This document shows positions 1-64,000 of a DNA stretch of 64,000 nucleotides, piece after piece. The first letter of the stretch is position 1; each line of letters begins with the position of its first letter. The position numbers were made by a program, and so were the translations under genes. Origin of the DNA: a virus; the IMG/VR virus record IMGVR_UViG_3300030099_006646, positions 1 to 64,000 of that record. One strand, given 5' to 3'. The notes under the pieces were generated by a model. The model made no database searches and was not told where the DNA came from. It was given only the letters and a program-made list of their open reading frames with translations.

Positions 1-229
1 TATATATTTTATAAAGTTCTGGGTCTCTCTCGTTGCTTTCTTCTACGACCTCTTCGACTTCTTCTATGAAGTCCAAGGGGTTTTTCATTTTGTCTTTCTC
101 TATTTTTTCGGCATCTTTGTGAGACATAAAACTTATTTCTTTTGAAAAGTCCTCTTTAAACAATTGTTCGTAAATATCAAATAGCTCTTCTGACTCTTTC
201 AGCAAATGGTTTGAAAGCTTCATTTCCAT
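1..229 (-). CDS. Hypothetical acidic protein, partial (runs off the left edge)
   Basis: Hand translation of the minus strand from ATG at 229: MEMKLSNHLLKESEELFDIYEQLFKEDF...EESNERDPELYKIY with no stop before base 1; divergent from clpP. Confidence 0.65.
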   Translation of the reverse strand, partial: MEMKLSNHLLKESEELFDIYEQLFKEDFSKEISFMSHKDAEKIEKDKMKNPLDFIEEVEEVVEESNERDPELYKIY

Positions 230-260
230 TTTTATTTTCTTATTTAAGATTTCTTCGCTC

Positions 261-275
261 ATACTTATTAAGTAT
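261..275. promoter_or_regulatory. Palindrome ATACTTA-T-TAAGTAT in the divergent intergenic gap (TACTTA on both strands)
   Basis: Perfect 7-bp arms; resembles the TAnTTA core seen upstream of other genes; ATATTTA also lies at ~291-297. Confidence 0.4.
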
Positions 276-336
276 TCTTCTGTTTGTTATATATTTAAAG
301 ATAGAGGCACAAACACTTCAAAAGGAAATAAAAAAA

Positions 337-957
337 ATGAAAGATATATTTTGGCTATCAAAAGAACAAGAAAACAACATCTTTGATGATGCCCAGGGCT
401 CTAGCTCTTCTTCTTCCAAGAACAAACTGGAAGTGTTAAATAATAAAATTTACTTTTACTGCAATGTAAATCATAACAACAACCTTCACTTAAACAAAGA
501 ACTTAAGACACTTGAGTCAAAACTTTTAACCTCGCAAGAGTTACTAGAAACAGAGCTTCCTGCACCTATTCACCTACACATCAGTTCTTATGGAGGGTCA
601 GTCTTTGCAGGATTTTCTTCTATCGATTATATCCTTAAGTCTAAGGTGCCTGTAATAACGATTATTGATGGATGCGCTGCTTCTGCTGCCACAATGATGA
701 GTATCTGCGGAGCAACACGACTTATGCACGAACACGCATTTATGCTTATCCATCAGCTTTCTTCTGTATCTTGGGGAAAATATGAAGAACTTAAAGACTC
801 TATGCAAAACAATGACTTGCTTATGGAAACTATCAAGAACCTTTACATTGAAAGAACAAAGATTCCTAAAAAAGAACTTGAAGAAATGCTAAAAAGAGAT
901 TTATGGTGGGACGCTAAGACCTGCTTAAAGTACGGATTAATTGACGATATTATATGA
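337..957 (+). CDS. clpP: ClpP-like protease subunit (peptidase S14)
   Basis: ISSYGGSVFAG, GCAASAA (catalytic Ser), MLIHQ (His), RDLWWDAKTCLKYGLID; start moved from 211 to ATG 337 behind AAGGA. Confidence 0.88.
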   Translation: MKDIFWLSKEQENNIFDDAQGSSSSSSKNKLEVLNNKIYFYCNVNHNNNLHLNKELKTLESKLLTSQELLETELPAPIHLHISSYGGSVFAGFSSIDYILKSKVPVITIIDGCAASAATMMSICGATRLMHEHAFMLIHQLSSVSWGKYEELKDSMQNNDLLMETIKNLYIERTKIPKKELEEMLKRDLWWDAKTCLKYGLIDDII

Positions 958-1676
958 AAACTGTTTACATGTTCGATGTCGATGGAACCTTAACTCCACA
1001 CCGTCAAAGAATAAAACCTTATTTTAAAAAGTTTTTTTTGGAGTGGAGTAAGGATAAGATTTATTATCTTATAACTGGGAGCGATTTAAAAAAAATACAA
1101 TCCCAACTTCCTGAAAAAATTTTACACAACGCTAGAGGTGTGTTTACTTGCATGGGGAATGTTCTTTATATTAAAGAAGAAAAGATATATGAAAACAAGT
1201 TCAAACCTTCAAGCCGTCTACTAAATCATTTAAATAGATTTCTTAATAAAACTGGATACGTGCTAAGAACTGGAAACCACATCGAACATAGACCAGGAAT
1301 GATAAACTTTTCTATTGTTGGAAGAAATGCAACATATACACAGCGTGAAGGATATTATACTTACGACTGTAGAGTAAAAGAAAGAGAAACTATTGCCAAC
1401 TTTATCAATGAAAACTTTAAAGATGAACTGGAAGCATCAATAGGAGGCAAAATAAGCATAGATATATATCCTGCTGGTAGCGATAAAGGACAAGCTTTCC
1501 AGTGGATACATCACAAACAAGGACATGCAGGAGTTAGATATGTATTTTATGGTGATCAAGCAAAGCCAGAAGGAAACGATTGGGGAGTTGTGCAAGAAAT
1601 GAGAAAATTAAACGTAGAGCATTCATATAGATGTGTTAAGGGATATAAAGAGACTCTTTCGTTTCTAAAAAAATAA
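954..1676 (+). CDS. Eukaryote-type phosphomannomutase (HAD IIB, PMM/Sec53 family)
   Basis: FDVDGTLT, HIEHRPGMINFSIVGRNA, IGGKISIDIYP, FYGD..PEGND match PMM2/Sec53 motifs. Confidence 0.88.
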   Translation: MKTVYMFDVDGTLTPHRQRIKPYFKKFFLEWSKDKIYYLITGSDLKKIQSQLPEKILHNARGVFTCMGNVLYIKEEKIYENKFKPSSRLLNHLNRFLNKTGYVLRTGNHIEHRPGMINFSIVGRNATYTQREGYYTYDCRVKERETIANFINENFKDELEASIGGKISIDIYPAGSDKGQAFQWIHHKQGHAGVRYVFYGDQAKPEGNDWGVVQEMRKLNVEHSYRCVKGYKETLSFLKK

Positions 1677-1680
1677 ACAA

Positions 1681-2502
1681 TTATCTTATTTGTATATCTA
1701 AAAGATGATCCTGATCTGTTTTCTCGATACTGGTCTTCTCTGTGCCATCAACTTCTAGAGAAACTCCATCTGGTACATGATATGGAGTATGTTTGTAAAT
1801 GTAGTTTATAAGCTCCGTATGTGTAGGTCCAAAAGATAAGTGGTGGAACCTTCTATGGACAGAGTGAATCATTCCAACCAATTTTCCTCTTTCGTTAAAT
1901 AAAGGAGAACCAGAAGAGCCTCCAATTACAGGCACTGTGTATAGCGAAAACCCCCACTTGTGCCCAGAGTATCTTCCTTCTAACACAGGAACTGTTTTAA
2001 TATTAAACATCCCTACAGGAGCCGCAACATTGTAAATTAAGTCACCCCAGATAGGAGCATCGTTTCTTTCAATCTTTACAGGTGATTTTTTTAAACTGTC
2101 TGAATATAGAATACATGTATCTAGCTTAGAGTTGAAATTTATTGTTTTTGTATCGTGTTTAACTCCATTAATATCAATAATGTAAGTTGTTTGTTTGACC
2201 TTTGCCTCGCCACCTAGATCATTTAAAATGACACCTGGATCGCAGCTATGCCCAGTCGTTAAGATATAAGACCCATGTTCATAAACCCTAACCACAGATC
2301 CACTTGATGTAGCTCCAAGTTGAAACTTCATGCAAGTTTTATTGACGCATTTTACCACATCATATTTTGCTACTACCTTTACAAAAGAATCCATCGGTAG
2401 CTTATGTTTTAAGTTAAAATGTCCATTTAATGTCCCGCCACAAGATACTAGAAACATTAAAGAAAACAACAATATAAAAGACTGAACAAACTTCATAGTC
2501 AA
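1681..2502 (-). CDS. Trypsin-like serine protease with lipoprotein signal peptide
   Basis: TTGHSC (His), KLDTC (Asp), GGSSGSPLF (Ser); hydrophobic N-terminus ending LVSC (lipobox-like); AGGAG RBS; start TTG 2502 or ATG 2496. Confidence 0.85.
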   Translation of the reverse strand: MTMKFVQSFILLFSLMFLVSCGGTLNGHFNLKHKLPMDSFVKVVAKYDVVKCVNKTCMKFQLGATSSGSVVRVYEHGSYILTTGHSCDPGVILNDLGGEAKVKQTTYIIDINGVKHDTKTINFNSKLDTCILYSDSLKKSPVKIERNDAPIWGDLIYNVAAPVGMFNIKTVPVLEGRYSGHKWGFSLYTVPVIGGSSGSPLFNERGKLVGMIHSVHRRFHHLSFGPTHTELINYIYKHTPYHVPDGVSLEVDGTEKTSIEKTDQDHLLDIQIR

Positions 2503-2507
2503 TTTTC

Positions 2508-2559
2508 TCCTTGTAAAAATAACTAGAACTGTTTTTGTTTTCTATTTATTTTACAAGGA
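2508..2559. promoter_or_regulatory. Inverted repeat forming back-to-back promoter/RBS units for the protease and PhoH genes
   Basis: Minus strand reads TTCTAGTTATTTTTACAAGGA (2528-2508); plus strand reads TTCTATTTATTTTACAAGGA (2540-2559). Confidence 0.7.
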
Positions 2560-2565
2560 ATATCC

Positions 2566-3888
2566 ATGAAAAAAACATATGTCTTTGATACGAGCGCTAT
2601 TTTAGCTGACTATAAATGTATCTATGAATATAAGAAAAATGATATTGTTATTCCTTTCAAAGTCTTAGAAGAAATCGACGCTCAAAAGAAACGTCAAGAC
2701 GGCGTAGGTTTTAATGCTAGGATGATTATTCGCGAGCTTGATTTACTCAGAGAAAAAGGAAATATTTATCGAGGAGTGAGAATAGAAAAAGGTAAAGGTC
2801 TGCTTTCTATTAGAGGTTATGATAAAAACCTCCTACCAGATGAATACAAGTTATCTAATGCCGATAATGAAATCATAGGCACCGCAATAACTGAACGGAA
2901 AAGAAACTTTGATAAGAAAGTCATCATGGTGACAAAAGACATCCACATGAGAGTTAAGTGTGACACCCTAGAGCTTCCATGTGAAGATTATGATAAAGAT
3001 AAAATACACGATAACGATGAATCATATTCCGGCATAACTGAACATGAAGTAGATGATTTACTAGTAGATTATATTTACGAAGGACGTGAAATATTTTTAG
3101 ATCAAAAAGAAATAAAAGCACACCCCAATCAGTGCATACTCTTTAAGTCAACTCAAAATCCTAAAAAATCAGCCTTGGCAAGATTTTTAAGTTATGATGA
3201 ACCTGTAAAGAAAGTTGCTCAAAACAAAAGAGGAATATGGGGAGTAAAGCCTAAAAATAAAGAACAGGTATTTGCCTCTAATCTTTTAATGGATGAAAGT
3301 ATTCCTATCGTATCCTTAGTAGGACCAGCAGGTTCGGGCAAAACACTTTTGGCAATTGCGGCTGGTTTAGAACAGACTTTAGGAACAGGTCTTTACAATA
3401 AGCTAGTTATATCTCGCCCAGTCCAGCCAGTAGGTAAAGATATTGGCTACTTACCTGGCAGCGTAGAAGAAAAGATGAATCCCTGGCTCGCGCCGATTAG
3501 AGATAACTTGGAATTTTTAATGTCCTATTCTTATTCGAAAAGAGACAACTATGAGACACTAGATACCTATATTGAATCTGGCGTAATTGAAGTAGAAGCT
3601 TTAACATACATCAGAGGTCGTTCCATAGCTAACGCTTATATTATTATTGATGAATCTCAAAACTTAACAGCGCATGAATTAAAGACTATAATAACTCGTG
3701 TAGGAGAAAATACAAAAATTATCTTAACAGGAGACGTTGAACAGATAGATAATCTCTATGTTGATCAACAATCAAATGGTCTATCCTATGCGATAGAAAA
3801 GTTTAAAGAACACGACTTAGCAGCGCATCTTACTCTTGTAAAAGGTGAAAGAAGCAAGGTTGCTACGTTAGCATCAAAAATATTATAG
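2566..3888 (+). CDS. phoH: PIN domain-PhoH ATPase (PhoH2/YlaK type)
   Basis: N-terminal PIN (VFDTS, VLEEID, ADNEII, VTKD); GPAGSGKT, ISRP, IGYLPG, YIRGRS, IIDESQN, GDVEQID. Confidence 0.93.
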   Translation: MKKTYVFDTSAILADYKCIYEYKKNDIVIPFKVLEEIDAQKKRQDGVGFNARMIIRELDLLREKGNIYRGVRIEKGKGLLSIRGYDKNLLPDEYKLSNADNEIIGTAITERKRNFDKKVIMVTKDIHMRVKCDTLELPCEDYDKDKIHDNDESYSGITEHEVDDLLVDYIYEGREIFLDQKEIKAHPNQCILFKSTQNPKKSALARFLSYDEPVKKVAQNKRGIWGVKPKNKEQVFASNLLMDESIPIVSLVGPAGSGKTLLAIAAGLEQTLGTGLYNKLVISRPVQPVGKDIGYLPGSVEEKMNPWLAPIRDNLEFLMSYSYSKRDNYETLDTYIESGVIEVEALTYIRGRSIANAYIIIDESQNLTAHELKTIITRVGENTKIILTGDVEQIDNLYVDQQSNGLSYAIEKFKEHDLAAHLTLVKGERSKVATLASKIL

Positions 3889-3897
3889 GAGAAAAAA

Positions 3898-4170
3898 ATG
3901 GAAACTGAGAATCCACTAGAAGAAGTTGTTGAGCCTGACAATGATTTAAAAAACATGCTTGTTGAATATGTGGGAGAAAAAAACGACCCAGAAGACCAAC
4001 TTGTCACAGTAGAGATGATTGTAGGTACTTTGGCTGATGAATTCCCAGAGCTTGTGCTAGCTGTTGCGGAGGAAAATTGGGAACGTGGTTATCACCAAGC
4101 CTTAGATGATGTAGAACTTGGAGAGAAGCTTTTTAAAGAAGAGTTAGAAAAAAGAAAAAATGAAGAATAA
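3898..4170 (+). CDS. Hypothetical acidic protein
   Basis: AGGAG RBS, operon context, no recognised motif. Confidence 0.75.
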   Translation: METENPLEEVVEPDNDLKNMLVEYVGEKNDPEDQLVTVEMIVGTLADEFPELVLAVAEENWERGYHQALDDVELGEKLFKEELEKRKNEE

Positions 4171-4840
4171 GATAAAAGATATTATCATTAGTTCATACAA
4201 CAAAGCCCTTAGAGAGAGAAAAGAATTTTATTTAAATGGTGCATTGATACAAATAATCAATCCATTGAATAAATCTATAGATCTTGAGCGAATAGTACAT
4301 TTTCTACAAAGCAAAATACCAGATCAAATACTAAACTTAATCGATGTTTACTACATTGGTGATTTTGATGTATTTAAAAAAAGAAATACAAATGCCGCTT
4401 ATATGGATGGAGCAATATATCTAAGTAACAATCAGGATGGTGAAAGAGATCTTTTAGATGATATTATTCACGAACTAGGTCACGCTTTAATAGAAAAAGA
4501 TCATATTAATATTTTTGGAGATGGGTTAGTTAAGCAAGAATTTTTATCTAAAAAACAAACACTAAAAAGGATTTTAAGATCGAAAGGTTATGATATACCA
4601 AAATCATTCAATACGGTGGGCTTTTCACAAGATGTGGACGACTTTTTGTACAAAGAAGTAGGATATAAAACATTAGCAAATCTAATAAATGGCTTGTTTG
4701 TTAGCCCTTATGCTACAACATCCTTGGAAGAATATTTTTCTACAGGGCTAGAAGATTATTATCTTGGTAAATCCTTGTTATTAAAAAGTATTTCTCCTCA
4801 ACTATATAATAAAATGGAGCTTTATGATGAACTGGACTGA
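4160..4840 (+). CDS. Putative zincin metallopeptidase
   Basis: IIHELGHAL (HEXXH) and a distal YATTSLEEYF third-ligand-like motif. Confidence 0.6.
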   Translation: MKNKIKDIIISSYNKALRERKEFYLNGALIQIINPLNKSIDLERIVHFLQSKIPDQILNLIDVYYIGDFDVFKKRNTNAAYMDGAIYLSNNQDGERDLLDDIIHELGHALIEKDHINIFGDGLVKQEFLSKKQTLKRILRSKGYDIPKSFNTVGFSQDVDDFLYKEVGYKTLANLINGLFVSPYATTSLEEYFSTGLEDYYLGKSLLLKSISPQLYNKMELYDELD

Positions 4841-5159
4841 ACAGACAGATATTAATATAACAAAAGAAGACAACAGGCTGAATGTAACTTTGACTGTTAA
4901 CCACATTCATGGTAAAAGAAATTTTCAAGAAAAAACATATGAAACAGATTTTATTGTTTCTTATTTAAAAGAAAACAATATTAAGTTTAGTGAAATATTA
5001 CAAGAAACAGTAGTTTATAACTATCAAACAAAAAACAGGTGTACTGGAACTTGGATTTTTTCTTTACCAAAAACAACTAAAGTAAAAAAAACAACACAAG
5101 CCCTTGAAAATAAAGAAAATGTGCTTAAAGTGAGTAGTAAGAAAACCACTAAAAAGTAA
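4824..5159 (+). CDS. Hypothetical protein with Lys/Thr-rich tail
   Basis: GGAG RBS, overlaps the upstream gene. Confidence 0.65.
   Translation: MMNWTEQTDINITKEDNRLNVTLTVNHIHGKRNFQEKTYETDFIVSYLKENNIKFSEILQETVVYNYQTKNRCTGTWIFSLPKTTKVKKTTQALENKENVLKVSSKKTTKK
5104..5131 (+). promoter_or_regulatory. Possible sigma70-type promoter upstream of the nuclease gene
   Basis: TTGAAA-16 nt-TAAAGT, ~30 nt before ATG 5164; CCCTTGA.AA context shared with 21571. Confidence 0.35.
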
Positions 5160-5163
5160 TATT

Positions 5164-5940
5164 ATGCCACATATATCATTTTCTGAGCTTGTTACATGGA
5201 ACGAGTGTCCCCACAAGCACAAGCTTAAGTATGTCGAAAAAGTTCATAAGTTCTTCGGCAACGAGTTTACTGCATTTGGAACTTCTATTCACAATGTTTG
5301 TGAAGATGTTCTTCTTGACGAGACCGTTGATATGAAGAGGATCTTCTTAGAATCTATGGACAAAGAAGCAAAGTCCTTAAAACGTAAAGGTGTTCAGATT
5401 GATGAAAAGTTTTGGGGTGATCTGAAACAACAAGGAGTTCAGCTTACTAATCATATTCTACCAGCGGTTAAGAATTACTTTGGCTCCTATGAAGTTGTTT
5501 CTACCGAAGAAAAGATTCTAGAACCATCTCTGGTAGATGATGACTATGATTTTAAAGGATTTATTGACTTAGTTGTTAAAACTGACGATGGAAAATATCA
5601 TATTATTGATTGGAAATCTTGTTCATGGGGCTGGGACTTAAAGAAAAAAACTGATCCTATGGTAACTTATCAGTTAACTCTTTACAAATACTATTTTGCT
5701 CTAAAGCACGATATTGACCCAAAGATGATTGAGACACACTTTGCATTGTTAAAGCGCACGGCAAAAGACAATAACGTTGAAATTTTTCGTGTAACTTCAG
5801 GTCCAAGAAAAACGAGAAATGTCTTAACATTACTTGAAAAAGCAATCTACAATATAAAAGCTAAAACCCGCTTTAAAAATCGTTTATCGTGTCAAAACGG
5901 CAAATGCGAGTTTTACAACACAGAACACTGCAAACGATAA
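5164..5940 (+). CDS. PD-(D/E)XK exonuclease, Cas4/RecB-like
   Basis: ISFSEL..ECP, FGTSIH, KGFIDLV, IIDWKS, YQLTLY, C-terminal CQNGKC..C cluster. Confidence 0.88.
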   Translation: MPHISFSELVTWNECPHKHKLKYVEKVHKFFGNEFTAFGTSIHNVCEDVLLDETVDMKRIFLESMDKEAKSLKRKGVQIDEKFWGDLKQQGVQLTNHILPAVKNYFGSYEVVSTEEKILEPSLVDDDYDFKGFIDLVVKTDDGKYHIIDWKSCSWGWDLKKKTDPMVTYQLTLYKYYFALKHDIDPKMIETHFALLKRTAKDNNVEIFRVTSGPRKTRNVLTLLEKAIYNIKAKTRFKNRLSCQNGKCEFYNTEHCKR

Positions 5941-5950
5941 GAGGTATACT

Positions 5951-7210
5951 TTGACTGAAAAAATGAAGATTATAACTATTTCCGATAGCCCGATGGCTCC
6001 ATCAGGTGTTGGAACACAAACAAACTATATGATACAAAGTTTATTAAAGACTGGTAAATATCAATTTATTTCTATAGCTGGAGCCATTAAACATACGAAT
6101 TACAATCCTATCAAAACAGAAGAGTGGGGAGACGACTGGGTTGTCCTTCCAGTAGATGGTTATGGAACTCAAGAGCAAATTAGATCTATGGTCCGAAATG
6201 AAAAACCAGATGCTCTTTGGTTCATGACTGATCCCCGATTTTTCGGGTGGTTGTGGGAAATAGAAGATGAAATAAGACCTCTTTGTCCTATGATTTATTA
6301 TCATGTGTGGGACAATTACCCATACCCAAGATACAATGAGCCTCTTTATTCTTCTACTGATGTGATTGCTACAATTTCAAAAGTGACAGACAATGTAGTT
6401 AGAAACGTCGCTCCTGAAGTAGAGTGTATTCACATTCCTCATGCAGTGCCTGATGAAATTTTTATGCCCTTGGAAGAAGATGTTATTAATGCCTTGCGAA
6501 AAGATAATCTTGGTGATGAGAAAGATAAATTTATTGTTTTTTGGAACAATCGCAATGCTAGAAGAAAACAATCTGGTACTTTGATTTATTGGTGGAAGAA
6601 GTTCTTGGACAAAGTTGGATATGATAAAGCGAAACTTATCATGCATACAGATGTTCATGATCCATATGGTCAGAATCTACAATCTATTATTGAATCTTTA
6701 GGCTTGACCAATGGCGAAGTTGTATTTTCACAAAACAAAATTGGATTGCAAGACATGGCATCTTTTTATAATATGGCAGATTTGACTGTCAACATTGCCG
6801 ACGCCGAAGGATTTGGACTTGGAACACTTGAATCTCTTTCATGTGGAACGCCCATTATTGTTACAATGACAGGAGGTCTTCAAGAACAAGTTACAGATGG
6901 AGAGAACTGGTTTGGCGTTGGGATTGAACCTTCTTCTAAAGCTGTTATTGGTTCTCAAGAAATACCATATATCTATGAAGATAGAATCAATGAGGATGAT
7001 TTTGTAAACGCACTTGAGAAAATTTATAATATGACTCCAACAGAACGTAAAGAGCTAGGTGCAAAAGGCAGACAACACGTATTAAATAACTACAGCTTTG
7101 AACTTTACGGTCAACGTTGGGATGATCTTTTTCAGAAGGTCCAAAAGGACTATGGTTCCTGGGATACAAGAAAAAACTATAAAAACTGGCACTTGAAGGA
7201 GGTCAAATAA
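5951..7210 (+). CDS. Glycosyltransferase, GT-B (GT4-like)
   Basis: SDSP..PSGVG, NNRNARRK, YNMAD, AEGFGLGTLESLSCGTP; TTG start after GAGG. Confidence 0.9.
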   Translation: MTEKMKIITISDSPMAPSGVGTQTNYMIQSLLKTGKYQFISIAGAIKHTNYNPIKTEEWGDDWVVLPVDGYGTQEQIRSMVRNEKPDALWFMTDPRFFGWLWEIEDEIRPLCPMIYYHVWDNYPYPRYNEPLYSSTDVIATISKVTDNVVRNVAPEVECIHIPHAVPDEIFMPLEEDVINALRKDNLGDEKDKFIVFWNNRNARRKQSGTLIYWWKKFLDKVGYDKAKLIMHTDVHDPYGQNLQSIIESLGLTNGEVVFSQNKIGLQDMASFYNMADLTVNIADAEGFGLGTLESLSCGTPIIVTMTGGLQEQVTDGENWFGVGIEPSSKAVIGSQEIPYIYEDRINEDDFVNALEKIYNMTPTERKELGAKGRQHVLNNYSFELYGQRWDDLFQKVQKDYGSWDTRKNYKNWHLKEVK

Positions 7211-8457
7211 TGAGAAAGAAGATTATTGTTACAGGTCCAGCTTTGTCTCAATCAGGCTACGGCGAACATACTAGATTTTTACTTAGAGCTTTAAAGAGCA
7301 GAGAGGATGTTTTTGATATCTACCTTCACAATGTAAATTGGGGTAAAACAAACTGGCTTTTTCATGACGATGACGAACGTCGATGGTTTGATTTTATTCT
7401 TCAAAAGACTGTTTTTCATACTCAAAAAGGTGGCAAATTTGATATTTCTGCTCAAGTAACAATTCCGAATGAATGGAAACCTCTAGCTCCAATCAATATC
7501 GGAGTTACTGCTGGTATTGAGACGACAAAGGTATCCCCTCAATGGATTGAAAAGTCATGGTTAGTAAATAAAATTATTACTATATCTGAACACTCAAAGC
7601 AGGTGTATGAAAGCACTTCATATCAAGCGTCGAACAATCAAACAGGAGAACAATTTATTGCTTCTTGCAAAGCACCTATCGACATTGTGCATTATCCCGT
7701 CAAGCAACCTGAATTACTTGATTTAGATATTGATTTTGAATATGATTTCAATTTTTTGACTGTAGCACAATGGGGTCCAAGAAAAAATCTTGACAATACT
7801 GTTAAATGGTTTTTGGATGAGTTTAAGAATAAAGAAGTTGGATTGATTATTAAGACAAGCGTCGCAAAGAATTGTCTTCTTGACAGAAGAATGACATTTA
7901 ATAATCTTAGGCGATTAATCGATAATGATGAAAATAGAAAATGCAAAGTCTATCTTTTACATGGATATATGTCAGATCAAGAAATCAACTCACTTTACAA
8001 TCATTCAAAAGTGAAGTGTCTTTTAAGTGCCACTCATGGCGAAGGCTTTGGTCTTCCTATCTTTGAAGCTGCTTATAATGGCTTGCCAATCATTGCGCCA
8101 TCTTGGTCTGGGCATGTGGATTTTCTTTATATGCCGAAGAAAGACAAGAACGGCAAGATTAAAAACAAGGCAATGTTCTCAAAAGTAGATTATAACTTGT
8201 CTCCTATTCCAGAACCAGTAGTTTGGGATGGGGTTCTTCAAGCAGACTCTATGTGGTGTGAACCTAAAGAAGCTTCCTTTAAACTTAAGATGAAAGACAT
8301 GGTTGATAACTGGAAGAGGCATAGCAAAAGAGCAAAAGATCTTCAAGCTTATGTTTTGGAAAACTTTAATGAAGAAAAACAGTACAAGGCGTTCACAGAT
8401 AGTATTCTATCTCTAATCGAATCACCCCAAGAAGATGAGCTTGTTGAGTTTGATTAA
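7210..8457 (+). CDS. Glycosyltransferase, GT-B (GT4-like)
   Basis: SQSGYGEH, PRKNL, HGEGFGLPIFEAAYNGLPII. Confidence 0.9.
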   Translation: MRKKIIVTGPALSQSGYGEHTRFLLRALKSREDVFDIYLHNVNWGKTNWLFHDDDERRWFDFILQKTVFHTQKGGKFDISAQVTIPNEWKPLAPINIGVTAGIETTKVSPQWIEKSWLVNKIITISEHSKQVYESTSYQASNNQTGEQFIASCKAPIDIVHYPVKQPELLDLDIDFEYDFNFLTVAQWGPRKNLDNTVKWFLDEFKNKEVGLIIKTSVAKNCLLDRRMTFNNLRRLIDNDENRKCKVYLLHGYMSDQEINSLYNHSKVKCLLSATHGEGFGLPIFEAAYNGLPIIAPSWSGHVDFLYMPKKDKNGKIKNKAMFSKVDYNLSPIPEPVVWDGVLQADSMWCEPKEASFKLKMKDMVDNWKRHSKRAKDLQAYVLENFNEEKQYKAFTDSILSLIESPQEDELVEFD

Positions 8458-8465
8458 GGAGACTT

Positions 8466-10076
8466 ATGAATATAGTTTACATCTCTGACTTTTTTGTGGA
8501 ACAAGTAGCCGGTGGAGGAGAACTCGTTGACGATTGTCTAATGAAGCATCTTTCTTCACGCGGCTTTTCCATTTTAAAGGTCAATTCACAAAATACAACA
8601 CAAGATTTTTTAGAAAAAAATAAAGATTCGTTCTTTATTGTCTCTAACTTCGTTGGATTAAGTCAACAAAGCAAAGATTTTCTTCAAAATTGCCGCTACA
8701 TTATCTACGAACACGATCACAAGTACATAATAGAGCGAAATCCTTCGCATTATCCAGACTTTGTTGTGCCTCCAAGCCGATTATGCAACCTTTCTTTCTA
8801 CAGAAATGCTCAAGCAGTGGTTTGTCAGTCAAAACTACACGCAGAAGTCTTACGAAAGAACATAAAATCTAACAATATTGTCTCTGCTGGTTGTACTTTA
8901 TGGTCAAAAGAGCATCTAGAGGTCTTAAGAAAGCATCTTAATACTCCAAAAACCGACAAAGCCGCTGTCTTAGACTCAACTAACCAAGTAAAAGGCACAT
9001 TCCAGGCTATTGAGCATTGCAAACGCAAGAATATTGACTATGAACTTATTAAATCACCTGATTATGACGAGTTTATTGGTCAACTTGCTTCAAAAAACTC
9101 ATTAGTTTTCTTTTCACAGGTATTAGAGAGTTTTTGTAGGCTCGTCGTAGAAGCCCGTATTCTCGATTGTAAGCTCATTACGAACAAAATGAATGGTTGT
9201 ACCTCGGAAGATTGGTTTAAAGCCTCTAAGGGGGCAAAACTCCTTGAATACGTGGAAAATAAACAAGAAGAAGTGGTTGATCTGTTCGTTTCACTTGTAA
9301 AAGGTGAGAAAAACACCGAAGTTATGCAAGAAACTGCTGATATTACAGTGATTTTGAACTCTTACAGGCGTCCATATAACCTAAAAATGCAAATAGAGGC
9401 TCTAAAAGCCCAAACAATCAAGCCAAAAGAGATTTGGTTGTGGGTAAATGCCCATGAAGACAATAAAGATTACGATTATTCCGACTTAGGGCTTGATAAA
9501 ATCTTTAATAACGACTTTAACTGGAAATTCTACGGTAGATTTGCCGGAGCACTGCTTTCAGACACCAAATACGTCGCTATTTTTGATGATGATACCATTC
9601 CAGGCACAAAATGGTTCGAAAACTGCTTAAATACGATGAAAACACACGAAGGTATCCTTGGTTCGGCTGGAATCTTGCTAAATGACAAAATTTATGTAAA
9701 ACACGACCGTTGTGGTTGGCCAACAAGGAATGAAGAGGCTATAGAGGTAGATTTAGTGGGTCATGCGTGGTTTTTTAAGCGAGATTGGCTACAATACCTC
9801 TGGAAAGAGAAGCCACCGACCTGGGATAACGCAGAAGACATACAATTTGCCTATTCTGCCCAAAAATACGGTAATATTAAGACATATTGCCCTCCACACC
9901 CTAAAAATGACATGGAAATGCACGGATCTATCATGGGAAATGAACTTGGCATCGATAATAAGGCAACTTCGACCAATTCTGCCGTTTCGCACCAACAATT
10001 CTTCTCTGAAAGGGACTTTTGTGTGCAATATGCCCTAAAAAATGGGTGGAAAACAGTACGAGGAGTCACGTTATGA
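8466..10076 (+). CDS. Two-domain glycosyltransferase (GT-B-like plus GT-A/GT2-like)
   Basis: N-half GGGEL..EHD..ESFCRLVVEA; C-half ITVILNSYRR, IFDDDTIPG (DxD), AEDI. Confidence 0.8.
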   Translation: MNIVYISDFFVEQVAGGGELVDDCLMKHLSSRGFSILKVNSQNTTQDFLEKNKDSFFIVSNFVGLSQQSKDFLQNCRYIIYEHDHKYIIERNPSHYPDFVVPPSRLCNLSFYRNAQAVVCQSKLHAEVLRKNIKSNNIVSAGCTLWSKEHLEVLRKHLNTPKTDKAAVLDSTNQVKGTFQAIEHCKRKNIDYELIKSPDYDEFIGQLASKNSLVFFSQVLESFCRLVVEARILDCKLITNKMNGCTSEDWFKASKGAKLLEYVENKQEEVVDLFVSLVKGEKNTEVMQETADITVILNSYRRPYNLKMQIEALKAQTIKPKEIWLWVNAHEDNKDYDYSDLGLDKIFNNDFNWKFYGRFAGALLSDTKYVAIFDDDTIPGTKWFENCLNTMKTHEGILGSAGILLNDKIYVKHDRCGWPTRNEEAIEVDLVGHAWFFKRDWLQYLWKEKPPTWDNAEDIQFAYSAQKYGNIKTYCPPHPKNDMEMHGSIMGNELGIDNKATSTNSAVSHQQFFSERDFCVQYALKNGWKTVRGVTL

Positions 10077-11080
10077 TGCTAATTTGCTTTGGAACACGCC
10101 CTGAATACATCAAAATTAAGCCTATTTTGGAGGTTTTTAAGGGTAAAATACCCCATAAAATCCTGTTTACAGGGCAACATACAGACCTTTTAGAGCATAT
10201 AAAAGACAATGTTCACCGCTTATATATTAAAGATGGACCTAATAGATTAGATTCTATTGTCACTTCTACCTTGAATAACGAGGATATTTTTAAAAATGTA
10301 ACGTCTGTTATGGTACAAGGAGACACTACATCGGCTTTTGCTATTGCTTTGGCTGCTTTTCATCGTAAAATACCCGTATTACACCTTGAGGCAGGGCTTA
10401 GAACGTATAATTTAGACCATCCTTACCCTGAAGAGTTCAATAGACAGGCAATTGGGCGCATAGCGACCTATAATCTATGTCCTACATCTAAATGTATGGC
10501 AAACTTAGAGAAAGAACACACTCCAGGTAAAAGATTTATTGTAGGCAACACAGTTTTAGATAATCTTGTTGATTTAGAGCCTTCTTTTAGTAATAACGTG
10601 ATTATAACGCTTCATAGGAGAGAAAATCATCACTGGATTGATGAATGGTTTAAAAAAATAGATAAATTGGCTGAGAAACACAAAGATTTAAACTTTATAT
10701 TACCAATTCATCCAAATCCAGCCGTTTTAAAGCACAAACACTTATTAGAACACGTAAAAGTCATTGATCCAGTGCCATACGATGAATTTATTAAGATGCT
10801 GGCGGGATGTAAGTTCGCTATAACAGATAGCGGAGGATTGCAAGAGGAACTTTCCTTTTTTGGCAAGCTTTGTATCGTATGTCGTAAGAAAACAGAGAGA
10901 ACAGAAGGTGTAGGAACCTTTGCCTACCTTTGCATGGAACCAAACAACTTAGAAGAGCTGTTTAATAGAATAAACAGCAACTATAACTCTGTTAAAGGCA
11001 TACCTTCTCCATATGGCAACGGAAAATCAGCCGAAAAGATACTAAAACTCATAAAGGATGGTTATGTCACAGGGATTTAA
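10073..11080 (+). CDS. wecB: UDP-N-acetylglucosamine 2-epimerase
   Basis: GTRPEYIK, VQGDTTSA, HLEAGLR, PEEFNR, TLHRREN, HPNP, TDSGGLQEE, TER, PYGNG; ATGA-coupled start at 10073. Confidence 0.93.
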   Translation: MMLICFGTRPEYIKIKPILEVFKGKIPHKILFTGQHTDLLEHIKDNVHRLYIKDGPNRLDSIVTSTLNNEDIFKNVTSVMVQGDTTSAFAIALAAFHRKIPVLHLEAGLRTYNLDHPYPEEFNRQAIGRIATYNLCPTSKCMANLEKEHTPGKRFIVGNTVLDNLVDLEPSFSNNVIITLHRRENHHWIDEWFKKIDKLAEKHKDLNFILPIHPNPAVLKHKHLLEHVKVIDPVPYDEFIKMLAGCKFAITDSGGLQEELSFFGKLCIVCRKKTERTEGVGTFAYLCMEPNNLEELFNRINSNYNSVKGIPSPYGNGKSAEKILKLIKDGYVTGI

Positions 11081-11846
11081 AGAAGATTTCTTCAATCTTC
11101 TCAATAAGTTAAAGAATAATGAGCATTTTGCCTTTACTCGTTTTTCAGACGGTGAAGTATTCGTCATGGAGAACAAACATTTGATTTTACAGGAGAAATT
11201 CTGTAAAGTAGGCGATTTAATCCATAACTTTGGTTATTCAGAGGATGATCACAAAGAATTTGACCCTGAAAAGCATCAGTTCGTCCGTGAAAAGCTTATG
11301 GACGCCTTTAACTTTAAGAAAGAGAACTATTTCGTTGGAGCAGGGTGTAATAACTGCACTTGCGAGATTAGAAACCAAATTCCTTGGCTAAAAGAGATGC
11401 GACCAGGCGATGAAGAACACTGGACTTCTCCAAACCTGCTCGTTAACTCAAACTATCCTCTTTTTATCACACAGTTTGTCCCAGAGTTTAAAAATCACAA
11501 GATTGTTATGATCTGTAGCGAGAAAGCCAAGTTTGATAAAGCTCCTTTTGATGTTGTAAAAGACTTTAGGGTTGGAAAGAACTGTATTGTCAACGATCAT
11601 CATCTTGAAGAAGAAATCAAGACCTGGATGAACGAGAACAATGTTGAGAACCATTTATTTTTATTCTCTGCGTCAAGTTTAAGTGAAATACTCATTCATA
11701 AATTATTCGAACACAATGATAAGAATACCTACATGGATATTGGGACTTGTCTGCATCCATATCTTGGATTAACAGTGGAAAGAGATTATCTTAGAGCATA
11801 TTGGAACAACAAGTTTCACCCTGACCTTTTTAAGGAATGCGGTTGA
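11058..11846 (+). CDS. Putative GT-D fold (DUF1792-like) glycosyltransferase
   Basis: FAFTRFSDGE (RFxDGE signature) and C-terminal YMDIG. Confidence 0.6.
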   Translation: MVMSQGFKEDFFNLLNKLKNNEHFAFTRFSDGEVFVMENKHLILQEKFCKVGDLIHNFGYSEDDHKEFDPEKHQFVREKLMDAFNFKKENYFVGAGCNNCTCEIRNQIPWLKEMRPGDEEHWTSPNLLVNSNYPLFITQFVPEFKNHKIVMICSEKAKFDKAPFDVVKDFRVGKNCIVNDHHLEEEIKTWMNENNVENHLFLFSASSLSEILIHKLFEHNDKNTYMDIGTCLHPYLGLTVERDYLRAYWNNKFHPDLFKECG

Positions 11847-12229
11847 TGGATTTTGTAAGCAATAAAAAAGAATATTGGAAGTTTATCTTAGATTTAAGAA
11901 ATCATCCGAGTGTTAAAGTTGGCTTTATTCAACAAGAACATATTTCAGAGGAAAGTCATATAGAATACATGAAAGAACACAGTGATAAATATTTTGTATG
12001 CTTGATTGACGGTGAACCCGCTGGGTATGTAGGAGTTATTAACAAAGATATTCGTGTAGCAACTCATCCAAAATATCAAGGACGCGGAGTAGGTAAATTT
12101 ATGATTGACGAGATAATGAAAATATATCCTAGCTCTTGTGCAAAAATAAAGATGGAAAACGAAGCAAGCATAAAACTTTTTGAAAAATGTGGCTTTAAAA
12201 AGAAATATTACATCCTGGAGAAGCAATGA
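11837..12229 (+). CDS. GNAT N-acetyltransferase (PseH-like)
   Basis: LRNHPSVK..ISEESH, HPKYQGRGVG acetyl-CoA loop, NEASIKLFEKCGF; start may be 11846. Confidence 0.85.
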   Translation: MRLMDFVSNKKEYWKFILDLRNHPSVKVGFIQQEHISEESHIEYMKEHSDKYFVCLIDGEPAGYVGVINKDIRVATHPKYQGRGVGKFMIDEIMKIYPSSCAKIKMENEASIKLFEKCGFKKKYYILEKQ

Positions 12230-13635
12230 TTTCAAACAATAAAAAACTTAAAGACTTAGAAAATATTGATGTAATATTCTTTAGCGCTTTTGACCACAAT
12301 GAGGGAAAAAATAATCATGGATTATTTCAAATGTTCGACTTCTTTAGAAGCAACTTGAAGATAAAGTCTGTGTTTGTCAACACGCTAGAAAGTCTATACA
12401 GGAATGATATCGATATTTTTAATATTAGCCATTTAGGAGAAAATTTACCATTAGCTCAACAGATAAACTACGATTTTATGGATTCAAGCTCAAGTAATCC
12501 GTACCTTTGGCTAAACCAGTGTGATAAAACAGAAGAAGGAAGAAAAGAATATACAGAACACGCAGCCCGTATTTTAATAAAAAACTTGCCGAATCACAAA
12601 TTTATAGCCATCGCTGATAAAGCAGATATTGACTTGCCAGTACTAGAACTGATCTTAAGACACTTTAAATCAAAGGTCATTATTTTATCTGCTGTTAATA
12701 ATACATGGACCGGATATTGTGCATACCCGGATGAATACAATTGTGACAAGTTTAAAACTAAAGAGGGTTGCCGATTACCATGCCCTGCAATTTCTAGAAG
12801 AAAAGGTGGCGATGCAAGTTTTTTGTCTTCGAACTATAATGCCACAAAGGATTTTGTAGAAAGAAACAAGGAATCAGTTGTTTTGAATGTTGGTAACAAG
12901 TTTTCTTTCCAAGAAGCAAGTGAGAGTTTTATATTCAAGGATATCGAAAAAGTTTTAATACCATTAAAAAATGTTTTTTCTCACGATGATTTTGAAAAAT
13001 TATGGCTTGCTAAGAAAGATCAAAGGGAGAACTTACTTAATAATCTTAAGCAACAATCTTCTTTTAACGTGCAAAAAACAAAGTTTATTATCATGTGGTC
13101 AGCGCATGACATAGCTATAAAAAGAAAAGGTATGGATTATTTTATAACTTCTTTAAGAATACTGAAATATCTGATGAAGGTGGATAGGTTTGATGAGATG
13201 TTAGTCGTTATATCTGCACAAATTGGTGATCACGTCCTTGCTAATGAATTAAAAAAACTTAACATACCAGTAGTTTTTACTGGACATATAGATAAAAATA
13301 CTTATAATTCTATCTTAGCTGCAAGTGATGTGTATTGTTCGACTACTCTTAGCGATGCAGGACCTAGAACAACATACGAAGCTGCCGCCCTGGCTACTCC
13401 TGTAATTTCTTTTGATAAATGCAATGCTGCTGATTTTGTAAGTAATGAAAACGGAGCTTTAGTTGAAACTTATGACGTGAAAAGCTTTGCAGAGCAAATG
13501 TACAGATTCGCTAACCACAACAAAGAAGAAAAAAAGTTAACTTCACTCAATATGTATAAGACTTACGAGAACCTGATGGATACTAATAAACTTGTAGAAA
13601 AGTGGGAGGATTTCTTTAAAAAACATGGAGTATGA
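12226..13635 (+). CDS. Glycosyltransferase GT4 (WcaC-like)
   Basis: WTGYCAYP..C..GC..CP, RKGMD, AASDVY, DAGPRTTYEAAALATPVI. Confidence 0.82.
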   Translation: MISNNKKLKDLENIDVIFFSAFDHNEGKNNHGLFQMFDFFRSNLKIKSVFVNTLESLYRNDIDIFNISHLGENLPLAQQINYDFMDSSSSNPYLWLNQCDKTEEGRKEYTEHAARILIKNLPNHKFIAIADKADIDLPVLELILRHFKSKVIILSAVNNTWTGYCAYPDEYNCDKFKTKEGCRLPCPAISRRKGGDASFLSSNYNATKDFVERNKESVVLNVGNKFSFQEASESFIFKDIEKVLIPLKNVFSHDDFEKLWLAKKDQRENLLNNLKQQSSFNVQKTKFIIMWSAHDIAIKRKGMDYFITSLRILKYLMKVDRFDEMLVVISAQIGDHVLANELKKLNIPVVFTGHIDKNTYNSILAASDVYCSTTLSDAGPRTTYEAAALATPVISFDKCNAADFVSNENGALVETYDVKSFAEQMYRFANHNKEEKKLTSLNMYKTYENLMDTNKLVEKWEDFFKKHGV

Positions 13636-14368
13636 AGCTTTTAAAGAAAAGGGATACCAAGTATTTCCCAATGTATTAAGTGTCAAGCAAATAGAGTTTT
13701 ATAAAAATGCAATGCTTGAAGTTTATAGCGAACAAGTAAAAGATTTTGGAGAAATCAATCTTAAGAGTATTGGTGAAGAGAATGTTGTACGCTCTCCGTT
13801 TCTACAAGATAAATCTTTTCAGTTTCTATTTTACAATGATTTTACAAAAAAAATCATTAAAGATATCTTAGGAGATCACGCAATACTAAGCTTGCAAAAT
13901 GGAATATTTATACCTCCAAAGCAAAACCATCATCAAAGTTTTTTTCATAGAGATATAATATATCAAGAGTTTACATCTTCTCGACCTTTATCAATAAACC
14001 TATACTACTGTCTAGATGACTACAACGAAGAAAACGGAGGAACTTGTTTTGTTCCACAAAGTCACAAGGTAGAGAAATTAGAATCTTTCCACAATCACGA
14101 AACCCCTGGTGTTGAAGCTGGATCTGTTATATTATTTGACTCTATGGTTTATCACAAAGCTGGAAATAACAAAACAAATCAAACAAGATGTGGTATAAAT
14201 AATATGTTCACATTGCCATTTATAAAACAACAAATAAAATATCCTTTTTGTTTAAAAGACAAGACACAAGACAAAGATTTAAATAGACTTCTTGGCTTTG
14301 AAAGCAACGAGTTTCTAAGTGTAACAAACTTTAGAGAATACCGTCTCAAAAGAAACAATAATGTCTAA
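13625..14368 (+). CDS. PhyH-family Fe(II)/2-oxoglutarate dioxygenase
   Basis: FHRD (HxD), LDDYNEENGGT.FVPQSH, AGSVILFDSMVYHKAG, R. Confidence 0.88.
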   Translation: MEYEAFKEKGYQVFPNVLSVKQIEFYKNAMLEVYSEQVKDFGEINLKSIGEENVVRSPFLQDKSFQFLFYNDFTKKIIKDILGDHAILSLQNGIFIPPKQNHHQSFFHRDIIYQEFTSSRPLSINLYYCLDDYNEENGGTCFVPQSHKVEKLESFHNHETPGVEAGSVILFDSMVYHKAGNNKTNQTRCGINNMFTLPFIKQQIKYPFCLKDKTQDKDLNRLLGFESNEFLSVTNFREYRLKRNNNV

Positions 14369-15056
14369 TAAAATAATCATAACTCAGTCAAACTATATTC
14401 CTTGGAAGGGCTACTTTACTTCTATGAAAAAAGCCACTCATGTTATCTTGTATGATAATGCTCAATATACTAGGAGAGATTGGAGAAACAGAAATAAAAT
14501 CATAACCCCTAATGGACCTTCGTGGCTATCTATACCTATCGATGTTAAAGGCAAGTTTCATCAAAAAATAAATGAAGCAAGAGTAAAAGATAACAAATGG
14601 TCTTTGGACCATTGGAACAAGATTGTTCAAAATTACAAAAAAGCTCCTTGTTTTGATGAGTATAGTATTCACTTTAAAGACTTGTATACAAAGCAGTTGT
14701 GTGAATATGAATATTTGTCAGATATTAATAGAGTAATGCTTCAAAAGTGTATTGATTTGTTAGATATAGAGATCAAAGTCTTAGACTCAAGAGAGTTCGA
14801 CATTAGAGGCGGAAAAACTGAAAAACTTATTAATCTTTGTAATGATTTAGAGGCAAATGAGTATTTTACTGGACCTGCTGCAAAAGGTTATATGGAAGAG
14901 GACTTGTTCGAAAAGAATAATATAAAGCTAACTTATTATGATCTAGATGGTTTCCCAACATACAAACAACTATGGGATGGTTTTGATCATTATGTTAGCG
15001 TTCTTGATATGTTTTTTATTTTAGGCTCAGAAACTAAAGAACATTTTAATTGGTAG
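14361..15056 (+). CDS. WbqC-family protein (putative glycyltransferase)
   Basis: QSNYIPWKGYF, YD.AQY.RRDWRNRNKI, WLSIP, NYKKAP, Y.TGPAA..Y, SVLDMFF. Confidence 0.92.
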   Translation: MSNKIIITQSNYIPWKGYFTSMKKATHVILYDNAQYTRRDWRNRNKIITPNGPSWLSIPIDVKGKFHQKINEARVKDNKWSLDHWNKIVQNYKKAPCFDEYSIHFKDLYTKQLCEYEYLSDINRVMLQKCIDLLDIEIKVLDSREFDIRGGKTEKLINLCNDLEANEYFTGPAAKGYMEEDLFEKNNIKLTYYDLDGFPTYKQLWDGFDHYVSVLDMFFILGSETKEHFNW

Positions 15057-15064
15057 AAGACGTT

Positions 15065-15706
15065 ATGAGTGATGAATTTATAAATTTTATAAGTAGAAAA
15101 AACTTTTGCGGTACAAAAGAATGGGCGCATAAGTATATTTCCAATTACTATGCAAAAGAGTTTGGAGACAAAAGAGAACAAAATTTAGTATTTGTAGAAC
15201 TTGGAGTGCGAGACGGTATTGATTTAACCATGTTTGCTGATTGGCTTTATAAATCGAAAGTTATTGGCGTGGATATAGATCCAATCACTGAGTATTCTTA
15301 CAGAGGTTACGGAAAGTGGGACAGGAGAGAAAGTGGATATGGGAAATATGATGTAAAATTTAACGAATTAAACAATATTGATTTTATACAAGCAGATGCT
15401 TATAATATAGATACTGTAAATAAATTTGATGATTTGTCGATAGATTATTTAATAGATGATGCATCCCATATACTTAAAGATCAGATAAAATGTCTAAAAT
15501 TGTATTATCCTAAAATGAAAAAAGGCGGTAAAGTTATCATAGAAGATGTAGGTTACAAATACCATCGCACTGAGCCAGGTACACCTGACGAAGCTATCTC
15601 CGCCCTCCGCAACCAATCTAAAGATTTATATGATTTTAAGTTGTTTGATTTAAGAAATCAAACAAACTATAGCTATTCTATTTTAATAGAATTGCAAAAG
15701 AGGTAA
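15065..15706 (+). CDS. Class I SAM-dependent (O-)methyltransferase
   Basis: VELGVRDG, GVDID, LIDDASH, KGGKVIIED. Confidence 0.85.
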   Translation: MSDEFINFISRKNFCGTKEWAHKYISNYYAKEFGDKREQNLVFVELGVRDGIDLTMFADWLYKSKVIGVDIDPITEYSYRGYGKWDRRESGYGKYDVKFNELNNIDFIQADAYNIDTVNKFDDLSIDYLIDDASHILKDQIKCLKLYYPKMKKGGKVIIEDVGYKYHRTEPGTPDEAISALRNQSKDLYDFKLFDLRNQTNYSYSILIELQKR

Positions 15707-15708
15707 AA

Positions 15709-16374
15709 ATGAAAAATAAAAAACTAGTTCTTTTTGGCGAAGGGTTATATACAGAAATAGCTCATCAATATTTCAATGATGATACCGATTATGAGGTTGT
15801 TTGCTTCACAAAAGATGATGACCACATAAAATCTAATGAATATTTGGGGCTCCCTATGATTCCATTTTCAAAGATACAAGATCTATATCCACCAGACGAA
15901 TTTGACATGCACATTGCCCTGAGTTATACGGAGCTAAATCACTTAAGAAAAAGAAAGTTTTATGAAGCAAAAGAGAAAGGTTATAAACTTCCATCTTATA
16001 TCAGCTCTAAAAGCAGTGTCATGACCAAATATCCTATTGGAGAAAACTGTTTTATTTTTGAAGACAATACGGTACAACCATTTGTCAAGATAGAAGATAA
16101 TATTATCCTTTGGAGCGGCAATCACATTGGACATCACAGCATTATAAAGAGCCATAACTTTATAAGTTCTCATGTTGTTGTCTCTGGACAATGTACTGTC
16201 AATTCTCATTGTTTTGTTGGAGTTAATAGCACTATTGGACACATGGTTGAGATTGGCGAAGAAACGCTAGTTGGTGCTGGCTCTGTAATAACAAAGAACA
16301 CTGAAAAAGGTTCAGTGTATGTTCCAGCTAGAAGTGTCAAATTAGATAAACCAAGTAGCAGTTTTAAGCTTTAG
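15709..16374 (+). CDS. Hexapeptide-repeat sugar acetyltransferase (NeuD/PglB/VioB family)
   Basis: N-terminal Rossmann-like LVLFG, IGENCFI, HIGHHS, CFVGVNSTI, LVGAGSVI, YVPAR. Confidence 0.9.
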   Translation: MKNKKLVLFGEGLYTEIAHQYFNDDTDYEVVCFTKDDDHIKSNEYLGLPMIPFSKIQDLYPPDEFDMHIALSYTELNHLRKRKFYEAKEKGYKLPSYISSKSSVMTKYPIGENCFIFEDNTVQPFVKIEDNIILWSGNHIGHHSIIKSHNFISSHVVVSGQCTVNSHCFVGVNSTIGHMVEIGEETLVGAGSVITKNTEKGSVYVPARSVKLDKPSSSFKL

Positions 16375-16375
16375 T

Positions 16376-17260
16376 ATGAAAGAGTGTAGTTGGAAAAAAT
16401 TAGGAATGATCTATAGAGTAGACAACGACCATCCTTGTTTGCTCACTCACGCTTCAAATCCCCTCGCTTGTCATTTGAATGATGATATATATAGAATATT
16501 TTATTCTGGCAGGGATAGTGAGAACAGGTCCTCTATTTCTTATGTTGATTATGATGTTGAACAAAGAAAGATTGTAAATGACTATAAAACTCCTATTGCA
16601 ACGCCTAAAGAAAGTACTTTCTATTCTCACGGAATAACAATAGGAAATTGCTGGAAACAGAACGGTGATGATTATATTGGATTTATGGGATGGCAACAAA
16701 AAAAAGGTCACCACTGGCGAGGAGATATTGGAAGAGTAAATTTAAGAACAAAAGAAATATCTATGCTTTTGGGCACTAACGAAGAAGACAAAGTTAGCCT
16801 ATCTTATCCTCACATTATTCATGAAAATGGGCTGTATAAGATGTGGTATGGCTCTACAATAAGCTGGACGTCTGTCAATGGAGAAATGGTTCACGTTATA
16901 AAGTACGCCACATCTAAAGATTGTGAAACTTGGGACTTTAAAGGTGTAGCAATACCTTATGAAATAGGCAAAGCGCAAGCCTTCTCTAAGCCATCCGTTT
17001 ATAAAGATGCAGATGGATATCATATGTGGTTTTCTTACAGATCAGGCGATGGTACACCATATAGAATTGGATATGCTTTTAGTAAAGATGGAGAAGACTG
17101 GTCTATGAAACAAAGTAATTTAAACATTTCTGCTAAAGGATGGGATAAAAATATGATATGCTATCCTCATGTTTTCAAGCACAAGGAAAGCTTATACATG
17201 CTTTATAATGGAGACAAATATGGCATCGCTGGTTTTGGACTAGCCAAGAAACATTATTGA
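16376..17260 (+). CDS. Five-bladed beta-propeller glycoside hydrolase-like protein (GH32/43/130 clan)
   Basis: Repeated blades: HASNP, SYPHII..MWYGS, IKYATSKD..W, MWFSYR..YRIGYAFSKDG..W, GWD..MICYP, YMLYNG..YG..GFGLA. Confidence 0.75.
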   Translation: MKECSWKKLGMIYRVDNDHPCLLTHASNPLACHLNDDIYRIFYSGRDSENRSSISYVDYDVEQRKIVNDYKTPIATPKESTFYSHGITIGNCWKQNGDDYIGFMGWQQKKGHHWRGDIGRVNLRTKEISMLLGTNEEDKVSLSYPHIIHENGLYKMWYGSTISWTSVNGEMVHVIKYATSKDCETWDFKGVAIPYEIGKAQAFSKPSVYKDADGYHMWFSYRSGDGTPYRIGYAFSKDGEDWSMKQSNLNISAKGWDKNMICYPHVFKHKESLYMLYNGDKYGIAGFGLAKKHY

Positions 17261-17267
17261 GGAATTT

Positions 17268-18110
17268 ATGATAGATTATGAAGCTAAAAGAGCAACATTA
17301 GAACTTATAAACAACATCACAGATGACGCCGAAATCGCGGCACAAGCAGATATTCTTGTTTTTTCTGAAAATAAGGATGTGATCACTAACCCCTATGATT
17401 ACGATCCCTCCGATGTGATAAATACTTTATCTGAACTTAAAGGGGATATAGATTACTTAGAGGTCGGAGTCGATCAGGGTCTCACATTTAATAATGTCAA
17501 CAATACTAATATAAAACATGGAGTCGATCCTTATGGAGCATCAGAAAACATTACACATAGAATGACTTCTCAAATGTTTTTTACAATGAATAGGCGCTTT
17601 TTTAATAACAAGTATGATGTTATTTTTTTAGATGGAATGCATCTAACAGAATTTTTAAATTATGAAATTTTTGAAAGCTTGAATATACTAAAAGATGACG
17701 GCATTATTTTATTGCATGATACGTGCCCATTCAAAGAATCTGCCCAAGCTATACTGAGAGAAGATTTTGATAATATTTTGAGAGATGTTATTTCTGCCGA
17801 CGAGAAAGAACGAATGTCGTGGCATGAAAATACAGCGAAAAATGAACCAACAGGATACAACGGAGATGTCTGGAAAAGCGTTGCTAAATTTAGAAACATC
17901 ACTGACCATACTATATTCTCTATTCCAAACGCCTGTATGAGTGTAATCATTCCAGAAAATATTAAAGCATTCAAAAAGCCACCGCTAAGGTTCTCATCTG
18001 ATATTAGCAATTTGTCTTGGATTGATTATTACCAAAATTTTGAAGTAATAATGAATCCTGTTTCAATGCAGTATTTTATAGAACATATTTCTGACTGGAT
18101 AAAGAGGTAA
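17268..18110 (+). CDS. Class I SAM-dependent methyltransferase (Methyltransf_24-like)
   Basis: YLEVGVDQG, GVDP, MTSQMFF, DVIFLDGMH, GIILLHD, GDVWK. Confidence 0.85.
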   Translation: MIDYEAKRATLELINNITDDAEIAAQADILVFSENKDVITNPYDYDPSDVINTLSELKGDIDYLEVGVDQGLTFNNVNNTNIKHGVDPYGASENITHRMTSQMFFTMNRRFFNNKYDVIFLDGMHLTEFLNYEIFESLNILKDDGIILLHDTCPFKESAQAILREDFDNILRDVISADEKERMSWHENTAKNEPTGYNGDVWKSVAKFRNITDHTIFSIPNACMSVIIPENIKAFKKPPLRFSSDISNLSWIDYYQNFEVIMNPVSMQYFIEHISDWIKR

Positions 18111-18114
18111 AATA

Positions 18115-18738
18115 ATGTTACACAATCCTTACAAAATAGTACAAATGTTTGAAGAAGAAATGGCGCACTACACAGGAGCGCCTTTTGCTGTTTCAATGAA
18201 CAGTTGCACAAATGCCTTATTCCTTGCTTGCAAGTGGATGGATGTAAAAGATAAAGAAGTTATTATTCCTAAAAGAACTTACCTGTCTCCTCCACAATCC
18301 ATCACGCAAGCAGGAGGTAAGTTAGTATTTGAAGACATTGAGTGGGAAGGAATCTACCAACTAAAGCCATTTCCAATCTATGATGCAGCCAAGCGCTTAA
18401 CCTCCAACATGTACATCCCAGGATCGTTTATGTGCCTAAGTTTTCATATCAAGAAACACCTTAAGATCGGCAAGGGTGGTATGATCCTGTGTGACGACGA
18501 AAAAGCCGTTAAATGGCTAAAAGCTAGACGCTATGAAGGTCGTACAGATGGACTTAAATATCATGAAGACATGATTGATGAAGAAGGGTGGAATATGTAC
18601 ATGACACCTGAACAAGCAGCACGAGGCTTAACTCTTATGCAGAACTATCCCGAGCACATGCCAGATATTCCAGAGAACCCACCTTACAGAGACTTGACAG
18701 AATTTGATTTATTTAAAAACATTGAGGTAAGGAAATAA
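18115..18738 (+). CDS. Shortened DegT/DnrJ-family PLP sugar aminotransferase
   Basis: FEEEMA.Y.G..AVSMNSCTNAL, DAA, SFHIKK (PLP Lys), GKGGMI, GWNMYM; only 207 aa. Confidence 0.85.
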   Translation: MLHNPYKIVQMFEEEMAHYTGAPFAVSMNSCTNALFLACKWMDVKDKEVIIPKRTYLSPPQSITQAGGKLVFEDIEWEGIYQLKPFPIYDAAKRLTSNMYIPGSFMCLSFHIKKHLKIGKGGMILCDDEKAVKWLKARRYEGRTDGLKYHEDMIDEEGWNMYMTPEQAARGLTLMQNYPEHMPDIPENPPYRDLTEFDLFKNIEVRK

Positions 18739-18744
18739 AATTTT

Positions 18745-19500
18745 ATGAGCAAGATAGCATTGGTAGTAAATACAATAAGCAGTAATAAAGACATATGGGA
18801 TATGTTTTTCGACCAGATTGATAGACACATCTCAGATTCTTTTTTTTCAAGCAAATATATTTTTGTAGATGATTCTGGCGATCCTCTACCAGATGGGTAT
18901 AAAGTTATCAACTATGATACAACAAAGAAGTATAGAGATCAATTTTTGAGCGGCATAAAACATGTTGAAGAAGAGTATTGCATTTATATATCTGAAGATT
19001 ATATTTTGTATGAGGATGTTAAAGAAGACATAATACTAGATTATCAAAAAATATTAGATACAGTCCCAAGTTTTTCTTTTATAAGGTTTTTGAAAGGTGG
19101 TATTGCAAACATACATTACCCCAACTTTTTATGCAGGAAAGACCTGTTTGAAATGCACAATTCAATTCCATATTTTTATACAAATCAAGCAGCCTTGTGG
19201 AGGACGAGAGATTTAGAAAAAATTCACCAACATGGTCCCAACCTACACATCGCAAATAAAGATTACGAGAACTCTTTTGAATGGCAAGCTACAAAAACCT
19301 GTCAAGAGTTAGATATAAGAGGTGCCTTTTGTTATCACGGAGAATCAAAAAGAGGAGAGTATCATTATGATTGTCATGTATTTCCTCATATAGCGACTGC
19401 TCTTGTAAAAGGAAAATGGAACTTAAAAGAGTATGCAGAAGAGTTATCCCCTCTTATAAAAAAATATTCTATAGATGTGAACGAGAGAGGTACTCATTAA
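18745..19500 (+). CDS. Putative GT-A glycosyltransferase-like protein
   Basis: DIWDMFF, YISEDY acidic motif, QAALW, WQ, KGKW; glycan cluster context. Confidence 0.5.
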   Translation: MSKIALVVNTISSNKDIWDMFFDQIDRHISDSFFSSKYIFVDDSGDPLPDGYKVINYDTTKKYRDQFLSGIKHVEEEYCIYISEDYILYEDVKEDIILDYQKILDTVPSFSFIRFLKGGIANIHYPNFLCRKDLFEMHNSIPYFYTNQAALWRTRDLEKIHQHGPNLHIANKDYENSFEWQATKTCQELDIRGAFCYHGESKRGEYHYDCHVFPHIATALVKGKWNLKEYAEELSPLIKKYSIDVNERGTH

Positions 19501-19515
19501 TACAGGAGACATAAT

Positions 19516-20724
19516 ATGAAATGTAGAGGATGCGGATCAGAAAATATAAATCTAGTATTAGATCTTGGAGAACAACCTTGGTGTAATGATTTTCTTACAG
19601 AGGATAAGATTGGTAAAGAAGATAAATATCCTTTGCGCTTGTGCTATTGTGAAGACTGTGAACTTTTACAACTTGACCATACTGTTCCAAAAGAAACAAT
19701 GTTTGCAGATCATCAGTATCTCTCTGGAATGACCACTACTTTAGTAAATCATTTTTATGAAGTGGCTGAAGAAAATGTCAATCAGTTTGACATGCAGGCT
19801 GACGATCTTGTAGTTGACATTGGAGGAAATGACGGTAGCCAACTTTTACAATATAAAAAGGCTGGTGTTAGCAACGTAATCAATGTAGAGTCTGCTAAGA
19901 GAGTATCTAGAATCTCTAGAGATGCTGGTGTAAAGACCATTAATGAATTCTTCAATGAAGATTGCGCCCGCCGCCACTTGGGAGAAAAATCAGTTAAGCT
20001 TTACAATGCTTCTGGTGTATTCTTCCACTTAGAAGAGTTGCACAGTGTTATTAAGGGTATTAAATACTCCCTTAGAGATGATGGAGTTTTAATCGTTCAG
20101 TTTATGTATGCTGGTGCAATGATTGAAAATGGAAACTTTGATACAATATACCACGAGCATCTATGTTATTATACTATTAGAAGTTTGAACAACCTTCTTA
20201 AACCATATGGAATGGAGATCTTTGATGCCTATGCCTCTGACATCCATAGCGGCTCTATTATAGCCAAGATTTGTCACGATAATAGCGACTTAAATGCAAA
20301 GACCGATAGGTTTTTAGCTTTGTTAGAGAAAGATAAAGAGTACACAATCCAGAGAACTTTAGAGTTTGCAGAAACCGTAAAACAAAACAGAAATGCACTA
20401 AGAGATCTTTTGGTTGATATTAAAAACAATAATGAAAGCGTCTATGTTTATGGAGCCCCAGCCAAAGGAAATACTTTATTAAATTATTTTGACATCGACA
20501 AGACGCTTGTGGATAAAGCAGTAGAAATCAATCCAATGAAAATTGGTCATTACTTACCTCAATCGCACATACCTATTTGTCAAGAAACAAAGGATGATAT
20601 ACCAGATTATTATCTTCTTTTATCTCATAATTTTGCAAAAGAAATTATAAATAAGAATCAAGACATTATTTCCCAAGGTGTCAAGTTTATCATCCCTTTT
20701 CCTAAGCTTGAGGTGATTGGTTGA
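19516..20724 (+). CDS. NDP-hexose 3-C-methyltransferase (Zn-binding)
   Basis: CRGC, LDLGEQP, YPL.LCYC..C.LLQL, DIGGNDG, FDTIYHEH..YY, HSGS, YGAPAKGNTLLNY, KFIIPFP. Confidence 0.93.
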   Translation: MKCRGCGSENINLVLDLGEQPWCNDFLTEDKIGKEDKYPLRLCYCEDCELLQLDHTVPKETMFADHQYLSGMTTTLVNHFYEVAEENVNQFDMQADDLVVDIGGNDGSQLLQYKKAGVSNVINVESAKRVSRISRDAGVKTINEFFNEDCARRHLGEKSVKLYNASGVFFHLEELHSVIKGIKYSLRDDGVLIVQFMYAGAMIENGNFDTIYHEHLCYYTIRSLNNLLKPYGMEIFDAYASDIHSGSIIAKICHDNSDLNAKTDRFLALLEKDKEYTIQRTLEFAETVKQNRNALRDLLVDIKNNNESVYVYGAPAKGNTLLNYFDIDKTLVDKAVEINPMKIGHYLPQSHIPICQETKDDIPDYYLLLSHNFAKEIINKNQDIISQGVKFIIPFPKLEVIG

Positions 20725-21632
20725 AGGTTTTAGTAACAGGAGCAACGGGTTTTCTTGGCAGACACCTAACACCAAAGCTAGATACGCTCGGATGGGACAT
20801 ATATTTTTCAAACACTAGAACAGCAAATCTTAATGATATTAATAACTTAAATCTTTTTAAAGACATTAAATTTGATTATATCTTTCACTTAGCGGCAGTG
20901 ACTAAAGCAGGAGATTATTGTTTAAAACACCCAGGCGACCAGTGGCTTAAAAACCAGATTATTAATACTAATATTCTAACCTACTGGGTTCAAAATCAAC
21001 CTCAAGCTAAGATGATTTGCATGGGTACAAGTTGTTCATATACACCAGATATATTTATGACCGAAGACAACTATCTTATTGGTGAACCAGATAAAGGTCT
21101 TTACACCTACGCCATGACCAAGAGAATGCTTCTTGTCGGGCTTCAATCTATTGAGAAAGAATATGGTTTGAAGTGGCTTTATTTTGTTCCTTCTACTTTA
21201 TATGGACCTGACTTTGAGCTAGACGATAATCATTTCATTTTTGATTTTATAAGAAACTGCTATAACGCAAAACATAATAATGAAGACTTTGTAATCTGGG
21301 GAACAGGAGAACAGAGAAGAGAGCTGATTTATGTAGAAGACGCTGTTGACGCTATGATAAATCTTTTAAATGAAGAGAATGAAGTTTTTAATCTAGGATC
21401 AGGAGTAGATAATTCTATAAATGAATTTGCAGAAAAAGTTTGTAAATGCTACAAGTATGATTATAATTTAGTGAAGCGTGATTTAACCAAGTACGTTGGA
21501 GTAAAAGAAAAGAAAATTGACACTACTAAAGTTGTAAAACATTTAGGAGATAAAGTTTTCTTAAAAACTTCCCTTGACAAAGGGCTTCAAAAAAGTGTAG
21601 AGTACTTTATAAAAGCAATGGAGACAAAATGA
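20721..21632 (+). CDS. GDP-L-fucose synthase-like NDP-sugar epimerase/4-reductase
   Basis: VTGATGFLG, HLAA, GTSCSY, YAMTK (YxxxK), LYGP, WGTG..RRE.IYVED. Confidence 0.85.
   Translation: MKVLVTGATGFLGRHLTPKLDTLGWDIYFSNTRTANLNDINNLNLFKDIKFDYIFHLAAVTKAGDYCLKHPGDQWLKNQIINTNILTYWVQNQPQAKMICMGTSCSYTPDIFMTEDNYLIGEPDKGLYTYAMTKRMLLVGLQSIEKEYGLKWLYFVPSTLYGPDFELDDNHFIFDFIRNCYNAKHNNEDFVIWGTGEQRRELIYVEDAVDAMINLLNEENEVFNLGSGVDNSINEFAEKVCKCYKYDYNLVKRDLTKYVGVKEKKIDTTKVVKHLGDKVFLKTSLDKGLQKSVEYFIKAMETK
21574..21603 (+). promoter_or_regulatory. Possible sigma70-type promoter
   Basis: TTGACA-18 nt-TAGAGT, ~25 nt before ATG 21629. Confidence 0.45.
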
Positions 21633-22030
21633 CTGATAGAAAATACTTACCAACCTTATCAGAGCTAATCGACCGCTTGTCGATCGTCCAGCTCAAAGAG
21701 GTGTTTATACCAGAACATAAAGAAGAATATTCACAGGAAATAAAAGATATTGTTCATGACATACAACTTTGTTTGAACGAAGGGAGTGAGATTACTGCTG
21801 AGACAATCCGAGCAATTGTTGTCTTGTCGCAAATGAACTTACATATTTGGCATAACGAATCTAACTATCGAAAAGGCATCAAGGATGGAAACAATCTTGA
21901 GCTTACTCACGGCATCAACGGAATTAGAAACACTGCTAAAAACAAGATTCAAGAGATTGTCGGAGGCAGAAAAGACTATAAGATTGACTGTCTAGCTGCT
22001 GAATTTAAAGACTGGGAAGTTAGTTGGTAA
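21629..22030 (+). CDS. Helical hypothetical protein (DUF6165-like)
   Basis: TLSELIDRLSIVQLK, N..IW..E...R, N..R...K..I pattern; GGAG RBS. Confidence 0.6.
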   Translation: MTDRKYLPTLSELIDRLSIVQLKEVFIPEHKEEYSQEIKDIVHDIQLCLNEGSEITAETIRAIVVLSQMNLHIWHNESNYRKGIKDGNNLELTHGINGIRNTAKNKIQEIVGGRKDYKIDCLAAEFKDWEVSW

Positions 22031-22773
22031 TGAAGGTGTTGATTGTAGGTGATGCATGTGAAGATGTGTATATCTATGGAGATTGCAATCGCCTTGCCCC
22101 TGAAGCTCCTGTGCCGGTCTTTGTTCCGCAAACTAATACATCTAATGGTGGCATGGCTTTGAACGTCTTTGCTAACCTTAAATCTCTTGGGTATGACTGC
22201 GATATACTTCACAATACTGAAGAGATTACAAAAACTAGATATGTTGATAAAAAAACTAATCATATTTTTTTACGTGTAGATACTGATGACAAAGAGCTTA
22301 ATCGCATCCAAGACGACAATCTTAATAAAGATTTTCTCAATCAGTATGATGCTATTGTTATATCAGATTATAACAAAGGTTTTCTTTCGGAAGAGGATAT
22401 AGAAAAAATTTGTTACAACCATCCTTTAACATTCATGGATACAAAAAAGAATCTTGGACGTTGGTCTAAAGATTGCACTTGGATTAAAATAAACGAAGAA
22501 GAATATCAAAAAACCTTTAATGAAATCAAACATTTAACTCATATTTTTGATGAGAAACTTATTGTCACTTTGAGTGAAAAAGGTTGTCGGTATAAGGGAG
22601 AAATATTCCCAGTAGACAAGGTAGAAATTAAAGATCTTAGTGGAGCAGGTGACACTTTTCTCGCAGGTCTTGTATGCAACTACTTAAACACTAATGACAT
22701 TAAGAAGGCGATAACTTTCGCCAATGAATGCGCTACCAAAGTAGTGCAAAGGAGAGGAGTAAATGTCGTTTAA
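22030..22773 (+). CDS. PfkB-family sugar kinase, RfaE domain I/HldA-like
   Basis: IVGD...D.Y.YG...RLAPEAPVPV, GGMALNV, KTRY, ISDYNKG, VTL..KG, DLSGAGDTF. Confidence 0.88.
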   Translation: MKVLIVGDACEDVYIYGDCNRLAPEAPVPVFVPQTNTSNGGMALNVFANLKSLGYDCDILHNTEEITKTRYVDKKTNHIFLRVDTDDKELNRIQDDNLNKDFLNQYDAIVISDYNKGFLSEEDIEKICYNHPLTFMDTKKNLGRWSKDCTWIKINEEEYQKTFNEIKHLTHIFDEKLIVTLSEKGCRYKGEIFPVDKVEIKDLSGAGDTFLAGLVCNYLNTNDIKKAITFANECATKVVQRRGVNVV

Positions 22774-23053
22774 AGAATATTATGAACACTATCTAACACT
22801 ACATCAAAACAAATGGAATCGAAGGTTGCACGTCCTTGGAAACACCGCTACCACTACATTCGTAACTCTTTGCGTTTTACATTCGCTTTGGTTTATGCTA
22901 TTATTAACGCCATTCATAGTTTATCCTTTTGCTTGGAGCGGGCACTTCTTCTTTGAGAAAAACAAGCCTGCTGCTTTTTCTAATCCTTTATGGGCTAAAG
23001 CAAGCGACTGGGTAATGCTAAAAGATATTCTAACAGGAAAAATAAGGTGGTAA
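22763..23053 (+). CDS. DUF962/Mpo1-like membrane protein
   Basis: YL..H.N..NRRLH..G, FAW.GHFFFEKNKPA.F..P. Confidence 0.85.
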   Translation: MSFKEYYEHYLTLHQNKWNRRLHVLGNTATTTFVTLCVLHSLWFMLLLTPFIVYPFAWSGHFFFEKNKPAAFSNPLWAKASDWVMLKDILTGKIRW

Positions 23054-23056
23054 CAA

Positions 23057-23986
23057 ATGGCTAATGTATTAATCACAGGCGGAGCAGGTTATATTGGAAG
23101 CGAGTTGGTTCAATTCCTATTGCCTGATCATAAAGTTACAGTTTTAGATAATCTTATGTATGACAGAGATTCTCTTTTAAGATACGTTTCAAATGAAAAC
23201 TTTGATTTTATCAGAGGAGATGTAAGAGACACAAAACTTTTTAAAAGTCTTTTGGATAAATCAGATATTATTATCCCTTTAGCTGCTCTTGTTGGGTTTC
23301 CTTTATGTGATAGAAGCCCTAGAGAAGCAGTTGAAATTAATTTTCAAGCCAACAACTGGCTTTCTAAAGCTAAGTCCAAAGATCAGATTGTTATTTATCC
23401 TTGCACAAATTCTGGTTACGGCAAAAGCGTAGATGGTTCCGTAGTCACTGAAAAATCGCCACTTAATCCCGTATCTTTATACGGCAAAACCAAGGTGGAT
23501 GCAGAGACTATTTTTAAAGAAACTGAAAACTGCGCTACTTTTCGTTTAGCTACAGTATGTGGACCATCCAGCAGAATGAGGACTGATCTTCTCGTAAATA
23601 ATTTTGTCCTTCGAGCACTTCGAGATAGAGTTTTAGTTCTTTACGAATGTGAATTTATGAGAAACTATGTTCACATTCATGATGTCTGCCGCTCGTTTAA
23701 GTTTTTGATTGACAACTGGAATGATTGTAAAAACGATACTTACAACCTCGGACACGATGCTATGAATATGAACAAGCTTCAACTAGCAGAAAAGATTGGC
23801 GAACATACTCCGCTTGAAATTATCAAGGCAGAGTTCACAAAAGATCCAGATGTAAGAGATTATATTGTGAGCAGTCAAAAGATCTACGACAAAGGATTCG
23901 AATGCTTGTATGATCTCGACACAAGCATTCAGCAACTTTTGAAGGCTTATAAGATTATTGACTCTCCTTGGTACGCGAACTACTAG
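23057..23986 (+). CDS. NAD-dependent NDP-sugar epimerase/dehydratase (extended SDR)
   Basis: ITGGAGYIGS, LAALVG.P.C, YGKTK, RLATV.G.S.RMR.DLLVN, RNYVHI.D. Confidence 0.9.
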   Translation: MANVLITGGAGYIGSELVQFLLPDHKVTVLDNLMYDRDSLLRYVSNENFDFIRGDVRDTKLFKSLLDKSDIIIPLAALVGFPLCDRSPREAVEINFQANNWLSKAKSKDQIVIYPCTNSGYGKSVDGSVVTEKSPLNPVSLYGKTKVDAETIFKETENCATFRLATVCGPSSRMRTDLLVNNFVLRALRDRVLVLYECEFMRNYVHIHDVCRSFKFLIDNWNDCKNDTYNLGHDAMNMNKLQLAEKIGEHTPLEIIKAEFTKDPDVRDYIVSSQKIYDKGFECLYDLDTSIQQLLKAYKIIDSPWYANY

Positions 23987-24391
23987 ATGAAAGTTATTTG
24001 GACTAATGGCTGTTTCGATATTCTTCATCGAGGACACGTAGAACTTTTTAAGTTTTGTAAATCACAAGGCGACTATCTTGTTGTTGGTATAGATACAGAC
24101 AGCCGCGTAAAAGAAAGTAAAGGACCCAGCCGTCCTTTCAACAGTCAAGAAGATCGTAAGTTTTTTCTTGAGGCAATCAAGTACATTGATAAGGTTGTGT
24201 TATTTTCAACCGACAACGAGCTAGGACAAAGGCTCGTTGAAAACAATGTAGACACAATGATTGTTGGTTCTGATTGGGAAGGCAAGATGGTCGTAGGGCA
24301 GGAAAAAGTTAACAAAGTTTTATTTTTTGATAGAATAGGAACATACTCTACCACAAACATTCTGGAGGCAAACAATGACGTATGTAGTTGA
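23987..24391 (+). CDS. Nucleotidyltransferase, RfaE domain II/HldC-TagD family
   Basis: TNGCFDILHRGH (HxGH), LVVGID.D, KG.SRP, GSDW, YSTT. Confidence 0.9.
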   Translation: MKVIWTNGCFDILHRGHVELFKFCKSQGDYLVVGIDTDSRVKESKGPSRPFNSQEDRKFFLEAIKYIDKVVLFSTDNELGQRLVENNVDTMIVGSDWEGKMVVGQEKVNKVLFFDRIGTYSTTNILEANNDVCS

Positions 24392-24704
24392 CATTGATGG
24401 AACAATTTGTGAAAAGGTCTCTGGTAACGACTACACACAAGCACAGCCACTACACAATCGTATAAAGGTTATTAACCAGCTTTACGATGATGGTTGCGAG
24501 ATTATTTATTTTACTGCGAGAGGAATGGGTCGTCACAACAATGATGCTGAAAAAGCCATTGCTCAGTTTTATGACTTAACCGAAAAACAACTTGCCTCTT
24601 GGGGAGCTAAGTATCACAAGCTTATACTTGGTAAGCCTGCTGGAGATTTTTACATTGACGATAAAGGAATAAGTGCTCATGTCTACTTTGAATCAGGGTC
24701 TTGA
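24375..24704 (+). CDS. Small HAD phosphatase (capsule-biosynthesis EcbF/BcbF type)
   Basis: VVDIDGTIC, YFTARG, GKP..DFYIDDK. Confidence 0.85.
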   Translation: MTYVVDIDGTICEKVSGNDYTQAQPLHNRIKVINQLYDDGCEIIYFTARGMGRHNNDAEKAIAQFYDLTEKQLASWGAKYHKLILGKPAGDFYIDDKGISAHVYFESGS

Positions 24705-24705
24705 A

Positions 24706-25047
24706 ATGAAGTTCGTCAAGAAGGGCTGGGGTTACGAGAAATGGATAGTAAACAAGTCCGAATACTGCGGAAAGCTTCTTTTCTTTATGAAAGGTAAAAG
24801 ATGCTCTTGGCATTACCACGAACTTAAAGACGAAGTTTTTTATTTACAATCAGGAAAGATGTTGGTCAAATTTTCTGACAAAGACAACATCGCCCTGGCT
24901 GAAGAACTTGTTTTGAATCCTGGAGATAACTTTCATGTATGGCGCGGACTCCGACATCAAATGATCGCCCTTAAAGATTCAGAGCTTTTTGAGTTTTCGA
25001 CTGAGCACTTTGACTCTGATTCACACAGGATTTTAAAAGGAGATTAA
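24706..25047 (+). CDS. Cupin, putative sugar(-phosphate) isomerase
   Basis: VKKGWGYE, CSWHYHELKDE.FY, L.PGD..H....H, EFST. Confidence 0.8.
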   Translation: MKFVKKGWGYEKWIVNKSEYCGKLLFFMKGKRCSWHYHELKDEVFYLQSGKMLVKFSDKDNIALAEELVLNPGDNFHVWRGLRHQMIALKDSELFEFSTEHFDSDSHRILKGD

Positions 25048-25998
25048 ATGAAACTTGTTGTTATTACTGGATGTCTAGGTTTAATTGGCTCATATGTCAC
25101 AAGAAAATGCCTCTCTAAGGGTTGGAAGGTCTATGGGATAGACAACCTTACCTATGCGGCAAACAAATCGTTTCTAGACGATTTTAGAAGGGATTCTAAC
25201 TTTACCTTTCTGGAAGAAGATATCGCTCAACTTAAATCTTTACCAGATTGTGATTATGTTATTAATATTGCTGCTGAATCTCACGTAGGTAATAGTATCA
25301 TTGATAGTAGCGATTTTATTGAAACAAACGTGAATGGAGTAAAAAACCTGCTAGACCTTATTCGCCGAAAACCAGACAACACTATGAAGCGCCCTGTTTT
25401 CTTTCATTTTAGCACTGATGAAGTCTACGGAGACATCGCAGAGGGCGAACACGTAGAGACAGACCCTCTTATCCCAAGTAACCCTTATTCAGCCTCTAAG
25501 GCATCATCAGATATGCTTATCTTGGCTTGGGCAAGGACTTACGGTGTAAAGTATGTTATTGTTCGTCCAACAAACAACTATGGTGAAGGACAATACCCAG
25601 AAAAACTTATTCCTTTATGTGTGAAACTCCTCCAGCGAGGAAAAAAGATCATGCTTCACGACGAAGGCGAACCAATCCGCAACTGGCTTCACGCAGAAGA
25701 TACAGCAGAAGCAGTTACAACTATTATAGAATCTGGCAAAGTAGATGAAATCTTTAACATTCCAGGCGATTTTGAACAAAAAAACTGGTTAACTGTTAAA
25801 AAAATCATTGAAGCGTACTATAATAGTGAGGTAAACTGGAAAGATTACGTGGACTTAAGCCACAAAAGACCTGGACAAGATGTTAGATATGCTCTTAACG
25901 GAGACAAACTAGAAGCACTTGGATGGAAACCTACAAAGGTTTTCGACGAAGAGATTGTAAAGCTTGTTCAGTTTTACAAAGAAAATTTCAAATGGTAA
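25048..25998 (+). CDS. rmlB: dTDP-glucose 4,6-dehydratase
   Basis: AAESHV.NSI, STDEVYG, PYSASKA, NNYG..QYPEKLIP, RNWLH, RPGQD.RYAL. Confidence 0.92.
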   Translation: MKLVVITGCLGLIGSYVTRKCLSKGWKVYGIDNLTYAANKSFLDDFRRDSNFTFLEEDIAQLKSLPDCDYVINIAAESHVGNSIIDSSDFIETNVNGVKNLLDLIRRKPDNTMKRPVFFHFSTDEVYGDIAEGEHVETDPLIPSNPYSASKASSDMLILAWARTYGVKYVIVRPTNNYGEGQYPEKLIPLCVKLLQRGKKIMLHDEGEPIRNWLHAEDTAEAVTTIIESGKVDEIFNIPGDFEQKNWLTVKKIIEAYYNSEVNWKDYVDLSHKRPGQDVRYALNGDKLEALGWKPTKVFDEEIVKLVQFYKENFKW

Positions 25999-26008
25999 GG
26001 AGAAAAAC

Positions 26009-26185
26009 ATGAAACTTTCAAATCAAGGAATGGGCACATTAATGATGTGTTTGCAAAAATCTCTCATGGAGCAAAGCGATATTGTGCCGATTTTGCAAGA
26101 GCTAGACTTTAAAGTTGAAGATGGAGAGATTATTTGCACCAACCCTCCCAAAGTTGAGTTAAACGCGACAGAATCTGATGCCTAA
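26009..26185 (+). CDS. Small hypothetical protein
   Basis: AAGGAG RBS before ATG 26009 (MKLSNQ...NPP). Confidence 0.7.
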   Translation: MKLSNQGMGTLMMCLQKSLMEQSDIVPILQELDFKVEDGEIICTNPPKVELNATESDA

Positions 26186-26441
26186 ATACTTCTACAAATG
26201 CCTAAGCGAAGACTGCAAGCAAATCATCGAAGTTGTGCATTCAATGAAAGAAAAGCTTGATATTTGCTTGTATTGCTCGGGAAGTGTAGAGAGAGTACCT
26301 ATGAATACAGTCAGCGTGTTTAAAAATACTGACAAAGATAAAAAACAAAAGACAGGCTCAATTGTCAAAAAGAGTATTGAAGATTTTAGACAAGATCTAA
26401 AAGATGAAAAGAAAAGATTAAGAGAGATAGAATATAAATGA
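26178..26441 (+). CDS. FmdB-family zinc-ribbon protein
   Basis: MPKYFYKC...C..E..HSM......C..C. Confidence 0.8.
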   Translation: MPKYFYKCLSEDCKQIIEVVHSMKEKLDICLYCSGSVERVPMNTVSVFKNTDKDKKQKTGSIVKKSIEDFRQDLKDEKKRLREIEYK

Positions 26442-26860
26442 TACAAATATTTTTAACTTTATCGCTAGTCATAAACCTTATTCTTATGGCTTTTGTTGTG
26501 GGGCTTTTGCCCCTTTTGCTTTCTTTGGCTACTATTATTATAGTAACTCTTATATGGTATATTTTAAAGTTAAGAACAGAACTTTCCGATGTGTCTGAAG
26601 ATCTTGAAAAGTTTTTTAAGAAATTGGACGAATATGAAAAGCATGTAGACCAGCTACATGGCATGGAAATGTTCTATGGAGATCAAACTTTACAAGGATT
26701 GATCCGACATTCTCGTGAAATGATAAACGAGATTATTGACCTCCAAGAAAGATATTTCTTGGAAGAGGAAGAAAATTTTGACAGAGAAGAAAAAGAAGAA
26801 AACTCGCAAGAGGAAAAAGAATCTATACTTTACAGAAGTCCACCAGAAAGCGATAGTTGA
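26438..26860 (+). CDS. Membrane-anchored coiled-coil protein
   Basis: ~42-aa hydrophobic N-terminus, then acidic helix with FYGD.TL..L..H. Confidence 0.7.
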   Translation: MIQIFLTLSLVINLILMAFVVGLLPLLLSLATIIIVTLIWYILKLRTELSDVSEDLEKFFKKLDEYEKHVDQLHGMEMFYGDQTLQGLIRHSREMINEIIDLQERYFLEEEENFDREEKEENSQEEKESILYRSPPESDS

Positions 26861-27473
26861 GTACGCCTTAACAGATTGTCGCAAGATTAGGACAGATCTC
26901 TATATACAGTACATTGGTCCTGTTTTCGATGAGATGGTAGATAAGATTACTTATACCTATAAGTTTACTACACTACCAAACATTGAAGTTCTCAAGGACG
27001 AATGTAAGATCTGGCTTACAACCATTTTAGATAAGTTTGATCCAGAGAAAGGCTCTAAAGCCTTTTCTTACTTTAGTGTGATTACCAAGAACTGGTTTAT
27101 TCACAAGGTCAAAAAGAACTCAAAGAACCTTAAAAAAGAAGTTAGATATGATGATGTGGTGGGAGAAATAGAACAAAATTCTTTAGCTCATAGTGAATCT
27201 TATTTAGAGAAAAGAGAAAAATATGAGTTTTGGCAATCTCTAATGGGAGAACTTACCGTATGGGAAAAGCAAAATCTAAAAGAAAATGAAAGGAAAGTTC
27301 TAAACGCTATTATTGATTTATTTGATAATGTTGAAGATCTCGAAATTTTTAATAAAAAAGCTATTTATATGCATATAAGAGAACTAACAAATCTTAATAC
27401 AAAGCAGGTTGTTAACAACTTGAATAGATTAAGAGAAAAATATAGAAACTTTAAAAGAGAATATAATAAATAA
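26778..27473 (+). CDS. Phage late sigma factor (T4 gp55-like)
   Basis: YFT...AIVEY, KFDPEKGSKAFSYFSVITKNWFI (sigma region 2), FNKKAIY..IRE.T.L.TKQV; probable TTG start after GAGG. Confidence 0.72.
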   Translation: MTEKKKKKTRKRKKNLYFTEVHQKAIVEYALTDCRKIRTDLYIQYIGPVFDEMVDKITYTYKFTTLPNIEVLKDECKIWLTTILDKFDPEKGSKAFSYFSVITKNWFIHKVKKNSKNLKKEVRYDDVVGEIEQNSLAHSESYLEKREKYEFWQSLMGELTVWEKQNLKENERKVLNAIIDLFDNVEDLEIFNKKAIYMHIRELTNLNTKQVVNNLNRLREKYRNFKREYNK

Positions 27474-27490
27474 TTTATAGGAGCATATAA

Positions 27491-27787
27491 ATGGCAAAAG
27501 TTGATCTTGATGATTGTTTGGCATCTGCATTGGAAAATGTTGAAAACGATAGAGCACTGGCTTTAACTTTGTTAACTGACCTGATGAGTTATATTAATAA
27601 AGAAGATGCACGCCATAGAGAAGTTGGATTAACGGCAGCTAAATATCTTGAAACTTTACAAAGATCGAATGAACAACTTGTAAAAATATCCTCTCTACTG
27701 CACAAAAAAACTGATACTTCCGTAGGGTTGACTGACGACATCAAGGAAGATTTATACGCCCTCATACAAGAAGAAGAAGAGGGCTAA
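27491..27787 (+). CDS. Hypothetical helical protein
   Basis: AGGAG RBS; AKYLETLQRSNEQLVK. Confidence 0.75.
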   Translation: MAKVDLDDCLASALENVENDRALALTLLTDLMSYINKEDARHREVGLTAAKYLETLQRSNEQLVKISSLLHKKTDTSVGLTDDIKEDLYALIQEEEEG

Positions 27788-27790
27788 TGA

Positions 27791-30742
27791 ATGTCGAATT
27801 TTAAAGATTATCACAATGCGTCTTCTGGATTTGATCTTGTAGAGAAGATAGCAGCCAGTACGCTTACTCCTAATATTTCTGAAGGCAAAGGACCTTTTTT
27901 GGCAAAAGTCCTAAGAGTCACTCAGATTACTGGCGATGGAGGAGATCTTACTTGGGTCGATGAGCTGAAAAATAATTTTGCCATTGAAAATCCAAACGAT
28001 CCAAACCCTTTCGAGTCTTTGAATAGGGTAATGCTTTATGGAAGAATAACATCAAAGTACCTGCCTGGTCAACCAGATTATCACGCTCACATTCCCGAGC
28101 CGAAAAAATTAGGACCTCCTGGAGAAATACCAGTTGAAGATGAAGTTTATTTGGATCTACACGATGAGTTTGTCTCTATAAATGAAACTGCCGCCTCTCA
28201 AGTTCCAAAGGTGGGGGATTTTGTTTGGGTCGATTATCTAGATAAGAAAAATAGAGAAAAGCCTGTATATGTAGGTCCACTTAAAGGCGTCTTGGCGATA
28301 GCAGGACAACCACCTTGTGGAGCCGCGCCTTCTACACCCTCTTCTACATTTAATCAAGCTGCCCCAGCCGGTGGAACAGCTCCAGGTGGAGGAAATGCGG
28401 CTCTCTTAAAAGGTAAAGCTATCTCTACTCCCCCTCCAGGAGGCAAGTATGTATTGCATGGTTATAAATTAACCGACTTCACAAAACAACCAGGAAGATT
28501 TTTAAAAGAGCCGTACAAAACTCAGTTGCAAAGGCTTGTCGCTGGGGTTGAGGTTCTTCACTGGTATCTTGAAAGTCTTTATCCTAACAGAAAGATTAAA
28601 ATTTACGACCCAAAAGCAGCCACTACATGGGGTCACGCTGAAAAATCCTCTCATAAATGGGGCTCAGGTTTAGATTTCAAAGCCACCGTCGATGGTAAAA
28701 AAATAAGCAACACAAAGACCTGGGCTATATTAATAAAACTTATATCATCAGGCAAACTACCAGACGGTGGTGTCGGCTTTTATCAGACGAATACAGGTCC
28801 TAACAAAGGAAAATCTACTACATTTGGAACAAGTTTGCCACCATCAGGATGCCCTCACTGGGACCCAGAATATCCACAACCAGGAGAAACTAAACACCCC
28901 AAAACTGTCAATCCTAAAGGATACTCAAAAAGAAAATGGTATTGGGGACATAAGAATGACAAAAGAGTTGTTAAAAAATCTTCTACTGTACAGGCTTTAT
29001 TAAAGAGACCCATCGTTCCTCGCTATGCGATGCAAGCAGTCGCTGGATTACCAGCGCCAGATTCTAAAATGCCTACCTGGGAACAAACTATTCAAATGTT
29101 ACTTAACGTTGACAAACAAACAAAAGACAATAATCCCGCACCCAACGCCAAAGTTCCTCCTTCAAAAAATACTCCTGCGTCTGTTACAAAAGGCGAAAAG
29201 CCTGAAGATAAGAAAAAGAAAGAAGAAGAAAAACCAACCACAGGTTCTGAACCTAAAAAAGAAGAGAAAAAGAAAGAGGAAATAAAAGACAAGAAAAAGA
29301 AAACAGATGCAGAGCAAGCAAAAAAAAATATCGAGAATGCAACGAAGGCGATTAACAATACTTTAAAAAAACAAGAAGAAAACAAAAAAGCTCAATCTAC
29401 AAGCCCCACCGCCGCCGCAGGACAGGCAGCAGCCGCCATAGCCGTTCAGCAAGCAACAAATTGTGCCCCAGGTCAAACCACTGGAGGTGGCACAGGCACC
29501 GGAGCCCTCGGCGGCGGACCTCCCCAAACTGGTGTTGTTAATCAAGGAACAAAAATCAAACTCCCTACAAAAGGAAAACCAAAAGCCCTTTATTCAAATG
29601 AAAATGTATCAACAGATGTATATCCCGCAGGAAAAGAAAAGAATTACACACTTCAGCACGTAAAAATGTTTGTGTTTCACGAAACCGCTGGTCACGGAAC
29701 ATCCTATAGCAATGCTGCTTCAAGAGCATCAAAGATTAAAAAAGGAAAAATGTACGCGGTAACGGACGACAACGGCAATATCACAGGTCACAAGCCCTAT
29801 ACAAACATAAAACAAGTACACTTTTGGGGAGGACGCGCTGGAGATACTGCTTTGACGACTCCATTAAATAAACTATGCGGTCATGCAAACTGGTGTAACT
29901 ATATTTCTGTTGGCATTGAGGTTATTAACATGTCCAATGTAAAAGTAAAACCAGGACGCATAGGGGATAACATCACCGAAGGATATAAGTATCTTCATCC
30001 TCTAGGCAATGTTGGAGGAACAGCACAATCTTCAGGCAAAGGAAATGGAGTTCTAAAACATGGAACAGCTATTTTCGGTAAAAATAGATTATATATGTTG
30101 CCTAGTGAAAGACAGTGCAGGATGTGTTGGGATTTGATTGTATGGCTCGCAGGTCCAAATAGACCTCATAAAAATGTAATAAATATCCCAATTCTTTTTC
30201 CGGCAACAGCAAATCATAGTAAACTATCAACCGGCTTTAAAAGTTCAGTAGGCGGCGGCTCACCAGTATTTATATGGGGAAGATTTAATCCTATGGTCGA
30301 AGGTTTTAAAACCAAGCCTCCAAAGACGTCTTGGAAAAAGTTCTGGAGAACTGGACTTCCAAGCGGCAGAAGATTCAAACCCAAGCAACACTGGCAACAA
30401 GGACTTGTGGCTCATCATCGCTGGCATCATTCTGATGGAGTATTCCAGGAGTTTTATTGCTTAGGAAGGGCTCTTGGAATGTCTTCTAAGCAGGCGTACT
30501 ATGCTGCTATTGGAGGTTTAGCTGCAACTAACAAAAAGAATAATCCAAAGTTAAACGCCGGTAGAAATAATTTTACACACTTTCCAGATCAGAAAATGGT
30601 AAACTATGGCAAGAAAATATGGGGCTCAAACGGTCCCTTAAATTGGCCACAAAAACATGCTAGCCTTGTAACTGGCAAAAAGAAATACGGAAAAAGAGAT
30701 GTTGCGAACAACAAGACAAAGTTTACAAAGCCTTTGGCGTAG
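27791..30742 (+). CDS. Baseplate hub/tail lysin: gp5-like OB region + M15 peptidase + K/E linker + amidase_2
   Basis: PKVGDFVWVDY; SSHKWGSGLD..GGVGFY..PHWD; VFHETAG..GHAN..NYISVGIEVIN..AHH..D. Confidence 0.72.
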   Translation: MSNFKDYHNASSGFDLVEKIAASTLTPNISEGKGPFLAKVLRVTQITGDGGDLTWVDELKNNFAIENPNDPNPFESLNRVMLYGRITSKYLPGQPDYHAHIPEPKKLGPPGEIPVEDEVYLDLHDEFVSINETAASQVPKVGDFVWVDYLDKKNREKPVYVGPLKGVLAIAGQPPCGAAPSTPSSTFNQAAPAGGTAPGGGNAALLKGKAISTPPPGGKYVLHGYKLTDFTKQPGRFLKEPYKTQLQRLVAGVEVLHWYLESLYPNRKIKIYDPKAATTWGHAEKSSHKWGSGLDFKATVDGKKISNTKTWAILIKLISSGKLPDGGVGFYQTNTGPNKGKSTTFGTSLPPSGCPHWDPEYPQPGETKHPKTVNPKGYSKRKWYWGHKNDKRVVKKSSTVQALLKRPIVPRYAMQAVAGLPAPDSKMPTWEQTIQMLLNVDKQTKDNNPAPNAKVPPSKNTPASVTKGEKPEDKKKKEEEKPTTGSEPKKEEKKKEEIKDKKKKTDAEQAKKNIENATKAINNTLKKQEENKKAQSTSPTAAAGQAAAAIAVQQATNCAPGQTTGGGTGTGALGGGPPQTGVVNQGTKIKLPTKGKPKALYSNENVSTDVYPAGKEKNYTLQHVKMFVFHETAGHGTSYSNAASRASKIKKGKMYAVTDDNGNITGHKPYTNIKQVHFWGGRAGDTALTTPLNKLCGHANWCNYISVGIEVINMSNVKVKPGRIGDNITEGYKYLHPLGNVGGTAQSSGKGNGVLKHGTAIFGKNRLYMLPSERQCRMCWDLIVWLAGPNRPHKNVINIPILFPATANHSKLSTGFKSSVGGGSPVFIWGRFNPMVEGFKTKPPKTSWKKFWRTGLPSGRRFKPKQHWQQGLVAHHRWHHSDGVFQEFYCLGRALGMSSKQAYYAAIGGLAATNKKNNPKLNAGRNNFTHFPDQKMVNYGKKIWGSNGPLNWPQKHASLVTGKKKYGKRDVANNKTKFTKPLA

Positions 30743-30754
30743 AAGGAAAAAACA

Positions 30755-31681
30755 ATGGTTTACATAAAAAATAATCCTTTAGATGGAAAAAACCCTTCAG
30801 AAAAGGAAAAATTTGAAAACCGAGATTTGGGTGCAGTAACTGCAAATTTAGGCGTCGGAGGCGAAGATTTATTTGAATCTATTCCTAAATATAACCAAGC
30901 CACCTGCGAGAAAGTCATTCAGGGAAAATCAGATTCTTATATTGTCTTAGGCAGAGACAGAGTAGGAAGCCTGCTACAAGGTAGAGGTATGAAGGGTGAA
31001 GCAAAAGCAGCTTCAATTGATATAGTAGTAGGAAGATATTCTGGAGCGATTCCAGAGACAGACGGCAATGGCAACTTTCGACTTTTAGATCCAAGCTTTG
31101 AGAAAGACGCAGCTAGAATATATGTTTCGCAAAAAACTGACATTGATAAAAGCTTTAATATCGCAACTGGCAAAGTTGGAAACTTTGAAAACAGATCAGG
31201 TATTGCTATGAAAGCTGATGGAATTAGATTATTATCTAGAGAAGGTATTAAATTTGTAACAAATGTAGGCACCACTAACTCCAAAGGCATAGAACCAACT
31301 CGTGTAGGTATAGACCTTATAGCGCTAAACGACGATTCAGATATGCAACCAATACCAAAAGGCGAAAACTTGGTATCTGCTTTTAATAAATTAACAAAAC
31401 ATGTTTCCGATTTAAACAAGCTTGTTGCCGGGTTTTTATTGTATCAAAATAAAATAAACCTAGCTGTAGCAGAGCACGTTCATGTAAGTCCTTTTGCGGG
31501 GTTAATAACGTCTCCGTCAGAAAGTTTAATAACAAAGATACCCGATAATATGAAAGATCTACAAAGCAATATTGATAGATCATTAAGTGTGAATAGAAAA
31601 GAACTGCAAACGTTTAAGCTTAATTTCTTAACAAAAGGGCAGAAAAAGTACATAAATAGTAAATATAATCATACGAACTAG
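30755..31681 (+). CDS. Baseplate central spike-like protein
   Basis: IVLGRDR, IDIVVGR, DAARIYVSQKTDID, KADGIRLLSREGIK beta repeats, QPIPKGENL, HVH tip motif. Confidence 0.55.
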   Translation: MVYIKNNPLDGKNPSEKEKFENRDLGAVTANLGVGGEDLFESIPKYNQATCEKVIQGKSDSYIVLGRDRVGSLLQGRGMKGEAKAASIDIVVGRYSGAIPETDGNGNFRLLDPSFEKDAARIYVSQKTDIDKSFNIATGKVGNFENRSGIAMKADGIRLLSREGIKFVTNVGTTNSKGIEPTRVGIDLIALNDDSDMQPIPKGENLVSAFNKLTKHVSDLNKLVAGFLLYQNKINLAVAEHVHVSPFAGLITSPSESLITKIPDNMKDLQSNIDRSLSVNRKELQTFKLNFLTKGQKKYINSKYNHTN

Positions 31682-31698
31682 AACTTGGAAAAAACAAA

Positions 31699-34600
31699 AT
31701 GGCAACATCCGAAAAAGATAAAATTTTAGAAGAAACAGATTTATTTAAAAATAGACCTGAGTTAACGTTCGACGCTAATAAAGAAAATTATTTTGTTTTT
31801 AACATGGCGGACATAGACAATACGGGCGGTCTTGTTGATGCTTATGATGATTTTGCAGACTTTTACGGGAATAGTAAAAGAACCATACGCTTCAAAGGAA
31901 GAAGGATGCTCAAAAAGCAACTTAAAATGCTTCCTTTTACCTTGGTTAAGACAGATAATATAGAATTTACAATATCAGATAAAAAAGGAAGAGAAAAGAT
32001 AGTTGTATTAGTCAAGGTTGTTGATAACGATCCTGTATTTTCTAAAAAAGATATCTCTGATAATCCTAAACCAGCAGACTTACCTGTACTTGATGCCTCA
32101 TACTATATTGAAAAAAGATTCTTACATCCGGTAGACCCTGAAAGAACAGACCCTCCGCAAGCCAAAGTTGTTATTGAGGCTTCCACTGGCAAGAAGAAAA
32201 AAGTAGAAGATTGGTATAAACAACCAACAGACACTATTCTAGAAACTGATGATACATTTTATGTAATCAAAGAAACTGTTAAGCAATCTTGGAAAGATGA
32301 TGTAGAACAAAGAGCAGTTTACCTTGGAACTAAAGAAGCTGCATTAGAGTTCTTTATAAAGCACTATGAGATTGAAGCCTCAAAAGAGCGCGTAGCAGAA
32401 ATGCTATATAAATCTGAAGACGCTGGAATATATGTACCTCAAAGACCAAAAGCAAAATGCAAGATGCTTGTGGGAATACCTAAGCAATTATTAACTGCTG
32501 ACGATATAATAAAAGATTTATCTAATGTAGATGTTACACATACCTTAGAAAGCCCATCACTTGGTGATTTAAGAAAAAATGTGAAAAAAATTGCGAAGTA
32601 TATGAGAGGAATTTCTAGAGAAATAAGGAAGCAAAATATAGATTTAAATGCACTTAAAGAGTCAAATAACTTTATGGCACTGTCCTTGTTTGTTATTCAA
32701 ATGTTTGAAACAAACAAAACATACCCAACGAGAGAAGATGAGCAAATAAAGATTTTCTTTGGAGGAGAAGGTCCTAGTGTTGTCGGCTTGCAAGCGTATC
32801 CAAAAGACGTCGAGGATCATCTTTTTCCATCGGACGGCGAACTTACTCCTGAAGAAAAAGCTGAGTTATCTAAGCCAGTTGATATTAAGCTTGTAAAAAG
32901 CTTTACAACTAATGTGGTTTTTGAGTGGAAAAGGTCGATGTTTTATCTCATTAATTCTGACTTAATGGCTAAAGAAATAGAAAAAACAGACCCCAAAAGT
33001 AGCAAGTGGTATGAGATCATATCAAAATATACATTCGATATGCCAGAATACAAACCATCTTCAAAAAAAACGAAAGATGAAGCTAGTGAACCTAAGAAAG
33101 TAAAAGAAGAACTAGAGACTGCCGAGGAAGAATTTTCTCACGGAATGACCCATTCAGAAAAGGAGGCGGCTCTGTCGGTAATTGGACCTGCTCTAAAGCA
33201 ATCTGTTGGAAACATACAAAGAACAATGTTTGAAAAAATAGAAGACCCTACAATAAAAAGGATTCTCAACAACATTGAGCAAATAAACTCTATTGAGTCT
33301 TTATATGGAGCCGTCCTAGATAAAATACCTACAGAAAAACTTTTACGAATGGCATCAAACGCTGTAACCTCTAAGATTCCAAAAGATGTTTTTTTAAATG
33401 GACCTATTGAAACCGTAAATAATATTGAATCAATGAACTTCTCAGCAAATAGTGCAAAAGACGCTTTACTGGGAACCGGTCTTGTAGATCAAGGTTTTCT
33501 TGGCAAAGCTTTTGATTTTTCTGATAAGATCAACGAAGGTATGTCTTTTGATTTTTCCAGCGGTGGAGACGAAATATTTGATGTCACAGAAGGAAAGGAC
33601 GAGGAAATATTTGCTTTAGTGAAGGACGTGGTTACTTCTACCGTTGTTGAGCATGTTAAAACAATACTTAGAACAATAAAGAACAATTTTTTTAATGAAT
33701 CAGAGATGGAAAAAATAAAGAAGATTGGCTCTTTTAATCTAAAAGAAAACCTAAAAAGTAACTCCTTAGCTTCTGTTAAAAATAATATAAATTCTTTATC
33801 TGGAGCTTTACTAGAGAACAAAGATGTCTCTAATATTTTGGATATTATTTCCAGTTTAGCTACTCCTCTTGAGATACTGGCTATCTTTGAAGGAAGAGGT
33901 GATCTAGATGTCATTGACATCATATGTACAGAAATATCAGAGCAATATCCATTGTTAGCAGCCAGACTTATCTCGATATACCAAAAAGAGGATTTCTTGA
34001 TGATCATGGGAAAAGATATTCTTGAAGAGGTTACTACGCTTATTGGCGAAGAAAGCATTAGACAAAAGAGGGAGGATCCTCCAAGTTTAGATTTTTGTGG
34101 AGATGATGATGCAGAAGATTTTATAGATCATTTAACAGGAAGATTTCCAGAAGAATTTTTGAAAGAACAGGAGGAAGTTAGAAAACAAAGCGCCCAGGAG
34201 CTTAAAAACTTAATAGATGATATTAGTACTGCATTAGAAAACGGCGATATAGAAGATTTTCTATTCGGAGGAAAGATAAAAGAGCTGCTAAATTCTATAG
34301 TTGAAGACAATAGAAGCTCTGACGTAATGTTAGACATGGTTGTAAGGGCATATTTTGGACCAATTCAAGCAATATACGCTTTGGAAGCCTTAACTCCTGG
34401 AGATATTTTTATGAGAGAGAGTATCGTCGAGGATACTGATAAAAAGGCGCAGTTACCAATGGAGATTCAGGTACAAATAAACAGGTTACTAGCAGTTGGT
34501 CAAGAAGATACAGCAAAAAAAATAAAGAAAAAAGCCGCCGATGGCAAAAAGAAGATCGCTATTAGCTTAAAAAATAACGTAAAAGAGCTTTATGAAAACT

Positions 34601-37600
34601 TTTTTAATGGACCTGCTGGAATTGAAAAAGAAGACTCTTATAGGATAGGACTTGGCAATAAAAATATGACTATATCTTTTTCGAATATGAAGTCATATGA
34701 TTCAAAATCCGATCCCTTAACAGGGTCGTTAGAAGAGCCAATATATAAATGGGACACAGATCCGCCGACCCCAGACTTTGCAACTTTTTCTGTAAAAGCG
34801 ATGTTAAACAATAAAATGGCTATCAATTCTGCAAAAGAAATAAAACTAAAAGAAACCATAATGCACAAAAAAGGATATTTGAATGTAGAAAACATAGACA
34901 TGTCTCCTCGCAAAGCAGGGTTTTTATCTTTCGTGAAAGAAATAATAGAAGAATCGATGCCTTCAAACCTGTACACGCCCACCACACTTCAAAAAGCTTT
35001 AGATGATTTAAAGCACCCTCTGTTTGACTATTCAACGAAACAATATATTAATTTTCTAGCCAGAGAAGCATCTAAGTCTCCATTTTTCAAAATACCAGTT
35101 TTAAAAAAGCTAAAGTTTACTCCAACCGATGGAGATACTAGAGTACCTCCTCTTGCTTGCGACCAGCTTGAAACAGAAGAAGCTGCGAAGGTACAAACAA
35201 ATCAAGACGATCTTATAGAGGAAATAATATTACTAGAAGATATAGAATACAGATTTAGCGAAAGAAGGAAATATTTTTCTTCTCTACAAAGAGAGCGAGG
35301 TCAAAAAATATACAACAGAACAGATATTGAAAATGCAATGTTAATGGAAATTACTGAAAGCTTTTTTAAGGTTCTTGCTTTAGAGTTTTTAATATCGGGA
35401 GTGTTTATTTTTTCAGAAATAAAGATCGAGTCCTTGATAGAAGATAAAAATAACTTTAAGATTATGCAAGATATTATGTTCTTTACTATGCAAAGATTAG
35501 GAGATGAGTTCAGAAATAAATTTTCAGAATATCTCGAACAATATATAGAGTTAAAAAAGGACATGTTAGATGAAGACTCTCTAGTTGGAGAGGAAAACTC
35601 TGAACAGAATTTAGATGATCTTTACAATATAAATAAATCAGATAAGAGCGCTATTATAAACTACATATTCAAAGAACAACTTTCTAACGTATTTGGACCT
35701 TTCCAAAAGTCGGTACAACTTTTATCAGACAAACAAAATCTTGAGATAAATGAGTTTTTAGATATTATCCCTAACCTTGATATTGCCGAAAGCTCAATAA
35801 CCCCTCCAGGCAAGGGCAGATTTACTGCACAGTTGCTGTCGAGCGACCCGTTATCGCTAGTAAGAAAAGTAGGCGGCTTTATTTTAGAAAAATACATTAG
35901 AGTAGATTACCAGCCTACTAAACAAAATCCAAAACTAACAGATTTTCTTTTTGGAAGAAGTAATGTTTTAAAAATACCATCTCAAGATTTAGATGGTAAC
36001 TTTATGTGGCTAATAGGCGGAACTGAACAGCAAGTAGAAACCGATTTAACTAATAAATATTTTAATAGATCGGCAGATAAAATCTGGGCAGAAGCAAACA
36101 AAAATCTTTATAATAACAAGTATAATTTGTATAAGAAAAGAGTTGGAGGCATGTGGAAAGTTCTTTCAAAAAGCGAAATATTCAATATTATAAAAACACA
36201 GTATAGCGCTAAGGGCACAGAATTTGGAGCGACACTTCCTGATTATGAAGAGTTTCTAGGCGAACTGCAAGAAATTAACTACACCCCAGAAGCTGAAAAC
36301 GTTGCTTATGAATATCCAAACTATCTTGGAGCTGTCAAGCTGTCTGCATTTGAAGAAATGCAAGACTTTGTAAGAAAAGATATAAATGCAGAACTTACAA
36401 AAAAACTAGAATCAAGTATTGAAAAATACGAAACCTTAGCAAATTCTACTTATATATTCAACACTCTTAACGAAGAAGTGTTAGATTTAAAAACAGTGTG
36501 GAACGCAGAATATAATATTTTAACAAACAAACTTGACGTATATATTGAGAAAAATATTGCTCCGTATTCTACCACAATGCTATTCCCACAAATTCCTGGG
36601 ATATCGCCTTTACCTCCAATTACAGATGAACCTTTCTTCAAATGGAAGGAATCTGAAACTAAACTAAAGGAAATGTTCTCACCCAGCCCGGATAAGCTTT
36701 ACGGAGTTCTTAGCGGAGCACTACAACTAGCTAAAAAAGATATTATTGATGATCTTTATCCAAAGATGATTGAACGACGTGATAATCTGGATAAACTATT
36801 AAACGATTATAAAAAAGGGAAAATAAAGGTACAGATTGACGATGAAGATATATCTACTATTTACGAACATTTTTCAGAACTCGACAAAAGAATAAAGACT
36901 TTAAAAGAATTAGATATTGTTAAAAATTTCGATGAACTAGACACTATAACTGATAAACTTGAGGAAAAAATCAACGAACTGGAAGACTTTTTAGATGAAT
37001 ATGCATATGACACCGATCCAAAAGAATTTTTCCTCTCCCAACTCGCCGCCGCTGAAGAAGCTCAACAAAAAGCTTTTGGCGATTACAATACATTCGGAGT
37101 AGCTGGCTCACATACAGAAATGTTCAAGCCTTTAAAATATGGAATTAGATTGAGCTATGTATATCCAGGAACTGTCGGCGCACCACCTCCGAGCATAGAA
37201 AATATTAGAAAAAATATTAGGAAAGTGGTAGGAGATCCAAGAAATTGGTACAATCGCGATGAAAAGTATCTAAACACACAAGAGATTTACTGGAAAGATA
37301 AAGAAAAACAATCTGTTGATAATGTTGAAATTTACTCATTACCTTTGCTAGAGATTGAAGACAAGGTAGAAAATTATTTTGAGACACTCCCTCCAAAGCC
37401 ATCTGAGGGCAGATTCGATAAAGAACCTGAAAAGAATAGCTCAATTCCATTAATACAAGAAGAAATCGTACAAAGATTTCCATTAGATTCTTTAAAGAAG
37501 AAGATGATTAATAGCGAAACGTACAATATGATAATGTCAGAGATGTACAGCTACGGAGATTTCGTTACAGCTCTTGGTGCATACTCTTCACTACATTCTC

Positions 37601-38238
37601 TTGGAGATATTTTTCAAAATCTTAACCTTGGTATATTTTCTGGAACAAAAATTAACCTTAAAAATGCATTTGAATCTGTTTATGAGAGTAAAGACTTTTC
37701 CTATATTAACGATGAAAGCCTCACGGCAGATATTATGAAAAATAATATCGTTAAGATGACAAACACAGCGGAAGAACCCTCAAAAGAAGAAGGTTTCCCC
37801 AAGACTGATTTTGGATACGCAGCCGCTTTTGCAGCAAAAACAGGCATGGTTATATTAAAACATTTCGTTGAAAAAACTGACCCTGCTATCATTAGAGCAA
37901 AACAAATACAAGAAATGGTTGTTAAAGCAGCGGAAATAGGAGAGGAGATAAGTGAAGACATAGATGAGTTAGCAAATATTTCACCTACAGGAGTAGACTC
38001 TGCCGCCGCTCTTGCAGCTAAAGAAGGAATGTTGCTTCCCATTGTAATGTTCGGAGTTAGACCCATGCCTCCAATCCCATTCCCAATAGGAGACCCTACT
38101 GCTCCATTAACAGGACCCGGAGCAGCCTATCTAGCTCTTGCTGCCGCTGGTGCAGGATCTAGCGTCATGTCTTCAGGAGATACACCACAAGACGTTATAG
38201 AAAAGGAAAACCCAGATAAAAAATGTGACGATAAATAA
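31699..38238 (+). CDS. Very large (2179 aa) acidic virion-associated protein of unknown function
   Basis: Uninterrupted ORF between spike and gp25; helical and acidic; hydrophobic Pro/Gly/Ala C-terminus. Confidence 0.7.
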   Translation: MATSEKDKILEETDLFKNRPELTFDANKENYFVFNMADIDNTGGLVDAYDDFADFYGNSKRTIRFKGRRMLKKQLKMLPFTLVKTDNIEFTISDKKGREKIVVLVKVVDNDPVFSKKDISDNPKPADLPVLDASYYIEKRFLHPVDPERTDPPQAKVVIEASTGKKKKVEDWYKQPTDTILETDDTFYVIKETVKQSWKDDVEQRAVYLGTKEAALEFFIKHYEIEASKERVAEMLYKSEDAGIYVPQRPKAKCKMLVGIPKQLLTADDIIKDLSNVDVTHTLESPSLGDLRKNVKKIAKYMRGISREIRKQNIDLNALKESNNFMALSLFVIQMFETNKTYPTREDEQIKIFFGGEGPSVVGLQAYPKDVEDHLFPSDGELTPEEKAELSKPVDIKLVKSFTTNVVFEWKRSMFYLINSDLMAKEIEKTDPKSSKWYEIISKYTFDMPEYKPSSKKTKDEASEPKKVKEELETAEEEFSHGMTHSEKEAALSVIGPALKQSVGNIQRTMFEKIEDPTIKRILNNIEQINSIESLYGAVLDKIPTEKLLRMASNAVTSKIPKDVFLNGPIETVNNIESMNFSANSAKDALLGTGLVDQGFLGKAFDFSDKINEGMSFDFSSGGDEIFDVTEGKDEEIFALVKDVVTSTVVEHVKTILRTIKNNFFNESEMEKIKKIGSFNLKENLKSNSLASVKNNINSLSGALLENKDVSNILDIISSLATPLEILAIFEGRGDLDVIDIICTEISEQYPLLAARLISIYQKEDFLMIMGKDILEEVTTLIGEESIRQKREDPPSLDFCGDDDAEDFIDHLTGRFPEEFLKEQEEVRKQSAQELKNLIDDISTALENGDIEDFLFGGKIKELLNSIVEDNRSSDVMLDMVVRAYFGPIQAIYALEALTPGDIFMRESIVEDTDKKAQLPMEIQVQINRLLAVGQEDTAKKIKKKAADGKKKIAISLKNNVKELYENFFNGPAGIEKEDSYRIGLGNKNMTISFSNMKSYDSKSDPLTGSLEEPIYKWDTDPPTPDFATFSVKAMLNNKMAINSAKEIKLKETIMHKKGYLNVENIDMSPRKAGFLSFVKEIIEESMPSNLYTPTTLQKALDDLKHPLFDYSTKQYINFLAREASKSPFFKIPVLKKLKFTPTDGDTRVPPLACDQLETEEAAKVQTNQDDLIEEIILLEDIEYRFSERRKYFSSLQRERGQKIYNRTDIENAMLMEITESFFKVLALEFLISGVFIFSEIKIESLIEDKNNFKIMQDIMFFTMQRLGDEFRNKFSEYLEQYIELKKDMLDEDSLVGEENSEQNLDDLYNINKSDKSAIINYIFKEQLSNVFGPFQKSVQLLSDKQNLEINEFLDIIPNLDIAESSITPPGKGRFTAQLLSSDPLSLVRKVGGFILEKYIRVDYQPTKQNPKLTDFLFGRSNVLKIPSQDLDGNFMWLIGGTEQQVETDLTNKYFNRSADKIWAEANKNLYNNKYNLYKKRVGGMWKVLSKSEIFNIIKTQYSAKGTEFGATLPDYEEFLGELQEINYTPEAENVAYEYPNYLGAVKLSAFEEMQDFVRKDINAELTKKLESSIEKYETLANSTYIFNTLNEEVLDLKTVWNAEYNILTNKLDVYIEKNIAPYSTTMLFPQIPGISPLPPITDEPFFKWKESETKLKEMFSPSPDKLYGVLSGALQLAKKDIIDDLYPKMIERRDNLDKLLNDYKKGKIKVQIDDEDISTIYEHFSELDKRIKTLKELDIVKNFDELDTITDKLEEKINELEDFLDEYAYDTDPKEFFLSQLAAAEEAQQKAFGDYNTFGVAGSHTEMFKPLKYGIRLSYVYPGTVGAPPPSIENIRKNIRKVVGDPRNWYNRDEKYLNTQEIYWKDKEKQSVDNVEIYSLPLLEIEDKVENYFETLPPKPSEGRFDKEPEKNSSIPLIQEEIVQRFPLDSLKKKMINSETYNMIMSEMYSYGDFVTALGAYSSLHSLGDIFQNLNLGIFSGTKINLKNAFESVYESKDFSYINDESLTADIMKNNIVKMTNTAEEPSKEEGFPKTDFGYAAAFAAKTGMVILKHFVEKTDPAIIRAKQIQEMVVKAAEIGEEISEDIDELANISPTGVDSAAALAAKEGMLLPIVMFGVRPMPPIPFPIGDPTAPLTGPGAAYLALAAAGAGSSVMSSGDTPQDVIEKENPDKKCDDK

Positions 38239-38247
38239 TAAAAATAT

Positions 38248-38257
38248 AAGCTATTTA
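38248..38257 (+). promoter_or_regulatory. Putative late promoter AAGCTATTTA
   Basis: CTATTTA in the gap, 20 nt before gp25. Confidence 0.6.
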
Positions 38258-38277
38258 GATTATATGAGGTTCATTGT

Positions 38278-38658
38278 ATGGCTTTAGGATATTCTGTAAA
38301 ATTACCACTTACAACAACAGTTGCTCATTATGACATGATCAACAATATATATAAAAATGTAAAACAAAATTTTAGAAACCTATTACTAACTTCGCCGGGA
38401 GAAAGGGTAATGATTCCTAATTTTGGCGTCGGCATAAGAAGATACTTGTTTGAAAATGATCCATCTTTTATAGCTGACGAATTAAACTCCGTCATACGAG
38501 AACAGGTTAACTCTTTTATGAGTTTTTTAGTAATAGAAGATATTAGCTTCGCAACAAAAGCAGACAACGATCAATTAAAAGACAATGAACTAGCTGTAAG
38601 AATAATTTACTCTGTTCCAGGTATCTCTCTGAGAGACAGCATTATAGTTGCTCCTTAA
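38278..38658 (+). CDS. Baseplate wedge/sheath initiator (gp25/GpW-like)
   Basis: KQNFRNLLLTSPGERVMIPNFGVGIRRYLFE. Confidence 0.92.
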   Translation: MALGYSVKLPLTTTVAHYDMINNIYKNVKQNFRNLLLTSPGERVMIPNFGVGIRRYLFENDPSFIADELNSVIREQVNSFMSFLVIEDISFATKADNDQLKDNELAVRIIYSVPGISLRDSIIVAP

Positions 38659-38678
38659 AATAATATGGATTAAAACAA

Positions 38679-40484
38679 ATGGCAAAAAAATTTAAACCTC
38701 CAATAGACTATACATCGAGAGATTTTGATTCAATCAAGAGATCTTTAATAAACTACGCAAAAAAATATTACCCTAATACTTCTAATGATTTTAATGAAGC
38801 CTCTTTTGGCGCATTAATGGTGGATATGGTATCTTATATTGGAGATATAATGTCTTTTTACTTAGATTATCAAGCAAACGAGTCTTTTGTAGAATCAGCT
38901 ATTGAGTTTAAAAATGTTATAAGACTAGCAGAGCAGATGGGGTATAAATATGAACCAGAGGTCACAGCATACGGAACAGTCGCTATTTTTGTTAAAGTCC
39001 CAGCCAACACATCAGGATTAGGACCAGACACTGATTATATCCCTATTCTAAAAAGAAATTCAAAACTTACATCTACACAAAACACTAGTTTTATTTTAAC
39101 CTCAGATGTTGATTTTAAAAACGCCAACAACCAAGTGCTTGTTTCTGACGTGGACGCCGCAACCGGAACTCCAACTCATTATGCTATTAAAGCGTATGGC
39201 GAAGTTATTTCTGGCGACGTCGGTGTTGAAAGATTTGTTGTAGGTGATTATACGCCTTTTTTAAAACTTACAATGGAAACGAATAGTGTGGCAGAAATAC
39301 TTTCAGTTGTAGATTCAGATGGAAATGATTATTATCAAGTAGACTATCTTTCGCAAGACATAGTTTATCTTGATTCCTTGAACACAAACACAGAGGACAG
39401 AGATTATGTCTCGAATATTTTAAAGCCTGCTTCTGTTCCTAGAAGATTTGTATTGAAGCAAGACCCAACCAGTGTATCGTTACAGTTTGGACAAGGTTCT
39501 TCAACAGACGCCATAACTGAAAATGATGATAAATTAGATCCAAATAAAGTAGCTTTAAAGATGCACGGGAAAAAATATATTTCTGAGTCTTCTTTTGACC
39601 CTACCGTGCTGGTGAAAAACAATAACTTGGGAGTTGCTCCTGAAAATACTACTGTAAGTGTTTTTTATAGAACTAATTTGACCAACAATGTAAACGCAGG
39701 GGTTGATTCTGTCAATAGATTTGTTTCTGCTGATTTCGAATTTGAAAATCCTGAGCTTTTAACAGACTCGATAGTACAAGGCATTGTTACAACTGCCGAA
39801 GTTTCTAATGAGGAGCCTATTGTTGGGACAATATCAGACCCAGGCTTACGAGAAATTAAGATTAGAGCAAAAAATAGCTTTGCTACGCAAAACAGAGCAG
39901 TTACTAAAAAAGATTATCTATCTTTAGTATATTCTATGCCAAGTCGTTTTGGTTCTGTTGCCAGGGCGATGATAAAGCAAGATAAAGATTCTTTCAAAAG
40001 AAATCTTAATCTTTATGTTGTATCTCTCGGTCTTGACGCAACTCTCTTTACTACAAAAAGAAAAATAAAAGCAAATTTAAAAAATTGGCTTGCTCAATAT
40101 AAGATGTTAAACGATACAATAGATATTATTGACGCTAAGATTTTAAATCTTGGAATAGAATATAAAGCGATAGGACAGAGAAACGTCAACAAGCTTGATT
40201 TAATACAAGATATAAATGATGCTTTACGTCAGGCATTTATTGAACATCCACAAATTGGCGAATCTTTTTTTATAACAGATGTTTATAATGTGATAAACTC
40301 TGTACCAGGAGTTGTAGATGCCGACGACGTAGAAATATTCATACCCAGAGGAGAACTTTATTCCGACTTCACCATCGATTTGGATAATTATATCTCTCCC
40401 GATGGCAGATCTATAAAAGTGCCAGATGATGTTATTTGGGAGATAAAATTTATAGGTACAGACATTAAAGGAACAATTTTGTAA
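38679..40484 (+). CDS. Baseplate wedge subunit (T4 gp6/baseplate J-like)
   Basis: IDYTSRDFDSIK, DFNEAS.G, SYIGDI.SFYLD, LAEQMGY, QNRAVTKKDY. Confidence 0.9.
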   Translation: MAKKFKPPIDYTSRDFDSIKRSLINYAKKYYPNTSNDFNEASFGALMVDMVSYIGDIMSFYLDYQANESFVESAIEFKNVIRLAEQMGYKYEPEVTAYGTVAIFVKVPANTSGLGPDTDYIPILKRNSKLTSTQNTSFILTSDVDFKNANNQVLVSDVDAATGTPTHYAIKAYGEVISGDVGVERFVVGDYTPFLKLTMETNSVAEILSVVDSDGNDYYQVDYLSQDIVYLDSLNTNTEDRDYVSNILKPASVPRRFVLKQDPTSVSLQFGQGSSTDAITENDDKLDPNKVALKMHGKKYISESSFDPTVLVKNNNLGVAPENTTVSVFYRTNLTNNVNAGVDSVNRFVSADFEFENPELLTDSIVQGIVTTAEVSNEEPIVGTISDPGLREIKIRAKNSFATQNRAVTKKDYLSLVYSMPSRFGSVARAMIKQDKDSFKRNLNLYVVSLGLDATLFTTKRKIKANLKNWLAQYKMLNDTIDIIDAKILNLGIEYKAIGQRNVNKLDLIQDINDALRQAFIEHPQIGESFFITDVYNVINSVPGVVDADDVEIFIPRGELYSDFTIDLDNYISPDGRSIKVPDDVIWEIKFIGTDIKGTIL

Positions 40485-42016
40485 TGGCTATTAGAAGATA
40501 CACAGCAACTAAAGATAATACTATATCTGATGCTTTTAAGTCTAACTTAAGCGGAACAGCTACTGGCTCAAACATGGGCTTCGCGGATACATTAGAAGTA
40601 TTCTCCATTTATGGACAAGTTTCAAGTTCTTCGGGCTTTACGAAGGAACGTTCAAGGATTTTGATTAAATTCCCAGTCACAGGAACTTCTGGCATTGAAG
40701 CAGATAGAGATTCAGGGTTAATACCAGCATCTGGTAATGTAAATTTTTACTTGAACATGTATAATGCTATAACTCCCAACACGTTGCCAAAAGATTTTAC
40801 TTTAAACATCTATGCATTAGATGCTGCTTGGAATGAGGGCAGTGGACTAGACATGGAAGAATATAAAGATGAGGGAACATCCAACTGGACCAATAGAGTA
40901 GATAACGTAGCTTGGTCAAATACAGGTGGTTCTTTTCAAAACACAGCTTCCACCGCACCTTGGAATGCAAACGCTACATTCCAAAACGGAGACGAAGATA
41001 TGTCTATCGATGTTACTCCTTATGTAGAGTCCTGGATCAAAGGAACTGGCGGCGGCGGTTTTGAAAACTACGGATTTCTCGTCGCCCTAACTCCAATTGA
41101 GGAAAGCGCTTCGTTGTCTTACTATGATAAGAAGTTCTTTGCACGCAGTAGCGAATATTTCTTCAAACGCCCTGTCATCGAAGCACGCTGGAACAGTTGC
41201 GAAGGTGATGATAGAGGAAACTTCTTTTTTTCAAGCTCTCTTGCCACTGCGGCAAATAATATAAATACTCTTTATCTATACAACTACGTCAGAGGACAAC
41301 TTCAAGATATCCCTGGGCTGGGCAGTGATAAGTACGTCTATGTAAGTCTTTTTTCTGGCTCATTAAATAATGATGCCCCTTCTGGAGATGCTTTGATTTT
41401 GTCTGCCGACAACGATGGCAGAGTAAGAGCAGCAGCACCCACAGTCGTGACAGGTGGAATTGTCTCTACAGGTATCTATACCGCTTCTTTTGCCTTTACA
41501 GGCTCAACAACTTTGACTGATGTATTTGATGTTTGGTTTACTGGAAGCCATTCCACAGCAGATGCGACTAAAGCAACTATCCAGTTCCATACAGGAAATA
41601 TTATTCCTAATACGCTTGATTCTTCAAATATAAACCCCACGCCAACTTATGTTACAAAAGTTACAAATTTAAAACCATCCTATACGACAAGTGAAGAACC
41701 AAAGCTCAGAGTGTATACTAGAGAGAAGAATTGGTCACCAACAATATATACAGTAGCTAATTCTGAAATCCAAACTGACATTGTAAATCAAGCCTATTAC
41801 AGAGTGACGCGAGTTGTTGATGATTTAGAAGTTATCTCTTATGGTACAGGAAGCGATCAACAGACTAAGCTCTCATATGACGTTAGTGGAAATTACTTTG
41901 ATCTTGATATGTCTCTTTTGGAATCGGGTTATATGTATAACTTAAAGTTCGCTTATTACTTAAACGGCGTTTACAAGGAACAGCCAGAGACCTTCAAGTT
42001 TAGAGTGGAGGATTAA
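40484..42016 (+). CDS. Baseplate-associated protein with DNRLRE-like beta-sandwich
   Basis: KDNTI, SRILIKF, WNEG.G, W...W...GG, IDVT..V..W, NYGF, FF.RS....RP. Confidence 0.6.
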   Translation: MAIRRYTATKDNTISDAFKSNLSGTATGSNMGFADTLEVFSIYGQVSSSSGFTKERSRILIKFPVTGTSGIEADRDSGLIPASGNVNFYLNMYNAITPNTLPKDFTLNIYALDAAWNEGSGLDMEEYKDEGTSNWTNRVDNVAWSNTGGSFQNTASTAPWNANATFQNGDEDMSIDVTPYVESWIKGTGGGGFENYGFLVALTPIEESASLSYYDKKFFARSSEYFFKRPVIEARWNSCEGDDRGNFFFSSSLATAANNINTLYLYNYVRGQLQDIPGLGSDKYVYVSLFSGSLNNDAPSGDALILSADNDGRVRAAAPTVVTGGIVSTGIYTASFAFTGSTTLTDVFDVWFTGSHSTADATKATIQFHTGNIIPNTLDSSNINPTPTYVTKVTNLKPSYTTSEEPKLRVYTREKNWSPTIYTVANSEIQTDIVNQAYYRVTRVVDDLEVISYGTGSDQQTKLSYDVSGNYFDLDMSLLESGYMYNLKFAYYLNGVYKEQPETFKFRVED

Positions 42017-42018
42017 AA

Positions 42019-45000
42019 GTGCCAATAAAAGATTTATTTAATGATATCAATAGAATAGGCACTACTACAACTTCTTCTGTACCGAGTCATGCTAAAGTTC
42101 AAGAAGAAATAGAATCCATATCCTATGCATATGAAGTTCAAAGAGATAAAGATAGATTCATACCTCATGTAGATTACTCTAAACCAGAAAATTTTGCTAA
42201 ATATGGATCTGCCGAAGAGTATTATAAAGTTGCCATCGAATCGATCTACAATTACTATCCTTATGATGGCTCCTTGAAAGAGAAAGAAGAATGGTATAAT
42301 AATGCCACTTACTTTGAGACTTTTATTTTTGATAAAGAATATCCAAGGACTAATGGATATGCACTACTATCAGCAGATGGATGGGGGACACAAGCGTCAA
42401 CGAACAGTGGCTACGGTCTTCCAAATGATCTAGAATACATCTCTTTCAAAAGTGGACCTAATAAGAAGAATATTTGGGACGAAGGGAAAAAAAGAGAAGA
42501 AAATCTAAAGTTTGCATTATCTGGCGGAGTAACCATAGAATTTTGGCTAAAGAAAGACGCTTACGCTACCGCCCTTACAAACAGAGAAGTTATTTTCGAT
42601 TTATGGAATAGCAAACACAGCAATGAGCATGATTATGGTCGTTTAAGAATTGAACTGTCTGGCACATCCCCAGGTCCAGTTTTTAGATTAACAGCTCTTT
42701 CAGGTGCAACGGGTTTCCACAATGCTCCCATCGGTACAACCGTAACGCCGTCTACTGTCGCAAGTTCCGAATGGTCTCATTATGCCTTTACTATACAAAA
42801 CACAGGCTCAACAATCGCCGTGGAAATGTACAGAAACGGCGCGTATGTCGAAACAGTGCTAACTGGTTCAGGAATTGATCATGTCACAGGTTCTATATAT
42901 GCCTATATTGGCGCAAATACAACACCACCTAAGTATACTTTAGCAGCTACAGGCTCAGGTAAGCTATCTGGCTCTATTGATGACTTTAGATACTGGAAAA
43001 CCAAAAGAAGCGCAAGAGACATTGGAAGATATTATATCTCACAGGTCGGCGGCGGCACGAACACAGATGATGCCAATGTAGATTTAGGATTATATTTCAA
43101 GTTTAATGAAGGTATATCGAACATAGCCAATATTGATAGCACTGTACTTGATTACTCTGGTCGTCTAAGTAATGGATCTTGGACCGGATACGACGCCCAT
43201 TCTAGAAATACTGGCTCTGCAATGGTTTCATCCGGCAAAGCAGATTTTGAGTTTAAAGATCCAATTATTTATAGTTCACATCCAGATGTAGTTGCTTTCA
43301 AAGAACTAAAAACAACACTAGGCGAGCGACACGATATACAAAACTTTTCTTCAATGTATAAGAGTATACCAGCTTGGATAGTTGAAGATGACGAAGAGTC
43401 AGGGCAAGAATTAAAAAAACTAACTCAAATAATGTCCAGTTATTTTGATGAACTACACAATCAAATTGAAAATCTACCATCTTTGAAAAACATACAATAC
43501 CCTTCAGGCAGTGTTTTAACTGGTAGTTTTAAGCCCTACCCATTCTCAAAAAGACTTTTAACCTCTCACGGACTCGATGTTCCTGAGTTGTTTGTTGATA
43601 CAAGCATTATTGAAAACTTTCTCTCTCGCGATGAAGAAAAGAAATTTGAAGATAAAATCTACAATACTAAAAATCTAATATATCAAAATATCTATAACAA
43701 TCTTTTGTTTATCCTAAAATCGAAAGGAACTGAAAAATCTATAAACAATCTTATTAGAGCGTTTGGTGCCAACGAAGATATCATTAATGTAAATGTTTAC
43801 GGCAAGGAAACTGACTATGAGTTTAGAAAAAATGTCAAGTATAAATCAATAAGAAAAAAGCTTATCGATTTTGACAAGCCGGATAGAAACTTAGCCACAA
43901 TATACAATTACAAATCAGGATCAGGCACTACTTCATATATTTCAGGTTCAGACCCAGGCGGTCTGTACGTGGCGAACACTGTAGAGGCAGAAATCGTATT
44001 TCCAAGAAAAGTAGAGGAAGGTATTGATGGGTATTATAGCTTTCCAAACCTAACTTCTTCTTTGTTCGGACAACACACCGCAGATACTTCTCTGCCTGAA
44101 AATAATCTAGGATGGAATGTGCTGGATCACGCCGGTTTCCAAGTTTATGCTGTTAGGAATAAACATAATTCAAAAGATGCTTATTTTGTCTTAACTGGCT
44201 CTCTTATCTCTCCTATGGTAACAAATGTTTACAAAGATGTATACGATGAGGAGAAGTGGAATTTTGCTGTTAGGATTAGACCTTCTTCTTCTTTTGGTAA
44301 TCTTGTATCAGATGGAGGTTCTCTTGGCTATAGAGTTGAGTTTTATGGAGTAAACCAGAGGCTTGGAAATATTGAAAATGAGTTTATCTTATCTTCATCC
44401 ATGTCAGTTGATAATGGTAAAAGCTTCTTAAGTTCTTCAAAGAGAGTATACGCGGGCGCTCATAGGACTAATTTTTCTGGAAGCTTATTAGACTTGACTG
44501 ATATAAAGCTATCTTATTTAAGATTCTGGATGGATGATATAAAAGATCACACTATTAAAGATCATGCGATTGGTATGTACTCATATGGTCCGAGTAACCC
44601 TTACAAAAATTCTGCTGTAACCGATACAAGCCTTGGGCAAGTAGAAATACCGGAACTTGAAACCTTAGCACTTAATTGGGATTTTAAAAATGTCTCATCT
44701 TCCGCAGATTCAAGTGGGATTATTTTTGTTGATGATTTTTCTTCTGGTTCTAGTGATTTAATTAATCGCTATGGCTGGATTGGAAATATTACAAAACAAC
44801 TTTATACTGCACGAGTTGATAAACTAAATGCCAATGAAAACAATGTTGGAATAACAGATTTTATTCTTACAACTCAAAACAGATTACCAGAAGAGTTTAT
44901 TAGCTCTGATATGATTTCAATTGGTGAAGACAGTGATCAGATCTTTACTAAAGATACAAGACCTGTTGATTACTTTTTCTCTATTGAAAACAGTATGTAT

Positions 45001-47430
45001 AGAGTTATCTCAGAGGAGATAATCAATATCTTTTCTTCTATAATCGATTTTAATAATCTTGTCGGAGAGCCGGTCAATAGATATAGAAAAGAATACAAAG
45101 ACTTAGGCAAACTTAGACAGCTTTTCTTTGAAAGAGTAGAAAACAAGCCAGATATTGAAAGATATTTAGATTACTTTAAACATGTTGATTCTTTTATCCA
45201 GGAGATGCTAGAACAACTCATCCCAGCTTCTTCTAATGTATCTGATTCGGTCTTAAACATGGTTGAAAGTCATGTCTTAGAAAGAAATAAATATGATCAT
45301 AAATTCCCAACACTTGAGAGCAAGCAACCAGACCCTATAACTACTATACAAGGTATAAATGAACTTCTCTACAACTGGAAGTTTGGTCACGCTCCAATAA
45401 CCAACAAGCAGGGTGATAACTGCACTTACTGGCATGAACTTGCTGAAAGAGCAGGTTCTGTTATTACGTCTGGAGATGCAACAGTAGATTCTCAAAGAGA
45501 GACAATAAAAACAGTTGTAAACACAGAAGTATCTGGCTCAACCTATGCGACAAGAAAGCTTGGAAAGAGTTATCGTTTTGCTACAAAACTATCTAACGAC
45601 ATTGAAGGCGGATCTAATATAAAATCGAATAACCTGTTTAACTTCCACAGACAAGCTATTAAGTTTAATAGCAGTCAGGACTTTATTAAGTTTCCTTTTT
45701 CAGAGATTCAGTCAAATAAAAACTGTGATGAAGATAGAACCCCAGAAGAACTTAGAAAAAGAAATGTAATATTAAAAGCAACTACAACTTCTAAAGGCGA
45801 AGCAATAGATGCGAATGATTATCAAGATGGAAAAGCCAACCTTCTTCTTCCTTTTACAATTTTCTCTTCTTCAGTAAACACGGGGTATCTTGGGTATTTA
45901 CAGACTGGCGCAAGTGCCTCTTTTGAAAACATGCATAGAGATGTTGTAGGTAGAAATAATCAAAGACCGTTACAAGGACCATTTACTGAAAAATATGTCG
46001 GTGGATTGCAATACAGGCACGCCCCCTTAAACTATTCTGCCTCTGCTGTGACAAACCCCGGCAGCACCGCAAGATCTTTAGATACTCCCTCTACAAGACC
46101 CGAGGGTTGGTATCTTAAAATTCCAATCACCGAGGGCTCTAGTTTAAGCCTCTTGAGCGAATCTTTTAGTGGAACTGACCCTGTGGGCTGGACTAATGTT
46201 GGAAGTACCGCTACAGGACCTTCTGGGTGGATTCTAACGCATTCTGGTCCAACCCCTTCGGCAGGAACTGGTCCAAACTCTGCTTTTGATGGAACTCATT
46301 ACGCTTATGCTGAGACATCGACACCAAACCACCCCGGCGCACTCTTTGGACTTGTGACTCCAAAACTTGATGCAGATGATGTTGCAGTTACTGACTTTAG
46401 TGCTTCTTTCTATTACCATATGCATGGTGTAAATGTTGGTAACTTAAAAGTTCAGCATTCTCAAGATCCTACGTTTGGCGGAGGTATCACTGATTTATCT
46501 GTTGTTTGGGATTTTGTAGGCGACCCTACAACTGCAAATACTTTTATTGCTGGGCAACAACAAGCTAACGCTAGTGATGCTTACATTAAAGCTCAAATAG
46601 ATTTATCATCTTACGCAGGAACAGAATTTTATCTCCGATTCCTCTACCAAGGTGGTATTACATATCTTTCTGATGTTGCTATTGATGCGATTGAGGTTTC
46701 TGGTACTGCTGCTGGATCTATGTTTAAGCTTTTGGACCCGGCTTACGACAGCTTCACTGCAATGCGTGCTGTTTATTACCGTGATGAGGTGGCAAAAAGA
46801 CCTCTAAATATTAGAAACATTAAGATGACATCATCTTCTCCCACTATTATTGGAAACTACTCTAACAATTATGAAGTTGTAAACACTTCAGGGCGTAATA
46901 TTAACAACATCTGGTTTGTACAAAACAGCGGCAATGTTGCGTCGATCACTGCCGAGTCAGTGTTTATTTCTTCGTCTTTTGATTACGCATTAGCTAATAG
47001 AGATACACTTCAAGATGGAAGCAGAAACAAAACCGTTATTGTGGAAAGGTTTTCTGCTCCTGGTGGCGCAGAAGTGATGAGTCGCGGCTTTTTAGATGTT
47101 GCTTCTGAAACTTACTCTGTATACAACTGCCTTAACTACAGGAATTCAACTGTACGAAATAACTTAAATCTTTGGAATAAACATCATAGTATATTTGGAG
47201 GGACAAGTAGTTTTGGAACACCTCAAACAACTGGTTCTTATCACAAGGTACAAAGAAACACAGGAAAGAGAATTGAATGGGAAGGCGGCGTAGCTTTAAC
47301 TGGATCTGAGTCCATAATGAACGTCATAACAGCTTCTTATTATGATAATGGCTTTATAACTCATCAAATACCGCAAACTGACTCTGCATATTCTTGGATT
47401 ACAGGCTCCATTATACAATCCGTAATTTAG
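42019..47430 (+). CDS. Large baseplate wedge protein (gp7-like) with LamG and MAM domains
   Basis: NF..YGSAEEYY, LamG motifs (TIEFWLK, WSHYAF, SIDDFRYW), LKSKGTEKSI..LIRAFG, ESHVLERNKY, MAM at ~46150-46704; GTG start after GGAGG. Confidence 0.75.
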   Translation: MPIKDLFNDINRIGTTTTSSVPSHAKVQEEIESISYAYEVQRDKDRFIPHVDYSKPENFAKYGSAEEYYKVAIESIYNYYPYDGSLKEKEEWYNNATYFETFIFDKEYPRTNGYALLSADGWGTQASTNSGYGLPNDLEYISFKSGPNKKNIWDEGKKREENLKFALSGGVTIEFWLKKDAYATALTNREVIFDLWNSKHSNEHDYGRLRIELSGTSPGPVFRLTALSGATGFHNAPIGTTVTPSTVASSEWSHYAFTIQNTGSTIAVEMYRNGAYVETVLTGSGIDHVTGSIYAYIGANTTPPKYTLAATGSGKLSGSIDDFRYWKTKRSARDIGRYYISQVGGGTNTDDANVDLGLYFKFNEGISNIANIDSTVLDYSGRLSNGSWTGYDAHSRNTGSAMVSSGKADFEFKDPIIYSSHPDVVAFKELKTTLGERHDIQNFSSMYKSIPAWIVEDDEESGQELKKLTQIMSSYFDELHNQIENLPSLKNIQYPSGSVLTGSFKPYPFSKRLLTSHGLDVPELFVDTSIIENFLSRDEEKKFEDKIYNTKNLIYQNIYNNLLFILKSKGTEKSINNLIRAFGANEDIINVNVYGKETDYEFRKNVKYKSIRKKLIDFDKPDRNLATIYNYKSGSGTTSYISGSDPGGLYVANTVEAEIVFPRKVEEGIDGYYSFPNLTSSLFGQHTADTSLPENNLGWNVLDHAGFQVYAVRNKHNSKDAYFVLTGSLISPMVTNVYKDVYDEEKWNFAVRIRPSSSFGNLVSDGGSLGYRVEFYGVNQRLGNIENEFILSSSMSVDNGKSFLSSSKRVYAGAHRTNFSGSLLDLTDIKLSYLRFWMDDIKDHTIKDHAIGMYSYGPSNPYKNSAVTDTSLGQVEIPELETLALNWDFKNVSSSADSSGIIFVDDFSSGSSDLINRYGWIGNITKQLYTARVDKLNANENNVGITDFILTTQNRLPEEFISSDMISIGEDSDQIFTKDTRPVDYFFSIENSMYRVISEEIINIFSSIIDFNNLVGEPVNRYRKEYKDLGKLRQLFFERVENKPDIERYLDYFKHVDSFIQEMLEQLIPASSNVSDSVLNMVESHVLERNKYDHKFPTLESKQPDPITTIQGINELLYNWKFGHAPITNKQGDNCTYWHELAERAGSVITSGDATVDSQRETIKTVVNTEVSGSTYATRKLGKSYRFATKLSNDIEGGSNIKSNNLFNFHRQAIKFNSSQDFIKFPFSEIQSNKNCDEDRTPEELRKRNVILKATTTSKGEAIDANDYQDGKANLLLPFTIFSSSVNTGYLGYLQTGASASFENMHRDVVGRNNQRPLQGPFTEKYVGGLQYRHAPLNYSASAVTNPGSTARSLDTPSTRPEGWYLKIPITEGSSLSLLSESFSGTDPVGWTNVGSTATGPSGWILTHSGPTPSAGTGPNSAFDGTHYAYAETSTPNHPGALFGLVTPKLDADDVAVTDFSASFYYHMHGVNVGNLKVQHSQDPTFGGGITDLSVVWDFVGDPTTANTFIAGQQQANASDAYIKAQIDLSSYAGTEFYLRFLYQGGITYLSDVAIDAIEVSGTAAGSMFKLLDPAYDSFTAMRAVYYRDEVAKRPLNIRNIKMTSSSPTIIGNYSNNYEVVNTSGRNINNIWFVQNSGNVASITAESVFISSSFDYALANRDTLQDGSRNKTVIVERFSAPGGAEVMSRGFLDVASETYSVYNCLNYRNSTVRNNLNLWNKHHSIFGGTSSFGTPQTTGSYHKVQRNTGKRIEWEGGVALTGSESIMNVITASYYDNGFITHQIPQTDSAYSWITGSIIQSVI

Positions 47431-47432
47431 TG

Positions 47433-47446
47433 AAAACAACTATTTA
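47433..47446 (+). promoter_or_regulatory. Putative late promoter AAAACAACTATTTA
   Basis: Identical 14-mer at 59269-59282; ends 8 nt before ATG 47455. Confidence 0.65.
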
Positions 47447-47454
47447 GACATAAG

Positions 47455-50400
47455 ATGAACGACGAGAATTTAACATTTGTAAGTGCAAGTAACTTTGGAA
47501 GCTATATGGCTTCTTCGAGCGTCAACGCAACTGCACATAGAGTATGGGGCGCTACTTATGAAGATAAAGCAAACTCAGGATTTGTCCCAACTAATTTTGT
47601 AGGAATCAATGCAAATATCCAAGAGGCTGTCTCTTCTTCCTTTAATACTTTAGGATATCCTGCGTCTGTCCCTGTCATACTCCAAGCACAACAAGGGGCT
47701 GTAAGCTTTGTAAGCGGCAGTGATCAATATTTTGATGCAGGTAATCAAACAGCGTTTAGCTTTGGTAACGGCTCGCAAGATAGTGTTTTTTCTGTTAATT
47801 TTTGGATTAAGTGTGATGACCTTACAAGCGGAGCATATCAATACATTGCTGCTAAAAGTGAACAATCGCCGTCCAATTACGAATATGAGATTTATATTCA
47901 GAACTCACCAGCAGGAACTCTTAAGGTTAGATTATATGATGATAGCGCAGGAAGCTATATTCAGGCGTACACCACCAACAGCTTGAGCGCTTACGAAGGA
48001 GAGTTCTTCCATGTAACAATCACATATAACGCCAACGAGTCGGCATCAGGTATAAAAATTTATATTAATGGCGTATCAGTTAGTACTACCGGAGCCAGTT
48101 CGGGCACTTATACTGCAATGGAAGTCACCGACGCCAAATTAAATCTTGCAAGAGGGCGCGAAAACAATAGTAACGAATTCCAAGGCAAGCTGGCTAATTT
48201 TATGCTTTGGAGTAGAGAGTTGTCTGCGGACGATGCACTATCTCTATATAATAATGGATGCCCCACTCTGGCAAATAATGGTGTAGGTATATCTAATACC
48301 GGCTTGGTTGCCTGGTACAAGTTGGACGACTTAAGTGGTGCCGATAGCTCGGGCAATAACTATAATGGATCTTTTCCTAATAGCGCTACAGTAAGCAATA
48401 GAATGGTTTCTTTTGATTGTTATTCTCCACACACATCAAGCTATATTAATTCAGCGTTTATTCAACGAGCTGCGGACCCTAACAGTCCTTCTTATATTGA
48501 AGGTGGGCAAGTATTAAACGCCCTTATCCTCCACCGTCAAGGTCCTTATGGTTGGCCAAGTTGGAAACAAGTCCGCGTAGGAAACCACCCAGTAAATCGA
48601 GTTCACAGAAAAAACAATATATTCTCTTATGTTGAAAAAAGCTCTTTACAATCAACAGGTTATATATTTTCATATGGAACTCCCCCTTTCCCGTTTGTAT
48701 TCGCAGAAGATCCAGTTGGCTTTAATCTTACTGAATCTTGTGTATCTAGCAAACATAGACCAATACAGCACTCGTTTGTTGTAAAACAAAATGGCGAGCT
48801 AGTAAATTTAAATCTTAAGCATTCTTATGGAAATCTTGAAGAGCATTATACAAATGAGAAGATCAATATAAGGTTGAAGTTTAATGGAGATTTCCCAGAG
48901 CAGTTCACAAAAATCTATGATGATCTTAAAGAAATATACATCGATAAGAAATTTACTTATGATTTTGATGACGTTGCTCAGAACTTTGCCGAAGCCTTAA
49001 CCGAAGAAGAAGAAAAAGAAAACCCTTACGGAATGGATGTTCCTTTTAAAAAATGGGTCAACATGACTTATACCGAATGTGTATTTCCAAAGCAACAAAA
49101 CACTTTCCTTGCAAAAGCAAGAAAAAGAACCCAATATGCGGAAGTTTCAGGTTTAGGTTCAAATGGTTATGATAGAAGAGATTTTAGAACTTTCTGGAAA
49201 GATGATTTAAATGATAGAGCCATCCGTACAAATACTGTGTCTTTAAACTCTCAAGGCTTCCCAACAGCCTTTGTACAAAGCCTCTGGTCTTTAGATACGG
49301 GTGGTACAGAGCCATTTCACGCCGCCGTTCTTAACAAAAATAGCTCATCATTTGGAGAGCTTTTAGTTGCCAGAACACCCTTGAAAGGACCTGGCGGACC
49401 TATGGCTGCTGGAGGTTTTTACGACACAACTGCGTCTCTCTCTTTATACAGGTTTCAAGGCGGAGGAACTCCAACTCCACCCGATAGGTTTCTTTATGGC
49501 ATACCTTTATATGCCACTGATCAGATATCAGGAAAGAAACCTTTTTTCAACTCCTATGAAGATTTCGCGGAAGACATCAGAGGTATAGGCAAAGATTACT
49601 CTATCTTACCAGAGTTTCGTATTTCTGACCACATGGATTATTATGTAAGACAGAAAGAAGGAAATTTTTTGGCTAGAAACGATGCTTTTCTTTCTATGAT
49701 TGGGGGAAACATTACATCTAGCGCAGATCAAGAAGAGTCTACAACAGGAGGTAGGAATACTATTAATGTTCCATCGACCAGACCTCCAGGTATTGATGAA
49801 AATTTCTTTATTGAATACTCGCATTCTGATTTTCTCAAATATTTTCAAAAAGTTGCTGACGATCATCAAGAAGAAGGCGAAGTTAAAAGCTATACATTTT
49901 CAATGAAAGGAATAAAAAAGCTTCTTCCATATAAAGGATTTTATCCACATCAAAGAACACTCCAGCTAGGAACTATTTTGTCTCAATCGTATGGTTCTGT
50001 ATTATCTGGTTCACACGTAAGAGATGCCTCTATGGTTCCACCGCAAGCGACCGAGACAGCAATTTTAAATTCTTTTTTAAGACCGCTTGCAGCCCCTGGT
50101 ATAATGTTTAACTCTATTAAATCATCTTTGGCAGTTGATTATCCTGTTTTTACAGGTTCAGTAGGCATAACCGTCTCCACAGATAGTACTTTTTCTCTTA
50201 AATACATTAGCAGTGCCCCTAACTTCCGATTGCCATTCGAAACAATAATCCAGCCCGATACTTATATACCGACAGTAAAAAAAGCAGAACTAGATGCAGG
50301 CACTTTTATACAGAAATCTATCATTATGGACGAACCCATCGGCGGCGCAGGAACACTATTTTCTTTTGCAAAAACTGGACTAGGCGCTCCTTTATATTCT

Positions 50401-51945
50401 CTTGCGGCTAATAACTTTTTTGGTGAAATACCTAGATTTTTCTTAAAAGATGAAAAATTTACTGATTTCATATCTAAACCACAAGGGCAGTTTAAATCAG
50501 TTGAGGCAGGAAAATCTTATTACATGGATGTAGTTGTTAGAAAAACTAGTGATATGGTCTTGTCCGAGGGACAAGCCCTTCTTGGTGCCGGTGATTATAA
50601 TTTTAGCCAAACAAAAGGAGCTTATTATGGACCACCTTTGTCTTCTTCTGTAGCGGGCAACGTCGGCTCTAATGTCAGAGATCCAGCTTACGCACCTTAC
50701 ACTCCTCCATATTTTTATGAAGATTCTATAGCAAGAATTAAATACACTCCAACAACCTCTGGTCAACCGACACTAAGCGATATTCTATCAAATTCAGAAA
50801 TTAATACTGAGTATACAGGCTCTTCTGTTATACTTGGATTTAACGATATTGCATCAAAAGCAAAAATGACCATATCCGCTTCTGTTAATCTATTTGGAAG
50901 ATCTCGCTACAAAAAAGTTAACTACTCAACAAACATAGGTCCAGATGGCAATTACATACCCACTAGCATAGAAGACACAGACGCCTTTTCTTTCGACGCA
51001 TGGTCTATTGGAACGAAATTTGAATGTCCTGCTTTAAACTTTTCTGCTTCTACTGATTTCCATAGCGCATCTACAGGTAAAGGTTTATGGGCTGGATACG
51101 GGTCCTTACCAACCGGCTCCACAGGACTCTGGCTTGAGCTTAAAGAAAGCTTTGCATTTAGGAGTTCTGTCTCAGATGTTGATGCTACCTTGACAGGATC
51201 TTTAATAGACATTTGCGGCTTCCAAACAAATCAAAAGCGTATTGGAAGACCAGCCCATAAAAAAGTCATTTCTGAAGCTATTATTGCTATTCCGTTTACC
51301 TACGAAACACATAAACCAGGCAACGCAACAACCTTAAAGTACCCTGAGACCGATAAAAGATTCTTTAGGATACCAATAGGAACCTACAATCAAGCTTTAA
51401 AACAAAGCCAAGAGGGAGTACCTCCCGAAGAAGCGGTCCTTGGTGCTGGACAGACTTCTGCCGAATCTATTGTCAATATGATCAATAAGATGCAGAAATA
51501 TAACTTACCTCCTCAGTTTGATTTCCTTACATTCCCAGACCTTAAGCCTTTTGTTATGTATATTTTTGAGTTTGAGCATTCTTTAACCCAGCAAGACCTA
51601 ACAGATATCTGGCAAGGTTTGATGCCGGAAATATCCAGAACGGCTCAAGAAGATGAAGTTATTGTTTCTCATAAAGCAGGGCATACAGAGTTCTTTGGAG
51701 GAAAAAGATTACCAAACACAACTCGGTGGATGCTATTTAAAGTCAAGAGAAAGGCTGAAAAAAGCTACTTTGCAGTAACAGCAGATGCAGAAGACGATCA
51801 AAGGTTTAAGTTTAAGTTTGGCAACGAAGAAAAAGCCCCAGAATATAGTTATAACTGGCCATATGACTTTTTCTCACTTGTCGAATTGGCTAAAATGGAA
51901 GTAGATATAGAGTTTGGACCAAAAAAGAAGGCATTTGAAGACTAA
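47455..51945 (+). CDS. Large baseplate/tail protein with LamG (concanavalin-like) domain
   Basis: FSVNFWIK, FHVTITY, IYING, FQGKLANFMLWSRELS, GLVAWYKLD (~47695-48380); C-terminal YSYNWPYDFFSLVELAK. Confidence 0.72.
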   Translation: MNDENLTFVSASNFGSYMASSSVNATAHRVWGATYEDKANSGFVPTNFVGINANIQEAVSSSFNTLGYPASVPVILQAQQGAVSFVSGSDQYFDAGNQTAFSFGNGSQDSVFSVNFWIKCDDLTSGAYQYIAAKSEQSPSNYEYEIYIQNSPAGTLKVRLYDDSAGSYIQAYTTNSLSAYEGEFFHVTITYNANESASGIKIYINGVSVSTTGASSGTYTAMEVTDAKLNLARGRENNSNEFQGKLANFMLWSRELSADDALSLYNNGCPTLANNGVGISNTGLVAWYKLDDLSGADSSGNNYNGSFPNSATVSNRMVSFDCYSPHTSSYINSAFIQRAADPNSPSYIEGGQVLNALILHRQGPYGWPSWKQVRVGNHPVNRVHRKNNIFSYVEKSSLQSTGYIFSYGTPPFPFVFAEDPVGFNLTESCVSSKHRPIQHSFVVKQNGELVNLNLKHSYGNLEEHYTNEKINIRLKFNGDFPEQFTKIYDDLKEIYIDKKFTYDFDDVAQNFAEALTEEEEKENPYGMDVPFKKWVNMTYTECVFPKQQNTFLAKARKRTQYAEVSGLGSNGYDRRDFRTFWKDDLNDRAIRTNTVSLNSQGFPTAFVQSLWSLDTGGTEPFHAAVLNKNSSSFGELLVARTPLKGPGGPMAAGGFYDTTASLSLYRFQGGGTPTPPDRFLYGIPLYATDQISGKKPFFNSYEDFAEDIRGIGKDYSILPEFRISDHMDYYVRQKEGNFLARNDAFLSMIGGNITSSADQEESTTGGRNTINVPSTRPPGIDENFFIEYSHSDFLKYFQKVADDHQEEGEVKSYTFSMKGIKKLLPYKGFYPHQRTLQLGTILSQSYGSVLSGSHVRDASMVPPQATETAILNSFLRPLAAPGIMFNSIKSSLAVDYPVFTGSVGITVSTDSTFSLKYISSAPNFRLPFETIIQPDTYIPTVKKAELDAGTFIQKSIIMDEPIGGAGTLFSFAKTGLGAPLYSLAANNFFGEIPRFFLKDEKFTDFISKPQGQFKSVEAGKSYYMDVVVRKTSDMVLSEGQALLGAGDYNFSQTKGAYYGPPLSSSVAGNVGSNVRDPAYAPYTPPYFYEDSIARIKYTPTTSGQPTLSDILSNSEINTEYTGSSVILGFNDIASKAKMTISASVNLFGRSRYKKVNYSTNIGPDGNYIPTSIEDTDAFSFDAWSIGTKFECPALNFSASTDFHSASTGKGLWAGYGSLPTGSTGLWLELKESFAFRSSVSDVDATLTGSLIDICGFQTNQKRIGRPAHKKVISEAIIAIPFTYETHKPGNATTLKYPETDKRFFRIPIGTYNQALKQSQEGVPPEEAVLGAGQTSAESIVNMINKMQKYNLPPQFDFLTFPDLKPFVMYIFEFEHSLTQQDLTDIWQGLMPEISRTAQEDEVIVSHKAGHTEFFGGKRLPNTTRWMLFKVKRKAEKSYFAVTADAEDDQRFKFKFGNEEKAPEYSYNWPYDFFSLVELAKMEVDIEFGPKKKAFED

Positions 51946-52989
51946 ATGGAATTTTTCAATCAAAAAGAAGAAGTAATAGATATCAAGCTAACTCAATACG
52001 GCAAGAGATTGCTCGCCAAAGGTGAGTTTTCGCCAATGTATTACGCCTTTTTTGATAAAGATATTGTTTACAACTCTGAATTTGGTGGCTTTACCGAACC
52101 TCAAAACAATGCAGAAACAAGAATCAAAGAGGAAACCCCTCGATTAAAAGTTCAGCACAACTTTATTGGAGTTGAAACACAGTTTCATGAGCTGAAAGAG
52201 ATTATAAGAAAAGAAGAAAAATATACAGATGTCCATATTAAAGAGAAGTTGCAAGATATAGAAAATAAGTATTTTGCTTTAGATTCAGCAGTCGGTAATA
52301 CAAGAGTTGGAAGTTTGTACAATCCTGCATGGGAAGTTAAATTTTATAATCAAAACTTGTCTAGCTCTGCGAGCATGATAACAGGGTCTACTACTCCAAA
52401 CATAAAAATACCCCAACTAGAAGGCGAGTTAGAATTTGTAACATTTATGTCTAAAGATGCGAGTCTTGTTGAAGATGCAGTCACTGATTTTACGGTGGAA
52501 GTTCCAAGCGACCAGGAGGAACTTGAAGGCGCTCCGCTTGAGTTTGAAGACGGGTCTATCATAGCCTTGCAACAAGATTTTATGTTACTAGGTATAGATG
52601 AAAAGAACACTGAGTTCCTTCACGAAAACTTTGAAATAGAGGTTTTCATGGAAGAAACTATAACTGGAGATCAAGCCAGCACAGGAATGAACGATAACCA
52701 AAAAACAACAAAACTAATTCCACTTCAGTTTTACCCAGAAGATGAAGAAAAAAGAACAGAACTTCAAGAGAAAGGAATCTACCCTGACACGAACACTAAT
52801 TTTGTTGAATATTATTTTGATATATTAATAGATGACGCTATACCTACCACTATCTTGTGTCAGAATATTGGTGAAGATGAAAAGAAATCTATTTACGTTA
52901 GACAGATATTTACATGTGACGACGATGTAGATCCTAATGTTTACGCCGACATATACGAACAAGATGATATAGGGGAGCCTTGCGAATGA
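51946..52989 (+). CDS. Baseplate/tail structural protein
   Basis: IDIKLTQYGKRLLAKG.F...YYAFFD..I.Y, paralogous to the N-terminus of 59326. Confidence 0.65.
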   Translation: MEFFNQKEEVIDIKLTQYGKRLLAKGEFSPMYYAFFDKDIVYNSEFGGFTEPQNNAETRIKEETPRLKVQHNFIGVETQFHELKEIIRKEEKYTDVHIKEKLQDIENKYFALDSAVGNTRVGSLYNPAWEVKFYNQNLSSSASMITGSTTPNIKIPQLEGELEFVTFMSKDASLVEDAVTDFTVEVPSDQEELEGAPLEFEDGSIIALQQDFMLLGIDEKNTEFLHENFEIEVFMEETITGDQASTGMNDNQKTTKLIPLQFYPEDEEKRTELQEKGIYPDTNTNFVEYYFDILIDDAIPTTILCQNIGEDEKKSIYVRQIFTCDDDVDPNVYADIYEQDDIGEPCE

Positions 52990-55900
52990 CATTACCAATA
53001 GACAACGCAACTCTTTTAGGGGATTTTGTTCCTAATGTTTATATCAGCAGGATTATGTTGAGCTACGGTACTCAAACAACAACAGTCCGTGGCGACAGTC
53101 CTCATTATGATATACCAACAAAAGAACAGTATCAGGCAAATGTAGCTCAACAGCAAATAGGTTCTCCTACTATAGATCCACTTGGAAATGACGGTCTAGG
53201 TGGGCAAATGCAACTTGGACAAACGACCCTGTACGAATCAGTATACTCTGGTCTTTACGGAGCAGAAAAAAAGAAAACTGGCATTTCAACTTACTCTAAT
53301 GATGATCCTGGTAAAAACAATAAAACACTCAAGGTAAGAGTAGACTTGGTTGTAAAAGATGTAATAGAAAACAAACTTTTATCTAACTGGTTTAATGAAG
53401 AAAAGCTAAAGGAATATATTAATTTGTCTATTGTTCAATCAACGGATGTAAAATCTACAGAAATGCTGGATTCTATAGATCCTGCTGTAGATTTTGGATG
53501 GTACGGCTTGACCTCTATACCAGGGAAAACTTCTTTAAAAACAATAAACTTAGGAGAAATATATCCCTCGAATGGAGAAGGAGAGACAAGCCCTGCTCAC
53601 AATCAGGGTGGTACTAAGGTTCAATATGACCCCAATCGCTTTAACTCCTACGAATACACAACAAATGATTTAGGACAAAGAGTATATAACATAACATTCT
53701 CTACTACTTTTACCGTTGAGAAGCCAAACGTTAATCACTTGGCATACTTTGTTGTTGCTAACGTCGATAAGAAATTCTTTGAAGACTCTTTTGAACCTTC
53801 TATTGATATTGGAAATGTTCCAGGTCTATACAAGCACTTGACTGGCAAAAAGGCTTTCGAGTTTGTTATCAAGGATGGAAAAACAATCACAGATGCGTAC
53901 TATTATGTTGATAGAGACAATGCGGTATGGCTTGGTGACATTCATTTCATGTATAACCTTCCAGAAGAGGGGCTTGTTTCAGCAAAACAAGTAGCTTCTC
54001 TCAGGGAAGACCAATTGGTAAATATGGTTGGTATTCCAATGAAAGGCAAGACTCATGCTGAAGGACTTGCTTCGGTAGACAGCGAAGAGGACATGTTCTT
54101 AACAGAAGTAAAAGCAACGAACACTACAATACAAGACTTTAGACAAAGAGACGTGGTAGATAAACTAGATATAGATTTTTCTGAAGCAAACAAACTTTTC
54201 TCAGCAAAAGATATAACAGAGGAAAAATTCAAAAATCAAAAGATAGCAGACGGAACTGTATTCCATACTGATTTTTGGGCATCACGAGATATGGACAATA
54301 GACTTAACTTTTGCTTTGGTGTTGACATGAGAGCATTGCTTGTAAAGTATTCTCAATATTCTAAGTTATGGGAGAATCTCTCTAAAAAAGATAAACACTC
54401 CTTATTAATAAGCAAATTTTTCAAAAGCTTGACAATCGTGAGAAAAAGAGTGAAAGCTATTGATGACACTAATCTTTTTGATGAAAATATTCCAGTTCAA
54501 AAAATCGCCAAACGGGGTTATTCTTCTCCTAAAACCGGACTCGTTACTAAGCTGTCTATCGAGTTAGGAGGAGCACCCGGATATGAATACTGTTTTTTCA
54601 GTGGATACGACGAATCTATGAGAGATATATCTGATGGCTTTTATCAATACGGAATAAAGTTTACTTTTGAGGATACATTAAAAAAACTAATTTTAAAGAA
54701 AATAAGAAGCTTGGAGACATCCTTAAAGCTTGCAAAACAATTATATACTATTTCTACACAGCCTCAATATTACAATCTTATATCTGACACATACACGAAG
54801 CTTTATAAAGAAGAACAAAACGATGAGTATTTTGGCATTATTCCTGATCTGCTTAGTAAATTTAATCAAATGTACTCTTTAGTTACAAGCACTAATAGTG
54901 TCAAAAAAGAGGGCTTCTTAGAAAACTTGTTAAACATCTCCTCTCCAAATACAGGAACCCCAGATGGGCTAGAGTTTATTATCAACATGATTGAAGAGTT
55001 TTTGGAAAAAATATTGTCTATCTTTTCTTTGAAAAGTGTATCTGCAATATCAGACTCAGGGACGAACGCATACAGCCCTTCAGGAGTTAAATCTTCAAAG
55101 CAAATAGCCTTTTTAGATGGAGAGACTTATTTTGGTGAAATATTTGACGCTAGTATGAGAAACAGTGGCTATGAATATCTATCTTATGGAGTGCAATCAG
55201 AACTGCCAGAAAAGCTAGGTATTAAAAGAATATCTTATTTAGATTTTGAAGAAAGAGCACTTGCCGAAAATCTAAAGTATTTTACAGATGAAACTGCGGC
55301 AGTGCCAATTAAACTAAAATACAAGAACAAAGGGATTCAATTTGAATCTAACTTGATAGAAGATAAATATACGTTTCTCTCGCCTTCTTGTATAAAAATG
55401 CCAGAGTCAGGAAAGATAATAACACTGCCATTTACTTCACCTGAAGACCCCAATTATGATTCCCAGTCTTCTCCTGTAAACATACAGTATGAAGCTTTGA
55501 ATAGTTTTTATCTAGAGATAATAAAAAAACTCTTGATAGGTCAAGACGCTGGCGTGTTATTAAATAAAAACAACACTGCTCAATCGCAAAAGTCACTCTT
55601 GACTAGTGTTTTATCCGCCAAGGGCTTGTCATTTGGACTTGCTGCAACAGAAGGTATACCTGCAAAAGAAGCGCTGGTGCAGCAATTAATAGAGAACGAT
55701 GGTCCCCTTGTTCAAGCCGTCATACCTCAGTTAGAATTAGATGAAGAAAAACAAGTCCCCCCTGAGTTTGTAGAAGAACCAAACTACAATGATGCACTGT
55801 TTTTTATGTCAAACCCAAACAACAGAAAAGATAATATTAAGCTATTTGAACAGTTTCCAACATTCTTGAAAGCACTAAGAGGAAATGGATTTCTTCCTTT

Positions 55901-56561
55901 AAACGAAAACGATCTTAAAGGAATACCAAATCATTTTAAACAGTTAATCACATTAGACCCTAGTCCAGAGGATACAGGAGTAGACACAACTTACCTAAAA
56001 GATAACTTAAACTTTTTTGAAAACAATATAGAAAACATAGGTGACCTAGCAACTGGTAAAAACAATTTTGGTATTTTTATTAACTACTTCAATCTTGTTC
56101 AAATAGAATATCTAGAAGGATTTATTTTCAACAACATTAAAGGACCACACTGGAGCAAATTAACACCAGAAACATTCAGTAATATAAAATCTAATGACAA
56201 ACCAGTGCTTTGCAGACTAAGATATTACACTAATAAAAAACTTGGAGTTACAAGAGATAGTGCTGTTGATCTTCCCATATATGATAAGTATTTTATCCTA
56301 GCTTCTATGAAGGAGCTTTCTCATTTGCCTAATTACAAAGGCGGTGATGAGATGATAAAAGATTTTAATAAAATGTCAAAGCATAAGAAAACTATGGATA
56401 ACGTTGACTCAGAGAATTTAGGCGCAGGCGGTCCATCCAAAGGTAAAAAGGCAAATGAAAAAAGCAAAAAACTTGGCACCACTCTGAGCGTTGAGGGAGG
56501 CTTCACGGGTGATGGCTTCAACAGCGGCGCAGGCGGCGGCGGCATGGGCGGCTCTTATTAA
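52986..56561 (+). CDS. Large hypothetical virion protein with Gly-rich C-terminus
   Basis: Long ORF in the structural operon, ATGA-coupled; ends GAGGGGMGGSY. Confidence 0.65.
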   Translation: MTLPIDNATLLGDFVPNVYISRIMLSYGTQTTTVRGDSPHYDIPTKEQYQANVAQQQIGSPTIDPLGNDGLGGQMQLGQTTLYESVYSGLYGAEKKKTGISTYSNDDPGKNNKTLKVRVDLVVKDVIENKLLSNWFNEEKLKEYINLSIVQSTDVKSTEMLDSIDPAVDFGWYGLTSIPGKTSLKTINLGEIYPSNGEGETSPAHNQGGTKVQYDPNRFNSYEYTTNDLGQRVYNITFSTTFTVEKPNVNHLAYFVVANVDKKFFEDSFEPSIDIGNVPGLYKHLTGKKAFEFVIKDGKTITDAYYYVDRDNAVWLGDIHFMYNLPEEGLVSAKQVASLREDQLVNMVGIPMKGKTHAEGLASVDSEEDMFLTEVKATNTTIQDFRQRDVVDKLDIDFSEANKLFSAKDITEEKFKNQKIADGTVFHTDFWASRDMDNRLNFCFGVDMRALLVKYSQYSKLWENLSKKDKHSLLISKFFKSLTIVRKRVKAIDDTNLFDENIPVQKIAKRGYSSPKTGLVTKLSIELGGAPGYEYCFFSGYDESMRDISDGFYQYGIKFTFEDTLKKLILKKIRSLETSLKLAKQLYTISTQPQYYNLISDTYTKLYKEEQNDEYFGIIPDLLSKFNQMYSLVTSTNSVKKEGFLENLLNISSPNTGTPDGLEFIINMIEEFLEKILSIFSLKSVSAISDSGTNAYSPSGVKSSKQIAFLDGETYFGEIFDASMRNSGYEYLSYGVQSELPEKLGIKRISYLDFEERALAENLKYFTDETAAVPIKLKYKNKGIQFESNLIEDKYTFLSPSCIKMPESGKIITLPFTSPEDPNYDSQSSPVNIQYEALNSFYLEIIKKLLIGQDAGVLLNKNNTAQSQKSLLTSVLSAKGLSFGLAATEGIPAKEALVQQLIENDGPLVQAVIPQLELDEEKQVPPEFVEEPNYNDALFFMSNPNNRKDNIKLFEQFPTFLKALRGNGFLPLNENDLKGIPNHFKQLITLDPSPEDTGVDTTYLKDNLNFFENNIENIGDLATGKNNFGIFINYFNLVQIEYLEGFIFNNIKGPHWSKLTPETFSNIKSNDKPVLCRLRYYTNKKLGVTRDSAVDLPIYDKYFILASMKELSHLPNYKGGDEMIKDFNKMSKHKKTMDNVDSENLGAGGPSKGKKANEKSKKLGTTLSVEGGFTGDGFNSGAGGGGMGGSY

Positions 56562-56576
56562 TAAAAGGTAACAATA

Positions 56577-64000: not shown

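Follow-up and report, generated by a model that had tools for sequence, protein, structure and literature searches.

What does a phage build with some 20 kb of glycan genes, and on which acceptor would it build it? The question is raised by a window of 64,000 nucleotides from an uncultured ocean phage, represented by a 158.6-kb contig that is ∼75% complete. Positions 5951–25998 of this window hold a glycan island: 25 ORFs, all on the + strand and joined by overlaps or by gaps of no more than 15 nt, with roles in nucleotide-sugar synthesis, tailoring and transfer (Pfam/NCBIfam). A preliminary description of the DNA had reported 25 contiguous co-oriented genes lacking carrier and export machinery, and had proposed cytoplasmic assembly of a glycan, most plausibly on virion proteins. 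The gene count and orientation stand. The span 11366–20736 and other parts of the island are matched with zero differences by independent marine metagenome contigs, and the gene order is thus not an assembly chimera.

Organization of the glycan island

The island begins beside a PD-(D/E)XK nuclease (5164..5940, + strand; Pfam PF12705, E 1.3e-16) that 77 of 80 related loci share. Two GT4 glycosyltransferases follow, here called anchor GT 1 (5951..7210; GT-B, Pfam PF00534) and anchor GT 2 (7210..8457; assigned by Pfam, EX7E motif retained); catalytic motifs are kept in both. A third anchor, a compact GT-B domain (8466..9320), forms the N-terminal 285 aa of a 536-aa protein and is modelled by AlphaFold with a pLDDT of 96.3. 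Its best Foldseek matches (E ∼1e-7) are BshA, T4 alpha-glucosyltransferase, GtfC/Gtf3 and PimA, and around the EX7E region it also weakly matches PglA. The C-terminal half of the same protein is a GT2 (GT-A) domain (9321..10076; Pfam PF00535, E 1.8e-5, residues 294–396).

Next come a non-hydrolysing UDP-GlcNAc 2-epimerase, WecB (10019..11080), whose score of 232 bits exceeds the TIGR00236 cutoff of 210, as the preliminary description had supposed, and whose expected product is UDP-ManNAc, and a 262-aa glycosyltransferase of GT-D fold (11058..11846; DUF1792-like; AlphaFold pLDDT 86, pTM 0.89). Foldseek aligns the latter with the streptococcal DUF1792 glycosyltransferase structures 4phr, 4pfx and 5v4a from S. 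parasanguinis and S. sanguinis (E 4.5e-7 to 2.8e-5, TM 0.54). In streptococci this enzyme elongates the O-linked glycan of the Fap1 adhesin. Residues D31-G32-E33 are invariant across 10 homologues, and the gene itself occurs in only 11 of 79 relatives. This left part closes with a GNAT N-acetyltransferase (11837..12229; Pfam PF00583, E 1.3e-13) that is weakly PseH-like, its TIGR03585 score lying below cutoff.

The remainder consists of two variable cassettes and a right-hand module, defined from Pfam, NCBIfam and, for the cassettes, Atlas. Cassette 1 (12226..18110) has seven genes: a GT4 (12226), a PhyH dioxygenase (13625), WbqC (14361), two methyltransferases (15050 and 17268), an LbH acetyltransferase of the NeuD/PglB/VioB type scoring above its family cutoff (15709) and a GH130/GH32-like propeller that is a candidate glycosyltransferase (16376; Atlas). 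It is followed by a short (207 aa) DegT-type aminotransferase-like protein (18115..18738; Pfam PF01041, E 1.8e-25) with the SFHxxK lysine motif intact. Cassette 2 (18745..21632) encodes a 251-aa protein of a virus-only family, possibly a GT-A (18745; Atlas), a sugar C-methyltransferase (19516; PF08421 and PF08484, NF047922 below cutoff) and an Fcl-like epimerase/reductase of the SDR type (20721). The right-hand module (21629..25998), in which all assignments fall below equivalog cutoffs, comprises a 133-aa protein without assignment (21629), a PfkB kinase resembling RfaE domain I (22024), a 96-aa Mpo1/DUF962 protein, an SDR (23057), a cytidylyltransferase-like nucleotidyltransferase resembling RfaE domain II/TagD (23987), a small HAD phosphatase with a weak match (24375), a cupin (24673) and an RmlB-like 4,6-dehydratase (25048).

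This inventory bears out most of the functions first assigned to the island: three methyltransferases, two acetyltransferases, WbqC, the kinase, the cupin, two further SDRs, the nucleotidyltransferase and, on its weak match, the phosphatase. Three entries need qualification. Five glycosyltransferase genes with six domains could be demonstrated where about six and seven had been claimed, with two further candidates at 18745 and 16376; the supposed RmlB is RmlB-like, but at 300 bits falls short of the cutoff of 365; and the aminotransferase has its DegT-like match, but in a short protein. The dioxygenase at 13625 and the 133-aa protein at 21629 had not been listed.

To the right, a terminator-like hairpin (26500..26522, + strand; five G-C pairs, then a T run) possibly ends the transcription unit, a weak indication since the total of such sites is no higher than in shuffled sequence. 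Beyond it lies a probable late sigma factor (26736..27473, + strand), assigned on a weak match (phrog_234, E 7.3e-6), with 59–90% identity to its counterparts in relatives and 32% in the Flavobacterium phage immuto. The sigma-factor and baseplate neighbours named in the preliminary description are real, the latter by a baseplate wedge match. In immuto and in the Microcystis phage Mel-JY01 the island adjoins replication genes, not structural genes, a position that speaks against virion proteins as the acceptor.

A conserved anchor ahead of hypervariable cassettes

Relatives of anchor GT 1 are found on at least 586 IMG/VR contigs, the best 80 of which show 60–84% identity. Cultured carriers of the anchor GT4 pair, phages of Bacteroidota and Cyanobacteria, are immuto and Mel-JY01 (30–32% identity for anchor GT 1), and the Rhodothermus phage RM378 has an orthologue of anchor GT 1 (29%). 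Among proteins in common with a distant complete relative, anchor GT 1 ranks 9th of 59. Anchor GT 2 is found in 74 of 79 relative loci, with E278 and E286 kept in at least 95% of 77 sequences, immuto and Mel-JY01 included; the compact GT-B occurs in relatives either standalone or fused to anchor GT 2. Both immuto and Mel-JY01 preserve the order nuclease–GT4–GT4, there followed by variable glycan genes, and the GT4 pair is among only 24–26 proteins common to these phages and the study phage. Such a distribution marks the three anchors as core genes of an abundant marine phage lineage, and places the conservation of the GT4 pair at the level of replication and structural genes.

Downstream the picture is different. 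The closest complete relative (185.5 kb) has no cassette 1, although the flanks of the cassette are 67–99% identical, and metagenome contigs have loose ends around it at 11963–12234 and 18110. One metagenome contig lacks 17251–18084, so that a form with a single gene deleted exists in natural populations. In the closest relative the DegT-like protein shows 99% identity (immuto encodes a 215-aa counterpart, gp172), replacement genes occupy the position of cassette 2, and the right-hand module is again shared (81–98% identity). Islands of relatives encode 320 protein clusters, of which 186 are singletons, and their contents are all glycan-related by Pfam tally. Judged from these comparisons, the region downstream of the anchors is a hypervariable island that swaps cassettes.

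Hypervariable islands have more precedent than the preliminary description implied: ‘LPS’ or cell-wall islands are published for marine T4-like cyanomyophages (P-SSM2, S-SCSM1, S-SCSM2R) and for pelagimyophages (PMC12801897; PMC7029224). These too belong to large marine myophages and contain glycosyltransferases, NDP-sugar epimerases/dehydratases and rfaE-like genes. In contrast, P-SSM2, S-PM2 and HTVC008M have no homologue of the anchor GT4, whereas the study island sets a conserved anchor of two to three enzymes ahead of its variable part. What is new here is that the GT4 pair and compact GT-B are a lineage core while everything downstream is hypervariable.

Bacterial O-antigen and capsule loci use the same enzyme families and likewise diversify through conserved flanks and swapped cassettes. 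Unlike them, the study island has no priming phosphoglycosyl transferase, Wzx or ABC transporter, Wzy or WaaL.

Carrier and export functions across the lineage

The only predicted TM segment of the island is that of the Mpo1/DUF962 protein, between the PfkB kinase and the SDR at 23057, and the reported absence of Wzx, Wzy, WaaL, WbaP and WecA was reproduced: none of these families is found in the island or in 654 kb of the islands of 79 relatives. The 758 ORFs in this 654 kb, all downstream of the anchor, include none with more than two TM segments. A search for wzx/wzy beyond the island, which the preliminary description had proposed, was equally negative: in HMM searches, Bac_transf, Polysacc_synt (Wzx), Wzy_C and Glycos_transf_4 have no match in the 158.6-kb contig, Wzx is not found in five complete relatives, and the closest of these, which covers the part missing from the contig, is negative too. 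By hydropathy, three or more TM segments in the contig and two complete relatives are confined to a tape-measure-like protein, a PAP2 phosphatase and a few ORFs of 75–110 aa.

The phrase ‘lacking all lipid-carrier machinery’ is thus true of the island but not of the genome, which elsewhere encodes this PAP2 enzyme (contig positions 138495–139130), lipid-related, membrane-bound and weakly PgpB/Und-PP-phosphatase-like. It is accessory: it occurs in the study phage and in three of seven relatives that are at least 90% complete, and is missing from four complete relatives, immuto and Mel-JY01. Together these searches support a soluble pathway, without priming, flipping, polymerising, ligating or exporting functions, as a lineage-wide trait.

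Candidate acceptors of the glycan

With no machinery to export it, the chain would most likely end up on tail proteins of the phage itself. The tripeptide [ST]-G-S is found at 2.3–2.7 times expectation in seven phages with an anchor GT4 (the study phage, three marine relatives, immuto, Mel-JY01 and RM378), the expectation being derived from composition-preserving shuffles; P-SSM2, S-PM2 and HTVC008M do not reach this level, ratios in these and T4, the only four controls and all without an anchor GT4, being 0.7–1.6. The excess lies mainly in baseplate and fibre proteins and their homologues. Candidate acceptors in the window are the baseplate proteins at 40484..47430 (+ strand), with 5 and 17 sites where 0.8 and 2.8, respectively, are expected, and their homologues in relatives are likewise enriched. 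Since phages carrying an anchor GT4 all belong to a single clade, some unrelated property of the fibre folds in this lineage could also account for the enrichment.

We suggest that the region is a two-layer, phage-encoded and fully cytoplasmic line for glycan assembly. The three anchors would form the first layer, adding the first sugars to Ser/Thr of the phage's baseplate and fibre proteins, with sites resembling [ST]-G-S as the probable targets. The second layer, cassettes that vary from phage to phage, would provide rare activated sugars (ManNAc, an N-acylated amino-dideoxyhexose, a C-methyl deoxyhexose, a heptose- or polyol-phosphate-like unit), O-methyl and hydroxyl decorations, and further transferases (GT2, GT-D and GT4). 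The strain-specific outer glycan so made may constitute a virion ‘serotype’ under diversifying selection. Sharing of the GT4 pair with phages of other host phyla, as two of so few common proteins, favours a phage-intrinsic acceptor, and the match of the GT-D enzyme to the streptococcal DUF1792 transferases also speaks for a virion acceptor. Of the original proposal, soluble cytoplasmic assembly is supported by the lineage-wide lack of export genes, and decoration of virion proteins is favoured as the best reading, to which we give an even chance.

A host lipid acceptor combined with host Wzx and WaaL would fit the conserved anchors and missing export genes too. The glycan would then be built on an undecaprenyl-phosphate-linked or lipid A-core intermediate of the host, whose own priming transferase, flippase and ligase would display it; the altered surface of the infected cell could, for instance, keep out superinfecting phages. 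Cyanomyophage and pelagimyophage islands have been read in this way, their authors assuming host O-chain or DNA targets (PMC7029224; PMC12801897). Lipid-linked acceptors are common for GT4 enzymes, the PglA match of the compact GT-B points in the same direction, and Und-PP-GlcNAc is near-universal, making conserved anchors compatible with such remodelling. The PAP2 phosphatase of this phage and some relatives would also suit it, although it is accessory. However, flippase, polymerase, ligase and ABC exporter genes occur in 0 of 79 islands, whereas bacterial loci of this size almost always have them; core anchors spanning host phyla would be unusual for an accessory exclusion function; and the [ST]-G-S excess is left unexplained. 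We consider host-surface remodelling rather unlikely. Less probable still is another cytoplasmic acceptor, whether a protein (of the host, or of the phage but outside the virion), a small molecule or a membrane glycolipid, modified for ends such as takeover or defence evasion. Sequence cannot reveal acceptor specificity, synthases of small molecules and glycolipids occur within GT4 families (the best NCBIfam matches, all weak, include BshA, MshA and MGlcDAG synthase), and there are weak matches to the GT4 ‘conflict systems’ family PF20706. Against this, a hypervariable product of many transferases suggests an exposed polymer under diversifying selection, not a metabolite, and the motif excess in outer virion proteins is again unaccounted for.

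Glycosylation of modified genome bases as protection from restriction, with the variable genes supplying diverse sugars, would combine a conserved acceptor with diversifying selection. A nuclease flanks the island, the compact GT-B appears in its predicted fold to resemble T4 DNA alpha-glucosyltransferase as much as protein glycosyltransferases, and phage DNA glycans are described as diverse (Pyle et al. 2024, as cited in PMC12619734). Yet a search for DNA-base modification genes, also proposed at the outset, recovered no ThyA-type (thymidylate-synthase-type) hydroxymethylase in the contig or five complete relatives, and no TGT/DpdA or QueC deazaguanine genes were found. Some 20 genes with 6–8 transferase domains also exceed any DNA glycan system known to us. 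LC-UV-MS/MS of immuto DNA detected canonical dA, dC and dT; fdPreQ1 takes the place of dG, and glycosylated nucleosides are not reported (bioRxiv 10.1101/2023.04.13.536721). Given the missing genes and the immuto data, DNA glycosylation is highly improbable.

Decoration of virion proteins has a phage precedent in the mycobacteriophages Che8, Corndog and Myrna (Freeman et al. 2023, Cell Host Microbe, as cited in PMC12619734 and PMC12801897). As summarized there, soluble transferases encoded by these phages glycosylate their own structural proteins while still in the cytoplasm. No other phage case of the mechanism that we propose here is known from experiment. Their hosts, unlike those here, are Actinobacteria. 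The mycobacteriophage systems reportedly comprise a few glycosyltransferase genes and lack large nucleotide-sugar pathways. As acceptors, PMC12619734 cites C-terminal tails of the capsid and tail tube.

The streptococcal serine-rich-repeat adhesin system (GtfA/GtfB, Gtf3/GtfC, DUF1792 dGT1) also combines a tandem GT-B pair, a small GT-B and a GT-D, acting in the cytoplasm on protein Ser/Thr, a likeness at the level of fold only. Both phage GT4s retain EX7E, so neither is a GtfB-like inactive partner; moreover the phage has no accessory Sec system, and a GT-D gene is confined to the 11 relatives noted above. In Megavirinae (Mimivirus, Megavirus, Moumouvirus) fibrils and chlorovirus capsids, glycans are carried on the outer virion layer, and clade-specific clusters pair virus-encoded pathways for rare bacterial-type sugars with soluble transferases (PMC10117803; PMC9614988). 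These giant viruses infect eukaryotes and their virion proteins are unrelated, and variation in the lineage studied here is much finer: cassettes differ between phages that are 80–95% identical.

Gene content of the island

The source contig, of which the window is the first 64 kb, is linear, 158.6 kb in length (GC 38.5%, CheckV completeness 75%), and carries almost every gene on one strand. The glycan island (5951–25998) consists of 25 plus-strand ORFs that overlap or lie no more than 15 nt apart, in which nucleotide-sugar synthesis genes and glycosyltransferases form a single co-oriented cluster, as in O-antigen and capsule loci. Pfam and NCBIfam scans recovered nearly all of the gene assignments of the preliminary description, which had overlooked a PhyH-type dioxygenase (13625). 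Alongside this gene the scans identify, all on the plus strand, three GT4 enzymes, a 536-aa protein whose C-terminal half is a GT2 domain (and which has no transmembrane (TM) segment), WbqC and WecB, the last scoring above the NCBIfam equivalog cutoff. There are two acetyltransferases, one a GNAT and the other of NeuD/PglB/VioB type, while two SAM methyltransferases are joined by a sugar C-methyltransferase of two domains. One of the two SDRs is Fcl-like. A PfkB kinase and a small nucleotidyltransferase each resemble one half of RfaE/HldE; also present are a cupin, a small HAD phosphatase and an RmlB-like 4,6-dehydratase. The island total is five transferase genes with six transferase domains, plus two candidates. 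Because most of the nucleotide-sugar enzymes score under the curated NCBIfam equivalog cutoffs, the exact sugars can only be surmised.

Searches of PDB sequences returned nothing usable for the 262-aa, 251-aa and 294-aa island proteins. For the first of these (ORF 11058), which has no sequence-level match in Pfam or the PDB, structure prediction (pLDDT 86) was informative: by Foldseek it matches 4phr (E 4.5e-7, probability 1.00, TM 0.54 over 263 columns), and the only structures matching at that level are the three solved DUF1792 GT-D structures. Residues D31-G32-E33 are invariant among its homologues and form a DxE motif, which we take to be metal-binding in DUF1792. By predicted fold, and by fold only, ORF 11058 belongs to the GT-D (DUF1792) glycosyltransferases.

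The island aminotransferase is a 207-aa short DegT protein with an SFHxxK lysine motif, encoded separately from the 251-aa ORF downstream. The possibility that an in-frame stop divides one aminotransferase gene (18115/18745) was rejected: an AGGAAA ribosome-binding site and an ATG follow the TAA, the ORF that follows is a member of a different, virus-only family, and the DegT is conserved at its short length. This mini-DegT (18115–18738; ∼207–215 aa) keeps the PLP-lysine motif, is missing the C-terminal domain, and is also found in 13 islands and in the Flavobacterium phage immuto (gp172, L082:19531–20175). It is 99% identical to the copy in the closest relative, compared with 67–95% for neighbouring genes, and could serve as a recombination anchor or be an aminotransferase of unusually short form. 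The 96-aa Mpo1/DUF962-like protein (22763–23053) is probably not a glycan gene: a 67% identical homologue lies outside the island of a distant relative (G004, 172690–172986).

Conserved anchors and exchanged cassettes

Three transferase units, GT4 no. 1 (5951), GT4 no. 2 (7210) and a compact GT-B domain (8466–9320), are here termed anchors. GT4 no. 1 has hundreds of homologues, 60–88% identical, in marine metagenomes, and is found on at least 586 IMG/VR contigs; in the best 80 loci of these the order PhoH2, small ORFs, PD-(D/E)XK nuclease, GT4, GT4 is conserved. Orthologues of GT4 no. 1 (29–32% identity, 75–97% coverage) are also present in immuto, in the Microcystis phage Mel-JY01, in the Rhodothermus phage RM378 and in a 484-kb metagenomic phage, a set that takes in the most distant relatives recovered via a baseplate protein. 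The annotated order in immuto and Mel-JY01 is nuclease, GT, GT, followed by differing GT2, aminotransferase, methyltransferase and epimerase genes. Only 24–26 proteins are common to this phage and immuto/Mel-JY01, yet both GT4s are included, and GT4 no. 1 ranks 9th of 59 in identity to a distant complete marine relative. Because the GT4 anchors are core in phages of different host phyla, their conservation argues for a host-independent acceptor, that is, one that stays constant across hosts.

The EX7E motif is kept in both GT4 no. 1 (12 homologues) and GT4 no. 2 (77 homologues); the paired catalytic and non-catalytic GT-B proteins of the SRR-adhesin GtfA/GtfB system are not seen here, and the idea that GT4 no. 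2 is an inactive, GtfB-like partner was rejected. A profile of the compact GT-B domain found no match in immuto or Mel-JY01, and this third anchor may not extend beyond the marine lineage. Among relatives it takes three forms: the N-terminal half of the 536-aa protein, a stand-alone protein, or a fusion to GT4 no. 2. In ∼23 relatives GT4 no. 2 is fused to an extra domain (659–719 aa; for example L005:11251–13347, L027:11257–13332 and L020:11254–13302), which is the compact GT-B in most and a GT2 in some. Such Rosetta-stone fusions suggest a functional link between the anchor enzymes.

Downstream of the anchors each phage has a different set of genes: clustering of the 758 ORFs (654 kb) gives 320 groups, and 186 of these hold one ORF each. 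When representatives of 149 clusters were tallied by Pfam, glycan-related families alone came up, including methyltransferases, GT2, FkbM, radical SAM/B12, CMP-sugar synthetases, GT4, RmlD, GT10, GT11, UDP-glucose dehydrogenase and DegT. In an alignment of the relatives' islands (A2, L002–L081) radical SAM/B12-binding and TPP-dependent enzymes, CMP-sugar cytidylyltransferases and GT10/GT11 fucosyltransferase-like genes were observed, hinting at C-methylated, phosphonate-type, ulosonic-acid and fucosylated decorations.

The closest complete relative matches this phage at 67–99% protein identity in the left-hand and right-hand portions of the island, with other genes replacing 12226–18110 and 18745–21632. 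Contigs from independent marine metagenomes reproduce the gene order exactly, one of them spanning 11366–20736 with zero differences, while others have loose ends at cassette borders. A contig from a further metagenome run (X9) joins 17250 to 18085; what is gone (17251–18084) is precisely the methyltransferase gene 17268–18110, a single-gene presence/absence difference in a natural population. From the identical order, the loose ends and the deletion variant it follows that the island is real and that its cassettes are exchanged in nature. The soluble cluster first described in this one phage is confirmed and extended to a system of two layers, in which conserved anchor transferases precede an island that swaps cassettes; the system is soluble throughout an abundant marine lineage.

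Candidate acceptors of the glycan

The island had been described as lacking all export and carrier machinery, and this holds. HMM searches across the contig gave nothing at E ≤ 1 for PF02397 (Bac_transf) or PF00953 (Glycos_transf_4; WecA), and none of PF01943 (Polysacc_synt, Wzx) or PF04932 (Wzy_C), inside the island or in the rest of the contig. In a Kyte–Doolittle scan of all contig ORFs the 96-aa Mpo1/DUF962 protein accounts for the sole TM segment of the island; the scan does pick up polytopic proteins (14 segments in one immuto protein). An initiating polyprenyl-phosphate sugar transferase (WbaP/PglC, WecA) was not found, nor any TM-bearing candidate for one inside the island; nor was a flippase or ABC-2 permease with Wzy/WaaL (the ABC-2 part judged from the TM scan), nor, by TM scan of the contig, a GtrABC set (GtrA flippase, TM-anchored GtrB, polytopic Gtr(type)). 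Since the contig itself is incomplete, two complete relatives were examined for membrane proteins, and neither has Wzx- or Wzy-like proteins; PF01943 is absent from all five complete relatives searched by HMM. Across the relatives' islands (79 islands, 654 kb) no ORF among the 758 exceeds two TM segments.

Beyond the island, only two proteins of the contig reach three or more TM segments, one of them tape-measure-like and the other 211 aa long. The latter (138495–139130 of the contig, outside the window) is a PAP2-superfamily membrane lipid phosphatase with five TM segments, weakly PgpB/undecaprenyl-diphosphatase-like, and is the sole lipid-carrier-related gene seen. The description of the island as lacking every lipid-carrier gene does not extend to the genome as a whole. 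The PAP2 gene is accessory: this phage and three of seven relatives at least 90% complete carry it (homologues at L092:5293–5934 and L102:412–1029, minus strand), whereas four complete relatives, immuto and Mel-JY01 do not. Two immuto proteins (NC_055915) without a Pfam match are predicted membrane proteins: gp185 (46550–47695; 381 aa, ∼5 TM segments), two genes upstream of the nuclease-GT cluster, and a 1006-aa protein (150801–153821; ∼14 TM segments). Either could conceivably be a membrane partner in that phage.

DNA was considered as an acceptor. In the 536-aa protein the first 285 residues are predicted to adopt a compact GT-B fold (pLDDT 96) whose nearest structures are BshA, T4 alpha-glucosyltransferase, GtfC/Gtf3 and PimA; these modelled matches do not discriminate among protein, DNA and small-molecule acceptors. 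Base-modification genes, proposed earlier as a check on the rest of the genome, were not found: HMMs for PF00303 (thymidylate-synthase-type hydroxymethylase), PF01702 (TGT/DpdA) and PF06508 (QueC) matched nothing in the contig, nor in the four to five complete relatives searched, so that a pathway to the functionalised base of DNA glycosylation (ThyA-family hydroxymethylase or DpdA/Que) was not identified. The DNA of immuto, which has the same anchor pair, has been analyzed by LC-UV-MS/MS: dA, dC and dT are canonical, dG is wholly replaced by formylated preQ1 (fdPreQ1), and no sugar-bearing nucleoside is reported (bioRxiv 10.1101/2023.04.13.536721). Because the genes are absent and the published chemistry reports no sugar nucleosides, DNA is an unlikely acceptor.

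Proteins of the phage itself offer a different signal. The tripeptide [ST]-G-S, a candidate acceptor site, occurs 85 times in this phage against 33.6 expected from composition-preserving shuffles, the excess lying almost wholly in six large baseplate/fibre-region proteins, with none in the island's own enzymes. Observed/expected ratios are 2.3–2.7 in seven phages with the anchor GT4 (this one, three marine relatives, immuto, Mel-JY01 and RM378), compared with 0.72 in T4, 1.20 in P-SSM2, 1.49 in HTVC008M and 1.57 in S-PM2, which are without it; the permuted motif [ST]-S-G is close to 1 in most anchor-GT4 phages. The contrast is suggestive, although all positives come from one clade and there are just four controls. 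Soluble phage-encoded glycosyltransferases, as in virion glycosylation of the mycobacteriophage type, are present.

Glycosylation of virion proteins, favoured at the outset, is still the best-supported reading of the island given the soluble pathway, the core anchors and the [ST]-G-S excess; it is unproven, and we judge it evenly poised. With slightly less assurance we propose that the ocean lineage, immuto, Mel-JY01 and RM378 all O-glycosylate their own baseplate and fibre: conserved cytoplasmic GT-B anchors would attach covalent O-glycans at [ST]-G-S-type sites, and cassette exchange would diversify the outer sugars into a virion ‘serotype’ analogous to bacterial O-antigens. Assembly on a universal host lipid intermediate (e.g., Und-PP-GlcNAc), followed by host Wzx and WaaL, would account as well for the conserved anchors and the missing export genes, and the PAP2 gene adds slight weight to it. 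A host-surface role is also the printed interpretation of the hypervariable glycan islands of pelagimyophages and cyanomyophages (PMC7029224, PMC12801897), and several glycosyltransferase families are reported as core in ‘Moraphages’ (PMC12619734). Those ‘LPS’ islands are like the present one in kind but not by descent: the anchor GT4 profile has no match in P-SSM2, S-PM2, HTVC008M or T4. New here are the application of a cultured relative's published DNA chemistry, the [ST]-G-S comparison of cultured relatives against outgroup controls, the assignments by fold, the cassette variants within natural populations and the PAP2 caveat.

Should the sugars prove to sit on virions, strain-specific glycan coats would belong to a large share of ocean myophages, with consequences for how these phages recognise hosts and adsorb to particles and mucus, for their resistance to proteases and grazers, and for the diversification of phage ‘species’. 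Particle glycosylation would then reach beyond mycobacteriophages and giant viruses into major marine phages, and the default annotation of such islands as host-LPS auxiliary genes would be overturned. The acceptor question is directly testable in immuto, Mel-JY01 and RM378, which share the anchor GT4 orthologue and the motif excess, the DNA chemistry of immuto being already published.

Regulatory signals and flanking genes

Sites of the T4 late promoter TATAAATA show no enrichment (7 on the plus strand versus 17 on the minus strand), and sigma-70-like and terminator-like sites are no more numerous than in shuffles. By megablast the island matched cultured phages over just 33 bp. Among bacteria, the C-methyltransferase has its nearest homologue, at 44% identity, in a Spirochaetaceae MAG, which does not identify the phage host. 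A putative ORF at 26438–26860 (140 aa, one ‘TM’ segment) shares 125 nt with the sigma-factor ORF and includes a terminator-like hairpin (26500–26513); ORFs 77% and 38% identical to it are found in two relatives. Directly upstream of the baseplate genes lies a 983-aa protein (27791–30742) without a family match, only 25–31% identical in relatives. Its low-complexity linkers are rich in Pro/Gly/Ala and in Lys/Glu, and the GC and AT skews reach their maximum in this region.
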